Source: Trichosphaerium sp. ATCC 40318 (taxonomy: Eukaryota; Protista; Tubulinea). From it: a stretch of 64,000 bases of DNA. The first letter of the stretch is position 1. Every line of letters begins with the position of its first letter. The stretch is from positions 124,001-188,000 of the forward strand of contig JALMLS010000093.1 in the NCBI GenBank assembly GCA_038496445.1, in the 5' to 3' direction. Below the pieces are notes generated by a model, which did not search any database, had not been told where the DNA came from, and was given only the letters and a program-made list of their open reading frames with translations. Shown here piece after piece: positions 1 through 64,000 of this stretch. The position numbers and the translations under genes are program-made.

Positions 1-321
1 AAGCCGCCACGGCTAGGGGCTAAAATTTCCTCCAAGGACTGGGAAGCTTTATGCGAGATAAAAGCCAAGATTGTTAGACTCAGGACCACACGTGATAGGT
101 TCAGATCGTTGCTAGAACAACGTAGAAAGATCTTAGATACCAAAGTACAAAACAGACAAAAAGTAAATGAGCGCATAGAAGAGGAGACAGGCAATTTTAT
201 TGATATTATTCAAAAAGAAATGAAGAGCAGTGAAATCAACACACCGCCACCAAAGCACACGCGTGGAGGCAGGCGGAATCTTTCATTTAGGAAGAATCAT
301 CATAGCCTAATAATAAGGTAA
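1..321 (+). CDS. 3' end of a gene entering from the left edge; charged/coiled-coil C-terminus, unknown product
   Basis: Frame 1 is open from base 1 (KPPRLGAKISSKDWEALCEIKAKIVRLRTTRDRFRSLLEQRRK...) to TAA at 319-321, followed by a T-rich 3' region. Confidence 0.55.
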   Translation, partial: KPPRLGAKISSKDWEALCEIKAKIVRLRTTRDRFRSLLEQRRKILDTKVQNRQKVNERIEEETGNFIDIIQKEMKSSEINTPPPKHTRGGRRNLSFRKNHHSLIIR

Positions 322-658
322 AAAGGTAACATTAGATTTTTTTAGTTTTCTGTTAAAGTTTGTTTTTTTTTGCTCCTCCTTGTTTTTCATTATTTTTTTT
401 TCCCCTCTGGACTGCATTTTATTGCAACCAACGCGTGTACGAGCATACTCGTGCATTATATGACCCGTTAAGAGGTCATTTTACTGGTTGCGCCAGAATA
501 CTCGTTGTAAACAACGAAAACCAACTCTAATAATCCAGTTTCAACGTGTACTACTTTTTTTTGAATTCTTTTGGTGATTATAGCCATCGGAGGTCTCTTC
601 ACACTAGATCAGCGCCTTACCGCTCCAATACAATTTAACGACCTTTAGCAAGCACGAC

Positions 659-3526
659 ATGGAAGAGTTTAATAAAAAGCATTTTAAAAATAGAGGGAAG
701 GATGCGAAAAGTGACTCAAAAGATTCTGATGGTGGTAGTGATGCGGTAAATAACTCTTCAAGGTAATTGCAATTGTGGGTTTGGTAGTTTTTGCGCCTAA
801 TCATTAATAGGCGCGGTAAGTTTACCTTCTCCATTGGCTCTACAGTGCCAGTGCGTAGTTCAACGGAAAGAGAGTTCACAGTACGAGTAGATTACACACC
901 GAAATTCTAATTGGGATCTAGTCATACTTGGTTACCGTATCTTACCCCAACATGCAAACCAAGACAATTCTACGTCGTTTCCGCCAGTTTGTAACGCTTC
1001 ACAATGCGGTAAGACCATTTTTGTGCAATGTTTTACCTCTGTTTTTGGTTGCTTGTCACGTAAGAATTATTCTAATTTTGCTTTAATTAGGTGTCAAAAC
1101 GATTTCCTGATTTGAATTTGCCACACTTTCCTAAGAAACGGTTAATGGGTAACCTTAGCAATACGTTGGTTGAAAAGCGTCGCCAAAAACTAGAAGTGTA
1201 CCTTCACTTTGTATCAAGTTTGGCAGGTATTGAAGACTTTTTGGCGTTTCAAACGTTTTTGGGCGGTGATTTACGTCAGCGTGGCATTAAAAAAAAGAAA
1301 AGGAAGCACATGTTTTCTATGGGAAGTACTCAAGATAGTAGTGATTCAGATTTTTCTGATGATGATGGTACACTCTTTGTTTTCATCCGGCATTTGAAAT
1401 TAAATTATTTACTTTTTGTGGTTTTTTTTTTTTTTTCAAATAAGAATTAAACCTTGTTTTTGTAGATTATTTAACGCCTGAGGAGCGTGAGAAGGTGTTG
1501 AATAAAGAAAAGAGAATTCTAAAGGTTGAAGGGTATTTGAGACTTTTGGATAGCTCAATTGAGAAGCTTAAAGCGATAGAACGTAAGTTTGGAGTAGTTC
1601 GTTGTTAATTCATTAATTTTTGTGCTTGTAGGTTGCTTTCAACAAGTTCAAGAAAAGGAAGATTTTATCCCATTGTCCGAGTACTCCAAACTAGTTGTAC
1701 AAATAGGTCGTCACCTGGAGAACCGCGACCCAGAGCCTGATTTGGTAGCAAAAGACATGACACAAGAACAGGCGGCCAAGATTAAAAACCCAAGAATTCG
1801 CAGTATTCGCATGAAAATGACGCCTGCAATCGCAGAGATTATTTCCAAGTTGTCTATGCTTAAAGGAGAGCTGTTGAATATTGATATGCCGGATGACGTG
1901 GTTCAGGACTTGATGGAACTTGTCAAGCGCACAGACGAAATTGTGAATTCTGTCAGTTTGGTTGTGCCCGTTGTAGGCTATAAGATTGAATCAGGCACCG
2001 CTTCAATGTCTAGAGATAATTCTTGGAAGGACTTTATACCAGAGAATGCGCCATGGTACAAAATGTACTTCCACAATCAAGGTATCCAGTTCTGTTTTTG
2101 TAAATGTGTTTTGCTAAATTATCACTTACAGAGCACATGAATTATTTGGCAAGTGATGGAGGTAGCCACATAGTAGTATCTGTAAAGGAAGAAGCAGTAT
2201 GTTTTTTGAAACAATCACGTGACTTACTCCTATTTTTAACTCGTAATGTTAGGAGAGCAAACTATATCGCCTCATCATTAGATCAAAGGATGGCAATAAC
2301 TTTCACACGGTTACAACAGAGCGATTCGCGTTTACTGATTGGAGAGAAAACTACGAAGAAATTATTTGGACTGTAGAGCCAAAGTTGCGCGAAATGGAGG
2401 CCGAGTTTGTACCACTTGATAAGCCTGGACTTCAGCAAGCTTTTATCAACTACGAAACACGAGATATGAGGGTAACCTAATGCTTATTATTCGTAAACTT
2501 ATTTTTTTGTAGTTGACAAAGAAGTTCAAATTTGGTATTGTACTATGTAAGAAGGGACAAACCAAAGAGGAGGAGATGTTTACAAATCGTACGATAATTA
2601 TTCCTTTACGATTTAGCGCACCAATAGCTGTTGACAAGTGTGCTTAGAGCAAGGATCAGCTGATTACACCGACTTTTTGAACATTGCTGGTAAAACTATA
2701 GATATGTCAAAGAATTTTTCAGGCTACACTGGTGGCTTGTCACTAGAAAAAGAGACTGGCCAGTATTCTGTGTATGCGCTTTGGCGAGATTTTGAGGTGA
2801 TGTATCACGTATCAACCATGTTACCCCAATCAGATGACAACGCACAACAGGTAACCGACCGACATGACTCTCTTATTATTATGAATAATTGCGCAATAAT
2901 GTTGTCTTGTTAACATTGCTTCAGGTGCACAAAAAGAGACATATTGGTAACGACATTGTTGTCGTCATCTTCCAGGAGGCAGGTAGCTTGCCTTTTCATC
3001 CGACTACCGTTAAGTCCAACTATATTCGTGCGTTGTCGTATTTTTAAAGAGCGTCTACGATTGTTTTTAATGTGTTTTTTGTAAAGAGATACAAATCGTA
3101 GTGCGTGCTATTAGAGATCCCAAACTACCAAGGAAAGGACCACCGTATTATCACGTGTCTGTAGTGAATCAAAGCGATGTTCCTGAGTATGGACCACCAT
3201 TGCCTTATCCACCAATATTCAGACACGACGACAAATTCAAAGATTGGTTAATGGAGAAGCGTAAGACCCTACCTTTTTAAATCCATTTTCTAACACGTGA
3301 TTACAGTGGTTAATAGCGAATTGGCCGCGTACAGAAGTAAATTATTTGTACAGCAGCTGCGATCAACTTACAGGGCTCTTATTAAAGACTTTGTTCAAAA
3401 CTTTGCGCCTGACGAAAAGGTAATTAGCGCTTGTTAACGCATCTCACTTTACTTATGGTAACCCCAATCTAGGTCATGCGTAAATTAAGAAAAGACAGAA
3501 AGAAGAAAGATGACAAGAAAAGATAG
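659..3526 (+). CDS. PX-domain plus Rap/Ran-GAP domain protein (multi-exon)
   Basis: PX motifs: ILRRFRQFVTLHN, LPHFPKK...VEKRRQKLEVYL. RapGAP motifs: KFKFGIVLCKKGQTKEEEMF, YTGGL, EVMYHVSTMLP, KRHIGNDIVVVIFQE, PEYGPPLP. Exons are joined by short GT-AG introns; stop TAG at 3524-3526. Confidence 0.85.
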
Positions 3527-3690
3527 TTGTTGAACTTGGTGAGCCTTGTAACTTTGTAAATGTAAATATATATCTAGTATACTACAAAGTAAAAAACTGC
3601 CTTTTCTCAAACATTCAAGTTGGTATGCAATTGGCGCTGGACAGTTTAAAAAAGAAGTTTCTATTTTGGAAACATAGGGTGTATTTATGT

Positions 3691-6600
3691 CTATGCTATT
3701 TTACAAATGCGCTTGAAAGTGTCGATCAATTCGTCGAGGTCTTGATCAATCTCAAAGACTTCCATGGCCGAGAAAATAATGTCAACACCTGAAATAATCA
3801 TGTCCTTCAATTTGCCCTTCTCATCTGCAGATATTGCACCCTTCTTGTACGCAAGAGAAACCAAGAGGAGCATCTTAGTAATGGATCGCGTAGGTTGTGC
3901 TGGTTGAGAGGCCGCAAAACCTCCCTGTGACGGTAGGTAGGATTGCGATGCGGAAGGTGGCGGAACTGCTGTGCCAGCACGGCCCGCAGGTATTGGAGAA
4001 AAGCCAACGAGCGCAGCAGCACCCGTTGGTTGTGGACCAAATGGCTTGGATGGGCTAGCCTGAGGTGCTCCACCTGTAACAAGAAAATTTGTAAATAAGT
4101 TGCACAAACCACAGTGATTATGCTTACCGAAGCGCTTCTGAGGTGACTGGAAGTTCTGAGAGAGCAATTGTGGTACTGGACTGCGCGAAGGGGACCCGCT
4201 GAGTTCAAACAGTTGTGAGCCCGGTTGTGTTAAAGGTGCAGGCGTGGCTCCTGGTTGAGGTCCGAAAAGCGAAGGTGATTGCTGTGAGCTCTCGCCAATG
4301 AGAGGCACTATCGCAGATTGTTAAATCAAAGGGCAAACACATTTCATGGTGGGAACGTACTGCGTAATCCACTGTTAAAGCCAAATTGTTGTGGTTGTGG
4401 AAGGGGCGTGCTAGGAGCGGCCGCAGAGGCAGGTTGCTGGTACTGTTGCGCGACAGGTACGGCTGCAGGTACGGCCGCAGGTAAAGTACTAAGTCCGGTT
4501 CCCCAAACATTGCTGGCGGCTGGAGCGGCTGTGTTAGTGTTTCCCCATGCGGAGGTGGGTGGAGCGGCTGCAGCTAGCAAAGAGAGTGAGTAAAATGTGC
4601 CAAACTAAGGACCATTGACGCTTACCTGGTGCGCACCAATTCCAACCACCACTTACTGCCTTTGAAGCAGAAGGTAGTGCTTTTGGTAGTCTTTTTTTAG
4701 GTAACGTTTTTGTAGGTAACCTTGCTGCCTTTTTGGTTTTGCGTGCTTTTTTTGTTTTTTTTGCTTTCTTCGCTGGTCTCTTCGTTGCCATTTTCCTTGG
4801 TGGTTTGTATGGCTTGGCTTTGAGCTTGAACTGATTACCCTTTTTCCTGGCAGGTGGCGCATACCCAGAAGGTTCTAAAGAGAAGAAATTATTATTTAAG
4901 TCATAAAGTAGATAAATACAAAAGCTACAACGCTGTACATACTTCCAGGTTCAGCGTAAGCGCCCTTCTCCCAATTCTCATCAATGACGGGATGAAAACT
5001 TCCTGTCATCAACTTTCTTGTGTACCCATTATCGTAGTCCTGGTATGCAGGGTTGTCCGTTACCCAAGAAACACCACTAAAAAAAAAACGACATGTGAGC
5101 TTATCACCATTGTGTCAAAGAATTTAGGGTACCCTTGGAGAGCTTCATCGATTGAGGTTACAAAAACCCAAGCCTTCTTTGAACCGCCAGGCTTAGTTTG
5201 AGGGCGATCACGGAGGGTACCAACCGCATTTTCATGACCGTCCTTTGTTGTTCCTTTGCGAGCGGCGAAAAAAGTAGCCTTAGCTCTGGAATTGAGCTTG
5301 TTCGTAATGCGTGGTGCGAACCAGCCTGGACCCCAAGGAATGTGTAATTCAGAGTAGTCAGATTTCTCCTCTTCGGTGTCCTTGCTGCGTTTTGGGACGT
5401 AGGATCCGCTGGACGCTCTGTGATCGTACATGAGTAATTTGGCGAGCCCAGTAGTGTCTCTTAGACGGTTGGAGAAGATGGTAGGATCAACGCGGGCCTT
5501 GTCCAGATTTGGAACGGCCACTGCAAATCCACGTTTGCTGTATTTGAATAAACGTTGTTCGTAAGTGAGAGAACGACGTGAGTGGTTGACCTTGGAGGTG
5601 GCGTGAGTGTGGCAATCGAACGAATGACAACGAGTGAACGTCAAAAAAAAATAGTGTAGCGTTAACGTACCAAGTTGTAACCCTTGTTCAAAGCGCGCTT
5701 ACCACGCTCCATAGCCCAAACTCTATCGCCATCGTAACCAACTACGACCACAGGTTAATTAAAAGGCATCAAAGCGTTACTTCGTACGTGTGCAGGAGTC
5801 GATATCAAAGCCAAGCAAAACTTCGCAAGGGGATTTGTACAACCTCAAAATGATTTGGACGTGGCGGTTAGGATAACTATTCAAGATGGTAATGGCACGC
5901 TCAGTTCTAATGACGTCGCCACGAGAACGAGTGTTTTGCGTTACGATTTGGTGAATGTGACGCAATTTCTGATTTGCCTCGTGCTCAGAGTGTATGCCCG
6001 TCAAGAAAATGTCGATGTCTGACGATTTGAAGCCGTCTTCGTCGCTTGACAAGCATGCTATTTTGAAAAAAGTTAGCGACAAAAAAATTATGAGAGAACT
6101 ACGTTTAAGCGTCTCTGCACGTAAACGCAAACTTACCAAGCACAGCACCACCAGAAATAAAGACGTTTGACCAATCCATGCCATCCAAAACGCCATTCGT
6201 GAAAGTTTTCCAACGTCTTTCGAATACGTCCTTTGCCACTATGGAGCTACCCACACGACCCAATACGCGACTCTGGGTGAGCAGTTTTGGAATTTTTTTC
6301 TAAGCAAACGCGTAAGCCGCTTTTGGTTTTAAAACTTTTTTGTTTTCAAATAGTAACCTCGTCAGGCGTTTCTTCCTCGTACTGGAATGCGTGTTGATTA
6401 GAGAACACGTCAATTAAAAGTAGATGAGGGTCATTCAGCTCAGAACTAGGAAAAATAGTTAGTCGTACAAACTTACAAAGCACACCGCACCTGTGCGGGT
6501 TCTCAGCGAATATTTGACGATAGCGATCCTGGCGGGTTGGTCAGTTTAAAATACCACGAAAAGATGTCTTGTACCTCTTCCGCTATTAGAGTCTTTTGAG

Positions 6601-6692
6601 CATCTCTGCAAGCCGTATTAGCAAAAATGTACAAAGAAATGGTTGTGGTACGTCATTGGCGCTGGTGGTTCGTAGTTAGTAGTAGAAGCCAT
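3691..6692 (-). CDS. Pol-beta-superfamily nucleotidyltransferase-like protein with Lys-rich and Pro/Gln-rich linkers and a C-terminal helical domain
   Basis: GGAVL(A)CL...SSDIDIFLTGI, RHVQIILRLYKSPCEVLLGFDIDSC and RSLTYEQRLFKYSKRGF in the reconstructed exons. ATG at 6692 (MASTTNYEPP). Linkage of the 3691-4900 exons to the same gene is inferred from short-intron spacing. Confidence 0.6.
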
Positions 6693-6988
6693 AGTCGCGT
6701 TGATTGGGGGTAATACAAAGGTGCTTCTTGGAACGCGGGTGAGGCTGTTTACAAACAAATTCAAAAAAAGTAAATCACTGACTTAACCCAACTAACTAAT
6801 AAAACACAACACACTCTACCTTCAATGAAAAATAGACAACCCGTCAAAGAGTACAATAGTTTATACACATTTACAGTAGCCACCTTAATGTCATTTTTCC
6901 TCAAAATATTTTAAATATTGGCTAATCCTAAATAGGCACTGAATACCCGCCAACCTGCACATTTTTTAGCGCCAAAACGTGCTAAATA

Positions 6989-9900
6989 CTAAAACTGTAC
7001 CTTTGGCTCTATTTTACATGATTCCTGGTACGCTGTGATGTCTTCTAATGCTACAAAGTTCAAAATGTATTCTCGAATTGTTGGCACAGGTTTAAGATTG
7101 TACGACAGCTGCTGATACAACCCAATCTTTTGCAAACGCTCAGCAACACGTTCTCGTTTAGAAAAGTTAATTTTGCCATTATCTTGGACATCCATCGCGC
7201 CTTCGTCTACTTTTACGAGGTCTGTCAAAAAAACTCCTAGGTGCAAGTTAGAAGGCTATCGCACATTTTTCTAAGCAAAACGCAAAACTGTGTTTTTAAA
7301 ATTGTTGTGATACCTAAATACGGAACAATAGGCGGTGATGAGTTGGATAGCGCCTGACGATAGCATTGAAACCCTCCATCACGCAGGAACAACCCGCGTA
7401 GGTCTTGCAAGTCTTTCAGGCGTTGTTTATTGACCTTGCTGAACGTCTTATAGAGGCGATGGACCGCTGAGTTGCCGAGAGCACCCAGAATCGCCATTGT
7501 CGCAGAATAGTTATTGAGATTACGGCACTCCTATACTTGGATTAAAAAGAATGCGCTGTGGCCGTAAAACGGATTGCATCGGTCACGTACAGATGCCAAA
7601 AGTATCGCTTTTTCTACTACTTTGACACGCTTAGATATAGCAGTGACTGTAACAATCTACTTGATGTTAGACAGTATTCACCTCATGCACTTCTTTTTTT
7701 GAAAGAAGCAAGGATTTTGTTACCTCGGTGACAACCCAGCGCACAAGCTTGTTGGAATACCCACTCATTTTTAACAAGTTAGGTGATCGTCTTTCCTTAT
7801 CTTTTCGTGTCCACCCAAGCTCTATAATCATGGGTGAGGATTGGTTGTCAAGTAATAATGTACCTAAAAATTCCTTGGCATGTATCTTGGTAAATATGTC
7901 AAAGTGTATGACTGTGATTTGACGCGCTAATTCGACTGGTGATATTTCCAGAAAAGAAACACTGCGTGGATACAGTGGCCTCGGTGGCGGTTCAGAAAAC
8001 ACAGACTTTGAGTGCGACTGTTCTATTGTAGTTGCAGCCTAATTGTTGTACAGCATCAGCGAGCCAGTAATCTTTGTGTGCTGTGAATTGTTCACGAACC
8101 TGCTTGTCCAGTATAGCACGCATGTACTTGCCCACACTTCGTCCTTCCGATTGTATTATGACGTGACCTAGTTTCTTAAACCCATTCAACAAGTGTGGAT
8201 CCTCTATAAAGTCGACAGCAAACTTCTCAGCCCAGTTCTTTAAAAAGTTAACGATGCGCAATCTGTATTTCCTTTCATCTTGGACGTTCGTGTAATACCG
8301 GTACTGACTTGTAAGGCGTGACAACAAGTTATTTGTGGTCGTGAACGATCGGTAGGTGAGTAGAAAAGTGGTGAGATACCATTCTAAGCGGTGGAATGAG
8401 CCAGTGCAAACTGCTATAACGACAATATGCAACGTACGATCAGTTGAGCCATCAAAGAGCTTGTCTATCAGATTTTCAACACTGCCCTCCAATACAACCT
8501 CTTTGCGATCAACTCGTTTCTTACGAAGATAGACATGTTTCAAAAATGGGTTGGATGCAATACACCTTTCTATTGAATTGTATCGCCTGTCGCCCTGTGT
8601 AATGATGTGACCACTAGGTGTCAACACCCGCACCAATCGAAAATGGTCAACGCCTTGGGTTCCAACATAACTATGCTGATTTAGCCATGTGCCTGGTAGG
8701 TAGCGTATAGTAGCTACCAATTTGTATGCTTACCTAACAGTCAAGTTGCAAGGGGCACTGCTGAAACGAACGAGAAACGTTCCAACTCTCTGATTAGCAA
8801 GCGCCATATTTGCGTTAGTTGCAGTAAAGTCACCATAAAACCATCTTACAAAACGTGTCAATAACAAACGAAAGAGGCTCGTTGGTTTGTAATCAATCAC
8901 GCACTGCTTCGTGTGCAACGTTGTGGCGCAAGCAAACCTACAAATTGATGTCGCATAGCGTTGCACAATGGAATGTACAGTTGGAAAGGGTTTTGAGTGT
9001 TCGTCTTCGTTGATCTAGACAATACTTTGTCAACCCCTTATGTGAATCACTAGACTGCGCACTCTGAATCCTTCATCAGTGATCACCACTCGCACTGCAC
9101 CAACGCCCTTGGTCTTATCTTCTTTGGTATGGACATAGTTCATTGCGAGACTCCCTGGACTAGACTGGGAGAATCGAATCAAAAAGGTACCTGGCCTTTC
9201 TACGCATTGATAGTAAGTAAGCGTAAGTAACAAAGAAAAAAATAAAAAGCGTTTGACGGTCTCACCTGCTTCTAGTAGTTTGATGGAGATGAAAGACGAA
9301 ATAAAGCCATAGAACCAAGGTTGATTAGTCAGACGCTTTAGCTAAGTGGAGGGTGATGATTTAAACAGTGTTGCAAAGTAATACATACATTTGTAATGCA
9401 TTGATTAATAGGTCCAAACCCACACATAAACGCTGAAAACGAATAGACATTTATGTAACCGCTAATAGAAAAAGAACAAGTCAGTTTCGTAATTTTCTTG
9501 TACGAAGGGTTCCGCACGTGGTTGAGGTATCTTCAAAACATGAGTAAGTATGAAGTAACAGTGATGTGTGGATTGGTACTTACCAAGCAAATGTCTCAAG
9601 TATGCCTCTTCTTTGGCTGTAATTTCGGCGTTTGTGCGCCTACATAGCACCTCTTTGAAAACACCCCAGTCCACTGTTGACTTCTAAGCACTCGAGTTAT
9701 GCACCAAATTTTTGTTCAAATGAAAACGAGGTGTACCTTTAATCCAAATTCTTTGTCCCAAAACTGCTTCAACTCTTCGTTTGAGAGAAGGTATCTAATC
9801 GCTTTCTTTTGATCTTGCGATGATACGCTGCTGCTATCAGATCGCATACGCACGTATAGCTTCCTTTCAAGAGTAGTCTCTTTGGTAATGGACTCGAGGT

Positions 9901-12739
9901 GCCTGATTCGTTTTTGTCAGAAACCATAGAGGTATTTTAATGAGTACATTAAAAATTGGTCCAGTTGCATTTTCATTGCCAACGTTAGCTTATCTATCTT
10001 GTTCATTGATTTGTTGGATCCTCTAACGCGATCTAAAATCGCTTGTTTTCCTCCGAGGATACCCTGCTTCGCAGATAGTATTTTTTTTACAGCTTCTACC
10101 AACCAGAAATCAATAAGCACATAACTCGTCGAGGTAGAACGTACTTTCTTGTTTGACAAGACAACTGTTGAAAATGTCAATATACGACGTATCAATAAGC
10201 TCGTGAACTACGCTCACATCAAATTCCTCCAACTTGTTGAAGGTTATAATCTACAGTACGAACACACATCAGCAAAAAGCTTGGTGGTCATTTCACTAAT
10301 AAATAGATTTGATTCTCTTACTAGTGTTTGCAAGTTGCCAACGCTATTTGCAACATCTTCAGCTTTTCTTGTACGTAAGTACTTGAGCACTTGAGCCACA
10401 CGTGCTTTACATGCGCGTATAATAATCAACTGAGGCCAAAAATAAGTAATAGGTAAAAACGGTATTATAATACGGTTACCTTGTCTCCATTCATCTTGTA
10501 CAGGTACCTTGGTGCCGTTCGACCCTCTTTCGTTCCCTGTATTGAACAATGATTAGTCTCAAGTGCCAAGATAAAACGTACAGAAAACATAAAGGCGCTG
10601 TGTGATATGGACAGTTTGACAATGTCAACAAAGACAGATGCTCGTTTTCCAGAGTGCTTCATCAAGATGGGCTGAAATACTTTGGACAGTATATCCACTG
10701 TATTTGTTTGGTTGTCTTTTGCTGCGCATTGTTGAACTATGCCAAGAAGTAGTTTATACAAGAAGGCCAGAGTGAAAAAATGCCGTTCTGGGAAGCACAT
10801 GTACAGCTCGTGAAAAGCTTGCTGTTTGCGTTTGCCCTTTACTACATACGAGAAATCAGTCATTGGGAGCGCTTATCCTTGTCAACGCACGTTTTGAAAT
10901 GGCAGACATGACGTCGTAAAAACACTCTTAAAAAATAAGTAAGCCAAAAGGGTTTAAGTTGTTGATGCTTGCCTGGGTAAAGGGAAGTTGGCATAAGTTT
11001 TAGAAAGCGCAATAGTAAATGTGTTACAGAGTGTGGATCAAACACGCCCGAGAAGTCACAAGAACCAGCGTTTACATTGGCACGAAGTCGGTCAATCTCC
11101 ATTTTAGTACCTGGTAACCTAAATAATCCTGGAAGACAGGAACACTCGGATGCAATGTATTCTATACATCTAAAATACGAGGAAAGTCATTAGCGAAAGT
11201 TGGTGATTGGAATTGCATGTCAATTACTTTACAACCAAGTCAGGTACTTGAGTATCAATCGACAGCAAGGAACGCTGTTTTTCAATGACTGCACGCAAAG
11301 ATATACCGAACATGCGGTGTGTGAATCCTCTAACATAATGGTACTCGTGCTAACGATGACTTAGTGTGTACACCAAAGTAATACTATCGTACGTTATAGG
11401 ACAGTAGCTTGGCACTATAACGCTGCCTTGCTGAAGAAGAAGAAAGGGCTAGTATAGTGTCTTCAAAAGCATCCAACCAGGTGTCTTTAGTAGCTAGATT
11501 CTTAAAACGAAAAGTATATTTCGTGTCAGCCTCCATATCAACAATGTCAAGCGCGTTGTGGTTGCCTTGCCATACTGTTAGTTGGTGTTGTACACACGTA
11601 ACATAACTACATACCACTTTCAGTCTCGCGTATACTTCCTGCCACGTATAGGTTAGACACCTGTAATACACGCTACACGTGTGATGTAAGCGATTGGAAT
11701 CCTTATGTGTAGCATTTACCTGTGTCTTAAAGTGTACAACCACATTTTTCTTCTTAACCTCCTTCGCAATGACAAATATGTCATTAAATAAAAAACATAT
11801 CTTTTGTTCCACCAAGGATACCAACCCGAAAGGGCCAAATGAACATTTTTCCATATGTCCACTACAAATAAGCTCACGAGTGGCAATGTTCAGCGAGCTA
11901 CCACCAGTGTACTTGGAAAAGTCGACAAGCCGACGTTCAATTTTGCCTACTTTGCTGGTTTTTCCTTGTCGGGCTGCTAGCGCTGCACGTGCAGCACCAA
12001 TAATGGCCTCTCTCGCACCAACTCCAGTCTTCTACAGGAAACGTGATGAATACCAACTCCATATTGCAAACGCAATCGTACAGCGCTGGTTTCGTAGTAC
12101 GAAGCGGTCATCCCTTGAGCACATTTTGCTATTGAAGCTACTGGAACACGTCGTTTGTCTACCAAGTCCGCTGCAGGGGTGAATTAACCTAAGAAACACG
12201 CAAGCATATAAAGAACGAACCCTTGGTAGCTACGAGTGTTACTGGCTTGGAATGGCCAATTACATCCTTGATTCTATTCGCGTAGTTGTAACAGGCACTA
12301 AAGCTCTCTGCAGACGTAATGCTAAAAGCGAGCATAAATGCATCAGCGCGCTTGATTTGCTACTTTTTGTTAAACGGAAAGTTGTGCACGTGATGCGTGC
12401 CGCAGTTGACATGGCCTCTCCTGGAGTGTCGATAACAACGATGTTACATAAACGATCTAGGTGCAAAACGATTAGTTACACTGAAACAAAAGAGGCAATG
12501 AGCTAACGTACTGTTGACTTGGATTTTAACGCTCTTGTACGCAGCTAAATAAATAAGAGTCAACTCGAAAAACATGTTGTACGTCTAGTGGTTGGTTCTG
12601 TTGTTGCAGAAAATGTATCAGAGTTTAGTTGGCCTAGTAGACTTGTCTTTCCAACTCCACTTCGCCCCACCATTACCTACAGGATAGTTGGATCTAATGT
12701 TACCTCTATTTTATTAATTGCTGAATTAAACGTTGGCAT
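6989..12739 (-). CDS. Multidomain signalling protein: PH - RhoGAP - (IQ-like) - SH2 - SH2 - REM - RasGEF(CDC25)
   Basis: PH: CFLFNDIFVIAK...KDTWLDAFEDTI. RhoGAP: PGLFRLPG, DPHSVTHLLLRFLKLMP, LYKMN. SH2-1: WFYGFIS...PGTFLIRFSQSSPGSLAMNYV. SH2-2: WFYGDF...VGTFLVRFSS. REM: EGSVENLIDKL, FLLTYRSFTT, RIVNFLKNW. CDC25: SPVELARQIT, LGALGNSAVHRL, PPIVPYLGVFLTDL, INFSKR. Confidence 0.8.
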
Positions 12740-13058
12740 ACAGCAATTTTCGTACAAGGTGAACGCTTTGGCGCTACTAAAACAAAAAAAAAGTGCCACA
12801 ACACTGTACGTGCCAAAAAAACCTCTACGAATTCAGCTGTCATCACTCTATTATTCACTTGCGTGATACAAGCTGCTAGGCTACTCTAAGAGCAAATTAC
12901 GTAATTTGTAACACTTGTATAGCTATAAAAACTGAGAGAACTCATGCCACGCAACACAACGCTAGCGGCAATCGTTTGCATGCACAGCTCACTTTTTTTT
13001 CTTAAGTCACATCATTAAGCTATTTCATCGCTAAACTGAAACCAAAAAAAGCACCACA

Positions 13059-14155
13059 ATGTCTGAGAAAGTTGTTCCACCAGAAGTAGATTTGCAAGCG
13101 CAATTCAAAAAGGAAGCAGAGGATCCTGCCATGCAGGCGTACCTCAAATCCTTGGGTATCGACCCTGAAACCTTCTACGCACGTACGTTTAATCTATCAG
13201 AAAGCGGGCTACATTTGAGTCACCGTTTTGCACTGTAACCACCGAAAGAAATAACGCTGATTAATTTCCTCGCTCTTTTTTATGTTTTGAAGCCATTAGG
13301 CTAAAAAAAACAACCGATCGTTGAAATCTTTCACAAAGTTAAAAAAAACACCCTTCTCTTATTTTTACCCTGCCCTGCTTGCAATTTTAGTGGTTTGTGC
13401 CTCAAGGCATTGTCTCTCCATCTCAGCCCGCGATCTTATGTACTACGTACTTACTACGTTGTAGCTGCCGATGATAATCGCCGCGTCGTAATCACCGAGC
13501 TGTCTGTTGTTTTCAAGGACCATGACAAACCTCAAGTATTGTCGTTTGCTACCGAAGAAGAGGTTCGTAGAGTACTTTATAATCAATCTTATTCGTTTAG
13601 ATCAAAAAAGCTAAAAAAACACCACTTGTCTTGAAGGAGGGTTGTCACTACAAAATTCAAGTGAGTCGCAGCTGAAACCTTTTTTGTAAACTCGAAATTT
13701 ACAAGTGCAATTGTAGGTCACTTTCCGCGTGCAACACAACGTCGTACTTGGCCTCAAAATCAAGAACGAAATCTTTAAATTGGGCAAAAAACGTGCGTTA
13801 ACACTTCCTCAGTAGTTTTGTCCGCTAACGAAAATTAGTCGCCAAGGACACCGAAATGTTGGGTACTTACCCTCCAAAGAAGGACCCTCAAACTGTTTTG
13901 GTATGTTTATTTGCCCTCTTTTAATTTATTACTGAACAAACCTTATAACATTTCGTTTTAGGTTCCTCGAGTAGAGTGGAACGAAGCTCCTTCTGGCAGT
14001 TTGGCACGTGGCGAATACAAGGTAGATCGCGTCTGAAGCCAACAAAGCCAATATTTACCCTTTTTTAGGCCAAGATGGATTTCACTGATGATGATGGCAG
14101 AAATCACTTGAACTTCGCCTACAGTATCAAAATTTCCAAAGCCTTTGCTAGTTAA
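13059..14155 (+). CDS. Rho GDP-dissociation inhibitor (RhoGDI)
   Basis: EDPAMQAYLKSLG, RRVVITEL, LKEGCHYKIQVTFRVQHNVVLGL, EMLGTYPP, EAPSGSLARGEYKAKMDFTDDDGRNHL; stop TAA at 14153-14155. Confidence 0.93.
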
Positions 14156-14423
14156 GTGTACCTTATTACAAAAATTGTGTGGCCCAATAAATGTTTGGTT
14201 TTATGTAATGTTACCAGCTTTACAAACACTATTTTTTGAAAATGCCAGAGAGCACACTACTACAATCGCACTTGTATCTAGTTCGTGCCCGCCTTGTCTT
14301 TCAAAAAAACAATAAGTCAATGTTAAATCAACCGTTGGAAAAATATGCGCAAAAAACATAAAGGAGAATTCGTACTACAACTACAAATCAACGTGTCTTG
14401 CACTGAATACTCTAAAACCAGCA

Positions 14424-16856
14424 ATGGTTGCAGCGCACATAGCGGCAGCATGCGGATTGCTATTCATGTTTGCCCTATTTTCAATAGCACCTATTGGCGT
14501 TGCGATTGCTTTCACCTTAGGCATAATATGTGCAATGCCCGTGACGCTTGTGCTACTATGGTTCTCAAGTGAGCAAGTTCTCTTATTAGTAAAAGGTCAA
14601 TTAGCACAAGAACGTAAAACAAACGCCAAAAAACAAGAAGAAGCGCGAGAGTTTGAAGCGCAGGCAGTGGCACACAAAAACCGTTTAATTTGTTTATTTA
14701 TTGTATTTGTAGGCTAGCTCTGGGTTCGAGATCTCTATGAAGGTGATTACAGAAGAAAAGCGATTGGCCGTGCGTCAAATGCTTCCGTGGGGGACCGGTT
14801 CCTTAAGGAGCAATATGTTTTTGTACTCGGTACGCTCGGTAACTGCCGCTTTGCACTTTAATTGGAATAATGGGTCAATTCCGGCTAATCTCGGGTAGGG
14901 CGCTGATAATGCTAGTAAAGGAGCTATATGCTTGGACGATTGCGAAATTAAACTGGTAAAAGTTTCGAATGGTACTTGGAGCCTAAAAAATTATTTGCGC
15001 ATAACGAACAATGACAAGTACGCCTTCAACACCCGACATGTGGTTAATGGCGTCTAGGATACTTGTGCATCCTGCTGGAAAAGTGGCCTACCTAGTCTTT
15101 AAGACCAGCTACGACATGGCGAAATGGTTTTGGGCACTGAGAAGAGCATCAAAGTTGTCATCCAATTGGGTCAGCAAGTCTTAAATATTTGGCACGTTGG
15201 CTAAATACCTTTTGTTAGACAATGGTTGCAGGAAAACAATCCAGCCCAGAACAATACTTCAGATCGCTTAGTAACACACTAAAGCCGCACACTGACCAAA
15301 TAAACGCTGACTGGCAAGTACTCTTTTTTTGCTTTTAACCCTATTTTAATCCGTATGCTGAAATGTACCTACGCTCGGCTAACATGTTGTCAAAGGGCCA
15401 ACGCTATATTAGCTCGTTTTTTCTTCCATATTCATTCTCAAGCTGGGTTTATTCACGTGGTAAAGGAGAAGCTAAATGGAAAATTGAGGCACATACAGAA
15501 GCGCCTACCTTCCGTCTTGGTACGTTCGGAGATTATTTAAAGACACGCCAAACTGATGTGGTTACCCCTTTAGAAAACCATTCAAGTTACCGACATCGAT
15601 TTCGGACCAAACCTACCTATAGCGTCAAAGGTTCGGCTGATGACGTGTAATCCGGATGGAGAAATGGTACGCTTTTAATGACTCGGTTACCACCAATTGT
15701 AACACACTTGTTAGGTCGTGAATGGGCACGTTGAATACAAAGGCGGGTTTACTATTACAATTAGCGTGGTTTTCGATATTAAAGTACTTGCTGGATGATG
15801 TAGTGTAACACGTGATATTAATGCGATTACTAGATTCCCGCATTTAAAAATACGACTTTGCCTGCTGTTTTGAAAGTGACGGTTTTACGTGGTTCAGGAG
15901 AAGCCCGCATAAACTTTTTAGGGCCACCATCTACGCGCATGTGGATTGGATTCTACAAAGAGCCAGAAATAGATCTAGAAATTCAGACTGACATTGGTAA
16001 CAAGTTCAAAAACATCCCAAACCTGGCAAACATTATTGTGTACAAAATAAAACAAGTACGTATCCACAATCACGAGCCCATTTACCATCAATTGTTAACA
16101 TTATCGATTCAGGAAATAATACAACTCATGGTGTATCCGGATATGGATGATTTTCCTTTGCCAGACATCAAATTACCACCTGGTATCGAAAGGGTTGATA
16201 GTTTCAAGGACTTGTGGATAGCAGAAGGTACTTTTCTTTTCACACACTCACGTCATGGACTCCAAATTAGATTTAAATCATTTTCATTTTTTTCTTTTTG
16301 TTTCAAAGCGCACGTTTTATGCGTCCCTCAGATAGTAGTACATTGTTAAAGCATTAATTCTGACATTATTTAGCTGATGCATTATCGCAGCCAGTTAGTG
16401 TAGATAAGAAGTACCAAAAGAAGGCAATGAAAGAGATTTTGAAGCAAGAAAAGCAACAACAAAGAGACGAAAGAAAACATCGCGAGCAATTGGACAGGGC
16501 AAAAAAGGCTGCCATCAAAAAGTCACGTAGTGTAGGTCTTAAGAGGCGTTCTATAAACGATCCTCTCAAGCCACAAGCTTCTGAAGGTACGTAACGTTAT
16601 TGCAGAGAGAACTTTTTTTTTGTCGTGTTCTAACAGTTTCAAAGTTGAAATGCACACAATGTCGCGCACGTACAGCACAGGCTCGCCACAGCCTGGAAGG
16701 CGCTCTGCAAAGTTTGACAGCCTGGAAGATAGACTCTCCAGGCTTGTTGCCGACAAGCAATCAGAAAATGGACCACCACCTCCTGTTCCGACCCGTCTCC
16801 ACAGAGCGAGTTCTCTGTTACAACAGCTCGATGAAGAGACAGACCGGCCGTTGTAA
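14424..16856 (+). CDS. Membrane-anchored PH + SMP lipid-transfer protein (TEX2/Nvj2-like)
   Basis: N-terminal hydrophobic segments; PH-like exons (GAICLDDCEIKL...MAKWFWALRRAS); SMP hallmarks WANAILARFF and GPPSTRMWIGFYKEPEIDL...MVYPDMDDFPLP. Confidence 0.8.
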
Positions 16857-17103
16857 TTTTTGGCTACACCAGTTTCAACAACTCTAAAATATTGTACAAA
16901 ATTGCCATTATTCCTCGCCCCTTGTAGTTCTTCGTTTTGCTAATATTTGAAAAGTTTGTTTCAAGTTCGGCGTTATTGGCGCACTTTTTTTTTTTTTTTC
17001 TAGTGTCAATCCTCGTTCTTTCTAAAAAGGTTAAATCACTTTTTTTGACACAAAAATCAGAACAAACAACAACACCAGTCGCTTTAGCGTAACTAATGCG
17101 ATC

Positions 17104-19648
17104 ATGAGTGTGACATCTATAAACAGCCATAATGGCGCGATGGGTAGCCCTGTTGGTTCAAATTTGAGCGTAAATGACTACAAGGAAGGGCGAATTGAGG
17201 TACGGTGCGTTTATGACCAATTTTGTTAATTTGTAGGCTATGGAACCACCTATAGAAGAAACACAGAGTTTGATAAAGAAGGGACAGGAAAAGGCTTTTG
17301 GAAAACCAACAATTACATTTTGGTGAGAGAAATTCTAAAATGCCATTTTTCTCATGGTTTTAGGGGCTCTGTCGCGTTGGGTGCTAATAATGTCATGGGT
17401 CCTGCCATGGTTGCGCTTCCATTTGTATTCCAGCAAGGTACGCTACTGTTTCCTTTTATAGCGCGTTGTAGAACGTTTCTCAGTGGCAACGAGTCTCCCT
17501 TCGCACATCACATGGGAAGAAAATTCCAAGTGTCACATGCACATCTTAATTTTTTTGTTGTTTAGCTGGTTGGGCTACCACAACTGCTGTACTCATCATT
17601 ATGTTCATTTTCTCCTCGTTTTCTGCCACCATGTTGTGTGAAGCTATGCAGCGCATACCAGGTACAAACTACAATTTACTTTGGGTTGTTAGAACCTTGT
17701 AACCTCACATTTGTTCGTTTGTAGGAAATCGCAATTTTGATAAACGTTATGAGTTTGCGGCTGTTATCAAACACTACTACGGACGCTACGCTTACTATGG
17801 GGGACAAATACTCATCAACTTGTGCCTGCAGGCGAATAACATTGCTTCAATAATTGTTGCGGCTCAGGTTTGTGCCAAACCAAAAACATACGTGTCACAA
17901 CTTGAGAAACTAAGACTTGGTAATAATAGGTGATGGACGATTTTTTCATTTTTGCCTTCAAGGTACCCTTTTTAGCACAATGTGTCAGGGGCCTACTAAT
18001 CTCACACTGTGTAGAAAAGTTTCGCTTTTCAATTCGCTCCTAAGCCAAGTTTTATTGCTTCTTCTGGTACCGTCTAAAACAAATCTTTTTGTTTCTTGGT
18101 AGACAACTCAAGAAGTTAACCTTTTAACTTTCAGGAAGTTACAACAGCCCTACACCTTTTGGATCATCCCAGTATGTCATTTCTCTTGGATACATCGTAT
18201 CTATGGTGATTTGCATCCCATTTGGCGTACGCTAATATAGCAGACTCTACATTTTTTTTTAACATTCCTTGTCTCTTCCAGTACTTCAATTTGGATGAAA
18301 ACATGTGGTTCCAATGGTTCAGTTTTGTTGCTATGCTCGGCACTCTATTTGAGTTTTTAATTCAGTATCTGCTACTCCCTTGGAGCACTGCCTTTTGGTG
18401 CGTACTAGCCTTATTTTTAACACCGCACGTGCGCTAATTACATTTTAGCCCAATCATCGGCAATGGCTTTCAAAGCCAAGCGCAAGTGCTGGGAACAGTA
18501 GTATTTAGTTACGCCTACGTCATAACAGGTACTAAATCTTTTATACCTACCTATTTTTGGACTACCCCTAATGATCCAGATTTCAATTCTTGTTTTGAAA
18601 AAATCTCATGATGCTATTTGCGAACCATACCTACTCTTCTGAATCCCATTTTAGTGCCGTCGTGGGTTAACGAGAAAAAGCGTGACGTTACAGTAAACAA
18701 GCCAACATGGTTGTCAACATTGATTGGCACCGCGCTCAAGTTCGCCATTGGTTACTTTGGTGCTGTTGCATACCGGAATTCTGCAGGCCTACCTAGTATC
18801 TTGACGGGTACTTGCACTTTTGATGCCATTTTGGTGACTAACCTTCTCCTATTACAGTCATGACGCAAAACACGACTGGTGTGATGGGCCTAATCACTAA
18901 AATATCTGTATATCTATTCAATATGGGTACTATTATCCCAGGTATACCTGTGTGGTCTATTCTTGTACGTTACAATCTAATCACTGGTGGAATTTGTGGA
19001 CCAAGGGTGCGTATATGACTGAATCGATGTGGCTTTTCTTTGGTTGTCACTGAGACTTTGTAATTAGGTCGCTTTTTTCTTTGGTGTAGTGGCGCCTTGG
19101 CTAGTATCCATGTGGTTTTACCAGGGCAGAGGATTCAGTCTTGTCATTAATTGGAGTGCCATTCTACTTCAAGGCTTTGTAAATTTTGTGATTCCAGCCA
19201 TGTTGTATTATAAGGCCTGTGTCAGATATCCCAATTTTAGAGCAGGTAACGCTTGCCCTCTTGCTTTTAGTTTCTATAGTTGACCATCTAACACATAAAC
19301 CAGAGTGTGCAAAGCAAGACGCCCTGAGCGCAAAGAGGCGGACCATTGAACAAGAAGAACACCTCCACCAAACAAATGGTACAGATACATCCGATGAGGA
19401 GGAAGAACAAATTATCACACCCTATGTTAATGCGGTGCCATCATGGTACGTCAAATGTCATCAAGAAATATTATTGTTTTTTTTTTTTGTTTGGTTTTAA
19501 AATGACATTATATCGTAGGCTCCTCATTCCACCACGTGCACTCTCCATTGTCATCATTGTTGGCAATACAACGCTAGTCCTTGCAACGTTAACATTATTA
19601 TTCTATTATCTGATTGGAAAAGGGGTGGATATTGTTGGTGGTGGTTAG
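17104..19648 (+). CDS. Amino-acid/auxin permease (Aa_trans) family transporter
   Basis: GSVALGANNVMGPAMVALPFVFQQAGW, MLCEAMQRIPGN, multiple hydrophobic exons and VPSWVNEKK; ATG at 17104, TAG at 19646-19648. Confidence 0.85.
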
Positions 19649-19709
19649 GCATTGAAACTACAAAATCTTTTTTTTTTATTATTATTATTGTATTGAGGCA
19701 ATTAATTAA

Positions 19710-20854
19710 TTACTTATTTGAAACATCTGTCATGTACTTTCCAAAATTCGTCTTAACTGTACCAATAAAGCTTTGCAACCCCTACGCTCAGCTTAGTAAT
19801 CCAAAGACGTACCGATGAAGTAATTTAGGAACCTTTGATGCTGCCCAGTTGATGATCGTCTTTGGAATACTCATTTGTATGTCCACAGGCGTCAATTGGA
19901 CTTTTGACAGTGCTAGCCGCCCATCTACAAGTCAACGTTTAGAAAAAACCAGTACAGGAAGAATGAGTGTACCTTCCAAGGGCTGGTAAATCGCCACAGA
20001 ATTGTACGAATCGACACGCACCACGTTTTTAAGCGGTTTGACTTTCTGTTGATGCACAATGTTAGATGGCTTTCTTGGCTCAGTGTTTGAACGTACCTCG
20101 TTCTTGACACTCTTATCAATCGTCAATACCAACCCATCTTCTTCTACATTGACTGTACGTAGGAAGCAATAGTCTCTGTCACTCGCAAACGGGATAGGTG
20201 TCATCTAGATCACAAAAACACATTAGAACAACTTGTGTCGAAAAGTGTAATACGGGTACCTTGCTTTGCCACCTGAGTATGTTTGCTGTATCACAACCTG
20301 CGTGTTTGTCCTTAACATCTTCGATGTCGGCAATCTCAACAGTGTACTTGTCCCACACTTTGCGGTTGGCGTAATCCTGCCAGAACCTATCTCTTTATTC
20401 AATCACATGTTGCTTTCCGACAGTGCAAGTACGTGTGGAATTGCTTGGCATCGTTTTTGAGGTCTATGATAGCAAAGATCTTGTACCTGTACAGCCCTAC
20501 GTTCTAAAAAATAATACAAAGTCAGCCTAACCAAAATCCTCCTTGTGGCACACAATTATTACCTCGGAATACTGACGCCACAAAACGATCCTGTCTTTCG
20601 ACTTGTCGTTTTTCTTGATGGCTTTGAACATTTCCCATTCCTTCATAAATGACGGGTTGTGACATTCGTCCGCGATTGTTGCTCTGGTGTGGTTAGTGCC
20701 TTGTTTTACGCGCTCTGATGACCCTGTCAAGTTGTAAAATATGCGTACCGGAAATTAGCAATCAACACCTCGTTATCAACATCAAGTGGGTCTTTAGTGT
20801 TAGTTTCTAGCGTGAGTAAGTAATTTGAAGCTTTGTAGTAAAGTTACCAGCCAT
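19710..20854 (-). CDS. START-domain lipid-binding protein
   Basis: RQDYANRKVWD, TPIPFASDRDYCFLR, QMSIPKTIINWAASK in the reconstructed exons; ATG at 20854. Confidence 0.75.
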
Positions 20855-20992
20855 GGTGTAAAGTAGAAGTGCCTTGTGTGCTGCAGATGTCACCTGATAA
20901 TGCGCGAATTCAACAATGAAACAGTGAATCCGATTTCGCGTACAGAAAACGTTTGAATGTGACGCTACTTTTCTCGTGAAAAACGCATGTAA

Positions 20993-23397
20993 ATGCTAGC
21001 GCAAGTGCGTGCTGTTGCCAAGGTATCAACACAGCCGCTATGCTGGGAGCTGGTAGAGAAGGCTGTAAGTGAGGTAGGCGTATAGTTTGCCCGTTAGTGT
21101 CCTCATTGTTAGGTTGAACGCAGCGTGCGTGTGCGAGAACTTGATGATTGGTACAAAGTTGACCACAAACGCTTAGCCAATTTTTCGTCGTTCCAAGACA
21201 TCCTCACGCGGTGCGTGGTTCGCAAATGGTAGTGTCACATCATTTGTAGGAATTTCAACAGTTCTGTACCAGAGTTGCTCACAACTGTATATTCTGATCA
21301 CCCGTGGTTGCCGTGGCGTGTGGGTACCGTTTTATTGCTCTACAAAAATTACAAGTGTCAAGTTTGTGCATAGGTAGAATGAAGCAGTCGTATTGGTCCA
21401 ACGACGCAAACTGCGTTTTGTTTATGCGTCATGTACCGACTATTTTTGTACACGGCACCTTACACGCAATCTAGGCGGAAGACGCTTTTGGTATAACTCT
21501 CTTGTCGGATTGGTACTCTTGCTCCACGCCTAGTGTAATAGGGCTTGGTGGCGGCTCGTTTCTAGGGTATGCCCTCAGCCTATCCTGTCCTGCAAAGAGT
21601 ATAAACAGTGGTTGCTGACAGCGCCAATAGGCGGTTCAATCACTCACTCTTACATGCTCTCCGCTATTTTTATCCTGACTACGACTGGCAACCAACGCGG
21701 TTTGGTATGTCAAGCCTGTTTAGTGGTTCACCTCAAACTTTGTTGTAAGGATCTGCACCACACAAGTTTTGGAACTCTTTAGATAATCAAAGGGCTTTAA
21801 TGAGACATGTGCGGCACATGACTGTCATATGATTGTCCAGTTCTTACACGGCGATAATAGGTTGAGAAACAGCTTGGTATCAGTCAGATACAGGACTGGT
21901 ACAAAGTGCGTGTACAGCAAATCAAGCAACATGGTGGCACTGGCGTCTTAAAGTACGCTATAGCTGCTTGTTGCATACAAGTATTCTTATGCTTAAACAG
22001 GTTGTACAATGATTCCAAGTTGCATCTTTTACAAGCCATGTACCCCGAGTTTCGATGGCTCTCATGGAACTTTGGTACTAACTTGTTTGCACGTTTTAAA
22101 GCAGAGCAGCTGCTTACTTGATACTTCAGACACGACACCACGCAATTCAATACACAAGCATAATTTTGATGACTACGTTTGCCATGTGCGGTATATGCCA
22201 ACGTGACTACATTACTTACGTATGTGGTAGCTAGAAAGCACATTAGGTATAGTTGATGTAGAAGATTGGTACAATATAACAACGGTTAAGCTCCTAGCCA
22301 CCACTAAGGGTCTCCGAAAGTAAGGACACCAATGTTAGTGATGGCACTGTATTTAATTACTTGTAGCTTATTTCCATCCATTTTGTCATTCTTGCAGTGG
22401 GCCTATCCTTTCTATGAATGGATACCCTGGCGCTTTGGCACGTGGCTTAAACGTCGTTATGAACCACAATCTTACATTGTTGTTAGCTATGGCCTCTACT
22501 ACCTTCTTTAACCTCAAGGAAAACCAACGGTACTTTATACGCAAGGTGCATTTTTGGCAATCTTATAAGGAACAGTGGGCACTAACAGAGCTAAAGGTGG
22601 AACAAGCGTTGGATATAAAGGATGTGTATGATTGGAAGACTGTAACAATGACACAAGTCATACAACATGGTGGATTTGGAGTGATGAAGCGGCATGGCTT
22701 GTCGCTGAAAACCATGCTTAGCAGCTTGTATCCTGACGTCGATTGGCGAGAAAATACTTCAGGTTAGTCTCATGTTTATCAGTTGGTCTCATGTTGTACA
22801 GGATCGTTGTTGCCAAAGTACTGGAGGCCCAGTATTTCGCATACCGCGTTTTTTAAGCTAGTAGCTACAAAGCTGAGTATACAGTCTCTTGACGATTGGT
22901 ATAGAGTATCACACAGAGAGCTAATACAGCATTGTGGTGTTGAGATACTACAGAAGTGGCCCGGAATAATAATGGAGACATATCCTGATCACAAGTGGGA
23001 ACAGAGGAAGTTTGTGCAGAGGGACAAGCGAGCCACACAAAGGTGGTTATATACAGCAGTGCGTCATACGTTTCCCGATCACGACATACTGGAGGAGTAT
23101 GAGATATCATTTGGAGACGGCGACCGCTCCGTTACCTTGGATATCTTTGTGCCAACGCTGAACCTTGGCTTGGAATATCAAGGTGCACACCACTATCATG
23201 ACATTAACGCTTTTGGACCATCAGCGATACAATCTATCCGCGATATCGACAAGACTTCACTGTGCCAAACTCAAGGCATCACGTTGGTGCATGTGCCTTA
23301 CTGGTGGACACACAAGCATGTAGACGCGCTCTGCGCGATGCTGAACCAACACAAGTACGCCACTGTCAACAATCCAAACCCGCTCACAAAAAGATAG
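20993..23397 (+). CDS. DWY-repeat protein A: six ~75-aa tandem modules plus a C-terminal Vsr/DUF559/RAP-like PD-(D/E)XK nuclease domain
   Basis: Spliced translation gives recurring units such as FWNSLDNQRALMRH/VEKQLGISQIQDWYKVRVQQIKQHGGTGVLK/LYNDSKLHLLQAMYPEFRWLSWNF. The C-terminus reads ILEEY...LDIFVPTLNLGLEYQGAHHY...RDIDKTSLCQTQGITLVHVPYWW. Confidence 0.85.
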
Positions 23398-23639
23398 ACC
23401 AGATGCTCAGGTAGCAGGCGACACGTCCACTCTGTCGTTGGTGCCTTCCTTAGATGATATCAAAGGTACCAAGCATAGCAGTTTTACATTTATACATAGT
23501 CTTGAGGTTTTGACTAATTAGTGTTTAATTATAGACCGCAAGCTTATGTTCTGCGATGCAGGTGTAAAATATGTACAATAGTAGTTGGCATCAGAATTGT
23601 AAAAATACGGTAAAAATTAACAACAGCTGATATCCTTTG

Positions 23640-24337
23640 TTATTGCAGGGCTGCTTGGGTGACTGTGTTGGTAGTGAGATCACGTGCCAGTCTTCCCTTT
23701 TTGTCCTTAATAGTAACCAGGGTTTTGTCGTGTTGCAGCAGCACTTGGCAAAGCTCTGTGTTGGACCTCATGGCCGCCTTGTGTAGAGCAGTTTGTCCAT
23801 CCGAGTCTGACACAAAATGGGTTAGTGGAAGTGCATGTGACATGTGACGAGGTACCTTGTATTGTCACGTCCGCTCCATTGTCTATGAGTAGTTGTACTG
23901 TCTTCATTCGCGCCGCTGTGGCAGCTCTGTGTAACGGTGTGGCGTTTGAGGAAGTTTTCGCGTTAACGTTGGCTCCTGCATCTAGTAACCATTTACATAC
24001 ATCCTCATCTCCTCTGCGGGCTGCGTAGTGTAGCTGAGAAGCTGAATGAGATTTTTGTCGTTCCCGTTAACGGAAATGAAGCGTACAGCAGTGTAACCGA
24101 ATTTATCGGTTATTTTGACATCCTTTCCCCTGTCCAGAAGCCTTCTAACCTTGGCCTTGTCTCCTGTGCTAGCAGCACCTCTACCACACTCATTATTGTT
24201 GTACAGCGGCTATTAGTTGTGTAATGTATTGCTTACGCGACAGTACGGAGGAAGTCCATCTCTGAAAGCGATTGTGTAGCAGTTGTACCAATATCGCATT
24301 CACACGTGCGCCCATCGCCGTGGGCGTGTCCTGCCAT
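23640..24337 (-). CDS. ANKRD39: Ankyrin repeat protein 39-like
   Basis: N-terminal His/Cys segment and TQSLSEMDF motif, then ankyrin repeats (GYTALHYAARRG, ATPLHRAA, DSDGQTALHKAA). Confidence 0.8.
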
Positions 24338-24459
24338 TTGGTAGAAGGCAGCTGGTCGCTTTGGTTCAAACAAATGTCAAAATCATTTAGCGCTACATGG
24401 AATGTACGCGTGCCCGTCTACATACATCATTGTGGGGCGGGGCACACGGTCTGTAAGTT

Positions 24460-25981
24460 ATGAACGATCGTATGCTACCGTTTGCTCCCCACGACATGGG
24501 CAAGGCTTGTTTATGCCTAATGGGTGCGATTTACCGTTAAAATGATCAATAACAATTAAATGTAGTTTTGTTAAAACAGAGGCGGCGTACAGAGCACAAA
24601 TGGACGTTGCTGCATGTCAATTGGCTGTGAAAACACATAGCGACTGGTACAGTGTTGGCACATGCGACATTGAGCATTTGGGCGGAAAGGCGTTCCTCGC
24701 AATGTACTTTGGGCTTTCGGTTTCGGATTTAGCTTTTTGGTTGACACACTACATTCAGGTTTGGAGGCTCACTGGCAAAGGCTTTACAACACGCATACCC
24801 GTCGGTAGAGTGGGAATTGCGGCGATTCAAGTGCGTCAACTGGATGCAATCTTGTTCTTATTCATCACGCAGGAACTCTCCACAACGTTTTTGGCATTCA
24901 CTGGAGCACCAGCGCCAGGCGTTTGATAGCTTTGGTCAGGCCTTAAATGTGAAAGTGTTAGACGACTGGTATGACGTCACTGGCATGGCACTGCGACGAC
25001 ATGGTGCTGCCGGATTACTCACATCACAGTCACGCATTCATCCAATTGTTACTACGTTTTTTGCGTTGACAAGTTGAGTAGATACAACAGTTCCTTGTAC
25101 CGTGCCGTACAAGCACTCTACCCGCTAAAAAAATGGAAGCCGAGTGAGTTCGTGTACGTCCATCCGGCGTTGTCTGGCAACTTTGCAATCACTCCTTTTG
25201 TGTTAGAGATGTCGTGTGCTAACAGGATATTGCATTCAGGTGTTTGCCGAATGGTCATTGGGCTTCATTAGCTAACCAACGCCAATTGTTCAACAAGATT
25301 GCACAAAAATTATCACTCAAGACAGAAGCGGATTGGTTGGGTATAACAGATCGTGTGTTGTGCGCACACGGAGCAGCAGGGCTCTTAAAAGCCAAGTACG
25401 TCCCGTTCGTTCTTTATTTTAAGAGCGATTGAATGCTACATACACAGCACGTTTTTATTTTGGTAACTGCATAGGTACAATTACAGCATGTCATTGGCGC
25501 TCAATAGTATATACCCTCAAGGCGATTGGCGTGCATTTAGAACAAAGTAAAAAGAGTGAGTTTGGTTGTTGCATAATTCTCATATTTTTCTGTTAGGCGT
25601 GTCAAGAACTACTGGCGAGATTTGCCCAACTTGACAGGATTTGTTTCAAAAGTGGAATCTGCACTTTGTATGAAATCTCCGTTGGAATGGTGCGGTTACT
25701 GTTGATGCTTGTTTATAACAGGTGTCTTGCTTACAGGTATTGGGTGTCCAAGCCACAGTTGGCTGCTCTAGATGGTGGCGGCTTGCTCAATTACTTTCCA
25801 GGCTTTTTGACGGCTGTACATCCTCACATAGATTGGGATATGCGCCGAATGAGACAAGGCGACAAGCGTACAATGCAAAGGTAATTAATTGTTCTTCCTC
25901 GCTTTCTTTGTTGCCCGTATTCAAGATTTTGATTGTAGGAAGCTAACAACGAGAATCCACGCACTCATACCCGTTTCGTGA
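24460..25981 (+). CDS. DWY-repeat protein B: four ~75-aa modules, nuclease domain absent
   Basis: Units such as FWHSLEHQRQAFDSFGQALNVKVLDDWYDVTGMALRRHGAAGLL and HWASLANQRQLFNKIAQKLSLKTEADWLG. The protein ends GDKRTMQRKLTTRIHALIPVS-stop (TGA 25979-25981). The start codon is uncertain. Confidence 0.75.
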
Positions 25982-26103
25982 TAAGGTGATTGGTGTGCAG
26001 ACGCTTACTTGTAGTGTAAAAATAGGATTGAATTTGTTATTGTTTATTGTGTGCAAGTGCAACTGACAAAACAAATAAAGGCACGTGTATTTGTAAAGGG
26101 AAT

Positions 26104-27410
26104 TTAGTTGCATCCCTTCCATATGAATAAGTCTGGGACCCGCTGCTTACCGTCAAACCCTCCAAAAATGGCAGCGCCTTCTTTAACTGGGCAAGCTGCA
26201 ATCCATCCTCTAGAAAATAATTATTTTCATGCGGTCGCAATGCACGTGGTTTTGTACCTTGGTTTTGGGGTCGTGCTGTCCTGTGGTACTTTGCTCCAAG
26301 TTCTGGTAGCGGTGTCCAGTACAAATCCATCATTTGTAAACTGACCCGAACCCATATGACCTACAACATACTTGTATTATGCATCTCGTTAAGTTTATTT
26401 AATTCGGTTGAATGTAGTACCTTGGTCTTTTGGAGCAGGCTTAACCTCACCGCCCCATACAAATACGTTTCCGTTTTGTAAGAGACAACTGCCAAACTAC
26501 GCACAAGTACTGTATTAGTATCCTACCATTGATTTCTGGCTTACCACGCTCCTGGGACAAGGGGCTGTCCCTTTGCTGTCCATTTTGGACCACACGCTTG
26601 TCTTGATATCGAGAGCGTACACGTCGCCAAGCTCCTCACCATTGAAGCCGAATAATACGAAAACGGTGCTGTCAGTGGCTACAATGCTGGCGCCCCCTCT
26701 TTGACCAGGGGATGGACCGGTTGCTTCGATGCATGTCCATGACTATGGCAAGTGGTAAGCACCAATTAAAGATAGTTATCTGAGTTGGGCAGGCGTGGTG
26801 ACCTTAAAAAGAAATACCTTGGTTTGCGTGTCAAATTGCCACAGATCGTCCCATCTACCACCACCTTGTTTGCAGCCGCCGAATACGAAGATTCTGGTTC
26901 CATTGGAGGTCATTGCTTGATAGGATCTTGGCTACACGTGCATGTCAATGCAAGCGACATGAATATGTGGGCGTACAGGTGGTGGATTTTGGCAGTCTAT
27001 TGCGTTCCAAGTGTTGTTTGCAGTGTCGAACACAAAAAAGTCATTAAGCTCTTTCGCAGGTACAGCAGTTCTACCTCCAAATACGTAGCTTGTGACGTGT
27101 TAGCACTCTGTTTTTGGATATAAATGCGTACATCGACTTTTCGACAACGGCAGCGCTGTGAGCAACGCGTAGAGATGGTGCTTGTCCTATTTACCGACCA
27201 ATTTAGAAAAAACCGTAAATTTGCCCGTGCACCTTTAGTTTCGGCGGTGCTCCAAGTTTTGGTGTTCATATCGTAGGCGTGAACTTGACTGCCTATCGGG
27301 ACACGTGGTACATTCTCGCCTCCAAATACGTACAGGACGCCATCGACGCAGCTAACAGAGTGAGAACTTCGCCCAACAGGGCCTTTTGGTGCTGTTGCTT
27401 GACTCCACAT
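26104..27410 (-). CDS. Kelch-repeat protein (nitrile-specifier-protein-like beta-propeller)
   Basis: GPVGRSSHSVSCVDGVLYVFGGENVPRVP, PRSYQAM...FVFGGC, PGQRGGA, YVWGGEV, PRGWIAA...IFGGFDG; stop TAA at 26104-26106. Confidence 0.85.
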
Positions 27411-27508
27411 TTTGTTGCTAACACGTAGCGGAACTATTTTGACATATGAGCTTATTTTATTTTAATTAGCCCAATAGCTGGCTTGTATTTTTTTTACAAA
27501 AAGATGTT

Positions 27509-30500
27509 CTAAATCGCAACGACAGACGACGGCAACAAAGTAAATCTGTACACCCCTGTATTTGACCGCTTCAAACGTGATGTACGTTCTGATGCTCTGG
27601 TTTTTTGCAATTAGCTTTGGAACGCATTGATGGAATTAAATGTTGGTACCTTTTAGAAGTGACTATGAGCTCCCACAAATCGTCTACCATAACTCGATTT
27701 ATGTTAAAATAACCATGGAACTGTGAGTTCATGTTTCTGTCCAGATCTGACGTGTCAACGACATCCATGTCAATCTTTCCGCCGAGGAACCCTGATTTGA
27801 TGGATGCAACTAACAGTCGTGTAAGTGTTAATTAAATAAAATTAAACCGGCTTGTGCTATGTGTTTAATATGTCCACGTGTGGTTATTTATATCAACAAC
27901 AAACCAGAACTAGACGTACTGCCAAAGTTCTTTTGCCTGGTGAGAGTGCCTGATGCTTTTACAGCAATGTCTCGCGAGTCAGCGTATAAAGTGATATTTT
28001 GTGTGTACTTGAAGGTATATTAGTTCTGGTGCAAACAAAGAGGGCGCGGTGTACCGGTTTGACGTCATCGTAGTCGTGTACAAATGTTGAAAATTCGTAT
28101 TCCGGGTTGAGGAAGATGAGGTTTCTGAGTTCTATCCTTCTGTCGTTGACTGGCTCTGTGTTGATGCTAAGGCGACTGTTTAATTAATGTCAAAATCCAG
28201 TAACGCTTGTAAGGAGAGCGTTTGTTTTGCAAATACCCGCTTGGTTGTGCACGAGGGAATTGATGCTCTTCTTCAGACTCATCGGATAGCATAGAACCTA
28301 GGAACGCACCGGGCTGTCGTGAGAATATTGACTTTGTCGTTGCAAATGATCGGAGGAAGAACCGAGCGCCCAAACTAACATGCGCGAAAGCGCGGTTAAA
28401 AAACTAGATGGTGTAGAATGCTGCGGACCTGTGGCACATTATGTGCAAGATCTTAATACCAGCGACCTCCAAGCACTTGAGGAATCGCTTAAAATCTCTA
28501 TGTGTATCATTGTCTAGGCGCGAATCAGATGTTAATTCTCTCTGGTTGCAAAAAAAAAAGGCAAGAAAGTGAGGTTGGGTAGCGTACCAGATGCTTGGTT
28601 GTGTGCGCACCAATATAGCAATGGACTTGTAGCGCTTGGCCAGTTGAATACAAATGGGCGAATGTGCTTTGGAAAGTTGCCTAGCGCCAAGAACTGACCA
28701 AATCGCTTCAATGCGTCATTCAAATCATGGTACAATCTAACGCGTGGTTAGACATGTGTGTGGGTTGGTAATGTGTTAAGAATTGTTGCTGGGTTTACCC
28801 GTGTATGAACAGTATACCCTCAGAGCCACCAGTAGGTATCCATTCCTTATCCAAAACCATCTTGTGTCCTAAATTTACCTCGTATAAGCACAACAGGAAG
28901 GGTTTATAGGAGCTTGAAGCGCTTACCACCAGGTTCCCGGTTTTCCAAAGAGATTGTGACCGAGTTAACGTCCTTGGAGGATGGCTGGAATCCAGTGACC
29001 TGTATTTGGTGATCCTTTTGGTTGATGGACAAGCCCAACGATGTCTACGCTCAATGGCAAGGTGTTAACTTTCAAAAAACAATACAAATAAAAAAATAAA
29101 GCCAAACAAGACGCACCAGCTCTTTTTCATCGTCAATGTGCAGCCACGCTTTTTTTTCAAGTAATTCTTTGATTGCGTTGCGACCTAGATACTATTTAGG
29201 TGGCGCGTATGTTATCCACACTGTGGCGTCATAGGCCAACACGTGCTGACAAGTGTGAGTGCTGACAGCCGTACCTGCCCTTCCTCTCTTCACTTCTGTT
29301 GGCCCTGTGATGAACTTTACAATAGGATACCCCTTTTGGTACACAGCGTCAGTTGTTTGTTACAGGTCGTACATAACAAAGTGTCCCAAGTAGTAAGTAC
29401 CTTAAAAAAATTGCCAGAAACACATGTTTCTGAGCATGCTACGCCAACTTTGAGTGCTGTCTTTTCGATCCACCACCGCCCTCCAGCGTTAGTCGCGAAT
29501 ACAATTCTAATACAGAATGTCAGTGAGTCTGGGCGGTGATTTGTATAGTGCGTGGAGTCTAACCTTAGGTTGACGAGCATGTTCTTGGTATCACTCTCCA
29601 TGGATTCAAACGGACCCAGAGGCGTGCCGTTCTCCCAATACCCCTTCAAATATTCGCCTTGAAACGATGTATCGATCCAAGTGCCTCTGCCATGAGGTTT
29701 GCCATCTTTGACTTGCCCGGCGTATATGCACTTCTGCCTAGAGTCGCCAAAGAACGATCGCACTTCGATTTCGTAGTGATCACGTGTACCATTTTCAGTG
29801 TCCACCACTGAATGTGTCGGCATGATAGCGCCAGTGCAGGTATAGAATGCCCTTTTAAAACAAAGATTGAGTTGGTCTTTAAATGGATTCGGGATAATGG
29901 AGGGTTGTGATCCCACCCCAGTCCTATTGGTTAACATACCGTATGACCATTGGATAAATCACAAAGAGTATGCTTACGAGCAAGAACATCCCCACTCCGC
30001 CAAGGAGGAGCGGTACATAAGCCTAAATATATGTTACCCATTGTTAATACATGGTTTCTTATGGTTCTTGTTTATGGGTCGTTGGGTGTGCGTACCCTGG
30101 CATCGTAGTACATGGAGAATATAAAAAAGATAAATAAACAACCATAAGTTATAAAGAACAAAACGCGCAGCAGCCACCCCACCATTGGAGAAAGTACTCC
30201 TGTTGCTATAGATACAAATGCCATGAGTATAAACTCTAGTGGTGGTAAGCAAAGCACAGCAAAAAACAAAAAGATGACCAACTGTCACATAGAGATAAAT
30301 AACATCATATAGTCATTTTTTTTGTATGAGCCTATTGCAGTTCTTATTCGTCCAAAAACGCACCCAGGATGTAGTTATCGACGCGTTTGAAGAGCGCGAT
30401 TTGTAAGCCGAGGTATACTGCAAACAAGAGGGCATAGAGGATGACGTATTCTATAGACCAACTTCTGGGTCTGCCATAAGATGCTCTTAGAAGTCTGTTC

Positions 30501-31064
30501 CACTGCCGACGTTTCATAATCCAGAACGTCCTAAACTGCGTCAGGATATTGATGCAATCAAAGTAAACAACGTACTGCTCCAGTTCAGCGTACAACGGCT
30601 TCTTCGGCTTCGACAGCAATGACGTCCTCTCTGAGCGTGATCGTCCAGAAGCGGCCGAGCGACGCTTTACCGACGGTATTCTTAAGGAAAAGCGCTTTTT
30701 GCTGTTCGCTTTTCTGTTGCGTATTTCTTCTTCGTCAGAATCGCTTGTTGAGGATGTATTTATCACTTTAACGGGTCAGGTGAGGGTTACTACGCTGTTT
30801 GAAGTGAAGGGTGATGGTACCCAAATATTTGAAAAAAGGGTGCTGAACAGCTTTTACAAAAAAATTAATATGAAAAGTCGTACTACCACTCTCCTTGTCT
30901 CCGTTCTTATTACGCTTGCGTGTACCAATAACGCCTGAAACTGTTTTTCTTGAAGGTGTAAACGTTGTTTCATTGCGTGTGTTGCTTTTAGGCGTGGTTT
31001 GGTCGATAGGAACAATTATTGGGTTCTCAACGCTATCATCTCCTGGTTTTTCATTGGTACTCAT
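27509..31064 (-). CDS. Multi-pass membrane protein with MORN-like segment and C-terminal alpha/beta-hydrolase (DUF900-like) domain
   Basis: TM-rich exons at 29950-30460; YAGQVKDGKPHGRGTW...LKGYWENGTPLGP; ILFIHG...FVFNWPS and nucleophile elbow HIMCHSLGAR. Confidence 0.7.
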
Positions 31065-31385
31065 TGTTTTATCAACTTCACACTGCCATTTGGCGCTATA
31101 GGTTGAGGGACAGACTAATATTGAGCTTTGGTAATGCAGCTTATCGCGTTGACATTTTGGTGACTTAACCACACCCCGCTTTGTCGCATTCAACCAACAA
31201 GATAGAGCTACAAATATAGGTGTAGTGAATTCCTTGTCAAGTTGGGTGGCACGTGCTAAGGTCCTCGATGCCATTGGGTTTAACTACGTGTTAATATAGG
31301 GTTGTGAACGTAAAATACATCCAAGTAGAGTACAGTCTATGTTATTGTACAGTTAATTGCAATTGTTAATCAATAAGTCCCAGCA

Positions 31386-34300
31386 CTAGCTGTCAGGAAG
31401 TATAACTGTTGCTGTGATACGACCTTCAGGGTCAACGTGCTTTCTCTTCTTGACAGAACGGCTCCAGTACTCGTAGAATAAGTTGTCTTTTTTACAGTTG
31501 TCAAGCACAGACGGCGTTAGGTGTCGTTTGCGCGCCAAGTTCCAGCCTTAAACAAAAAGTTAGTAAGAGCTCGTGCAAGAATGTTTGGTACTACTTGCCT
31601 GATTCTAAACCACGTATGTCCTTTCGTACATCTATCACCACAAATAGTCAGATGAAAAACACGCTGGTTTGATAATAAGGGCGGTACGTACTCTTGTAGT
31701 TGCGCTGTATGGTATTGAATTGTCGCTTGATGCTTTCTTGCTTAGTCTTGGGTTGTTTTTCGTCTTCAGGCCACCAAAACAGAGAGTGCTTCAATTCATC
31801 TGCAGTTTTGGATACGGTTTGTGGTTTGTTGTTCGTTTGGGACACTTGTCTGCGCCTATCCAGTGTCATTGTGTTGGGTGTGAGATTGGTCATTTCCTGC
31901 AATATCCGTTGGTGCAGTGGTGAGTGCTGGCAAACGTCTACCAACTGGTACAACTCTCTCCACACTCTGTGGTCAACATCGTGAGCAAATGGGGACCTGT
32001 GTAAAAAAAAAAAGGAAAAAAAATGTAATCGGGTTGCTTGCCTCTGATAATTGTCTTTTCGTTGACCTACTGTAATTTTTGTGGTGAAGCATTTCCCTTC
32101 ATTATCAGCCATGTACGACCGAAATGTTTGCAATATCTACGTGAGTAAGTAAATGGGTTGTTGCATTTAGTAGTGCTTACCTGCTCAGCCTCCTCTACAT
32201 CAACAAGATCGATGTGCTGGACCGCAAAAACGTCAACATGGGGGGAAACAAATCTTTGTGCAAATGCTCGTAGTACCTTGTTGACAAGTATGCCCTTGGT
32301 CAGGGGTAGGAGTAGATTTCTAAGTGCGTCTGTATGACCCGTGGTACGGAAGAGTAATGTGTCCTTTTCTCTGAATGGGAAAAATCTGGTAGAGAGCTCA
32401 AGTGCATGTGTTGTGCTGTACATTAGGGCCGGTTCTTTTTCGCTATTTGCAATCTTGATGGCCTACAGGTGGGGTAAATATTGCAATCATGCTATATTTG
32501 TTGGATTGCATACAGCTCTAGTGTTGACAGTCGTCATCGCTTGCTTGGCCGCATCTTTGTCATTGAATTCAAATGAGTTATCGTCAATCAACTCTGTCAA
32601 TCCCTAATTGCCTCAACAATGAGCTGGATGGCGGTGTTTACCAAAATATTTAGCGTACCCCGACGCGATATGCTTCTCTTGCACCACCGACTTTAACTAT
32701 ATTGTAAAGTTCCAAAGGTAGCTTTTTGAGCGTGAGATTGTCTTTGTAAAGAGCGTGAATGTATATGTCATTGTCTGGGCCTTGGACTTGCAGGACATGC
32801 GACATTGGACTCTTTGCAACGGTTTCTAAACATTTGTTTAGGGCACTGCAACAATACCACAAATAAAAGGTATAGGACGCACTATCAGGATTTGGTATAG
32901 CCAAAGCGACAGGTTTACCACCAATAATGTGTTTAATAAATGCCATGGTTTCCAGAGATTGTGGCTAGACCACACAATCCGAGTTAGTACGACCAAATAT
33001 AATTGGCTTTCTGCAATTTAAAAAGGAACGTACTATTAATGGCGTTATCCGGTGGATTGATGATGTAGGGAGTGTGTTCATATCTGTGTGGAAGTTATTT
33101 TTATAAATGACCACAAAAACCAAAGAGATGTAATATTGTGTTGGCGCCTAATCCTCACCTAGCGTTCTATCAACCGTCTTCCATAATACATGGGTTTCGC
33201 GCTTTTGTCGCCACTGTCCTGACCCCAGCTTGTTGGAGTGGTGTGTATAGTCTTGGTGCAAGATTAGTATTTTTTTTTTGTACATGTTGGCCGGTACATA
33301 CAGCTGTCCACCTGAGAAAAGCTCTGAAATAAAAGTACGACATTGTATTGTGGTTTTTTACGCTCTTCTCTCTCTTTCTGATCCTTTATAGGTATACCAG
33401 TGATGCGCAAGCTTCGCAAGTTGAAGTGAGACACTGCCAAGTCTACAAATGCGTCTCGAAGCAGTTTAGGTCGTATGAAATTGCACTCGACAGATAGGAA
33501 TGGTGTCAACTGGGTCAGGGTAATTAGAAACCATGCACGTGTGGTTTATGATACGTACTGTTACTGGTGTAAATGATGGATTTGATTTGACCTTAATTTT
33601 AACACGTTGACCCTCAGCATCTGCAAACTGTAAGAAAAATTGTCTTCTGCAAAAAAACTGTTTCTGTTACAACGTGCCGACAGTAGTTACGCCTTTGTCT
33701 GAGGTTACTAGCATCAAAACCAGGTCACAATGCTCAATGGAGTGTTTTGTGCTACTACTATGTGCACGTGTAAGCATGATAAACTAGTAGTTTTGATTGA
33801 TTGGTGCCTTTGTTTCCTGCAATTGTCGTTGTGTGCTGCTATCAGCTGTGATACCTTCTCTGGTATGTTTATGACCGTGGTGGGGCCGTCTCTGTATCTG
33901 GAGACACGTGATTAATTCACGTGTATAAAAGAAGGTGATCGTACTTCTGAAACACATCAGTGCCTGTATCCTCAGGCGACTTCTGTATGACGCATATCAA
34001 ACGCGTTCGAAGTGGTCGTAGAGGCTCTGCAAACACCAAATTAAGACCAGTTGCTTGCAATTACCGTACGCGTAGTAGTATCAGTGGAGGCAGTAACGCC
34101 CAGTGCTGGGATGATCGCCTGTAGCGCCGGTGACAGCTTACTCTCTTTGCTGCCGTTAACTCCTTTAAATCCTCTCATGACCTACTGTATGGTTGGGGTG
34201 GGTAAGGAAGCATCTCGTGCCTTTTCAAGGTGTTGATCATCGTCAGCCCATGTGTTAATCTGTTTAACGCCAAACGACCCACAAGCCACGCACATCTACA

Positions 34301-34587
34301 ATAATTATCAATGCGTAAATATGGTGAGTGAATGCCGTACAAGCGAGTTTGTTGTAGCAAGATCAAACTTAATTCGCCCATACTCTATTATGGCCTCCAC
34401 AGAGGAAGCCAGGGCACTTTTTTTACATGATAAGCGATATTTGCGTCGTGAGCGGTCTTTAATTGCTAAGCGTATATTAGATACAATGGTATGATATCAT
34501 ACTAATACCAAGGCCATATGGTTTCGTTTTTAGAGGTTCTTCTTTGCAATTTAGCAATATGATGGTCCTATCCACCTGGTTGTCCAT
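31386..34587 (-). CDS. INTS13: Integrator complex subunit 13 (Asunder) homolog
   Basis: KSALASSVEAIIEYGRIKFDL, LAVSHFNLRSLRITGIPIKD...YNVVLL, SHVL...DIYIHAL and C-terminal NLFYEYWSR...KHVDPEGR match recalled Asunder blocks in order. Confidence 0.72.
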
Positions 34588-34850
34588 AGAATTGATACCA
34601 AGCGCCAACAATGGGCTATACTGTGATGAGGTATAGAGGTTGTTTTCCTTGCGAGTCAAATTAAGTGAATCAATCATGTCACAGTTTTCTCACATTCCAA
34701 ATTGGTTGAATACAACATACGATGGGCTTGCTTTAAGAACCCTTAAAGAACAATTTTTTTGGTTGTTTGGGTAAATTGACTGTTTTTTTTTTTATTTTGG
34801 GATTGTACATTGTTGTTGATTGCCCCTATTTTACACGTGGTTTGATTTGA

Positions 34851-35806
34851 TTAAAACAAGCCAGTCTGAGCTTCAAAAGCGCACCGGCGTCTCCATCCTC
34901 CTCCGGCAGAACCGCCAGCACGGCGCCTCTTCATGATGAGTTCTTGACTTGGCTTTACTATGCCTTCATTCGGCAAGCTTTTATCTACAGGTCTTGACAA
35001 TTCAATAACTTGCACTACGTTTTGCCTCATTCCAGGTGTATACGACACACTCTGTGCTGATTTACGTTGTGTAGGTGCTTTTATGCTAAAGAGATCTGTG
35101 TCGCCTTGATTGTTGTCCTCAATAGTCTGAGCGATTGTTCTGCTCATCTGCACCAAGTCTGTCGTCTTAAGGGCGCCATAAGACAAGTTTTCGAGTGTCT
35201 CACGCTTTTTGTCTCTCCTTGTTACAAGGCGCACACCTACAAAACGGTTTTTTGGCACAAACGTTTTTAAAGTAGTTAAAAATAAATGTCAACTACCTTC
35301 TTCCAATAAGTATTTCTGTTTAATTTGTTGTAATTCGTCAGCTGTCACCTGGAATGATTCGTTAGGTCATGTCATCAACTTGATTGAACACCCGGAATGT
35401 CAGCATACTTTTGTATGTTTCCGTCGCTCTATGAAGTGCACGTGCTCTGTTGCATACTCCTGCAAGTACTCATACGTTTTCTTTTTTTCGATGTTATTTT
35501 CCAAGTTGTAAACTGCTCGAAGCGGTTAACACTGTGCGTTATGGTTTCTTAGCGTACTAATTTGATCCCTGAGCTCTAAATAATTATTGTACTCCTCTGC
35601 TGTATCGAAGTTCTCTCGAAGTTGATTAAACCTATGTATAATGAGCTAAGCGTTTACAATTATGCTCAATACGTTTTGCAAACCACTTTTCTGGCTTTTC
35701 TGGCTTTAACTACGTCATTTTGTATTTCTCTTTGCTTTGCCTCAAGTTCTAGTGCTGCGGTGTCCTTTTCAGGAGCGTCAGTCATCACCTGATCTGTGTC
35801 TTCCAT
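34851..35806 (-). CDS. MNAT1: CDK-activating kinase assembly factor MAT1-like (no RING finger)
   Basis: FNQLRENFDTAEEYNNYLELRDQI...VYNL and C-terminal RAGG...RRCAFEAQTGLF, both typical of the MAT1 domain. Confidence 0.75.
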
Positions 35807-35932
35807 GGTTTGATTGTTTTTACTTTACTTTTCAGTGAGTATTCAAAAATCTCGACTATCGCTTAAACCGCTGACACTTCACACTTGAGGACATTCAAAG
35901 CGCATTGAACACGTAGTGATTAAAGCAACGAT

Positions 35933-36854
35933 ATGGCGTACGTTATCAAACAACGCAAAAATAACAAATCTGAACTGGTACCGCGTAAAACAACGCTAAA
36001 AAACGGAGTCGAAGTGATTGTGGACTATGTTAAAGAATCTGACTTTGAGGTATGCTATTTTGCCTGTGTATCAGTCGTAACAGCGTGTAGGCCTGTAGAA
36101 CAATGCTAAATCAAGTACCTCAGCGTAATCTCGCTCTCACTAAGTGTAATTTTAGGTAATAGAAGAAGGTACAAGCTGACTTGCCCCAAAAGTTAAAAAT
36201 CAAAAAATTATTTATTTGACGCGGCAGGCATGACGTATCCGTACTTGGATACGCTTGACGTTAAGGACTTTCACGCGTATTTCCTTGCTGCAGATGCATT
36301 TGTTGCAAAGGATACAGCAGTAAGTGTTGGCACGTGAATGTCAATTTACAAGCCGCTAGACATCAAAAATCTTGGGTACATTTTACATAAAGCCTAACTT
36401 TCCTGGACGCTGCAGCCACATTTGTACACATATTTATCACTTGAAAGAATGGTCACTCATTTGAAAATAGGTAATGGAGGCTTTATTGTTGCACCTGCAG
36501 CACGGGGCAATGGTAAGCAGCCTATACACTTTACACTTTTGTGTTCATTATTTCTAGGACTTGGTCGTTTTTTGGCTCAAGTATACTTACAAGTAGCCAA
36601 GGTAGGGTAACACATCAAAGCTTGCTAATATCATGGTAGGATATTGGATACCGGGCAAGCATGTTTAATTTGGTTTATGTATCCAATAAAGCAAGTGTTC
36701 ATTTGTGGGAAACCATGGGTTTTAAACATATTGGCACAATACCTAATGCTGCTTTATTGAAGGTAAATTTAATTATCAATTTATATTTAAATATGTCTAG
36801 GATGGCAATTATCATGATGCCAGACAGTATTTTTTTAGTTTTGTTGATAATTAA
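35933..36854 (+). CDS. GNAT N-acetyltransferase (Mpr1/L-azetidine-2-carboxylate acetyltransferase-like)
   Basis: EEGMTYPY, LGTFYIKPNFPGRCSHIGNGGFIVAPAARGNGLGR, GYRASMFNLVYVSNKASVHLWETMGFKHIGTIPNAA. Confidence 0.85.
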
Positions 36855-37039
36855 TAAATACTTTTGTCAGCCTCTGGCTATAGAATTACTTCTGCCTTGG
36901 TTTGAATATACCTCTCCTTCCCCCTATTGTTGATACTTATGGAATTTTTCCATTTTAACAAAACTGTCATCAGAACATTTTACTTTTCTGATCCAATTTT
37001 GTTTGGATGAAATATTTCCAAAAGATTTACAATCACAAT

Positions 37040-37213
37040 TATCCTGGCATTTACAATGCCCTGAACATGCAATATGTGTGTCTTTGCATGTTTTTTTTGC
37101 ATGCTTCAACATACCTGTAGCATGCCATATGCATGTTTTGTGTGTTCCACTGGAAAATATGCATGCCCAAATCACCCAAAACATACAATTTGTATTGTCT
37201 GATTCCACCACTG
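37040..37213. mobile_element. Decayed right end of a family-B TIR element
   Basis: cccaaaacatacaatttgtattgtctgattccaccactg is a CpG-decayed copy of the terminus at about 42700-42741. 37362-37470 also matches internal sequence at about 41866-42010. Confidence 0.65.
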
Positions 37214-38086
37214 CAATGCATAATAAAGCCTGTGATTCTTGTTTTGCAGGTGGTGTAAAACCAAGAAGATATTGGTAACAATCTCAACATTTGACAGTGA
37301 TGAAACTGGATGATACATTAATGAAACATTTGCATACTTCAACATAAAGGAAAAGTCCAACCAAACTCAAAACTCAACCATTTTGTCCCAAAACTGATCA
37401 CTAATAATAAAACATGTATTTTCACCCTAGTAAGCAATAGTTATTTTGTATTGGCATGGAAAAATACCCAAAACCTTTTTTTTCCCTTTACCAGCTTGAA
37501 AATATTATGATCAAGTATTTTTTGCCAATTAAACCTAATGGACTGGATGTCTGGTAAATTAATTGTTTATAAATAAAGGTCCAGATTTTTTTTTTAATCT
37601 TGTCCAAAAACTCTAATTTTTTTTATGAGCATACTCCAATACATAACATGTACATGTTTTGTACATGTCAAAAGGATGTAACAGTGTGTTTGCACCAAGA
37701 ACTGCAAGCTCAAGCACACATAGCCTTTTTTCAAGTTCCATTATGTGTTTGTTTGTGTCTTTTGGTGCTATTTCAGGGTTTGGAAGCACACAGTTCAGAT
37801 TTAGCTGTATCAGCCAACAGCTTATCAAGTATCTAAATAGTACTAAATGCAAACAATGCATAAATACTTATGCCTGTTTCAAAGAGTACAACAAGTAATG
37901 CATCTGGTTTGGTTGTTTGTTGCTTAATACTGCATAAAATAGACTGTTTGCTATCATTAGGTTGCAAATACAAGGATAGGAGCTCTTTGGGTACTTTTTT
38001 GCATAAGTACACACCAAAAGCAGGTATTCACTTGTTTTCTGTTGTTCCACTTTACTCCAAGCCTTCCTCAGTAGTGAAATTGGGAT

Positions 38087-38299
38087 TTTGACATGTACAA
38101 TATACGTATGTGGCATGTACTTTTCACACGTACAATATACGTACATGCCATGTACTTTTTCACACGTACAATATACGTATGTGCCACGTACTTTTTCACA
38201 CGTACAATATACGTACGTGCCACGTACTTTTCACACGTACAATATATGTACGTGCCATGTACTTTTTCACATGTACAATATACGTATGTGGCACGTACG
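38087..38299 (+). repeat. Tandem 35-36-bp minisatellite, 6 units (TTTTCACACGTACAATATACGTACGTGCCACGTAC)
   Basis: Directly read contiguous units with no spacers; most differences are CG>TG/CA. Confidence 0.95.
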
Positions 38300-38634
38300 T
38301 GTTACGTACGTATTAAACAAAATAAGTAAAATTGTACAAAAAGAACTGTATCAACAGTTTCTACTATGTACATCATAATAAACCATACTATTGAGAAATT
38401 GTATTTTATTTAACCATTAATTTGGCATGGTATGTTTGTAATGATTTTCCAAATATGTTTTGTTTCCATTGGATCAAGTACTACAGCTGTGTTTCTGATT
38501 ATGTTATTTGCTGTAACAGTACTGTAATCAAGATTTTGGCATATACAAAACCTGTATATGACACATACTTTTGCCTTGTACTGTGACACATACTTTTGAC
38601 ATGTACCTAACCTGCATGTGGTACGTACTTACTC

Positions 38635-39230
38635 AAAGGTATGTTAAAGTATCTGACATTGTCAAACACAACCCAACCCAAACCTACTTTTTTTTTTTTT
38701 TTTTCAAAAAAGGTGGGTTTATTGTGCCAACCCAAACCTACTGATAAAATGGCCTTTTACACTAAAAATTATGTTGATAACAGTTGAAAGGTTCACAAAA
38801 TGCTTAACTCTGTTAGTTCTTTAAGGAGAATCAACAAATCACATGATATTTTGGAGATTTCAAAAAAATTACTTTCTGCCAGACACACAAATAGCCAGTG
38901 TATCCTTTACAATGTCATTGTCTCTTTTTTGAATGAAACTATGCCAAAGCTATTGGAAGTATGTTTGTCAAACATATCTCACCAAATCTAAATGGATGGT
39001 CTGACTATACTTTGAAATATTCATCTAACAAAGAAAAAGCTATACAAAACAGTTTTGTTATGCATTGTATTTGGAAGTGTAGGAATTCTCTTTTTTTTGA
39101 CAATGAAATACCTCCACAAAAAGTCATGTTTTGGCACCAACAAAACATTCTTATTACACTCAATATAAATAACTCTCAATGTGTATCATTGTTAGATGAA
39201 GAAAAATTTACACAGATAGAAATTATGGGA
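38635..39230 (+). mobile_element. Degenerate L1/Tx1-like non-LTR retrotransposon ORF2 C-terminal fragment
   Basis: YVKVSDIVK...HCIWKCRNSLFFDNE...FWHQQNIL; homologous to 41420-41660, 42744-42939 and 43356-43550. Confidence 0.7.
38689..38726 (-). mobile_element. Extremely 5'-truncated LINE insertion (about 22 nt of 3' end plus poly(A))
   Basis: Reverse complement of the LINE 3' end at 43840-43874, flanked by the 16-bp TSD CCAACCCAAACCTACT (38673-38688 / 38727-38742). Confidence 0.85.
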
Positions 39231-39904
39231 AAGCTAAATGGCCAACTTTATTTTTTTGAACTATATGAAAAACAACTTGTAAAAAAATGCATGCATGGCC
39301 TGTATGTGTGGCATGTACTTTCAAACTGTATTTAATTTGTATGTGGCATGTACTTTTAACATGTACATAAAAAAAGGTAAAAAAAAATTTGCCCAAAAAT
39401 TCTGGCATTTGGTAGCCAAAAAATTCAAAAAAAAATCTCAAAAAATAACAGACAGCTTGTAGTCGCAAGGTACGAAACCATGTATTATTAATAAAAGAGG
39501 GTGTTTTAGGATTATTAGGGCATTTACTTAAAAACTAGAGGAGAAAACTTAATAAAGTGCAAAATGTAGCTTTTTGCTGAATTTTGTTGTTTTATTGCAT
39601 AACTTAGGTCTCTCTGTACGAACCACTCAGAAAATGTAGCATTAGGTATAATTAGGTACAATGCGTGGTTTCATGGTGGTTTGGGGTTCAGTGCACCATT
39701 TTTAGGCAAAAACGACAGAAAATATGTATTTGGAGTAGTTTAAGGATATTATGGCTTAATAGCTCTATTAAACCACTTTTTAAAGGCGATTATGGGTTTC
39801 AAGCATTTTTCTGAAATAGTCGTTAAGTTGTGGTGGTTAAGTTGCAGTTGTAGGTTGGTAAGGCATGATGATAGAAATATCTCCTGAAACATGGTCGTTT
39901 AGTG

Positions 39905-39970
39905 GTAATGTATTGTAATGTATTGTAATGTATTGTATGTAGTGTATTGTAATGTATTGTAATGTATATG
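39905..39970 (+). repeat. 10-bp tandem repeat (TATTGTAATG)n inside the TIR-element body
   Basis: Directly visible; its reverse complement occurs at about 43095-43142 in the family-C element. Confidence 0.8.
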
Positions 39971-40041
39971 TAGTTGTAATTACCAATAAACCAATCCATC
40001 GTTTTTAGTATTTTTTGTTCAAAACGAGGCAAAATTCCAAC

Positions 40042-40321
40042 TTTTGACACGTACAATATACATACGTGGCACGTACTTTTCACACGTACAATATACGTAC
40101 GTGGCACGTACTTTTCGCACGTACAATATACGTACGTGGCACGTACTTTTCGCACGTACAATATATGTATGTGGCATGTACTTTTCACACGTACAATATA
40201 CATATGTGCCACGTACTTTTCACACGGATGAAATACGTACGTGGCACGTATTTTGACACGTACAATATACATACGTGCCACGTACTTTTTCACACGTACA
40301 ATATACGTACTTCACACGTAC
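40042..40321 (+). repeat. Tandem 35-bp minisatellite, about 8 units (right subterminal array of family A)
   Basis: Same unit as 38087-38299, in the same orientation, abutting the right TIR. Confidence 0.95.
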
Positions 40322-41140
40322 TTCCGATTTTACTACTGCTGTACCTTTTAAAAAGCCTGCTACATATTAGTGATCCAATGGTTGATGCACTAGTTCTTGG
40401 TACAATACTCAAAGACAAAAGAACTTGTACAACATTTTCCACATGTGTTGTTGCTACTTCAATGTAGAACTCCTTTACCAACCACACCTTCTAAAAACAC
40501 TTTTATTAATTCTATTACTAACCACTTAACCCCCATTACTATCAAACTTATATATCTATTGGCTTTGAATTAACAGAAGCTAACATTGCTTTTCGTTTTT
40601 GTTTTTTCTGAAAATAAAGTAGGCTTTTTCTCTCATGTTCAGCCATTGTTTCTTGGCATTTGACCTGATCAACTCTCTCACCTTCAACTTTCAAAAGGCA
40701 TTAGACAGTATCATCAAGTCTTTGAACTCATGGAAACCCTATGCTAGAACTCTCAAGGCCAAGCACTCAATACTCAGGACATATGCTCAATCACGTATCT
40801 TATATTTTGCTAGACCTCTGCCTATACCTTTGTGATAAGCAATGGCGTAACATTGTCAACTGGTTCATGTTTTATGGCTACTATGACAGCACTAACAATG
40901 TTTCCAAAGATTACAATAACAACGACACTTACCGTTCTTCCTTAAGTTCTAAAACTGCTCTCTCTTTCCACCTTGGTGGGCTGTCTATCCTGATATCTCC
41001 ACCATAGCTGACAATTTTAAAGCTTTTCTTTGGTCTAGGCACCTCAACACAATCACACTATATTCTGATCTCTGGGAATCTGGTCTTTCTGAAATAGGAA
41101 AACTATTGCCATGACCAATGGCTCAAATTAGGTTGTGGTG

Positions 41141-41419
41141 CAGTAGTAAAATCGGAAGTACGTGTGAAGTACGTATATTGTACGTGTGAAAAAGTATGTG
41201 GCACGTACGTATATTGTACGTGTCAAAATACGTGCCACGTACGTATTTCATCCGTGTGAAAAGTATGTGGCATGTACGTATATTGTATGTGTCAAAAGTA
41301 CGTGGCACGTGTGTATATTGTACATGTGAAAAGTACGTGCCACGTACGTATATTGTACGTGTGAAAAGTATGTGCCACGTACATATATTGTACATGTCAA
41401 AATCCCGATTTCACTACTG
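41141..41419. mobile_element. MITE, family A short copy (279 bp): TIRs plus about seven 35-bp units, inverted relative to the long copy
   Basis: Ends are CAGTAGTAAAATCGG and CCGATTTCACTACTG; 2-bp TSD TG (41139-41140 / 41420-41421). Confidence 0.9.
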
Positions 41420-41663
41420 TGTAAAAATTCCTCCAAATCAAACCTATATTAAAGTCTCTGACATTGTCAAAAATAATACCCCTGCTTCCAACCAGGTTCA
41501 CTGGCCACCTACTCTCCAAAAAATGATAGATCTAGGCTGGAAAGTTCATCTTATGCTCAAGTCTGTCAGTAAGCTTAGCAGAGTTAACAAACCTAGAGAT
41601 ATTCTTTGGAGATATCTGCTCAAGCTCCTTCCTGTCAAACACTCCGATTTCATGTATCCACTA

Positions 41664-42741
41664 CAGTGGTGGAATCGGACAAAATACGCGTGCTTAAAAC
41701 GTGCCATTTGCGTGAAAAATAAATGTGCCCAAAACGTGCCCAAAACGTGCCATTCGCGTGTTGTATATTTGCAATAAACGTGTCCAAAACGTGCCATTTG
41801 CGTGTTTTAACCATGACCTGTCCTTAATAGAAATTTGGAGAAAAATTCAAAATAAAAAAATTGACAAACTCAAAACTCAACCATTTCACCCCAAAGCCAA
41901 TCACCTCCAATCGTCAACAATAAAACATGTATTTTCACCCAAGTAAGCAGTAGTTAGGTTTGTATCGGCATGGCTCTAAAAGTAGGCGAAAAAATCTAAA
42001 AATACCCAAAAACCAACAATTTCTTGATTTTCCTATTTTTCGTGAATAACTCAGGTCTACTAGTACGAATCCTTTAAAAAACAAAGTATGGCCCACTATT
42101 AGGTACGATGCATGGTTTCGTGGTGGTTTGGGGTTCGGTGCCCCTTTTTAAGGCAAAAACGATAGAAAATAGATATTTAGGGTAGTTTAAGGATATTATG
42201 GCTCCATAACTCCATTAAACCCCTTTTTAAAGACGATTATTGGATTTGAGATTTTTTGCCTAATTAGGTAAGTTCTTGCTTAAGTATTTACGATAAGGTA
42301 GGATTGGCGAAAAAAGCAGGTAAAATGGCAAAAACATGAAGTTGGTTGATATAAACTGGGTATCGTTTATGTGGGGATAGTTTTATGTAAAGTTTGTAAT
42401 AATTGTACCAAACCTCTTTGTAATCGTTATGTGTTATGTATCGTAATAAACTGTTATTTTCTTTTCCTTTATAAAGTGGTGTTTTATGCGTGCTCAAAAC
42501 GTGTGATATGCGTGGCAAATATGCATGCCCAAAACGTGCCCAAAACGTGGAAAATAAACGTGCCTAAAACGTGCCCAAAACGTAGATAATAAACGTGCCC
42601 AAAACGTGTCCAAAACGTGTCTTTTGCGTGGAAAAAAAACGTGCCCAAAACGTGTCCAAAGCGTGTCTTTTGTGTGGAAAATAAACGTGCCCAAAATGTG
42701 CCCAAAACGTGCGATTCGCGTTCTGACTGATTCCACCACTG
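41664..42741. mobile_element. Non-autonomous TIR element, family B (1078 bp), with AAAACGTGCCC subterminal repeats
   Basis: Ends are CAGTGGTGGAATCGG and CTGATTCCACCACTG; TSD TA (41662-41663 / 42742-42743). The empty site aligns with the LINE copy at about 38899-38935. Confidence 0.9.
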
Positions 42742-42939
42742 TACACCATCATTGTTTGTTTTTTGAATGGGAATATGCATTGCATTTGGAAATGTTGCAA
42801 CTCTCTTCTCCATGATGAAGAAATTCCAGTCGTTCACAAAGTTCTCTTTTGGCATCAACAAAATATTCTTGTTGCACTCAATATTGATAACTCACAGTGT
42901 GAAGATTCTCCAGATGAAGAAAAGTTCACTTATGTTGGT

Positions 42940-44155
42940 GGTCAAAAGTACAGATTCCATACAGGTTTTGTACAGGTCAAAAGTACAGAACCTGTACGGG
43001 TTAGGTACAGGTCAAAATATGTGTCAGCAATTATAATTGTGTACACAAAATAGTAAAAACAATGGATTGGTTTATTGTTTTCTTAATTATTACAAGTACA
43101 TTTACATTACAACACATTACAATACATTACATTACATTACAACCTCATTAACAACTATTTCAGAAAAATGCTTGAAACCCATAATCGCCTTTAATAAGTG
43201 GTTTAATAGAGCTATTAGGCCATAATATCCTAATGCTACATTTTCTGAGCAGTTCGTACAGTCAAACCAAAGTTATTCAATAAAGTGCAAAATTCAGCAA
43301 AAAGCTACATTTTGCACTTTATTAAGTTTTCTCCTCTACTTTTTAAGTAAATGCCAAAGAAAAAGCCATTCACATCAGCTCCATCATGCATTGTATTTGG
43401 AAGTGTCGCAACTCTCTTCTCCATGATGAAGCAACTCCAGTAGTTCACAAAGTTCTTTTCTGGCACCAACAAAATATTCTTGTTGCACTCAACATTGACA
43501 ACTCACAGTGTGAAAATTCCCCAGATGAAGAAAAGTTCACTTATGTTGGTAATTTCTGGAAGTCCATGGGCTGGTTGGCAGATATCACCGATACCTGGGA
43601 AGATTGGGGTGCAGGCTTACCTCCTCCACCTGAACCTCCTCCTTTACCAACCACACCTTTTAAAAACACCTATGTTAATTCAATTACTAACCACTTAACC
43701 CCCATTATTAGGAATAAAAGAAAAAAACACAACTATTATTCAAACTATGAAAGTTCAGATGAATGGGATGATGATCCATACTTTGATTTGTAAAAACCTA
43801 ATGTAACCCAATTGCATGCGTGGTTATTGTCGTCCACAGCACAATAAACCCACCTTTTTTTGAAAAAAAAAAAACTTTTTAAGTAAATGCCCTAATAACT
43901 TTAAAACACCCTCATCTATTAATAATACATGTTTTTGTACCTTACGATTACAAGCTGCCATTTAATTGCAGTAATTTTTTTTTGGAATTTTTGATTGCCA
44001 AATCCAACAAAATTTGATGGCCAAATACATCCCATACGTAACCCGTACAGGTTTTGTACAGGTCAAAAGTACAGAACCCGTACAGGTTAAGTACAGGTCA
44101 AAAGTACGGGTTATGTACAGGTTTAGTATGGGTCAAAATCCCGATTCCAGTACTG
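42940..44155. mobile_element. Family-C TIR element remnant (left TIR missing) with TACAGGTCAAAAGTAC-type subterminal repeats, interrupted by a LINE
   Basis: Right end is CCCGATTCCAGTACTG. The body is the reverse complement of about 39400-40020. Confidence 0.7.
43356..43874 (+). mobile_element. 5'-truncated L1/Tx1-like retrotransposon with intact ORF2 C-terminus, 3' UTR and poly(A)
   Basis: ORF 43386-43793 (HCIWKCRNSLLHDE...); AATAAA followed by A12. 17-18-bp TSD (A)CTTTTTAAGTAAATGCC at 43339-43355 / 43875-43891. An empty-site paralog occurs at about 39500-39550. Confidence 0.9.
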
Positions 44156-44179
44156 TTGTAAAAAATAAAAAAAAAAAAA

Positions 44180-44860
44180 AAAGTTGTCTATGGTGGAGGA
44201 GTGGGAATTCCAAAGGTCGTGTAGAGAGTGGGTATAGCTAAGTGCCTGGACCAAAGAGAGGCCTTAAAGTTGTCAGCTAAGGATCGGAGAGATGGGAGAT
44301 TGAGACCTAAATGGTAGTTCAACCCTACTTTTTGTAGGTGAGTGGTACATATAAGACTCATCATAGACTTTAGCAACATTACCAGTGGTTATGTGGCAGC
44401 CATAAAACATGAACCAGTTGCAGATGTTGTTTCACTTGTTTTCAACCAAGATGGGGGTAGCTAAAGGCCAACAGAAATAAAAAACTTGGGACTGGGCATA
44501 AGTGTGCAGTATTGCTTGACATGTCTTTAGCATACAAGCATAAGGTTTTCAGGACATGAAAAACTTGACAACACTGTCTATGCTTGATGCAAGTTGAAGG
44601 TAAGGGTACTTGAAGGGCTCAGAGCAAAGCCCAGGTACTTTGTAACTGGAGTAGATGGGAGAATCTGTTGGTTATTGCCAACAATGTTGATTTGGAATGA
44701 TTTGGACATGTTGATTGAGCATACTGTCTCACCAAGAATCCATTGGATGATTGACAAAGCAGTTAACTGCTTGATACATTGAGAGGACTGTTTTTCCTTT
44801 GAGGATTTGTGTAAGGGAGTTCCTTCATCAGTAACAATGGATGATATTGTGAGTACACAA
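44180..44860 (-). mobile_element. Degenerate LINE reverse-transcriptase C-terminal fragment
   Basis: INMSKS...VTKYLGF (RT domains 6-7 type), then sequence homologous to 40650-41040. Confidence 0.7.
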
Positions 44861-44929
44861 ACATTTATTGGCATGTTTTTCTTACTTTACATTTTTTATT
44901 TACAAAATGCCAAATTAACTTTTTACAAC

Positions 44930-47900
44930 TTATGGCATATCCTGTGGTACCCATACTTCAACATTTGTACAACGAAACTCCTCAGCATTGGATAATCGCC
45001 TGTTCAAGAATGTTTCAGATGTTTCACTGGTGCCAAAGTGTAAATCTGAATCCAACCAAAAGCCATATCTTCCCATTTTCCTACCTCATATTAAGTAAAC
45101 TAACACCTCAGCAAACATACCCTCCACCCATAGCAATGCTCTTGCGTGTTGCATGCATAAAATAATCATTAACACGAGTCCATAGGTATGTGTTTGCAGT
45201 GGGCTTCATTGAAAATAAAAATGATTGGCCTGTGCCAAAGTATCCTTTTTGAGGAGACCATTGCTCTGAACAAAATCCACCAAAGACCTGTAATCCACAA
45301 TTAAATAAAATTGTTTTAAGAATGATGCTTACATAGCCATCAGTATCTTCTATGACTATAAGACAGGCTTGATGAGGTTCAAGGCGCTTGAAGAATGTAG
45401 CAAGACTGGTGCCATCCTCATATGTTGCAAAGACACGTTTCCAGCCCAGGTATCTATAGCGCAGTGGCAAATCAGAGCGTATCTAGGAATAGCAATTAAT
45501 CAAGCAGTATGACTCACTCTTTGGAACGTACCCTTGCTATGTCCTGCCCACTAATGAGGTTGGAACTGGAGTGCAACTTTGGTATCTCCTATTATTTCAT
45601 TAAAATAAATAAATCATTTGCAAAATCAGTACTTCATTCTCAGCATCAAATGCAAAAATGTTTGAAGACTCTGATGCTGGTTTGACTGCATCTACAGCGA
45701 TAAAAGTCAGTTAATGTTTACACAAATGCCACACGCTCCTCTCGGTGCAAACATGTTTTAAAAAGTTTGCACTGAGAGCTTGGCAGTGTGATTTCTACTA
45801 ATCTAGCAACATATTGTATATACACAGTGAAAGGGTGCGAGAAACAAGGTATGCGGCACCTGTCTCTGGAGATAAACGTTGATGACTGCGCTTCCGTGGT
45901 GACCCATCTTGAAGTTTAAGCCCAAATGGAGTCACTATCCATATGAGTAAGAAATGAGATAGAGAGCTGGCGTGGACGTACATGATGGTGGTGTAAATGA
46001 ATCAAGATTGAGCGAATCTGTAATTTTCTCAGTCTTGAACTTCCGTATCCACTGTACAACAGCCTTACAAATGCGAGAGGCACTGTGTGGAACGTACAAA
46101 GGTCAGCAAGAATTGTAGAAATACTTAGAAGCAACAAAAAAAATAATTTGAAACAAAAAGAGCATACGTTTCTAGTGTTGCCTTGAAGCGTAACACATTG
46201 CTTCTGAGGTGTTGATGCTTCTCAGTTGTGAGTAATTGCAAGTACACCCACTCTGGCTCCTCACTGTTGCTGGATCGATGTGTGTTAACCTAGACGTAAC
46301 GAAAAACAGTAAGCACACTGAATGATGGATGAAGTGTCTTCATTGAATTGCGCACCACTTCACACTTGTGTACGTTACCCAGCTCAATGTTAAAGTGGTA
46401 GTATGAGAGCCCCTTTTTCTTGACGTTGATACTATCCAAATCTGGTTCGAATACAAAGAAGCGTGCATTGGTTGTAAGGAGGCCACGAACCTCGGCATTA
46501 TTGCTTTCATCTAGAATTGAGACGCGGCCCTTTACAACTGCGTTAATTGAGTCTGCTGGATTCTCAGTTGCCCCGCGGTGCAGCATGAGCGCTCTGGGGT
46601 GAAGCGGTTGATACCGCGGCACTCTTTGAATGAGACCAGGTGAAGCAATTTGAGGACTAAAAGAAGGCAACGAGGTTTTTTGTGAAGGGCTCACTGCGGC
46701 CTCGGAGTCGTCCACTGATTGGCCAATGTATCCCTCACGTGCTGGTAAGACACTCTCCTGTAATAACGCATTTATGAGCGAAGAGTGCACAAGTCTGAGA
46801 ATAAAGATACGTACACGTTGGTTTACACTTAATCGTGTTAGTATTGGCTGGAACCTGCCCTTTACGATAGATGGAGGAGACTGTGCAGCCTTAACACGCA
46901 ATGACGCCTTTAATTTTGGTACGAGAACAACCTGAAGGGAAAAAAAACGGATCAGTGTTCACTAACAGTAATTATAATAATATTTACCTGTCCTGGGATT
47001 AACTGACTAGAGTGCATTATGTTAGGGTTAAGCTGCAACCATCCAGACTTTTGCATGCCATACTTCATTAAGATGGAAGATAGCGTTTCGCCAGGAGCAA
47101 CAATGTGATCGGCATACTCTTCTTCTTTGCCTTTTGGTATTAATTTCGATTTTCGCCTAAGAGAACTACTTCGTTTTCGCATGCCAAGCTCTTCTTCATC
47201 TAATCAATAAATCTCCAGTTAACACAAATCAAGATAAAAGAATGTAACTAATTTTGAGAAAAAGTGTTGATGCATACGCAATCTGCCTATTTGCGGAAGT
47301 GGGGTCTTTTTGCTAGCAGCCAGGTACTCAAACAGACTTTGAAACGATGGCTCTATGCAGTTCTCGTGCTTGTCAATGTACGTCTGCGCATTGTTCACCA
47401 TAACCTGAATATTTTGTTAGCAGTGAACAGGACCAAGCTCTGAGCAAACAAGTGGATTTCTTCAATCCAACAACAAAAAATTACAAACCGTGAAAATAAA
47501 CGTGCCTCCTTTAACTTTGTAGCAGAAAGTGGAGATATCAGTGACAGTATGTCAAATGCTGGCGGTGCTAGAGGGTACGCATGCGGAAAGAACACTTTTA
47601 CTTGCAACATGTGCATATCGACTTTGATTGTCGCAATCAAGTACCTCTCAACGCCGCACAACTAACTCGTGTTAAAATACACGAAAATGAGTTAATGCAA
47701 TATGAATTTTTTTACCTTGTTTATTTCGAAACCTGGTTTGTCCTTGTAGTTCTGTTGCAAGAACAAAAATTCGCTATTTAGATCCAAAACTGTCCTTTTA
47801 CGTTCCTTGTATTTACCGCTACCCGATGAACTGGTACGCGGTCTATGTAAGCCCAAAGTCAAAGTGTCCCTGTGTCCACACTCCTACAACAACAAAGCAG

Positions 47901-49490
47901 TGTCAATGGTTTGTACTGTTCTATCATGTGACACGCACATCAAGAATGCTCTGTTCTACTGTCCAAAATTTGAGTGCACCTTCAGCACGTGACCATGACA
48001 ACAGTTGATACTCCGTGGTGCCAGTTAATTGTGAGACACGCCAGCCAATGTTTGAAATGTGGTCTGTGTGGCCATCAAACGTTGCTACCAGCTTGGGTTC
48101 GCTTGGTTTTGCTAGAGAATACACGGCTATTGAATGTTCGTCAGCCATCGTGCCAACCACACCACCACCAAAAGGCTAGTAATTTCAACAAAATGTAAGT
48201 ACAATGGATACATTTAATCAAAAAAAAAACGTGGACAAATTTTCTTACCGTGAAGCATGCAGTACTCATTGGGAATGGTGCTTGTAGTCGGGCAAGCTCC
48301 GATCGTGGCTTAGTAATATCCCAAAACTGTATTCTGTATGTTAGGACCAAAAAAACAAAGGGTAGTACACGTGCCATTATTCTGTTGCTGCACGTCATAA
48401 TCTCATTTGGATTTTTGTAGTGCCAATCAATGTTCGTTATTTGCTTAGTTTCCGCTGCTATACACAAGAAAGGAGATGCATGTTTCTACTTGACGTGAAT
48501 TTGGCGTAACAAGTAAACTGAAAGCAGAAAAAAAAAACCACGTGTCTCGTACCCTCACATCCCAAAACCTCACTTGTCTACCATGGGCACTCGCTAATAT
48601 ACTATCTTTCTGTCTATTCCACCTCAACGATGTAGCATGCTCTACGATGATGAATTGAGCACGTGAAAATGGAAAAAAAAAAAAAGAATAATTACCATTG
48701 TGGGACTGTAACGACCTCATGGTAAACGCTTTTTTAGGCTTCCTCGTGTCCCACATGTGTATAAATTTGTCGCTGCCAGCACTTGCTAAAATGTGAGGAC
48801 GTGATTTGGCTTGCCAATCAATGTCCGTCACTGCACGCCTACACCTTGCGTTATAATTCCTCTGTTTGGATTGGATGTACAATAAAACAGGCAAAGGAGA
48901 ACGTCGCATGAATCACTGCTGTCGGGGGTTTTTTTGATTGTTTTTTTTTTTTTTTCAGAAAATGAGTTCGTCTGCTACTTACGTGTGGCCGTCCAATACA
49001 GATTGCAGTGCCCCTTGCTCACTATCGAGACTCCATATTGCAATGCTGTCATTGTGCTGTATGGTACATTAGATGGTCGACGATGTGGGAACAAGTCGCA
49101 AACTGAACGGAAAAAAAAAAAAATCATGAAATGCGCGTAACAACTGATTTTACATGAGTTTTTACGTACTGTGGAAGCAATAAGGGAGTTGTGCTTATTC
49201 CATTTTATAACACCGACTGGATGTTTTGCACTTCTGTACTTTAAAATGCGTAGAACTCGTGAAGGGTCTTCCAGGTCCACCAAATACAACCCTCGCACGC
49301 TATAAATGCCATTTAATGAAAAGTATCACGGTTTATCAACGCCGTACCCGCCCAGCGCCGCGTATTTACCAATGGTATCTATACCGAAAGTATCAACCTT
49401 CCTGCGCCCAAACGTATCGATGCATAGATTTTGATAAATAGTCGATACATCCTCCTGGTGCTGCGGTTTTGTGCCGAAACGCGGTTCCAT
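44930..49490 (-). CDS. WDR59/Sea3-like WD40 + RWD region fused to OXR1/NCOA7-like LysM - GRAM-like - TLDc domains
   Basis: WD40: RGLYLVDLEDP, AVTDIDW...HILAS...IHMWDTRKP, ILASAHG, FTPFG, FDGHTD. RWD: VFFPHAYPLAPPAF. LysM: HIVAPGETLSSI...QLIPGQV. TLDc: LPLRYRYLGWKRVFATYEDGTSL...VFGGF...YFGTGQSFLF. A phase-compatible intron at 47200-47277 links RWD to LysM. Confidence 0.75.
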
Positions 49491-49780
49491 CTCAAAAATT
49501 TAACGCGTTTGTCGTCTGTTAAACATAAACCTTTTTCTCAGCACCTCTCTTGTCTACGTAATACGTTGAGCTAGTTATTGGCGTGGGAGACTTGCTGGTA
49601 CCGACTTAATCCGCACCCATTTGGTATTCTATTTGTTACCTTTTGCTGTAGACAATACATTGTATACTTGAAGGGTTTTCAGCAGGTCGACCGTTAGTAG
49701 AAAACAAAAACGTGTAACGAGACCGGACTTAAATGTGACGCCGTTGTTCCTTTACCTAAATAACGAGCAACAGAAACGCA

Positions 49781-50369
49781 ATGGTGAGTATTTGTGTGTA
49801 CTTTTCTACAGTTAACCGCTGTACCAGGGCTGCTCTTTTCACTTTCTCCCAACGTCTCAATTAAAGGATGGTATAGTAGCCAATTACTTCAAAGTGCGCT
49901 TACGAGCATAGGAATATTTGTTTTACAAAGGTGGTTCTGGAAATGGCTGATAGACTTCCCAAAAAACTCCTCAGCTGTAGAGCCTTCGCTCTTTTATGTA
50001 TTAATGCTCGTAGGCTTCCCTTTTGTTTTGGTACGTTATTGGCAATACTCCACCCTTTATTCTGCCAGTTTAACGCTCAGTAGTGCTTCTATTTATTGCT
50101 TGTTGTATTGGACATAGTACATTTGGTTGTATTTGTTGCTGGTTTGGTACTATGGGGTATAGTGTGGTTCGTTACATCATTTGGCACTTGTTTGTGCTGC
50201 GTACGTTTACCTGCACAATGAATTTGAGTCATATTGATAAATGCCTAGTTCCACATAAAGAATTGGTCCGAGTGGGCACATATTCTTATGTCGCCGCCAT
50301 GGTATGTCGCTCAATTAGTGAGTTGCTCGTGCTGCTGCAATCCAACAGGCTATGAGGGCAAAATTATAA
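49781..50369 (+). CDS. Small multi-pass membrane protein of unknown function
   Basis: ATG-only first exon and a 28-nt intron, then hydrophobic exons (LFYVLMLVGFPFVL; FYLLLVVLDIVHLVVFVAGLVLWGIVWFV); stop TAA at 50367-50369. Confidence 0.55.
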
Positions 50370-50519
50370 GCGTTGTTGAGCGCGTGTAAGAAACAACAAG
50401 AGGTTATTAGCAACACATTAAATCATTCTTTTTTTTTATTACAGTCACGTTTTCTTTAGTACATTATTCATTAATATTTATCATCATCATCCATCATCAG
50501 AAAAAAAAAAATTGTTAGT

Positions 50520-52065
50520 TTACAGCGCAAATAGAGACGTCACATCTTCGTCACTGTCCAGTAGTTGGTACATTGACAACGGTGTCTCGTTCATTTGCAA
50601 ATAGGAGTCATCATACGCATCAGAGATATAGTCCAGCAGTATTTCATTGCAGTGCAAGGTCCCTTGTGTAACAGCAGAGTCTTCACTCACTGGTTCTGCA
50701 GTTGGTTCTGTCGGTTCGACACTCTGAATGGGCGACGTTGCAAGTGGAAGTATGGCTGGGGTCGCAGAAACTGCTTCAGCGACATCGCATGCCTGCGTTT
50801 CTTCAATGGGCGCTAGTGCTTCGAGATCGTCTGCCCCTGAGGTATCAGAATACAACGCAGCGCTAACACAACGTGTCAGTTTCGTAGTTAAAACATGGCG
50901 AGAGAGCCGCTTGCCTCAAATTTGTTTCGCTGCAGCCAAATGGTTGGGTGTCGGGCAAGTCATTACTAAATTCTGGCAGCGGCAGCATGGAGCTAACATA
51001 AGACGTGGGCCTGAATGAGGGAGTGAGTGGAGTTGATTTAATCTGGTTGTTAGAAGAATGACGTGCCTTAGTCCACAAAAGCCAAGAGTGTAGGATGTGG
51101 CGTTCGCAGGCCTCTTTGTGATGACAGGCACTTCGTTAATGCCAAAAAATGTGCCTTGTAGCGGTGAGATTACGACGTGTGGTGCGATCATTGTGCGTAC
51201 GGCTAGATGTAGGAATTGACGATGCGTACTGCACGCTCGCTTGTTCTTCTCGTTTTTTCCTACGCTGCAAGCTAGCCCATCTGTTTTTTACCATGCCTGG
51301 TGGCCTGCAGAAAAAGTGAGTTGAAAAAGGTGGTTACTGGGTTTTTGAATATTCAAATTCAGGACCGCCTCAAGCGCCAAAAACGCAAATTCCAATAAAT
51401 GGAAACGAAAAAAACATTTGTGTAGTACCGCCCAGGTAAATGTTTGCTTATATCCGCCCATTTGTTCCCCGATTCTTGTTGTTGTTTTACTATTATTTTG
51501 TCCTCTTCAGGACTCCACTCATCGCGATTTATAGTTGGATCCAAGTGATTGAGCCATCTAAAAAACTATTTGAGCGTGTTAAGAACGCATTGGGTTGTAC
51601 CGTTCGCGACATTGTTTTCCAGAACGCCCAGCTACTCTTAGCGATATCCTGGACCACTCACGAGCCCCTAAACTGGCAACTGTTTTCGAGAGAATGTCAT
51701 CTTCCTGTCAAATAGGTAAATACACATCGTGTATATTGCGTACAGCTTTTGTCCAACGGCCTGTAATTGATCGTTTACGTTTTTTAGATAATCTGACTGG
51801 AGGAACGCCAACATCGTCTGTAAGCTTTGAACGGGCCTCAAATTCAAGCTATTTAATGATCAATGGGTGCACGACTGCTAGAGCATACAAATTGAAAGCT
51901 GTACTGCTTCCAACCTGCGTTTGAAACTACAACGAAAAATAATGCAGTGGCTTGTACCTTTGGCGAATTGGCGTTACGTAGTTTTTGTTTTGTTGTTTGA
52001 TCGGTTCTGTCGCTTCCTCTGTTTGATATGTCACCTAATGCTCGACGTTCAAAATTGTGGTTCAT
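50520..52065 (-). CDS. R2R3-type Myb transcription factor
   Basis: GRWTK(A)EDDIL...WSRI...GRSGKQCRERWLNHLDPTINRDEWSPEEDKII...GNKWADISKHLPGR...VKNRW. Confidence 0.9.
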
Positions 52066-52296
52066 TCGGCTGTTGTAATGTGTAGGTGTACTAGCCGTTA
52101 AAACCGGTTTGTTTTACTTTCAAAATTCAAAAAGTTTAAGCCAACCCCTTCTTAACCATTTTTACAAAAAACCGTTCGTGGGCACTGTCACAACATTACA
52201 TTGCGAGAGGTTCCGAGGCTACGGAGTATAAGCGCAATTCGCAAATTTGCGGTGTAAAATCGTGTTAATTTGGATTGAAGTGGTCTAAACGACATC

Positions 52297-55200
52297 ATGT
52301 CGGTCCGTTAAGATTGCTGAGAGGCTTATTGGAATTTATAATCATAATATTTCATAGAAAGAAGCACTGGTGGCGTTATTGGACGTGGGCTTGTCAATTA
52401 CACGCGGGAAAAAAGATTCAAAAAACCTAGAAAAGGCTATACACGTTATCAAGCTTCTCGTGCAGGGAAAAGTACGTCCAATGTTTTCCAGTCAACTATT
52501 GACCAACGTGACAGTTGTGGAAAAAAGCCAAGGATGAGATAGGGTTTGTACTCTTTGGTACAAATGGTACGCGCTTCTAGAATTAAGCTGTGCAACCAAC
52601 TAAAACAAAACAGAAACATTTAATGATCTGTGCGATGATGGATACAAACATGTTTTTGTAAAGCGTGACATCTCGCCACCAGACCTCGATCTCATACGAG
52701 AAATAAACAATGTGGTGCCTGGAGACAAGGGCGGCGACTGTACGTCCACTGCTTTTGTTCTTTAGCTTACACCCTGCTCACTTGTTCAGTCATTGATGCG
52801 CTCATCGTTGGCATGGATCTTCTCATGAAAAAGACGCAAAACACTAGAACGTACCAAAAGCGAATGTTCCTTGTTACGGACGCTGGTTCTCCAGTCAACA
52901 AAGAAGGCCTTGAAACAGTATTACAGCAATGCAATCGCATTCAATGTAGTTTGAACGTCATGTACTTTGTTTTCTCGGTCTCTTGAGTCAATGCTACCCT
53001 ACAGCTAACCATACTTGTTTCTTCAATAGAGGTGTCGATTTTGCGGATGAAGATGGCAATCATGCGAACCCTGTGTCAGACATTAAAAGAAAGAACGAGA
53101 AGCTATTGAACGCCATGTGCGAACAGGTGAACGGCGTTGTCCTCACCACCGATCAAGTATGCTCTTACTCACCAATCCCTCTGCCTCGCTTTTGTAAGTC
53201 TGTTGCTAGGCACTCTCAATGATGTCATTCATTCAACCAAAACAAGTTGCGCAGCGAACAGGCTTCAGGTAGGACTTGTAGATTTTACGTTCTGGAAAAA
53301 GATAACCCCACACACATTCCATTGTCAACGCTGAATTCCTTTGTAGAGGCATGCTAGAAGTGAGTCCCATTATACGGATACCATTGTGGAGCTATTCAAA
53401 GACGTATCCTGCAAAATTCCCATCAATGACCAAAGTCTCTAAACTTGCCCAGCAACGTACGTGGATCGTCACATCACATGCGGTTTTTTTTTTTATTTGT
53501 GAGCGCTAAACGACTGCCAGTGGACGAACCTGGACGTTGTGAGGTGGACCTACAACGGACATACCACAGTCTTCAAGATCCCGATGAAGAAGTACCACGT
53601 GATGAATGTATCAAGGCATATCGTTATGGCAAATCTCTGGTACCATTTTCAAAAGATGACGAATCTCTATTGGCGTACAAGTGCGATCCATGCTTGCAGG
53701 TACATCGCCATCACGCAAAATATGAAGAGACTCACCAATGTCGTGTTTTTGTCAGGTGATAGGATTTTGTGGCAAGGACGAGGTGCCCAGACATCACTTT
53801 ATGGATACTATAGAACTCATGGTGCCGCTACCTGAAGATGACAGCGCTGCGATAGTACCCAGCATAAACTCCATATTTGCAGTTTAATTGACTGTGTTGT
53901 AGGCAATGTCGGCTTTTGCGCACGCTCTCGCCGAAACGGATTCAGTCGCTATTGTCCGTTACGTAAAGAGAAAAGGATCTTCGCCTAAATTGGGTGCTTT
54001 ATTTCCACATATCAAGGCAGACTACGAGGTACGTCATGCGCTAATCATGAATCAGTGGCTTTTTTTTATTTCCAAACACGTGATTGGCAAATAGGGCTTT
54101 TATTTCGCGCATCTGCCGTTCGCAGAGGATTTGAGATCGTATCCATTCAAGAGTCTTGGTCAGGATGCTATACGCAAGGCTGATCGACCCACGCCCGACC
54201 AACTACAAGTTGCAGAGGACTTGATCAACGCTATGGACCTTACAACGGCTGCTATAGACGAGGATGGGTAATGCCCAGTTGACTTACATAGCCCTTACGC
54301 AATCACAATTATTAATTTTAGTAACTAGGGACGAAACTGAAGCGCTCAAACCCAAGTCCTGTTACAATCCACTTATACAATACTTTTTTCAATGCGTGCA
54401 AACACGGTCCTTGAACCCAACAGCAGCAATCCCCAAGATGAAAGAGTATATTAGACATTGTGTCGATGCCGATCCCGCCTTTGTTGCTAAAGCGAATGAC
54501 CAAATTGACGCCTTCTCGACATCGTTCGATCTCATTAAAACAGGTCCCAATCCTTTAATGTGTTGGAATGCGTTGAATTAAATGTTTATTTTGTTTAGAC
54601 CTGGCGAACAGGCAGGATGCCAACAAGAGAAAATTCTGGGTAAGCTATCACATTATCTGTGTTGCTAATTTCCACTAACTGGCTTTGTGTTAGTCAAGTG
54701 TCTTTGATGGTCCAAATGATTTGAATCTTGACAGTTATTTACCAGATCAAAAGAAACAGAAGTTAGACACAGCCGCTACAACTTTTCAAGTACACCTCAC
54801 CTCTATCATGTCTTTTTTTTTTATTATTCAAATTGGTGTGCTAACACGGGTTTGCGCTACAGGCGTTGTTGACAAAACAAGTATCCAAAGTTGGGTCAAC
54901 AAATCCTACTCAAGACTTCTTGGCTATGATAAAGCGTAGAGATGAGGATCTTGTTGCGGATGGTACACGCCTATATTGTGATGAATCTGTGTTTTGTAAT
55001 AATATGTTTCTTTTTGTTAGCTATTACCCAAATGCAAAGTTGCATCACCAAACTCGTCCTTGAGTCTGTACGCGATACATTCTACCCCAAAGCTCTGGAT
55101 TGTGTTACTGCACTACGATTGGGTTGTATACAAGTACGCTTCAATGAGCACGTGTCTATGTTATTACCGTTTGCCTTTAGGAAGATGAGACTGAGAAATT

Positions 55201-55528
55201 TAATGCATTCATGCACAATTTACGTAAATTATTCAAAGGCAAGAAACGAGATGACTTTTGGCAGCTCCTCAAAACCAAAAAAATATCGTTGATCACTTCC
55301 GCTGAAAATGAGGACAGCGATGTTTCATTAAATCAAGCCCAGCAGGTACTTAGGCTTTCATATAATGTAAAGAAAGGCATGATTAATAATGTGTTGTAGT
55401 TCTTGCTCTCGGCTGCTGCAGACGATGGTGATGTCATAGATCAACCAATGCCTGACATCATGGAAGACGAAGACATAGACTTAGAAGCTGAAGAGAGTGC
55501 CGACAAATTATTTGATCTATTGGAGTGA
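52297..55528 (+). CDS. XRCC5: Ku80 (XRCC5), non-homologous end-joining DNA end-binding subunit
   Basis: vWA: EALVALLDVG, DEIGFVLFGT, DALIVGMDLL, TDAGSP. Core: KAYRYGKSLVPFS, AIVRYV...PKLGALFP, LPFAEDLRSYPF. C-terminal domain: VGSTNPTQDF, YPKALDCVTALR, ISLIT..E..DSDVS. Confidence 0.95.
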
Positions 55529-55652
55529 GGATAGAACAAACAAGTGTAAAGAATTAATTAATTGAAAAAATAAATAACAATAGATAAAAATAACTTTATC
55601 CCTAACTTGACTGCATTTTCTTTCGTCAACTACCATCCTACTTGCTAACTCA

Positions 55653-56971
55653 CTAGCTTTCTCGTTGGTTTTGTTGTTGTGCTAAGTGCAAATCCAGTCT
55701 TTCTACAAAGGAATGCAATTTGGTCATTTCTCCCTTGCTAAGCTTGGAGCGTGTTGTTTCTGGGTGAATTGGGAGAAAAGGCAAATCTGGGGCTAGCTTG
55801 GATGCCAGTGTTTGCAAGCAGCTGAAAGTTATGTGAGACATGTATGCGTGGCTACCATAAAGTTCCTTGAACAGCATGTAACCATCTTTTTCTGAGCCTG
55901 GAGTCTGGGCATAGTGCTCTATGAGCATATTGTACGTGTGCAAGCTGGGCTTTATACCATGCTGCTGTTGCTGTTGAAAGATGGAAAGAGCTGTCGCAAC
56001 ATTTCCCTCTTTTAGATAGTTCCGGATGAGCACGTGATACGTGATGTTATTTGGTATACAATTGACATTTACCATTTCTTCAATGAGGTTGAGCCCTTCG
56101 TCCGCTGGTATGTTTGTAATGTAGGCGGTGTAGGTCACTGTGCTAATTGGACTGCTTTTGCATTGCTTAGCTAGTTTGAAGGTTTCATGCATGGCATCGT
56201 AATCTTTAGTTCTGGCGAACATGTTTATGAGTGTTACGAAAGTAACTTGATCTGCTTCCAACTGTAATTCTTTCATTTCTCGAAAGCACTCTCCGGCGTC
56301 TTTGAGTCTGTCGTGTACGAGGCACACTTTCATGAGTGTATTGTATGTTGACGTTGTTGGCACGTAACCATCATCTCTCATCTCTTGCAGTGTTTTTTGT
56401 GCTGATTCTGGCGTAGGAGCTGTCCTCATAACAGCGTTATACACCATGGTATCCATTGGCATTTTCTCTTTTTTTAGGCTTGCAAATTCCTGCTCGACAT
56501 ACGCGTGATCTCGTACTTTTGGTGCCATAAACGAGAAGGAGCGCACAACTCTGTGCGGGTCTATTGATTGATAATCATTTTTGATAGCTCGGTACTTGGC
56601 TTTTAACTTTTCTTTTATTTGGTGTCAAAGTGGTGTCATCAATAAAGTCTAAAACCGTTTTATGGGGTTAGGCGTACCAGATTCACCGCCAGACTTGAGT
56701 CCTCTGTCTCGTTTTGGTGGCGTGTTTTGTTGGGTTCTATCTGACGTGTTAACGCCCAATTCCATGCGTATAAGTGCCATTGTACGTACTGCCAAAAGTC
56801 TTTATCACCAAATCTGCTTACCAGCTTGAAAACGTCGCTAGAACAGGTACGCATTCGCGTTGTAGGTGTAACGGTCCCCTTTAAAACACTCAATGACGTT
56901 TTTGTCTCAGTATTACGTACAACTCTATTATTTACGCGTAACGCATAAACCATTGGCACCCTGTTGAACAT
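55653..56971 (-). CDS. Pentatricopeptide-repeat (PPR) protein, probably mitochondrial
   Basis: 35-aa repeats (PTTSTYNTLMKVC...MKELQLEADQVTFVTLINMF..., PNNITYHVLI..., PSLHTYNMLI) and an Arg-rich, acid-poor N-terminus (MFNRVPMVYALRVNNRVVRN). Confidence 0.9.
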
Positions 56972-57107
56972 TGCGAGTTTTGTAAAATTTTGCCACTTAA
57001 TCTATTTTAACTCACGCTTAGGTCACTGTAAATGATGCAAAGTGACACAAGTGATGCAATTGGGGGGTTTGGGCGGTAGCACACGGATTTAGGCTCATAT
57101 CAACAAA

Positions 57108-59586
57108 ATGAAAAAAATTAACCCTGTAATATACGGGCCATGGCGCTCTACTCTTCACCAACGCAAAACCCTCGATAAAATTGCAAGTGCGAGAGGTATT
57201 AAAGTATTGAGTGACTGGTACAAGATACCTCGCGGGTCCATACCAGGAGCTGGGTTGGTGTTGATTCAGTGCGCGATAGTTTGACACTCTCACTGTAGTT
57301 ATAACTAGTAACTCTGTATTACAGGTACACATCAATGGAAGACGCCTTACGCGCACTGTATCCGAAATACAATTGGCACAGCTGGCGGTACGTTAACGTT
57401 CTTGGTTTTCAAATTTTGAGAAACATCGCAAAGAAGCACAAGTCTGTTTTTTGACCTGTCTGGTGTTCCAGGTGGGCACGCAAAACAAAAAATGTTCGCA
57501 GTGACGACTTGAGATACCGCAGAGAAGTTTTCGAGACCGTGGCGGAACGGCTAGGCGTCAAAGATCTAGATGGGTGGCTGACCGTCCCTAAACAGGCTCT
57601 GTATGAGAATGGAGCGCGATTCATTGTGGATGGGTTAGTATGCTATCCGTGGATCAGTCACGTTGACATTTGTGTGATTTTCGCTAATGTAATACATGCA
57701 GCTACAACAGAAGCAAACTGCGAACGTTGGAAGCATTGTATCCTCAGCGGAGATGGTACCTGCTACTCGAAGCGCCAAGGCACAAACCACTATTTGACCG
57801 AGTCGCTGAGCGCCTGGGCATTAAGGACTTTACTGGCTGGTTTGATGTCAGTCACAAGCAAGTGTACCAAGCTGGCGCAGCAGGGATTCTCAACAAGTTT
57901 AAGGAAACTCTAGAAGAAGTACTACGGGCAGTCTTTCCAGAGGCAAGCATGTTCGCAGCACGGTACCCGCTATAGTTACAAATGACGTGGTAGCTTACCG
58001 CCTGTAAAAGATGGAAACTACGAGCAGCAGTGCTGGATGGTAGCACAGCATTGGAAACTCTGAACAGTGCTGCTGCTGTGGTTGGTATTAAGACCATGGA
58101 TGATTGGTATGGCTTTACATGGTCCAAGTTGAGTGATTGTGAAGGCATCTCATACATCAAGAGGCATGTCTCGTTTTGTATTTGGTAAACAACAACTTTC
58201 TTTTCTGAGTTCTTGTTTCTTGCAGGCACAATAAAATGCCACTGGCCTTTCTAGTGGAAAGTGTGTATCCAGATTACAAATGGGATCACTCTAAGTTTAA
58301 GTACGTCCCCACTCGGGGGTTGCACCAACTCCATATACTTTTTACGGTGGATTAAAGGGCTTTTCAAGGTTTGTGCCTAGACAAGTAGTCACAGAAAGAG
58401 ATGTTGAGTTTAATAAGCTGAATGTGATCGCTCAAAGACTGCGCATCAAGCATCTTGATCAATGGTATCACTTTACGAAGCGATCGTGGCATTGGGCAGA
58501 TCATGGGATACTGACAGTGTTTAAAGGTTCTTACGCAGAAACGCTCATGCGTGCTTTTCCAGAACACGACTGGAAGCCTTGGAAGTTTGTGTACGTTTAG
58601 AAACAAACTAAAATGTTTTTTATGTCACGTGATTGACGTGTGTAGTACGCTACCGGTCGGATTCTGGAGTTCGAAAGAGAACCAATTGGCTTTTCTTCAG
58701 TCTGCACAGAAACAACTCGGTTTTAACAACACAAACGCATGGTACGTTGCTGTATGTTATTGTGTATTTATCTTAGTTGGGTCGAAGGTATCGCGTTTCA
58801 ACAGATCAACTTTTGAACTTGGGCGGACAAGTACAAGATCCATAATACAATTTTTTAATCTCTATCATAACACGCAAACTGCCTAGGGCATCATGCGGCA
58901 CTATCCACAAGCGCTACAACTTCTTGATAACAACTTTGCGTGGGATTGGTACAAGTTTCCATTGCTTACCAAACGAGCCAAGCAGCGTGTTCTTCTTCAA
59001 AAAACTAGACAGCTACTGCCAAACTACATCATTGAAGAAGAGCACTTCCTTGGCATTCGGCAATCCACGGGTATGGTTTTGTCTATTGATGTATTTGTCG
59101 CGGAATTGTCAATTGGGATAGAATATCAAGGTACCCCTCCCCTTTAAGGCTCACAATGCCATTCAGTATGAAACTCTTTAATAACAAACTAACAACTAAT
59201 TGAAGGAGAACATCACTTTAATGATGTGTACAAACACGCCATGCCTCTAGGCATTTATGAAGCACGTGACGCTTTAAAGCTGCAACAGTGCAGAGACAAC
59301 GGTTAGTTCATCTTTGTTTATGCTATCGCTCTTGTCGTTGTTTAGGTCCACTAATACTAAACGCGTAGGCATCACCCTTGTTCCAATTCCGTACTGGTGG
59401 GATACGACAATTGAAGCGCTTGCTGCAACAATCAAGTACCACAGACCTGATGTACAATTCCCGAAAGGCATCGATTCACTTGTACCACCACTACTATTGC
59501 AACACGCATCTGTGCCACAACAACATAATGTCCCTGGATTGATGTCACCTGGGGATGCTCATAAACGTAGTGGGCTTGTAAAATAA
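57108..59586 (+). CDS. DWY-repeat protein C: six ~75-aa modules plus a C-terminal Vsr/DUF559/RAP-like PD-(D/E)XK nuclease domain
   Basis: Units include IASARGIKVLSDWYK, VAERLGVKDLDGWL, VGIKTMDDWYG, LRIKHLDQWYH and FWSSKENQLAFL. C-terminus: KRAKQRVL...IEEEH...SIDVFVAELSIGIEYQGEHHF...RDALKLQQCRDNGITLVPIPYWWD. Confidence 0.85.
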
Positions 59587-59637
59587 ATTGATAACAGTAC
59601 AGTAAAAAAAAGGAAACGAGAAGAGACCATCGGCATC

Positions 59638-60967
59638 TCAGCAGGTTGTAATTGTGAGGGGAGATTGTTCCATCTCCTTTCCTTCCACTAGCACGCGCAC
59701 TTTAAATTGCGTTTTTGGCCTGTTGAAGAGCATAGTTGCGATGTATGTACCGTCGCCATTGTCTGCGAGCACTGCGTCAGAGAATGTATGTTCAGGACCT
59801 GTTACTTCCACCTAGCCAAACCAGTAAGTAGGATAGCGTGCAAACGTGCACGAAAAACGTGCAGATATGTTGGCGCCTCCATTCTTCAATGCTTGCTCGT
59901 TAGAGTCACCTGTTTGAATAACCTACCAATTACATAAGCCGGTACAGACTCGCTGGTAAATATGTTACCATCTTGTATGGGGAGCCTGCAATAGCTTGGC
60001 TATCGGCTATAACAAACTTGCTGTGATGACCAACAGCGCCTACATGGGAAATTACCATGCTATAGAACAAAGACAAGCGCACCAGACTGTATGTCTACAA
60101 CATACTTCTTTTGCAATACTGACCTATTATTCAGTAGAAGGTCAATACTGTACTTTCCTATCTGACCAACACTGTAGGTCGCTGTAAAAAAGTGTCCTTC
60201 GCCATCAATCTACAAGAATCTTAGCAATGACTACAGTATCAATAAGTGACACACCTTGGTTGATAGCGGCGCCGGTCCTTCGAGCGTCATAGTGATGCTC
60301 TTTGTATCAATCTTTGCGTTTGCGCCGTACTTGTCAATGTTAACAGCTGTAATTGAGAACCTGAACAGGAAAACTTAAGCACGGCATAGACCTAGCAACA
60401 CGTACCTCTGCAGCTTACCCACTTGACCACCTTTTAAACCAGGACCAAGCACTCTAAACTTGATATGCTCATCGGGTACTACAGGATCAGCGGTATTAGC
60501 AAGTGCCACAAACGCAAACTGTTGTACCATCATCTTTGCCTCCACCATACTTCTCATCGGCTTGCATGACTTCCGAAAAGAGCAAGTCATTGTCATGTTT
60601 TACTGAAATGTTGTACGCTCCTTGGCGCTAGTCCCAAAAAGCTCAGCTACTGTTTAAATATGACAACATTACCTTAGGTGTTATTTGAAAGGCGTATTTG
60701 CCACCTCCTTCGCCTCGCAAGCGTGGTCTACGCCCGATAAGCCGTTTTGTCAATGACGTTTCCGCACCGTGTAATGCCTAGAGGCGCTCGCACCTCAACT
60801 GACAGCGAACTAGTATCTATGTCTTTTGGATTTCCAAAGCTATCTGTTACATGTATGACAAAGGTGTTTTCGTGTCCAATGCCACTTTCCTTCTGCCCTT
60901 GCAACTTAAATTCTAACGAAACGGCCTAAATCGCATTAACAGTGACTGCCTCACAATGCCAAACCAT
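59638..60967 (-). CDS. Filamin/ABP280 Ig-like repeat protein (about 3 repeats, no actin-binding domain seen)
   Basis: GHENTFVIHVTDSFGNP, VLGPGLKGGQVGK..FSI, VEVTGP...DNGDGTYIATM...MEQSPLTI. Confidence 0.75.
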
Positions 60968-61127
60968 TGTTAAGTGTGTTTAGAGCACAGAGATGAATTT
61001 TATTTGCTGCTGAGTATTTTTATTTTACAAACAAAGTCATTTTTTACACATTTCACCTTACAAAGTCAACCTCTTTCCCATTTTACACTACCAATACGCT
61101 TATACTGAGCTGTCAATTACATTACGT

Positions 61128-63440
61128 ATGGCCGTAAAAGAAAGAAAACGAAGCGTGACTGCTGAGGCAACGTCAAATCATATTGGAATGTTGATCAAAC
61201 GCCGTTGGCGGATTACAGAGCTGATTGGTAAGGGAGGATTTGGTTACGTCTACAAAGGTACATGTTTTGTATTTGTAATAATCAGGAGGAAATTAACGCA
61301 ATTTAGGTGTGGACGCAAAAAATAAAGAAAAGGAGGACGTGGCCGTAAAGATGGTACGTATTTGCAATTGCCGAAGCTTTTTCAATGAGTTTGGTTAAAA
61401 CTTACGTGATCAACCTAAACTCTGTAAAACAGGAAAAACGAGCTGGAAAAAACTACCTGGAGAAGGAAGCTAAATTCTACAAGCAGTTGCGTAGTGGTAA
61501 GTCGGGTCAACCGCTATGTGCCAAAAATTGCAGTACAAACATACTAACCCGAAATCAAGAGCCAGGGGTGCCAGAAGCCTTCTGGTTTGGCGAACACAAG
61601 GGAAGTGACGTCTTGGTAACAGCACTCAAAGGTCCAAGTCTGTCTGACTTATTTTATCGCTGTGGAAAGAGGTTCAGCATAAAGACAGTTCTCATGCTAG
61701 CTTCGCAAATGGTACAGTGCTGTTGTGAAAAATAATTATTTCTCATTTCGCTTTTTTTTTTTTTTCGTATTTTCCGCCGAAAGACACGTTAATATCTCAC
61801 GCCACAACTTAGATTGATCGCATAGAGTCACTGCACAACGTTGGCATTGTACACAGAGATATAAAGCCGGGTAAGAGAGCATAGAAATACACAAAGCGCC
61901 GGTTTTTTTTCTTTTTTTTTTGACAAAGACGGAAAACGAAAACGCGAAAAATATTTCAAAAAACAAAGATACTAACTCTTAGGGTGCGTAGGTAATTTTT
62001 TGATGGGTCAAAATGATCAAGCGCACAAAGTTTTTGTAATTGACTTTGGATTGGCATCGACCTTTCGCACACCTGATGGCAGCCATATTCCATACAATCC
62101 CAACGCTAGTTTCCACGGGACACATCGCTATGCCTCTGCAAATAGCCATGAGCGCATAGGTACATAGTCATTTATTATTTCACGTTTTTTGAGCATTTGA
62201 GTATCACGTTAAGCATGCAAAAAAAAACCACGCCAAATAGGTTTAAAATCGTTTTTGCACGCGCAACTAAACCTTACAGCACAACCAATTCCTCGTGGTC
62301 TTTGCATTCTTGCTGTTTTTTTATTATTGACAACTAAATGATGTGGGTAGAACAGAGCAGACGAGACGATCTAGAAGCGTTGGGTTATGTACTTATTTAC
62401 TTTGCAAAGGTACATAAATATATTTCTTTCTTGTGGACATTGTCAACCATCACTTGCTTAACAATCCAATTATAGGGCGGATTGCCTTGGCAGAATCTAG
62501 ATATCAAGAGAAAAAAGCGTAAAAAGATTGGTGAAATAAAGAGAAACACGACTGTCGAAGCCATAACGAAAGGTCTTCCGAGTACGCCCTTGTTTTGTAG
62601 TCTTTATCGTCGTACTTACAAAGACGCAGAGGCATTCGAAGAGTACTTTTCTTATGCACGCAAGTTGAAGTTTGACAGCAAGCCCAATTATAATTTCTTG
62701 CGCGAATTATTCCGGTAAGTACCAACGCCACTCCACAAACAGAATCAATATTATATTTATTTATCGTTTTGTGAGTATTTACTGAATGTACCTGTCTAGC
62801 GAATGTATGGCACAACACAACTATGACATGGATTATCAATACGATTGGTATCCGGTACGCCCACGCCTTTATCTATGTACATATACCTCATTTCTGTCAA
62901 TCCTCTCCATTTGGCTTGGACATTTATTTGTTTTGCTACACCAACACTTTGCTGACATTTGTCGTGGATTCTAGGACACATTCAAGCCCAGAGATAAAAC
63001 AGAGTCCACAAGTTCCGCAGCTCAACCTAATAAATATAGCCAAGAACTGGATTCCATTGGAGAGCATCACACAGCACACAGACAAGTCGTTGCAAGGCGC
63101 ACAGGTGTAAAAACAAGTGCAAAGACAACGGGCGCCAAGGCAACAGGCGTAAAGACAACTGTCAAGACGGCTGTCAAGGCGACTGTCAAAACAACTACTG
63201 CAAAGCGAGCACAAAAGCGAAAACCTCCATCGACATCAAAACAGCCTTCGTACGTAAACAGGCATTCATATCTTTGCTGAATCACATTTTTGGTGTTTTT
63301 TTTTTTTGGTCTGTTTTCTTTGCAATGGTTTCCCATGTCAACTTGTATTTATTTCTTTTGCGCAGTCATAAAAAACAGAGACGACAATATAATCTGCGCG
63401 CACGAACAGCAAACAGGACAAAAAGTAGTCCGCGAAATTG
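61128..63440 (+). CDS. Casein kinase 1 family protein kinase with a basic C-terminal tail
   Basis: IGKGGFGYVYKG, VAVKME, GPSLSDLF..CGKRFSIKTVLMLASQM, HRDIKPGNFLMG, IDFGLA, GTHRYAS, EQSRRDDLEALGYVL, LPWQNL. Confidence 0.95.
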
Positions 63441-63845
63441 ATTTTGTACAATACTAATAGAAATCATAAAAAAATATCTCAAATGTAAATACAAATTCCG
63501 AACAAACGGGCAAATCAACACATCCAAGAATACGTTTTTTTATTAATTTGACAACACTCTCCGACCACAAACCGAAACTAAGGTACTTGGTATGGAGCAC
63601 TTTATTTAGAGATAGCGGTCCGGTATTAAAAAATGTGTAATACAGAGAGTACACATGGATAGATATGGTCAGGCTCAGCTATCTTTGTTTTAATTATTAA
63701 TATTATATGTATTCTGCTTAACTAATTGATGGCAGCACTGGGCGTAATCAACTCCGAGTTTCAAGGTTGGCATTGGGTGTATACAGGTGCTTTGCTCAAT
63801 CATAGTGCTATGCAATGCAGTTGACTCGCGCTCTAGTTTGGCAGC

Positions 63846-64000
63846 TCATTCTGGTTTAATGGTGATGCCTTGTTTCTTCAATCTGCGGTAGAGAGACGCT
63901 TGTGTTCTCGTCAGGGCGGTGTGTGCCTCGGCTGTAAGTTTCGACCAAGCTTCGCGTTCATTCATTTTGGCTTGCTTCATCGCACGGATTTGTTTTGCGA
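63846..64000 (-). CDS. 3' end of a gene entering from the right edge, unknown product
   Basis: One frame is open from the edge (AKQIRAMKQAKMNEREAWSKL...KKQGITIKPE) to TGA at 63846-63848. Confidence 0.4.
   Translation of the reverse strand, partial: AKQIRAMKQAKMNEREAWSKLTAEAHTALTRTQASLYRRLKKQGITIKPE

What the first reader, a model, noticed from the sequence alone, without database searches (positions are those of the whole stretch)
20993..59586. Family of modular ~75-aa 'DWY' repeat proteins fused to a PD-(D/E)XK nuclease: candidate natural repeat-guided nucleases
Seen: three dispersed paralogs (20993-23397, 24460-25981, 57108-59586) are built from 4-6 tandem modules. The consensus is about P..FW....NQ..F...vae.LGI..l.DWY.V....l...GG.g.L..y..S....L...YP...W..w.F. 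Two of them end in a domain with E..D-h-h-x6-h-x-h-EYQGxHH...RD..K...C...GITLV.hPYWW. Known: that motif is typical of Vsr/DUF559/RAP-type restriction-endonuclease-fold domains, and repeat-plus-RAP layouts (FASTK, OPR-RAP) are sequence-specific organellar RNA factors. This module is not PPR (35 aa), OPR (38 aa), TALE (34 aa) or ankyrin. Inference: the scaffold positions are fixed while the residues after DWY and around GG..L vary between modules, as expected if each module reads nucleic-acid sequence and targets the nuclease. That would be a TALEN/PPR-like system with an uncharacterised recognition code. The YP..W..W.F..P..FW part is reminiscent of bacterial DUF4046 repeats (from memory, unverified). 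Similar hypothetical proteins may exist in other amoebae.
Basis: partly seen in the sequence, partly recalled or inferred. Interest (0 to 1): 0.88.

Follow-up and report, generated by a model that had tools for sequence, protein, structure and literature searches.

The report
Repeat-array nucleases of amoebae
Three expressed, intron-rich genes encode arrays of a 75-residue helical module, two of them ending in an intact Vsr/RAP-type nuclease. They belong to a very large, unnamed and unstudied protist family that probably aims a nuclease at mitochondrial DNA or RNA.

Summary
Three + strand genes carry 6, 4 and 6 tandem modules with a period of 73-79 aa. Genes 1 and 3 end in a PD-(D/E)XK domain.

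RNA contigs confirm two introns of gene 1 and all introns of gene 2, and they correct gene 2. Its ATG is at 24402, not 24460. It stops 14 residues into the nuclease domain, so it is a true array-only paralog.

The family is huge: 4,387 representatives at 50% identity, with 1-24 modules per sampled protein. Named sources are amoebae (Cavostelium, Vannella, Nolandella, a heterolobosean).

A three-module model of a homolog is very confident (pLDDT 95, pTM 0.80) and has no solved counterpart.

The only other domain found in 216 members is a Lig E-type DNA ligase placed directly after the nuclease. N-termini are often presequence-like.

Verdict: an array-guided organellar endonuclease family, a new variant of the repeat-plus-RAP/Vsr theme. 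DNA (slightly favoured) versus RNA is unresolved, and a recognition code is untested. The scan flagged this family at least eight more times elsewhere in this genome.

The parts
20993..23397 (+). Gene 1: 15 exons, 582 aa (576 aa if intron 12 is GC-AG 22438-22486); six modules plus nuclease
   Evidence: Splice model. Introns 21953-22000 and 22075-22129 are seen in RNA contigs.
21011..23001 (+). Gene 1 module array (6 modules, residues 7-451)
   Evidence: Module profile matches
23017..23391 (+). Gene 1 Vsr/DUF559/RAP-type nuclease domain; D498, E509, H515, D532, K535
   Evidence: Nuclease profile E 6e-42. Model pLDDT 87.8. Fold matches. Residue numbers.
24379..25983 (+). Gene 2: mRNA 5' end at 24379, CDS 24402-25983, 10 exons, 355 aa; four modules, no nuclease (ends 14 aa into the first helix of the nuclease domain)
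   Evidence: All nine introns and the adaptor-tagged 5' end are seen in RNA contigs. ORF. No nuclease remnant anywhere downstream.
24501..25839 (+). Gene 2 module array (4 modules, residues 34-328)
57108..59586 (+). Gene 3: 12 exons, 604 aa; six modules plus nuclease
   Evidence: Splice model, with no RNA check. The junction at 58173/58185-58225 is uncertain.
57108..58946 (+). Gene 3 module array (6 modules, residues 1-439)
58965..59475 (+). Gene 3 nuclease domain, split by introns 59131-59205 and 59302-59368; D487, E498, H504, D522, K525
   Evidence: Nuclease profile E 1.9e-34

Best explanation
Genes 1 and 3 encode array-guided endonucleases. A rigid, basic array of 75-aa five-helix modules (homologous to bacterial DUF4046) binds a stretch of nucleic acid. 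It holds a catalytically intact Vsr/DUF559-type PD-(D/E)XK domain next to that stretch, and the domain nicks or cuts there. The proteins are most likely imported into mitochondria. I lean towards DNA as the substrate: site-directed nicking or cleavage of mitochondrial DNA for repair, recombination or copy control, with the ligase-bearing relatives resealing the cut. Gene 2 is an expressed array-only paralog that would bind without cutting. Shown: the gene structures and gene 2 expression; the modular array and its confident fold in a homolog; homology to DUF4046; the nuclease fold; and near-universal retention of the catalytic residues. Inferred: nucleic-acid binding by the array, sequence selectivity, mitochondrial location and the choice of DNA.
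Confidence: 0.45

Rival explanations
1. They are organellar RNA-processing or RNA-stabilising factors, working like OPR-RAP, HPR-RAP and FASTK proteins. The array binds a specific single-stranded RNA segment of a mitochondrial transcript and the RAP-like domain cleaves nearby. Array-only paralogs such as gene 2 would protect RNA ends.
Against: The Pfam RAP model hits none of 89 members. A profile of the family finds no RAP protein among solved chains. The module is a five-helix domain, not a helical hairpin. A Lig E-type DNA ligase fused behind the nuclease in seven relatives is hard to fit to RNA work. The nearest sequence relatives of the nuclease are in phage and bacterial DNA enzymes.
Confidence: 0.35
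2. They are not organellar. They are nuclear or cytosolic sequence-directed DNA nucleases that serve in defence against invading DNA (giant viruses, transposons), or that behave as domesticated or selfish homing-type endonucleases.
For: The best structural match is a homing endonuclease catalytic domain. Phage relatives join the same nuclease to repeated DNA-binding modules and sit among phage structural genes. The family is expanded in amoebae, which host many viruses. Many database models start directly with a module and have no leader.
Against: The genes have 9-14 spliceosomal introns at conserved module positions and are ordinary chromosomal genes. Where an N-terminal extension exists, it is mostly presequence-like. 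No match to the module was found in viral structure or phage collections. Many leaderless models are probably truncated gene calls.
Confidence: 0.1
3. The array does not read sequence. It is a protein-protein scaffold or a non-specific nucleic-acid clamp, and the nuclease acts without site preference, for example in bulk turnover or repair.
For: No column of the module shows the small, restricted residue set typical of PPR or TALE code positions; variability is spread across the module. Bacterial DUF4046 proteins are arrays without a nuclease and give no functional clue from context. The module has no solved relative with a known ligand.
Against: Module number varies from 1 to 24 and paralogs diverge to 20-30% identity, which fits diversified targets. 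The proteins are strongly basic. The array is fused directly to the nuclease in a fixed order.
Confidence: 0.07

Closest known systems
OPR-RAP, HPR-RAP and FASTK proteins (organellar helical-repeat proteins with a C-terminal RAP domain)
   Different: The repeat unit is a 75-aa five-helix domain, not a 37-38-aa hairpin. The Pfam RAP model does not match (0 of 89). The catalytic residues are almost invariant. DNA ligase fusions occur. The named sources are lineages where RAP proteins were reported undetectable.
Bacterial DUF4046 proteins (Pfam PF13255; for example the Priestia megaterium plasmid protein WP_146274406.1)
   Same: The module is homologous and also tandem (three copies in register). 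hhalign gives 97.4%, E 9e-12 for the family profile and 89.9%, E 1.7e-6 for the window's own 16 modules. ESM Atlas TM is 0.59.
   Different: There is no nuclease domain. The DWY and GG motifs are absent. They occur in Bacillota, the function is unknown, and no open paper mentions the family.
Vsr, DUF559, DUF2726 and the EDxHD homing endonuclease I-Bth0305I
   Different: Those are prokaryotic or phage DNA enzymes with other targeting domains (zinc ribbons; NUMOD-type modules, from memory). The Pfam DUF2726 gathering score is not reached.
TALE nucleases and PPR proteins
   Same: Only the concept: tandem modules that could aim an effector domain.
   Different: There is no sequence or fold relation. 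No one-module-one-base code has been shown here.

Membership tests
PD-(D/E)XK superfamily, Vsr-like branch | Alpha-beta-beta-beta-alpha-beta core fold | tested here: met
PD-(D/E)XK superfamily, Vsr-like branch | Conserved acidic, histidine and lysine catalytic residues | tested here: met
   D-E-H-D-K is kept in 150 of 155 members and in genes 1 and 3. The catalytic role is inferred from position, not assayed.
RAP domain (Pfam PF08373, PROSITE RAP profile) | Match to the family's sequence model | tested here: not met
   The Pfam RAP model hits 0 of 89 members at E<=1 and no window piece. The family profile finds no RAP chain in the PDB. UniProt nonetheless labels two close relatives as RAP domain-containing.
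RAP domain (Pfam PF08373, PROSITE RAP profile) | RAP-type fold at the C-terminus of a helical repeat protein | tested here: met
DUF2726 (PF10881) | Score at or above the Pfam gathering threshold (24.7 bits) | tested here: not met
   37 of 89 members match weakly, best E 1.2e-5. P0005 scores 23.6 bits. The window protein has no hit.
DUF4046 (PF13255) | Match to the Pfam model | tested here: not met
   No hit for window pieces. Only 5 of 65 homolog arrays hit, at E>=0.004. Precomputed hits are marked 'faint'.
DUF4046 (PF13255) | Profile-level and fold-level homology to a bona fide member | tested here: met
   The Priestia protein scores 47.6 bits on PF13255. It aligns to the family profile at 97.4%, E 9e-12 over 203 columns, and to the window's own modules at 89.9%. 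Atlas TM 0.59/0.53.
PPR, OPR, TPR, TALE and ankyrin repeats | 30-40-aa repeat unit matching those models or folds | tested here: not met
   The period is 74-77 aa. There are no such Pfam hits and no solenoid of these kinds among fold matches with meaningful scores.
Organelle-targeted nuclear-encoded factors | Cleavable N-terminal presequence and organellar location | tested here: inconclusive
   A composition test gives 59% presequence-like against 12% background. The gene 2 N-terminus fits. No predictor or localisation data were available.
Sequence-reading modular arrays (TALE/PPR-like code) | A few hypervariable positions with a restricted residue set that track target bases | tested here: inconclusive
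   Entropy over 757 modules shows many variable, mostly polar or basic positions. These include 41, 44 and 48, which would lie on one face of the helix after DWY. No clear code positions stand out, and no targets are known.

The most novel reading that the evidence does not exclude
The DUF4046-type module is a new natural unit of modular nucleic-acid recognition. Each 75-aa module would read a fixed, short run of bases, so that arrays of 1-24 modules aim an active Vsr-type nuclease at chosen sites in mitochondrial DNA or RNA. In some relatives a fused DNA ligase would be aimed too, giving a recognise-cut-rejoin enzyme. That would be a natural counterpart of TALENs with an undeciphered code.
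Probability: 0.2. Interest if true: 0.9.

Novelty: new variant of a known kind. Interest (0 to 1): 0.68.

Why it matters
If the array is sequence-selective, this would be a fourth kind of modular nucleic-acid reader after zinc fingers, TALE and PPR/PUF. It already comes coupled in nature to a conserved, apparently active nuclease, and sometimes to a ligase.

It would also name the missing repeat-plus-nuclease factors of amoebozoan and heterolobosean mitochondria, where a published survey could not detect RAP proteins.

It would give a first functional lead for the bacterial domain DUF4046. Even without a code, a family of more than 4,000 sequence clusters with a confident new fold and no literature is worth characterising.

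Tried and rejected
- Pfam on six window pieces gave nothing.
- A PDB sequence search with the window protein and with the family profile gave only chance hits.
- The word-index homolog search with the 197-aa piece found nothing, because of its length filter.
- My first gene 2 model (ATG 24460, acceptor 24579, stop after MQR) was rejected by RNA joints.
- A nuclease remnant downstream of gene 2 was looked for and not found.
- tblastn of the array against phages gave no match.
- Literature searches for DUF4046 and PF13255 returned zero papers. DUF2726 papers and RAP/amoeba searches gave nothing specific.
- The ARAGORN tRNA-His inside gene 2 is not supported by Rfam.
- Window proteins could not be folded whole, because spliced sequences have no reference. 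A homolog array was folded instead.
Full report
**Observation**

The window is eukaryotic DNA with short spliceosomal introns. No single open reading frame covers any of the three loci.

I built splice models by listing all GT-AG introns that join neighbouring motif-bearing frames. I chose among them by donor type and by register with the module.

- Gene 1 (20993-23397) has 15 exons and encodes 582 aa.
- Gene 3 (57108-59586) has 12 exons and encodes 604 aa.
- Gene 2 has 10 exons and encodes 355 aa.

The tryptophan of the DWY motif recurs every 74-79 aa in gene 1, every 75-76 aa in gene 2 and every 65-83 aa in gene 3. That gives 6, 4 and 6 modules. A profile built from these 16 modules, run over all six reading frames of the 64-kb window, gives significant matches only in these three genes. 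This is far more than chance.

**RNA evidence**

Assembled contigs of four public runs were laid on 20900-26000. They show spliced forms that match two of my gene 1 introns (21953-22000 and 22075-22129). They cover every gene 2 intron.

They also correct gene 2. One contig carries a template-switch adaptor at 24379, which marks the mRNA 5' end. The first intron is 24524-24565, which shifts the frame, so the ORF starts at ATG 24402 rather than 24460. A further intron, 25881-25938, removes the apparent stop, so the CDS ends at 25983.

The protein then stops 14 residues into the first helix of the nuclease domain. A nuclease profile finds no remnant anywhere else in the window. Gene 2 is therefore an expressed, array-only paralog, as another first-stage note proposed.

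Gene 3 and the 5' half of gene 1 have no RNA check. One gene 1 intron may be a GC-AG intron (22438-22486) rather than the 31-nt GT-AG one in my model. One gene 3 junction (58173 or 58185 to 58225) is open.

**Family size and range**

The last exon of gene 1 (one module plus the nuclease) was searched against 1.84 billion representative proteins. It finds 4,387 proteins at E<=1e-3 and 1,754 at E<=1e-10. The best are only 27-43% identical.

All 153 proteins fetched at that stage carry modules, between 1 and 24 each with a median of 6, and the period peaks at 74-77 aa. Named sources are Cavostelium apophysatum, Vannella, Nolandella, a heterolobosean (BB2) and an MMETSP transcriptome. The rest are unnamed eukaryotic contigs. 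ESM Atlas clusters list Discosea, Tubulinea and Evosea, plus one weak structural match (TM 0.37) to a Mucoromycota cluster.

The first-stage scan flagged the same family at eight or more other places in this genome, including ligase-bearing forms. I treat those notes as leads only.

**The module**

The consensus over 757 modules runs as follows:
- a Pro-x-x-[YF]-Trp start;
- Asn-Gln-Arg-x-Phe;
- a Leu-[GN]-Ile-Lys turn;
- Asp-Trp-Tyr-x-Val;
- Gly-Gly-x-x-Leu-Leu-x-x-Tyr;
- Ser-Leu-x-x-[AL]-Leu;
- Tyr-Pro-x-x-x-Trp.

A three-module stretch of the best homolog (P0001) folds with pLDDT 95.4 and pTM 0.80. Each module forms four to five short helices, and the high pTM implies fixed packing between modules.

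The ESM Atlas does give a match: bacterial DUF4046 proteins of Bacillota, with TM 0.59/0.53 over 178 residues. I fetched one such protein from a Priestia megaterium plasmid. It is a bona fide PF13255 member at 47.6 bits. It aligns to the eukaryotic three-module profile at 97.4% probability, E 9e-12, over 203 columns, module for module. The window's own 16 modules align to it at 89.9%, E 1.7e-6.

The Pfam model itself does not reach the window proteins. No open paper mentions DUF4046.

**The nuclease**

|---|---|
| I-Bth0305I homing endonuclease catalytic domain | 9.6 |
| RAP part of human FASTKD4 | 9.3 |
| NGO0050 | 9.3 |
| Vsr | 8.8-9.0 |
| T. gondii mitoribosomal proteins | 8.2-8.5 |

AlphaFold DB's nearest clusters are protist fragments labelled RAP domain-containing (E 1e-16), followed by bacterial DUF559 proteins. 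Swiss-Prot gives YcjD-type DUF559 proteins, Vsr-type nicking enzymes and plant RAP proteins.

By sequence, 37 of 89 members give sub-threshold DUF2726 hits and none hits Pfam RAP. Five residues (Asp, Glu, His, Asp, Lys) are kept together in 150 of 155 members with a complete domain. They are all present in gene 1 (D498, E509, H515, D532, K535) and in gene 3. Such retention argues for an active enzyme.

**Clues to substrate and place**

- The proteins are basic: pI 9.0-9.7 in the window, family median 9.1, modules about +2 each.
- Among 56 homologs with at least 20 residues ahead of the first module, 33 start with a stretch holding at most one acidic and at least three basic residues. Only 12% of internal windows do. 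The RNA-supported start of gene 2 is of this kind. This fits mitochondrial presequences but is a crude test.
- Every long stretch outside modules and nuclease, in seven proteins of the 216-sequence sample (213 family members, after leaving out the three window proteins), is a Lig E-type ATP-dependent DNA ligase. NCBIfam PRK09125 scores down to E 2e-46, and there are PDB matches to Lig E enzymes. In six proteins the order is array, nuclease, ligase.
- In viral contigs the nuclease has relatives of 27-41% identity. The ones I read are phage proteins with their own repeated zinc-ribbon modules, next to structural genes, which is the usual look of free-standing homing endonucleases.

These points tilt me towards DNA. 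Against that, the repeat-plus-RAP layout, the RAP-level fold match and the large paralog number are what organellar RNA factors look like. I put DNA at about 0.45 and RNA at about 0.35.

**The code idea**

Column entropies over 757 modules show a conserved hydrophobic and aromatic scaffold and many variable, mostly polar or basic positions. Positions 41, 44 and 48 should lie on one face of the helix after DWY. They favour Ser/Thr, Gln/Asp/Lys and Asn/His, which is compatible with a recognition helix. No position shows the tight residue set seen at PPR or TALE code sites, and no targets are known. The code remains a hypothesis.

**Gene structure**

Introns recur at the same module positions:
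- in gene 1, near positions 5, 25 and 55;
- in genes 2 and 3, near positions 5 and 55.

This indicates growth by duplication of exon sets. The last module of genes 2 and 3 shares an intron inside the Trp codon of DWY. That fits descent of gene 2 from a nuclease-bearing ancestor.

**Comparison and novelty**

The layout works like OPR-RAP, HPR-RAP and FASTK proteins, or like modular homing endonucleases. It is not a member of the RAP family by the Pfam model, and it is not a PPR, OPR, TALE or ankyrin array. The repeat unit is a new one for eukaryotic nucleic-acid factors, related only to an uncharacterised bacterial domain.

A published survey reported RAP proteins as undetectable in Amoebozoa and Excavata (PMC8190603), and I found no paper on this family. 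I class it as a new variant of a known kind, with interest 0.68.

Noticed in passing
window 23529-24237, - strand: Between genes 1 and 2 an RNA contig shows three introns with CT..AC ends (23807-23855, 24034-24086, 24189-24236). That indicates an expressed gene on the opposite strand. Its product was not examined.
   Followed up: no
window 24397-24456: The gene 2 leader holds a short upstream ORF (ATG 24397, 19 codons). It overlaps the main ATG at 24402 in another frame.
   Followed up: no
window 25546-25597: Two donor sites are used for the same gene 2 intron in different runs: 25547 (50 nt) and 25556 (41 nt). The longer exon adds 9 nt in frame.
   Followed up: partly
window 25325-25421: ARAGORN calls a 97-nt tRNA-His inside gene 2, across an exon-intron border. 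Rfam finds no tRNA there, so it is probably a false call.
   Followed up: yes
window 22438-22486: A GC-AG intron with donor GCACGT would place gene 1's twelfth intron at the usual module position and phase. The GT-AG alternative is only 31 nt, shorter than any intron seen in RNA here.
   Followed up: partly
window 55653-56546, - strand: A 297-aa ORF just upstream of gene 3 looks like a pentatricopeptide-type repeat protein by eye. It may be another organellar factor.
   Followed up: no
P0016, P0066, P0073, P0045, P0168, P0169, P0106 (homologs from other organisms): A Lig E-type ATP-dependent DNA ligase is fused directly behind the nuclease. First-stage notes report the same layout elsewhere in this genome.
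   Followed up: partly
L046 5221-6534 and L022 5806-6507 (viral contigs): Phage proteins join a related nuclease domain to tandem ~57-aa zinc-ribbon modules, beside tail genes. This is an independent case of repeat modules plus this nuclease.
   Followed up: partly
L083 4337-6483 (Priestia megaterium plasmid): The bacterial DUF4046 gene lies next to, and diverges from, an Rpn-family recombination-promoting nuclease gene, with spore germination genes downstream. This may be chance.
   Followed up: no
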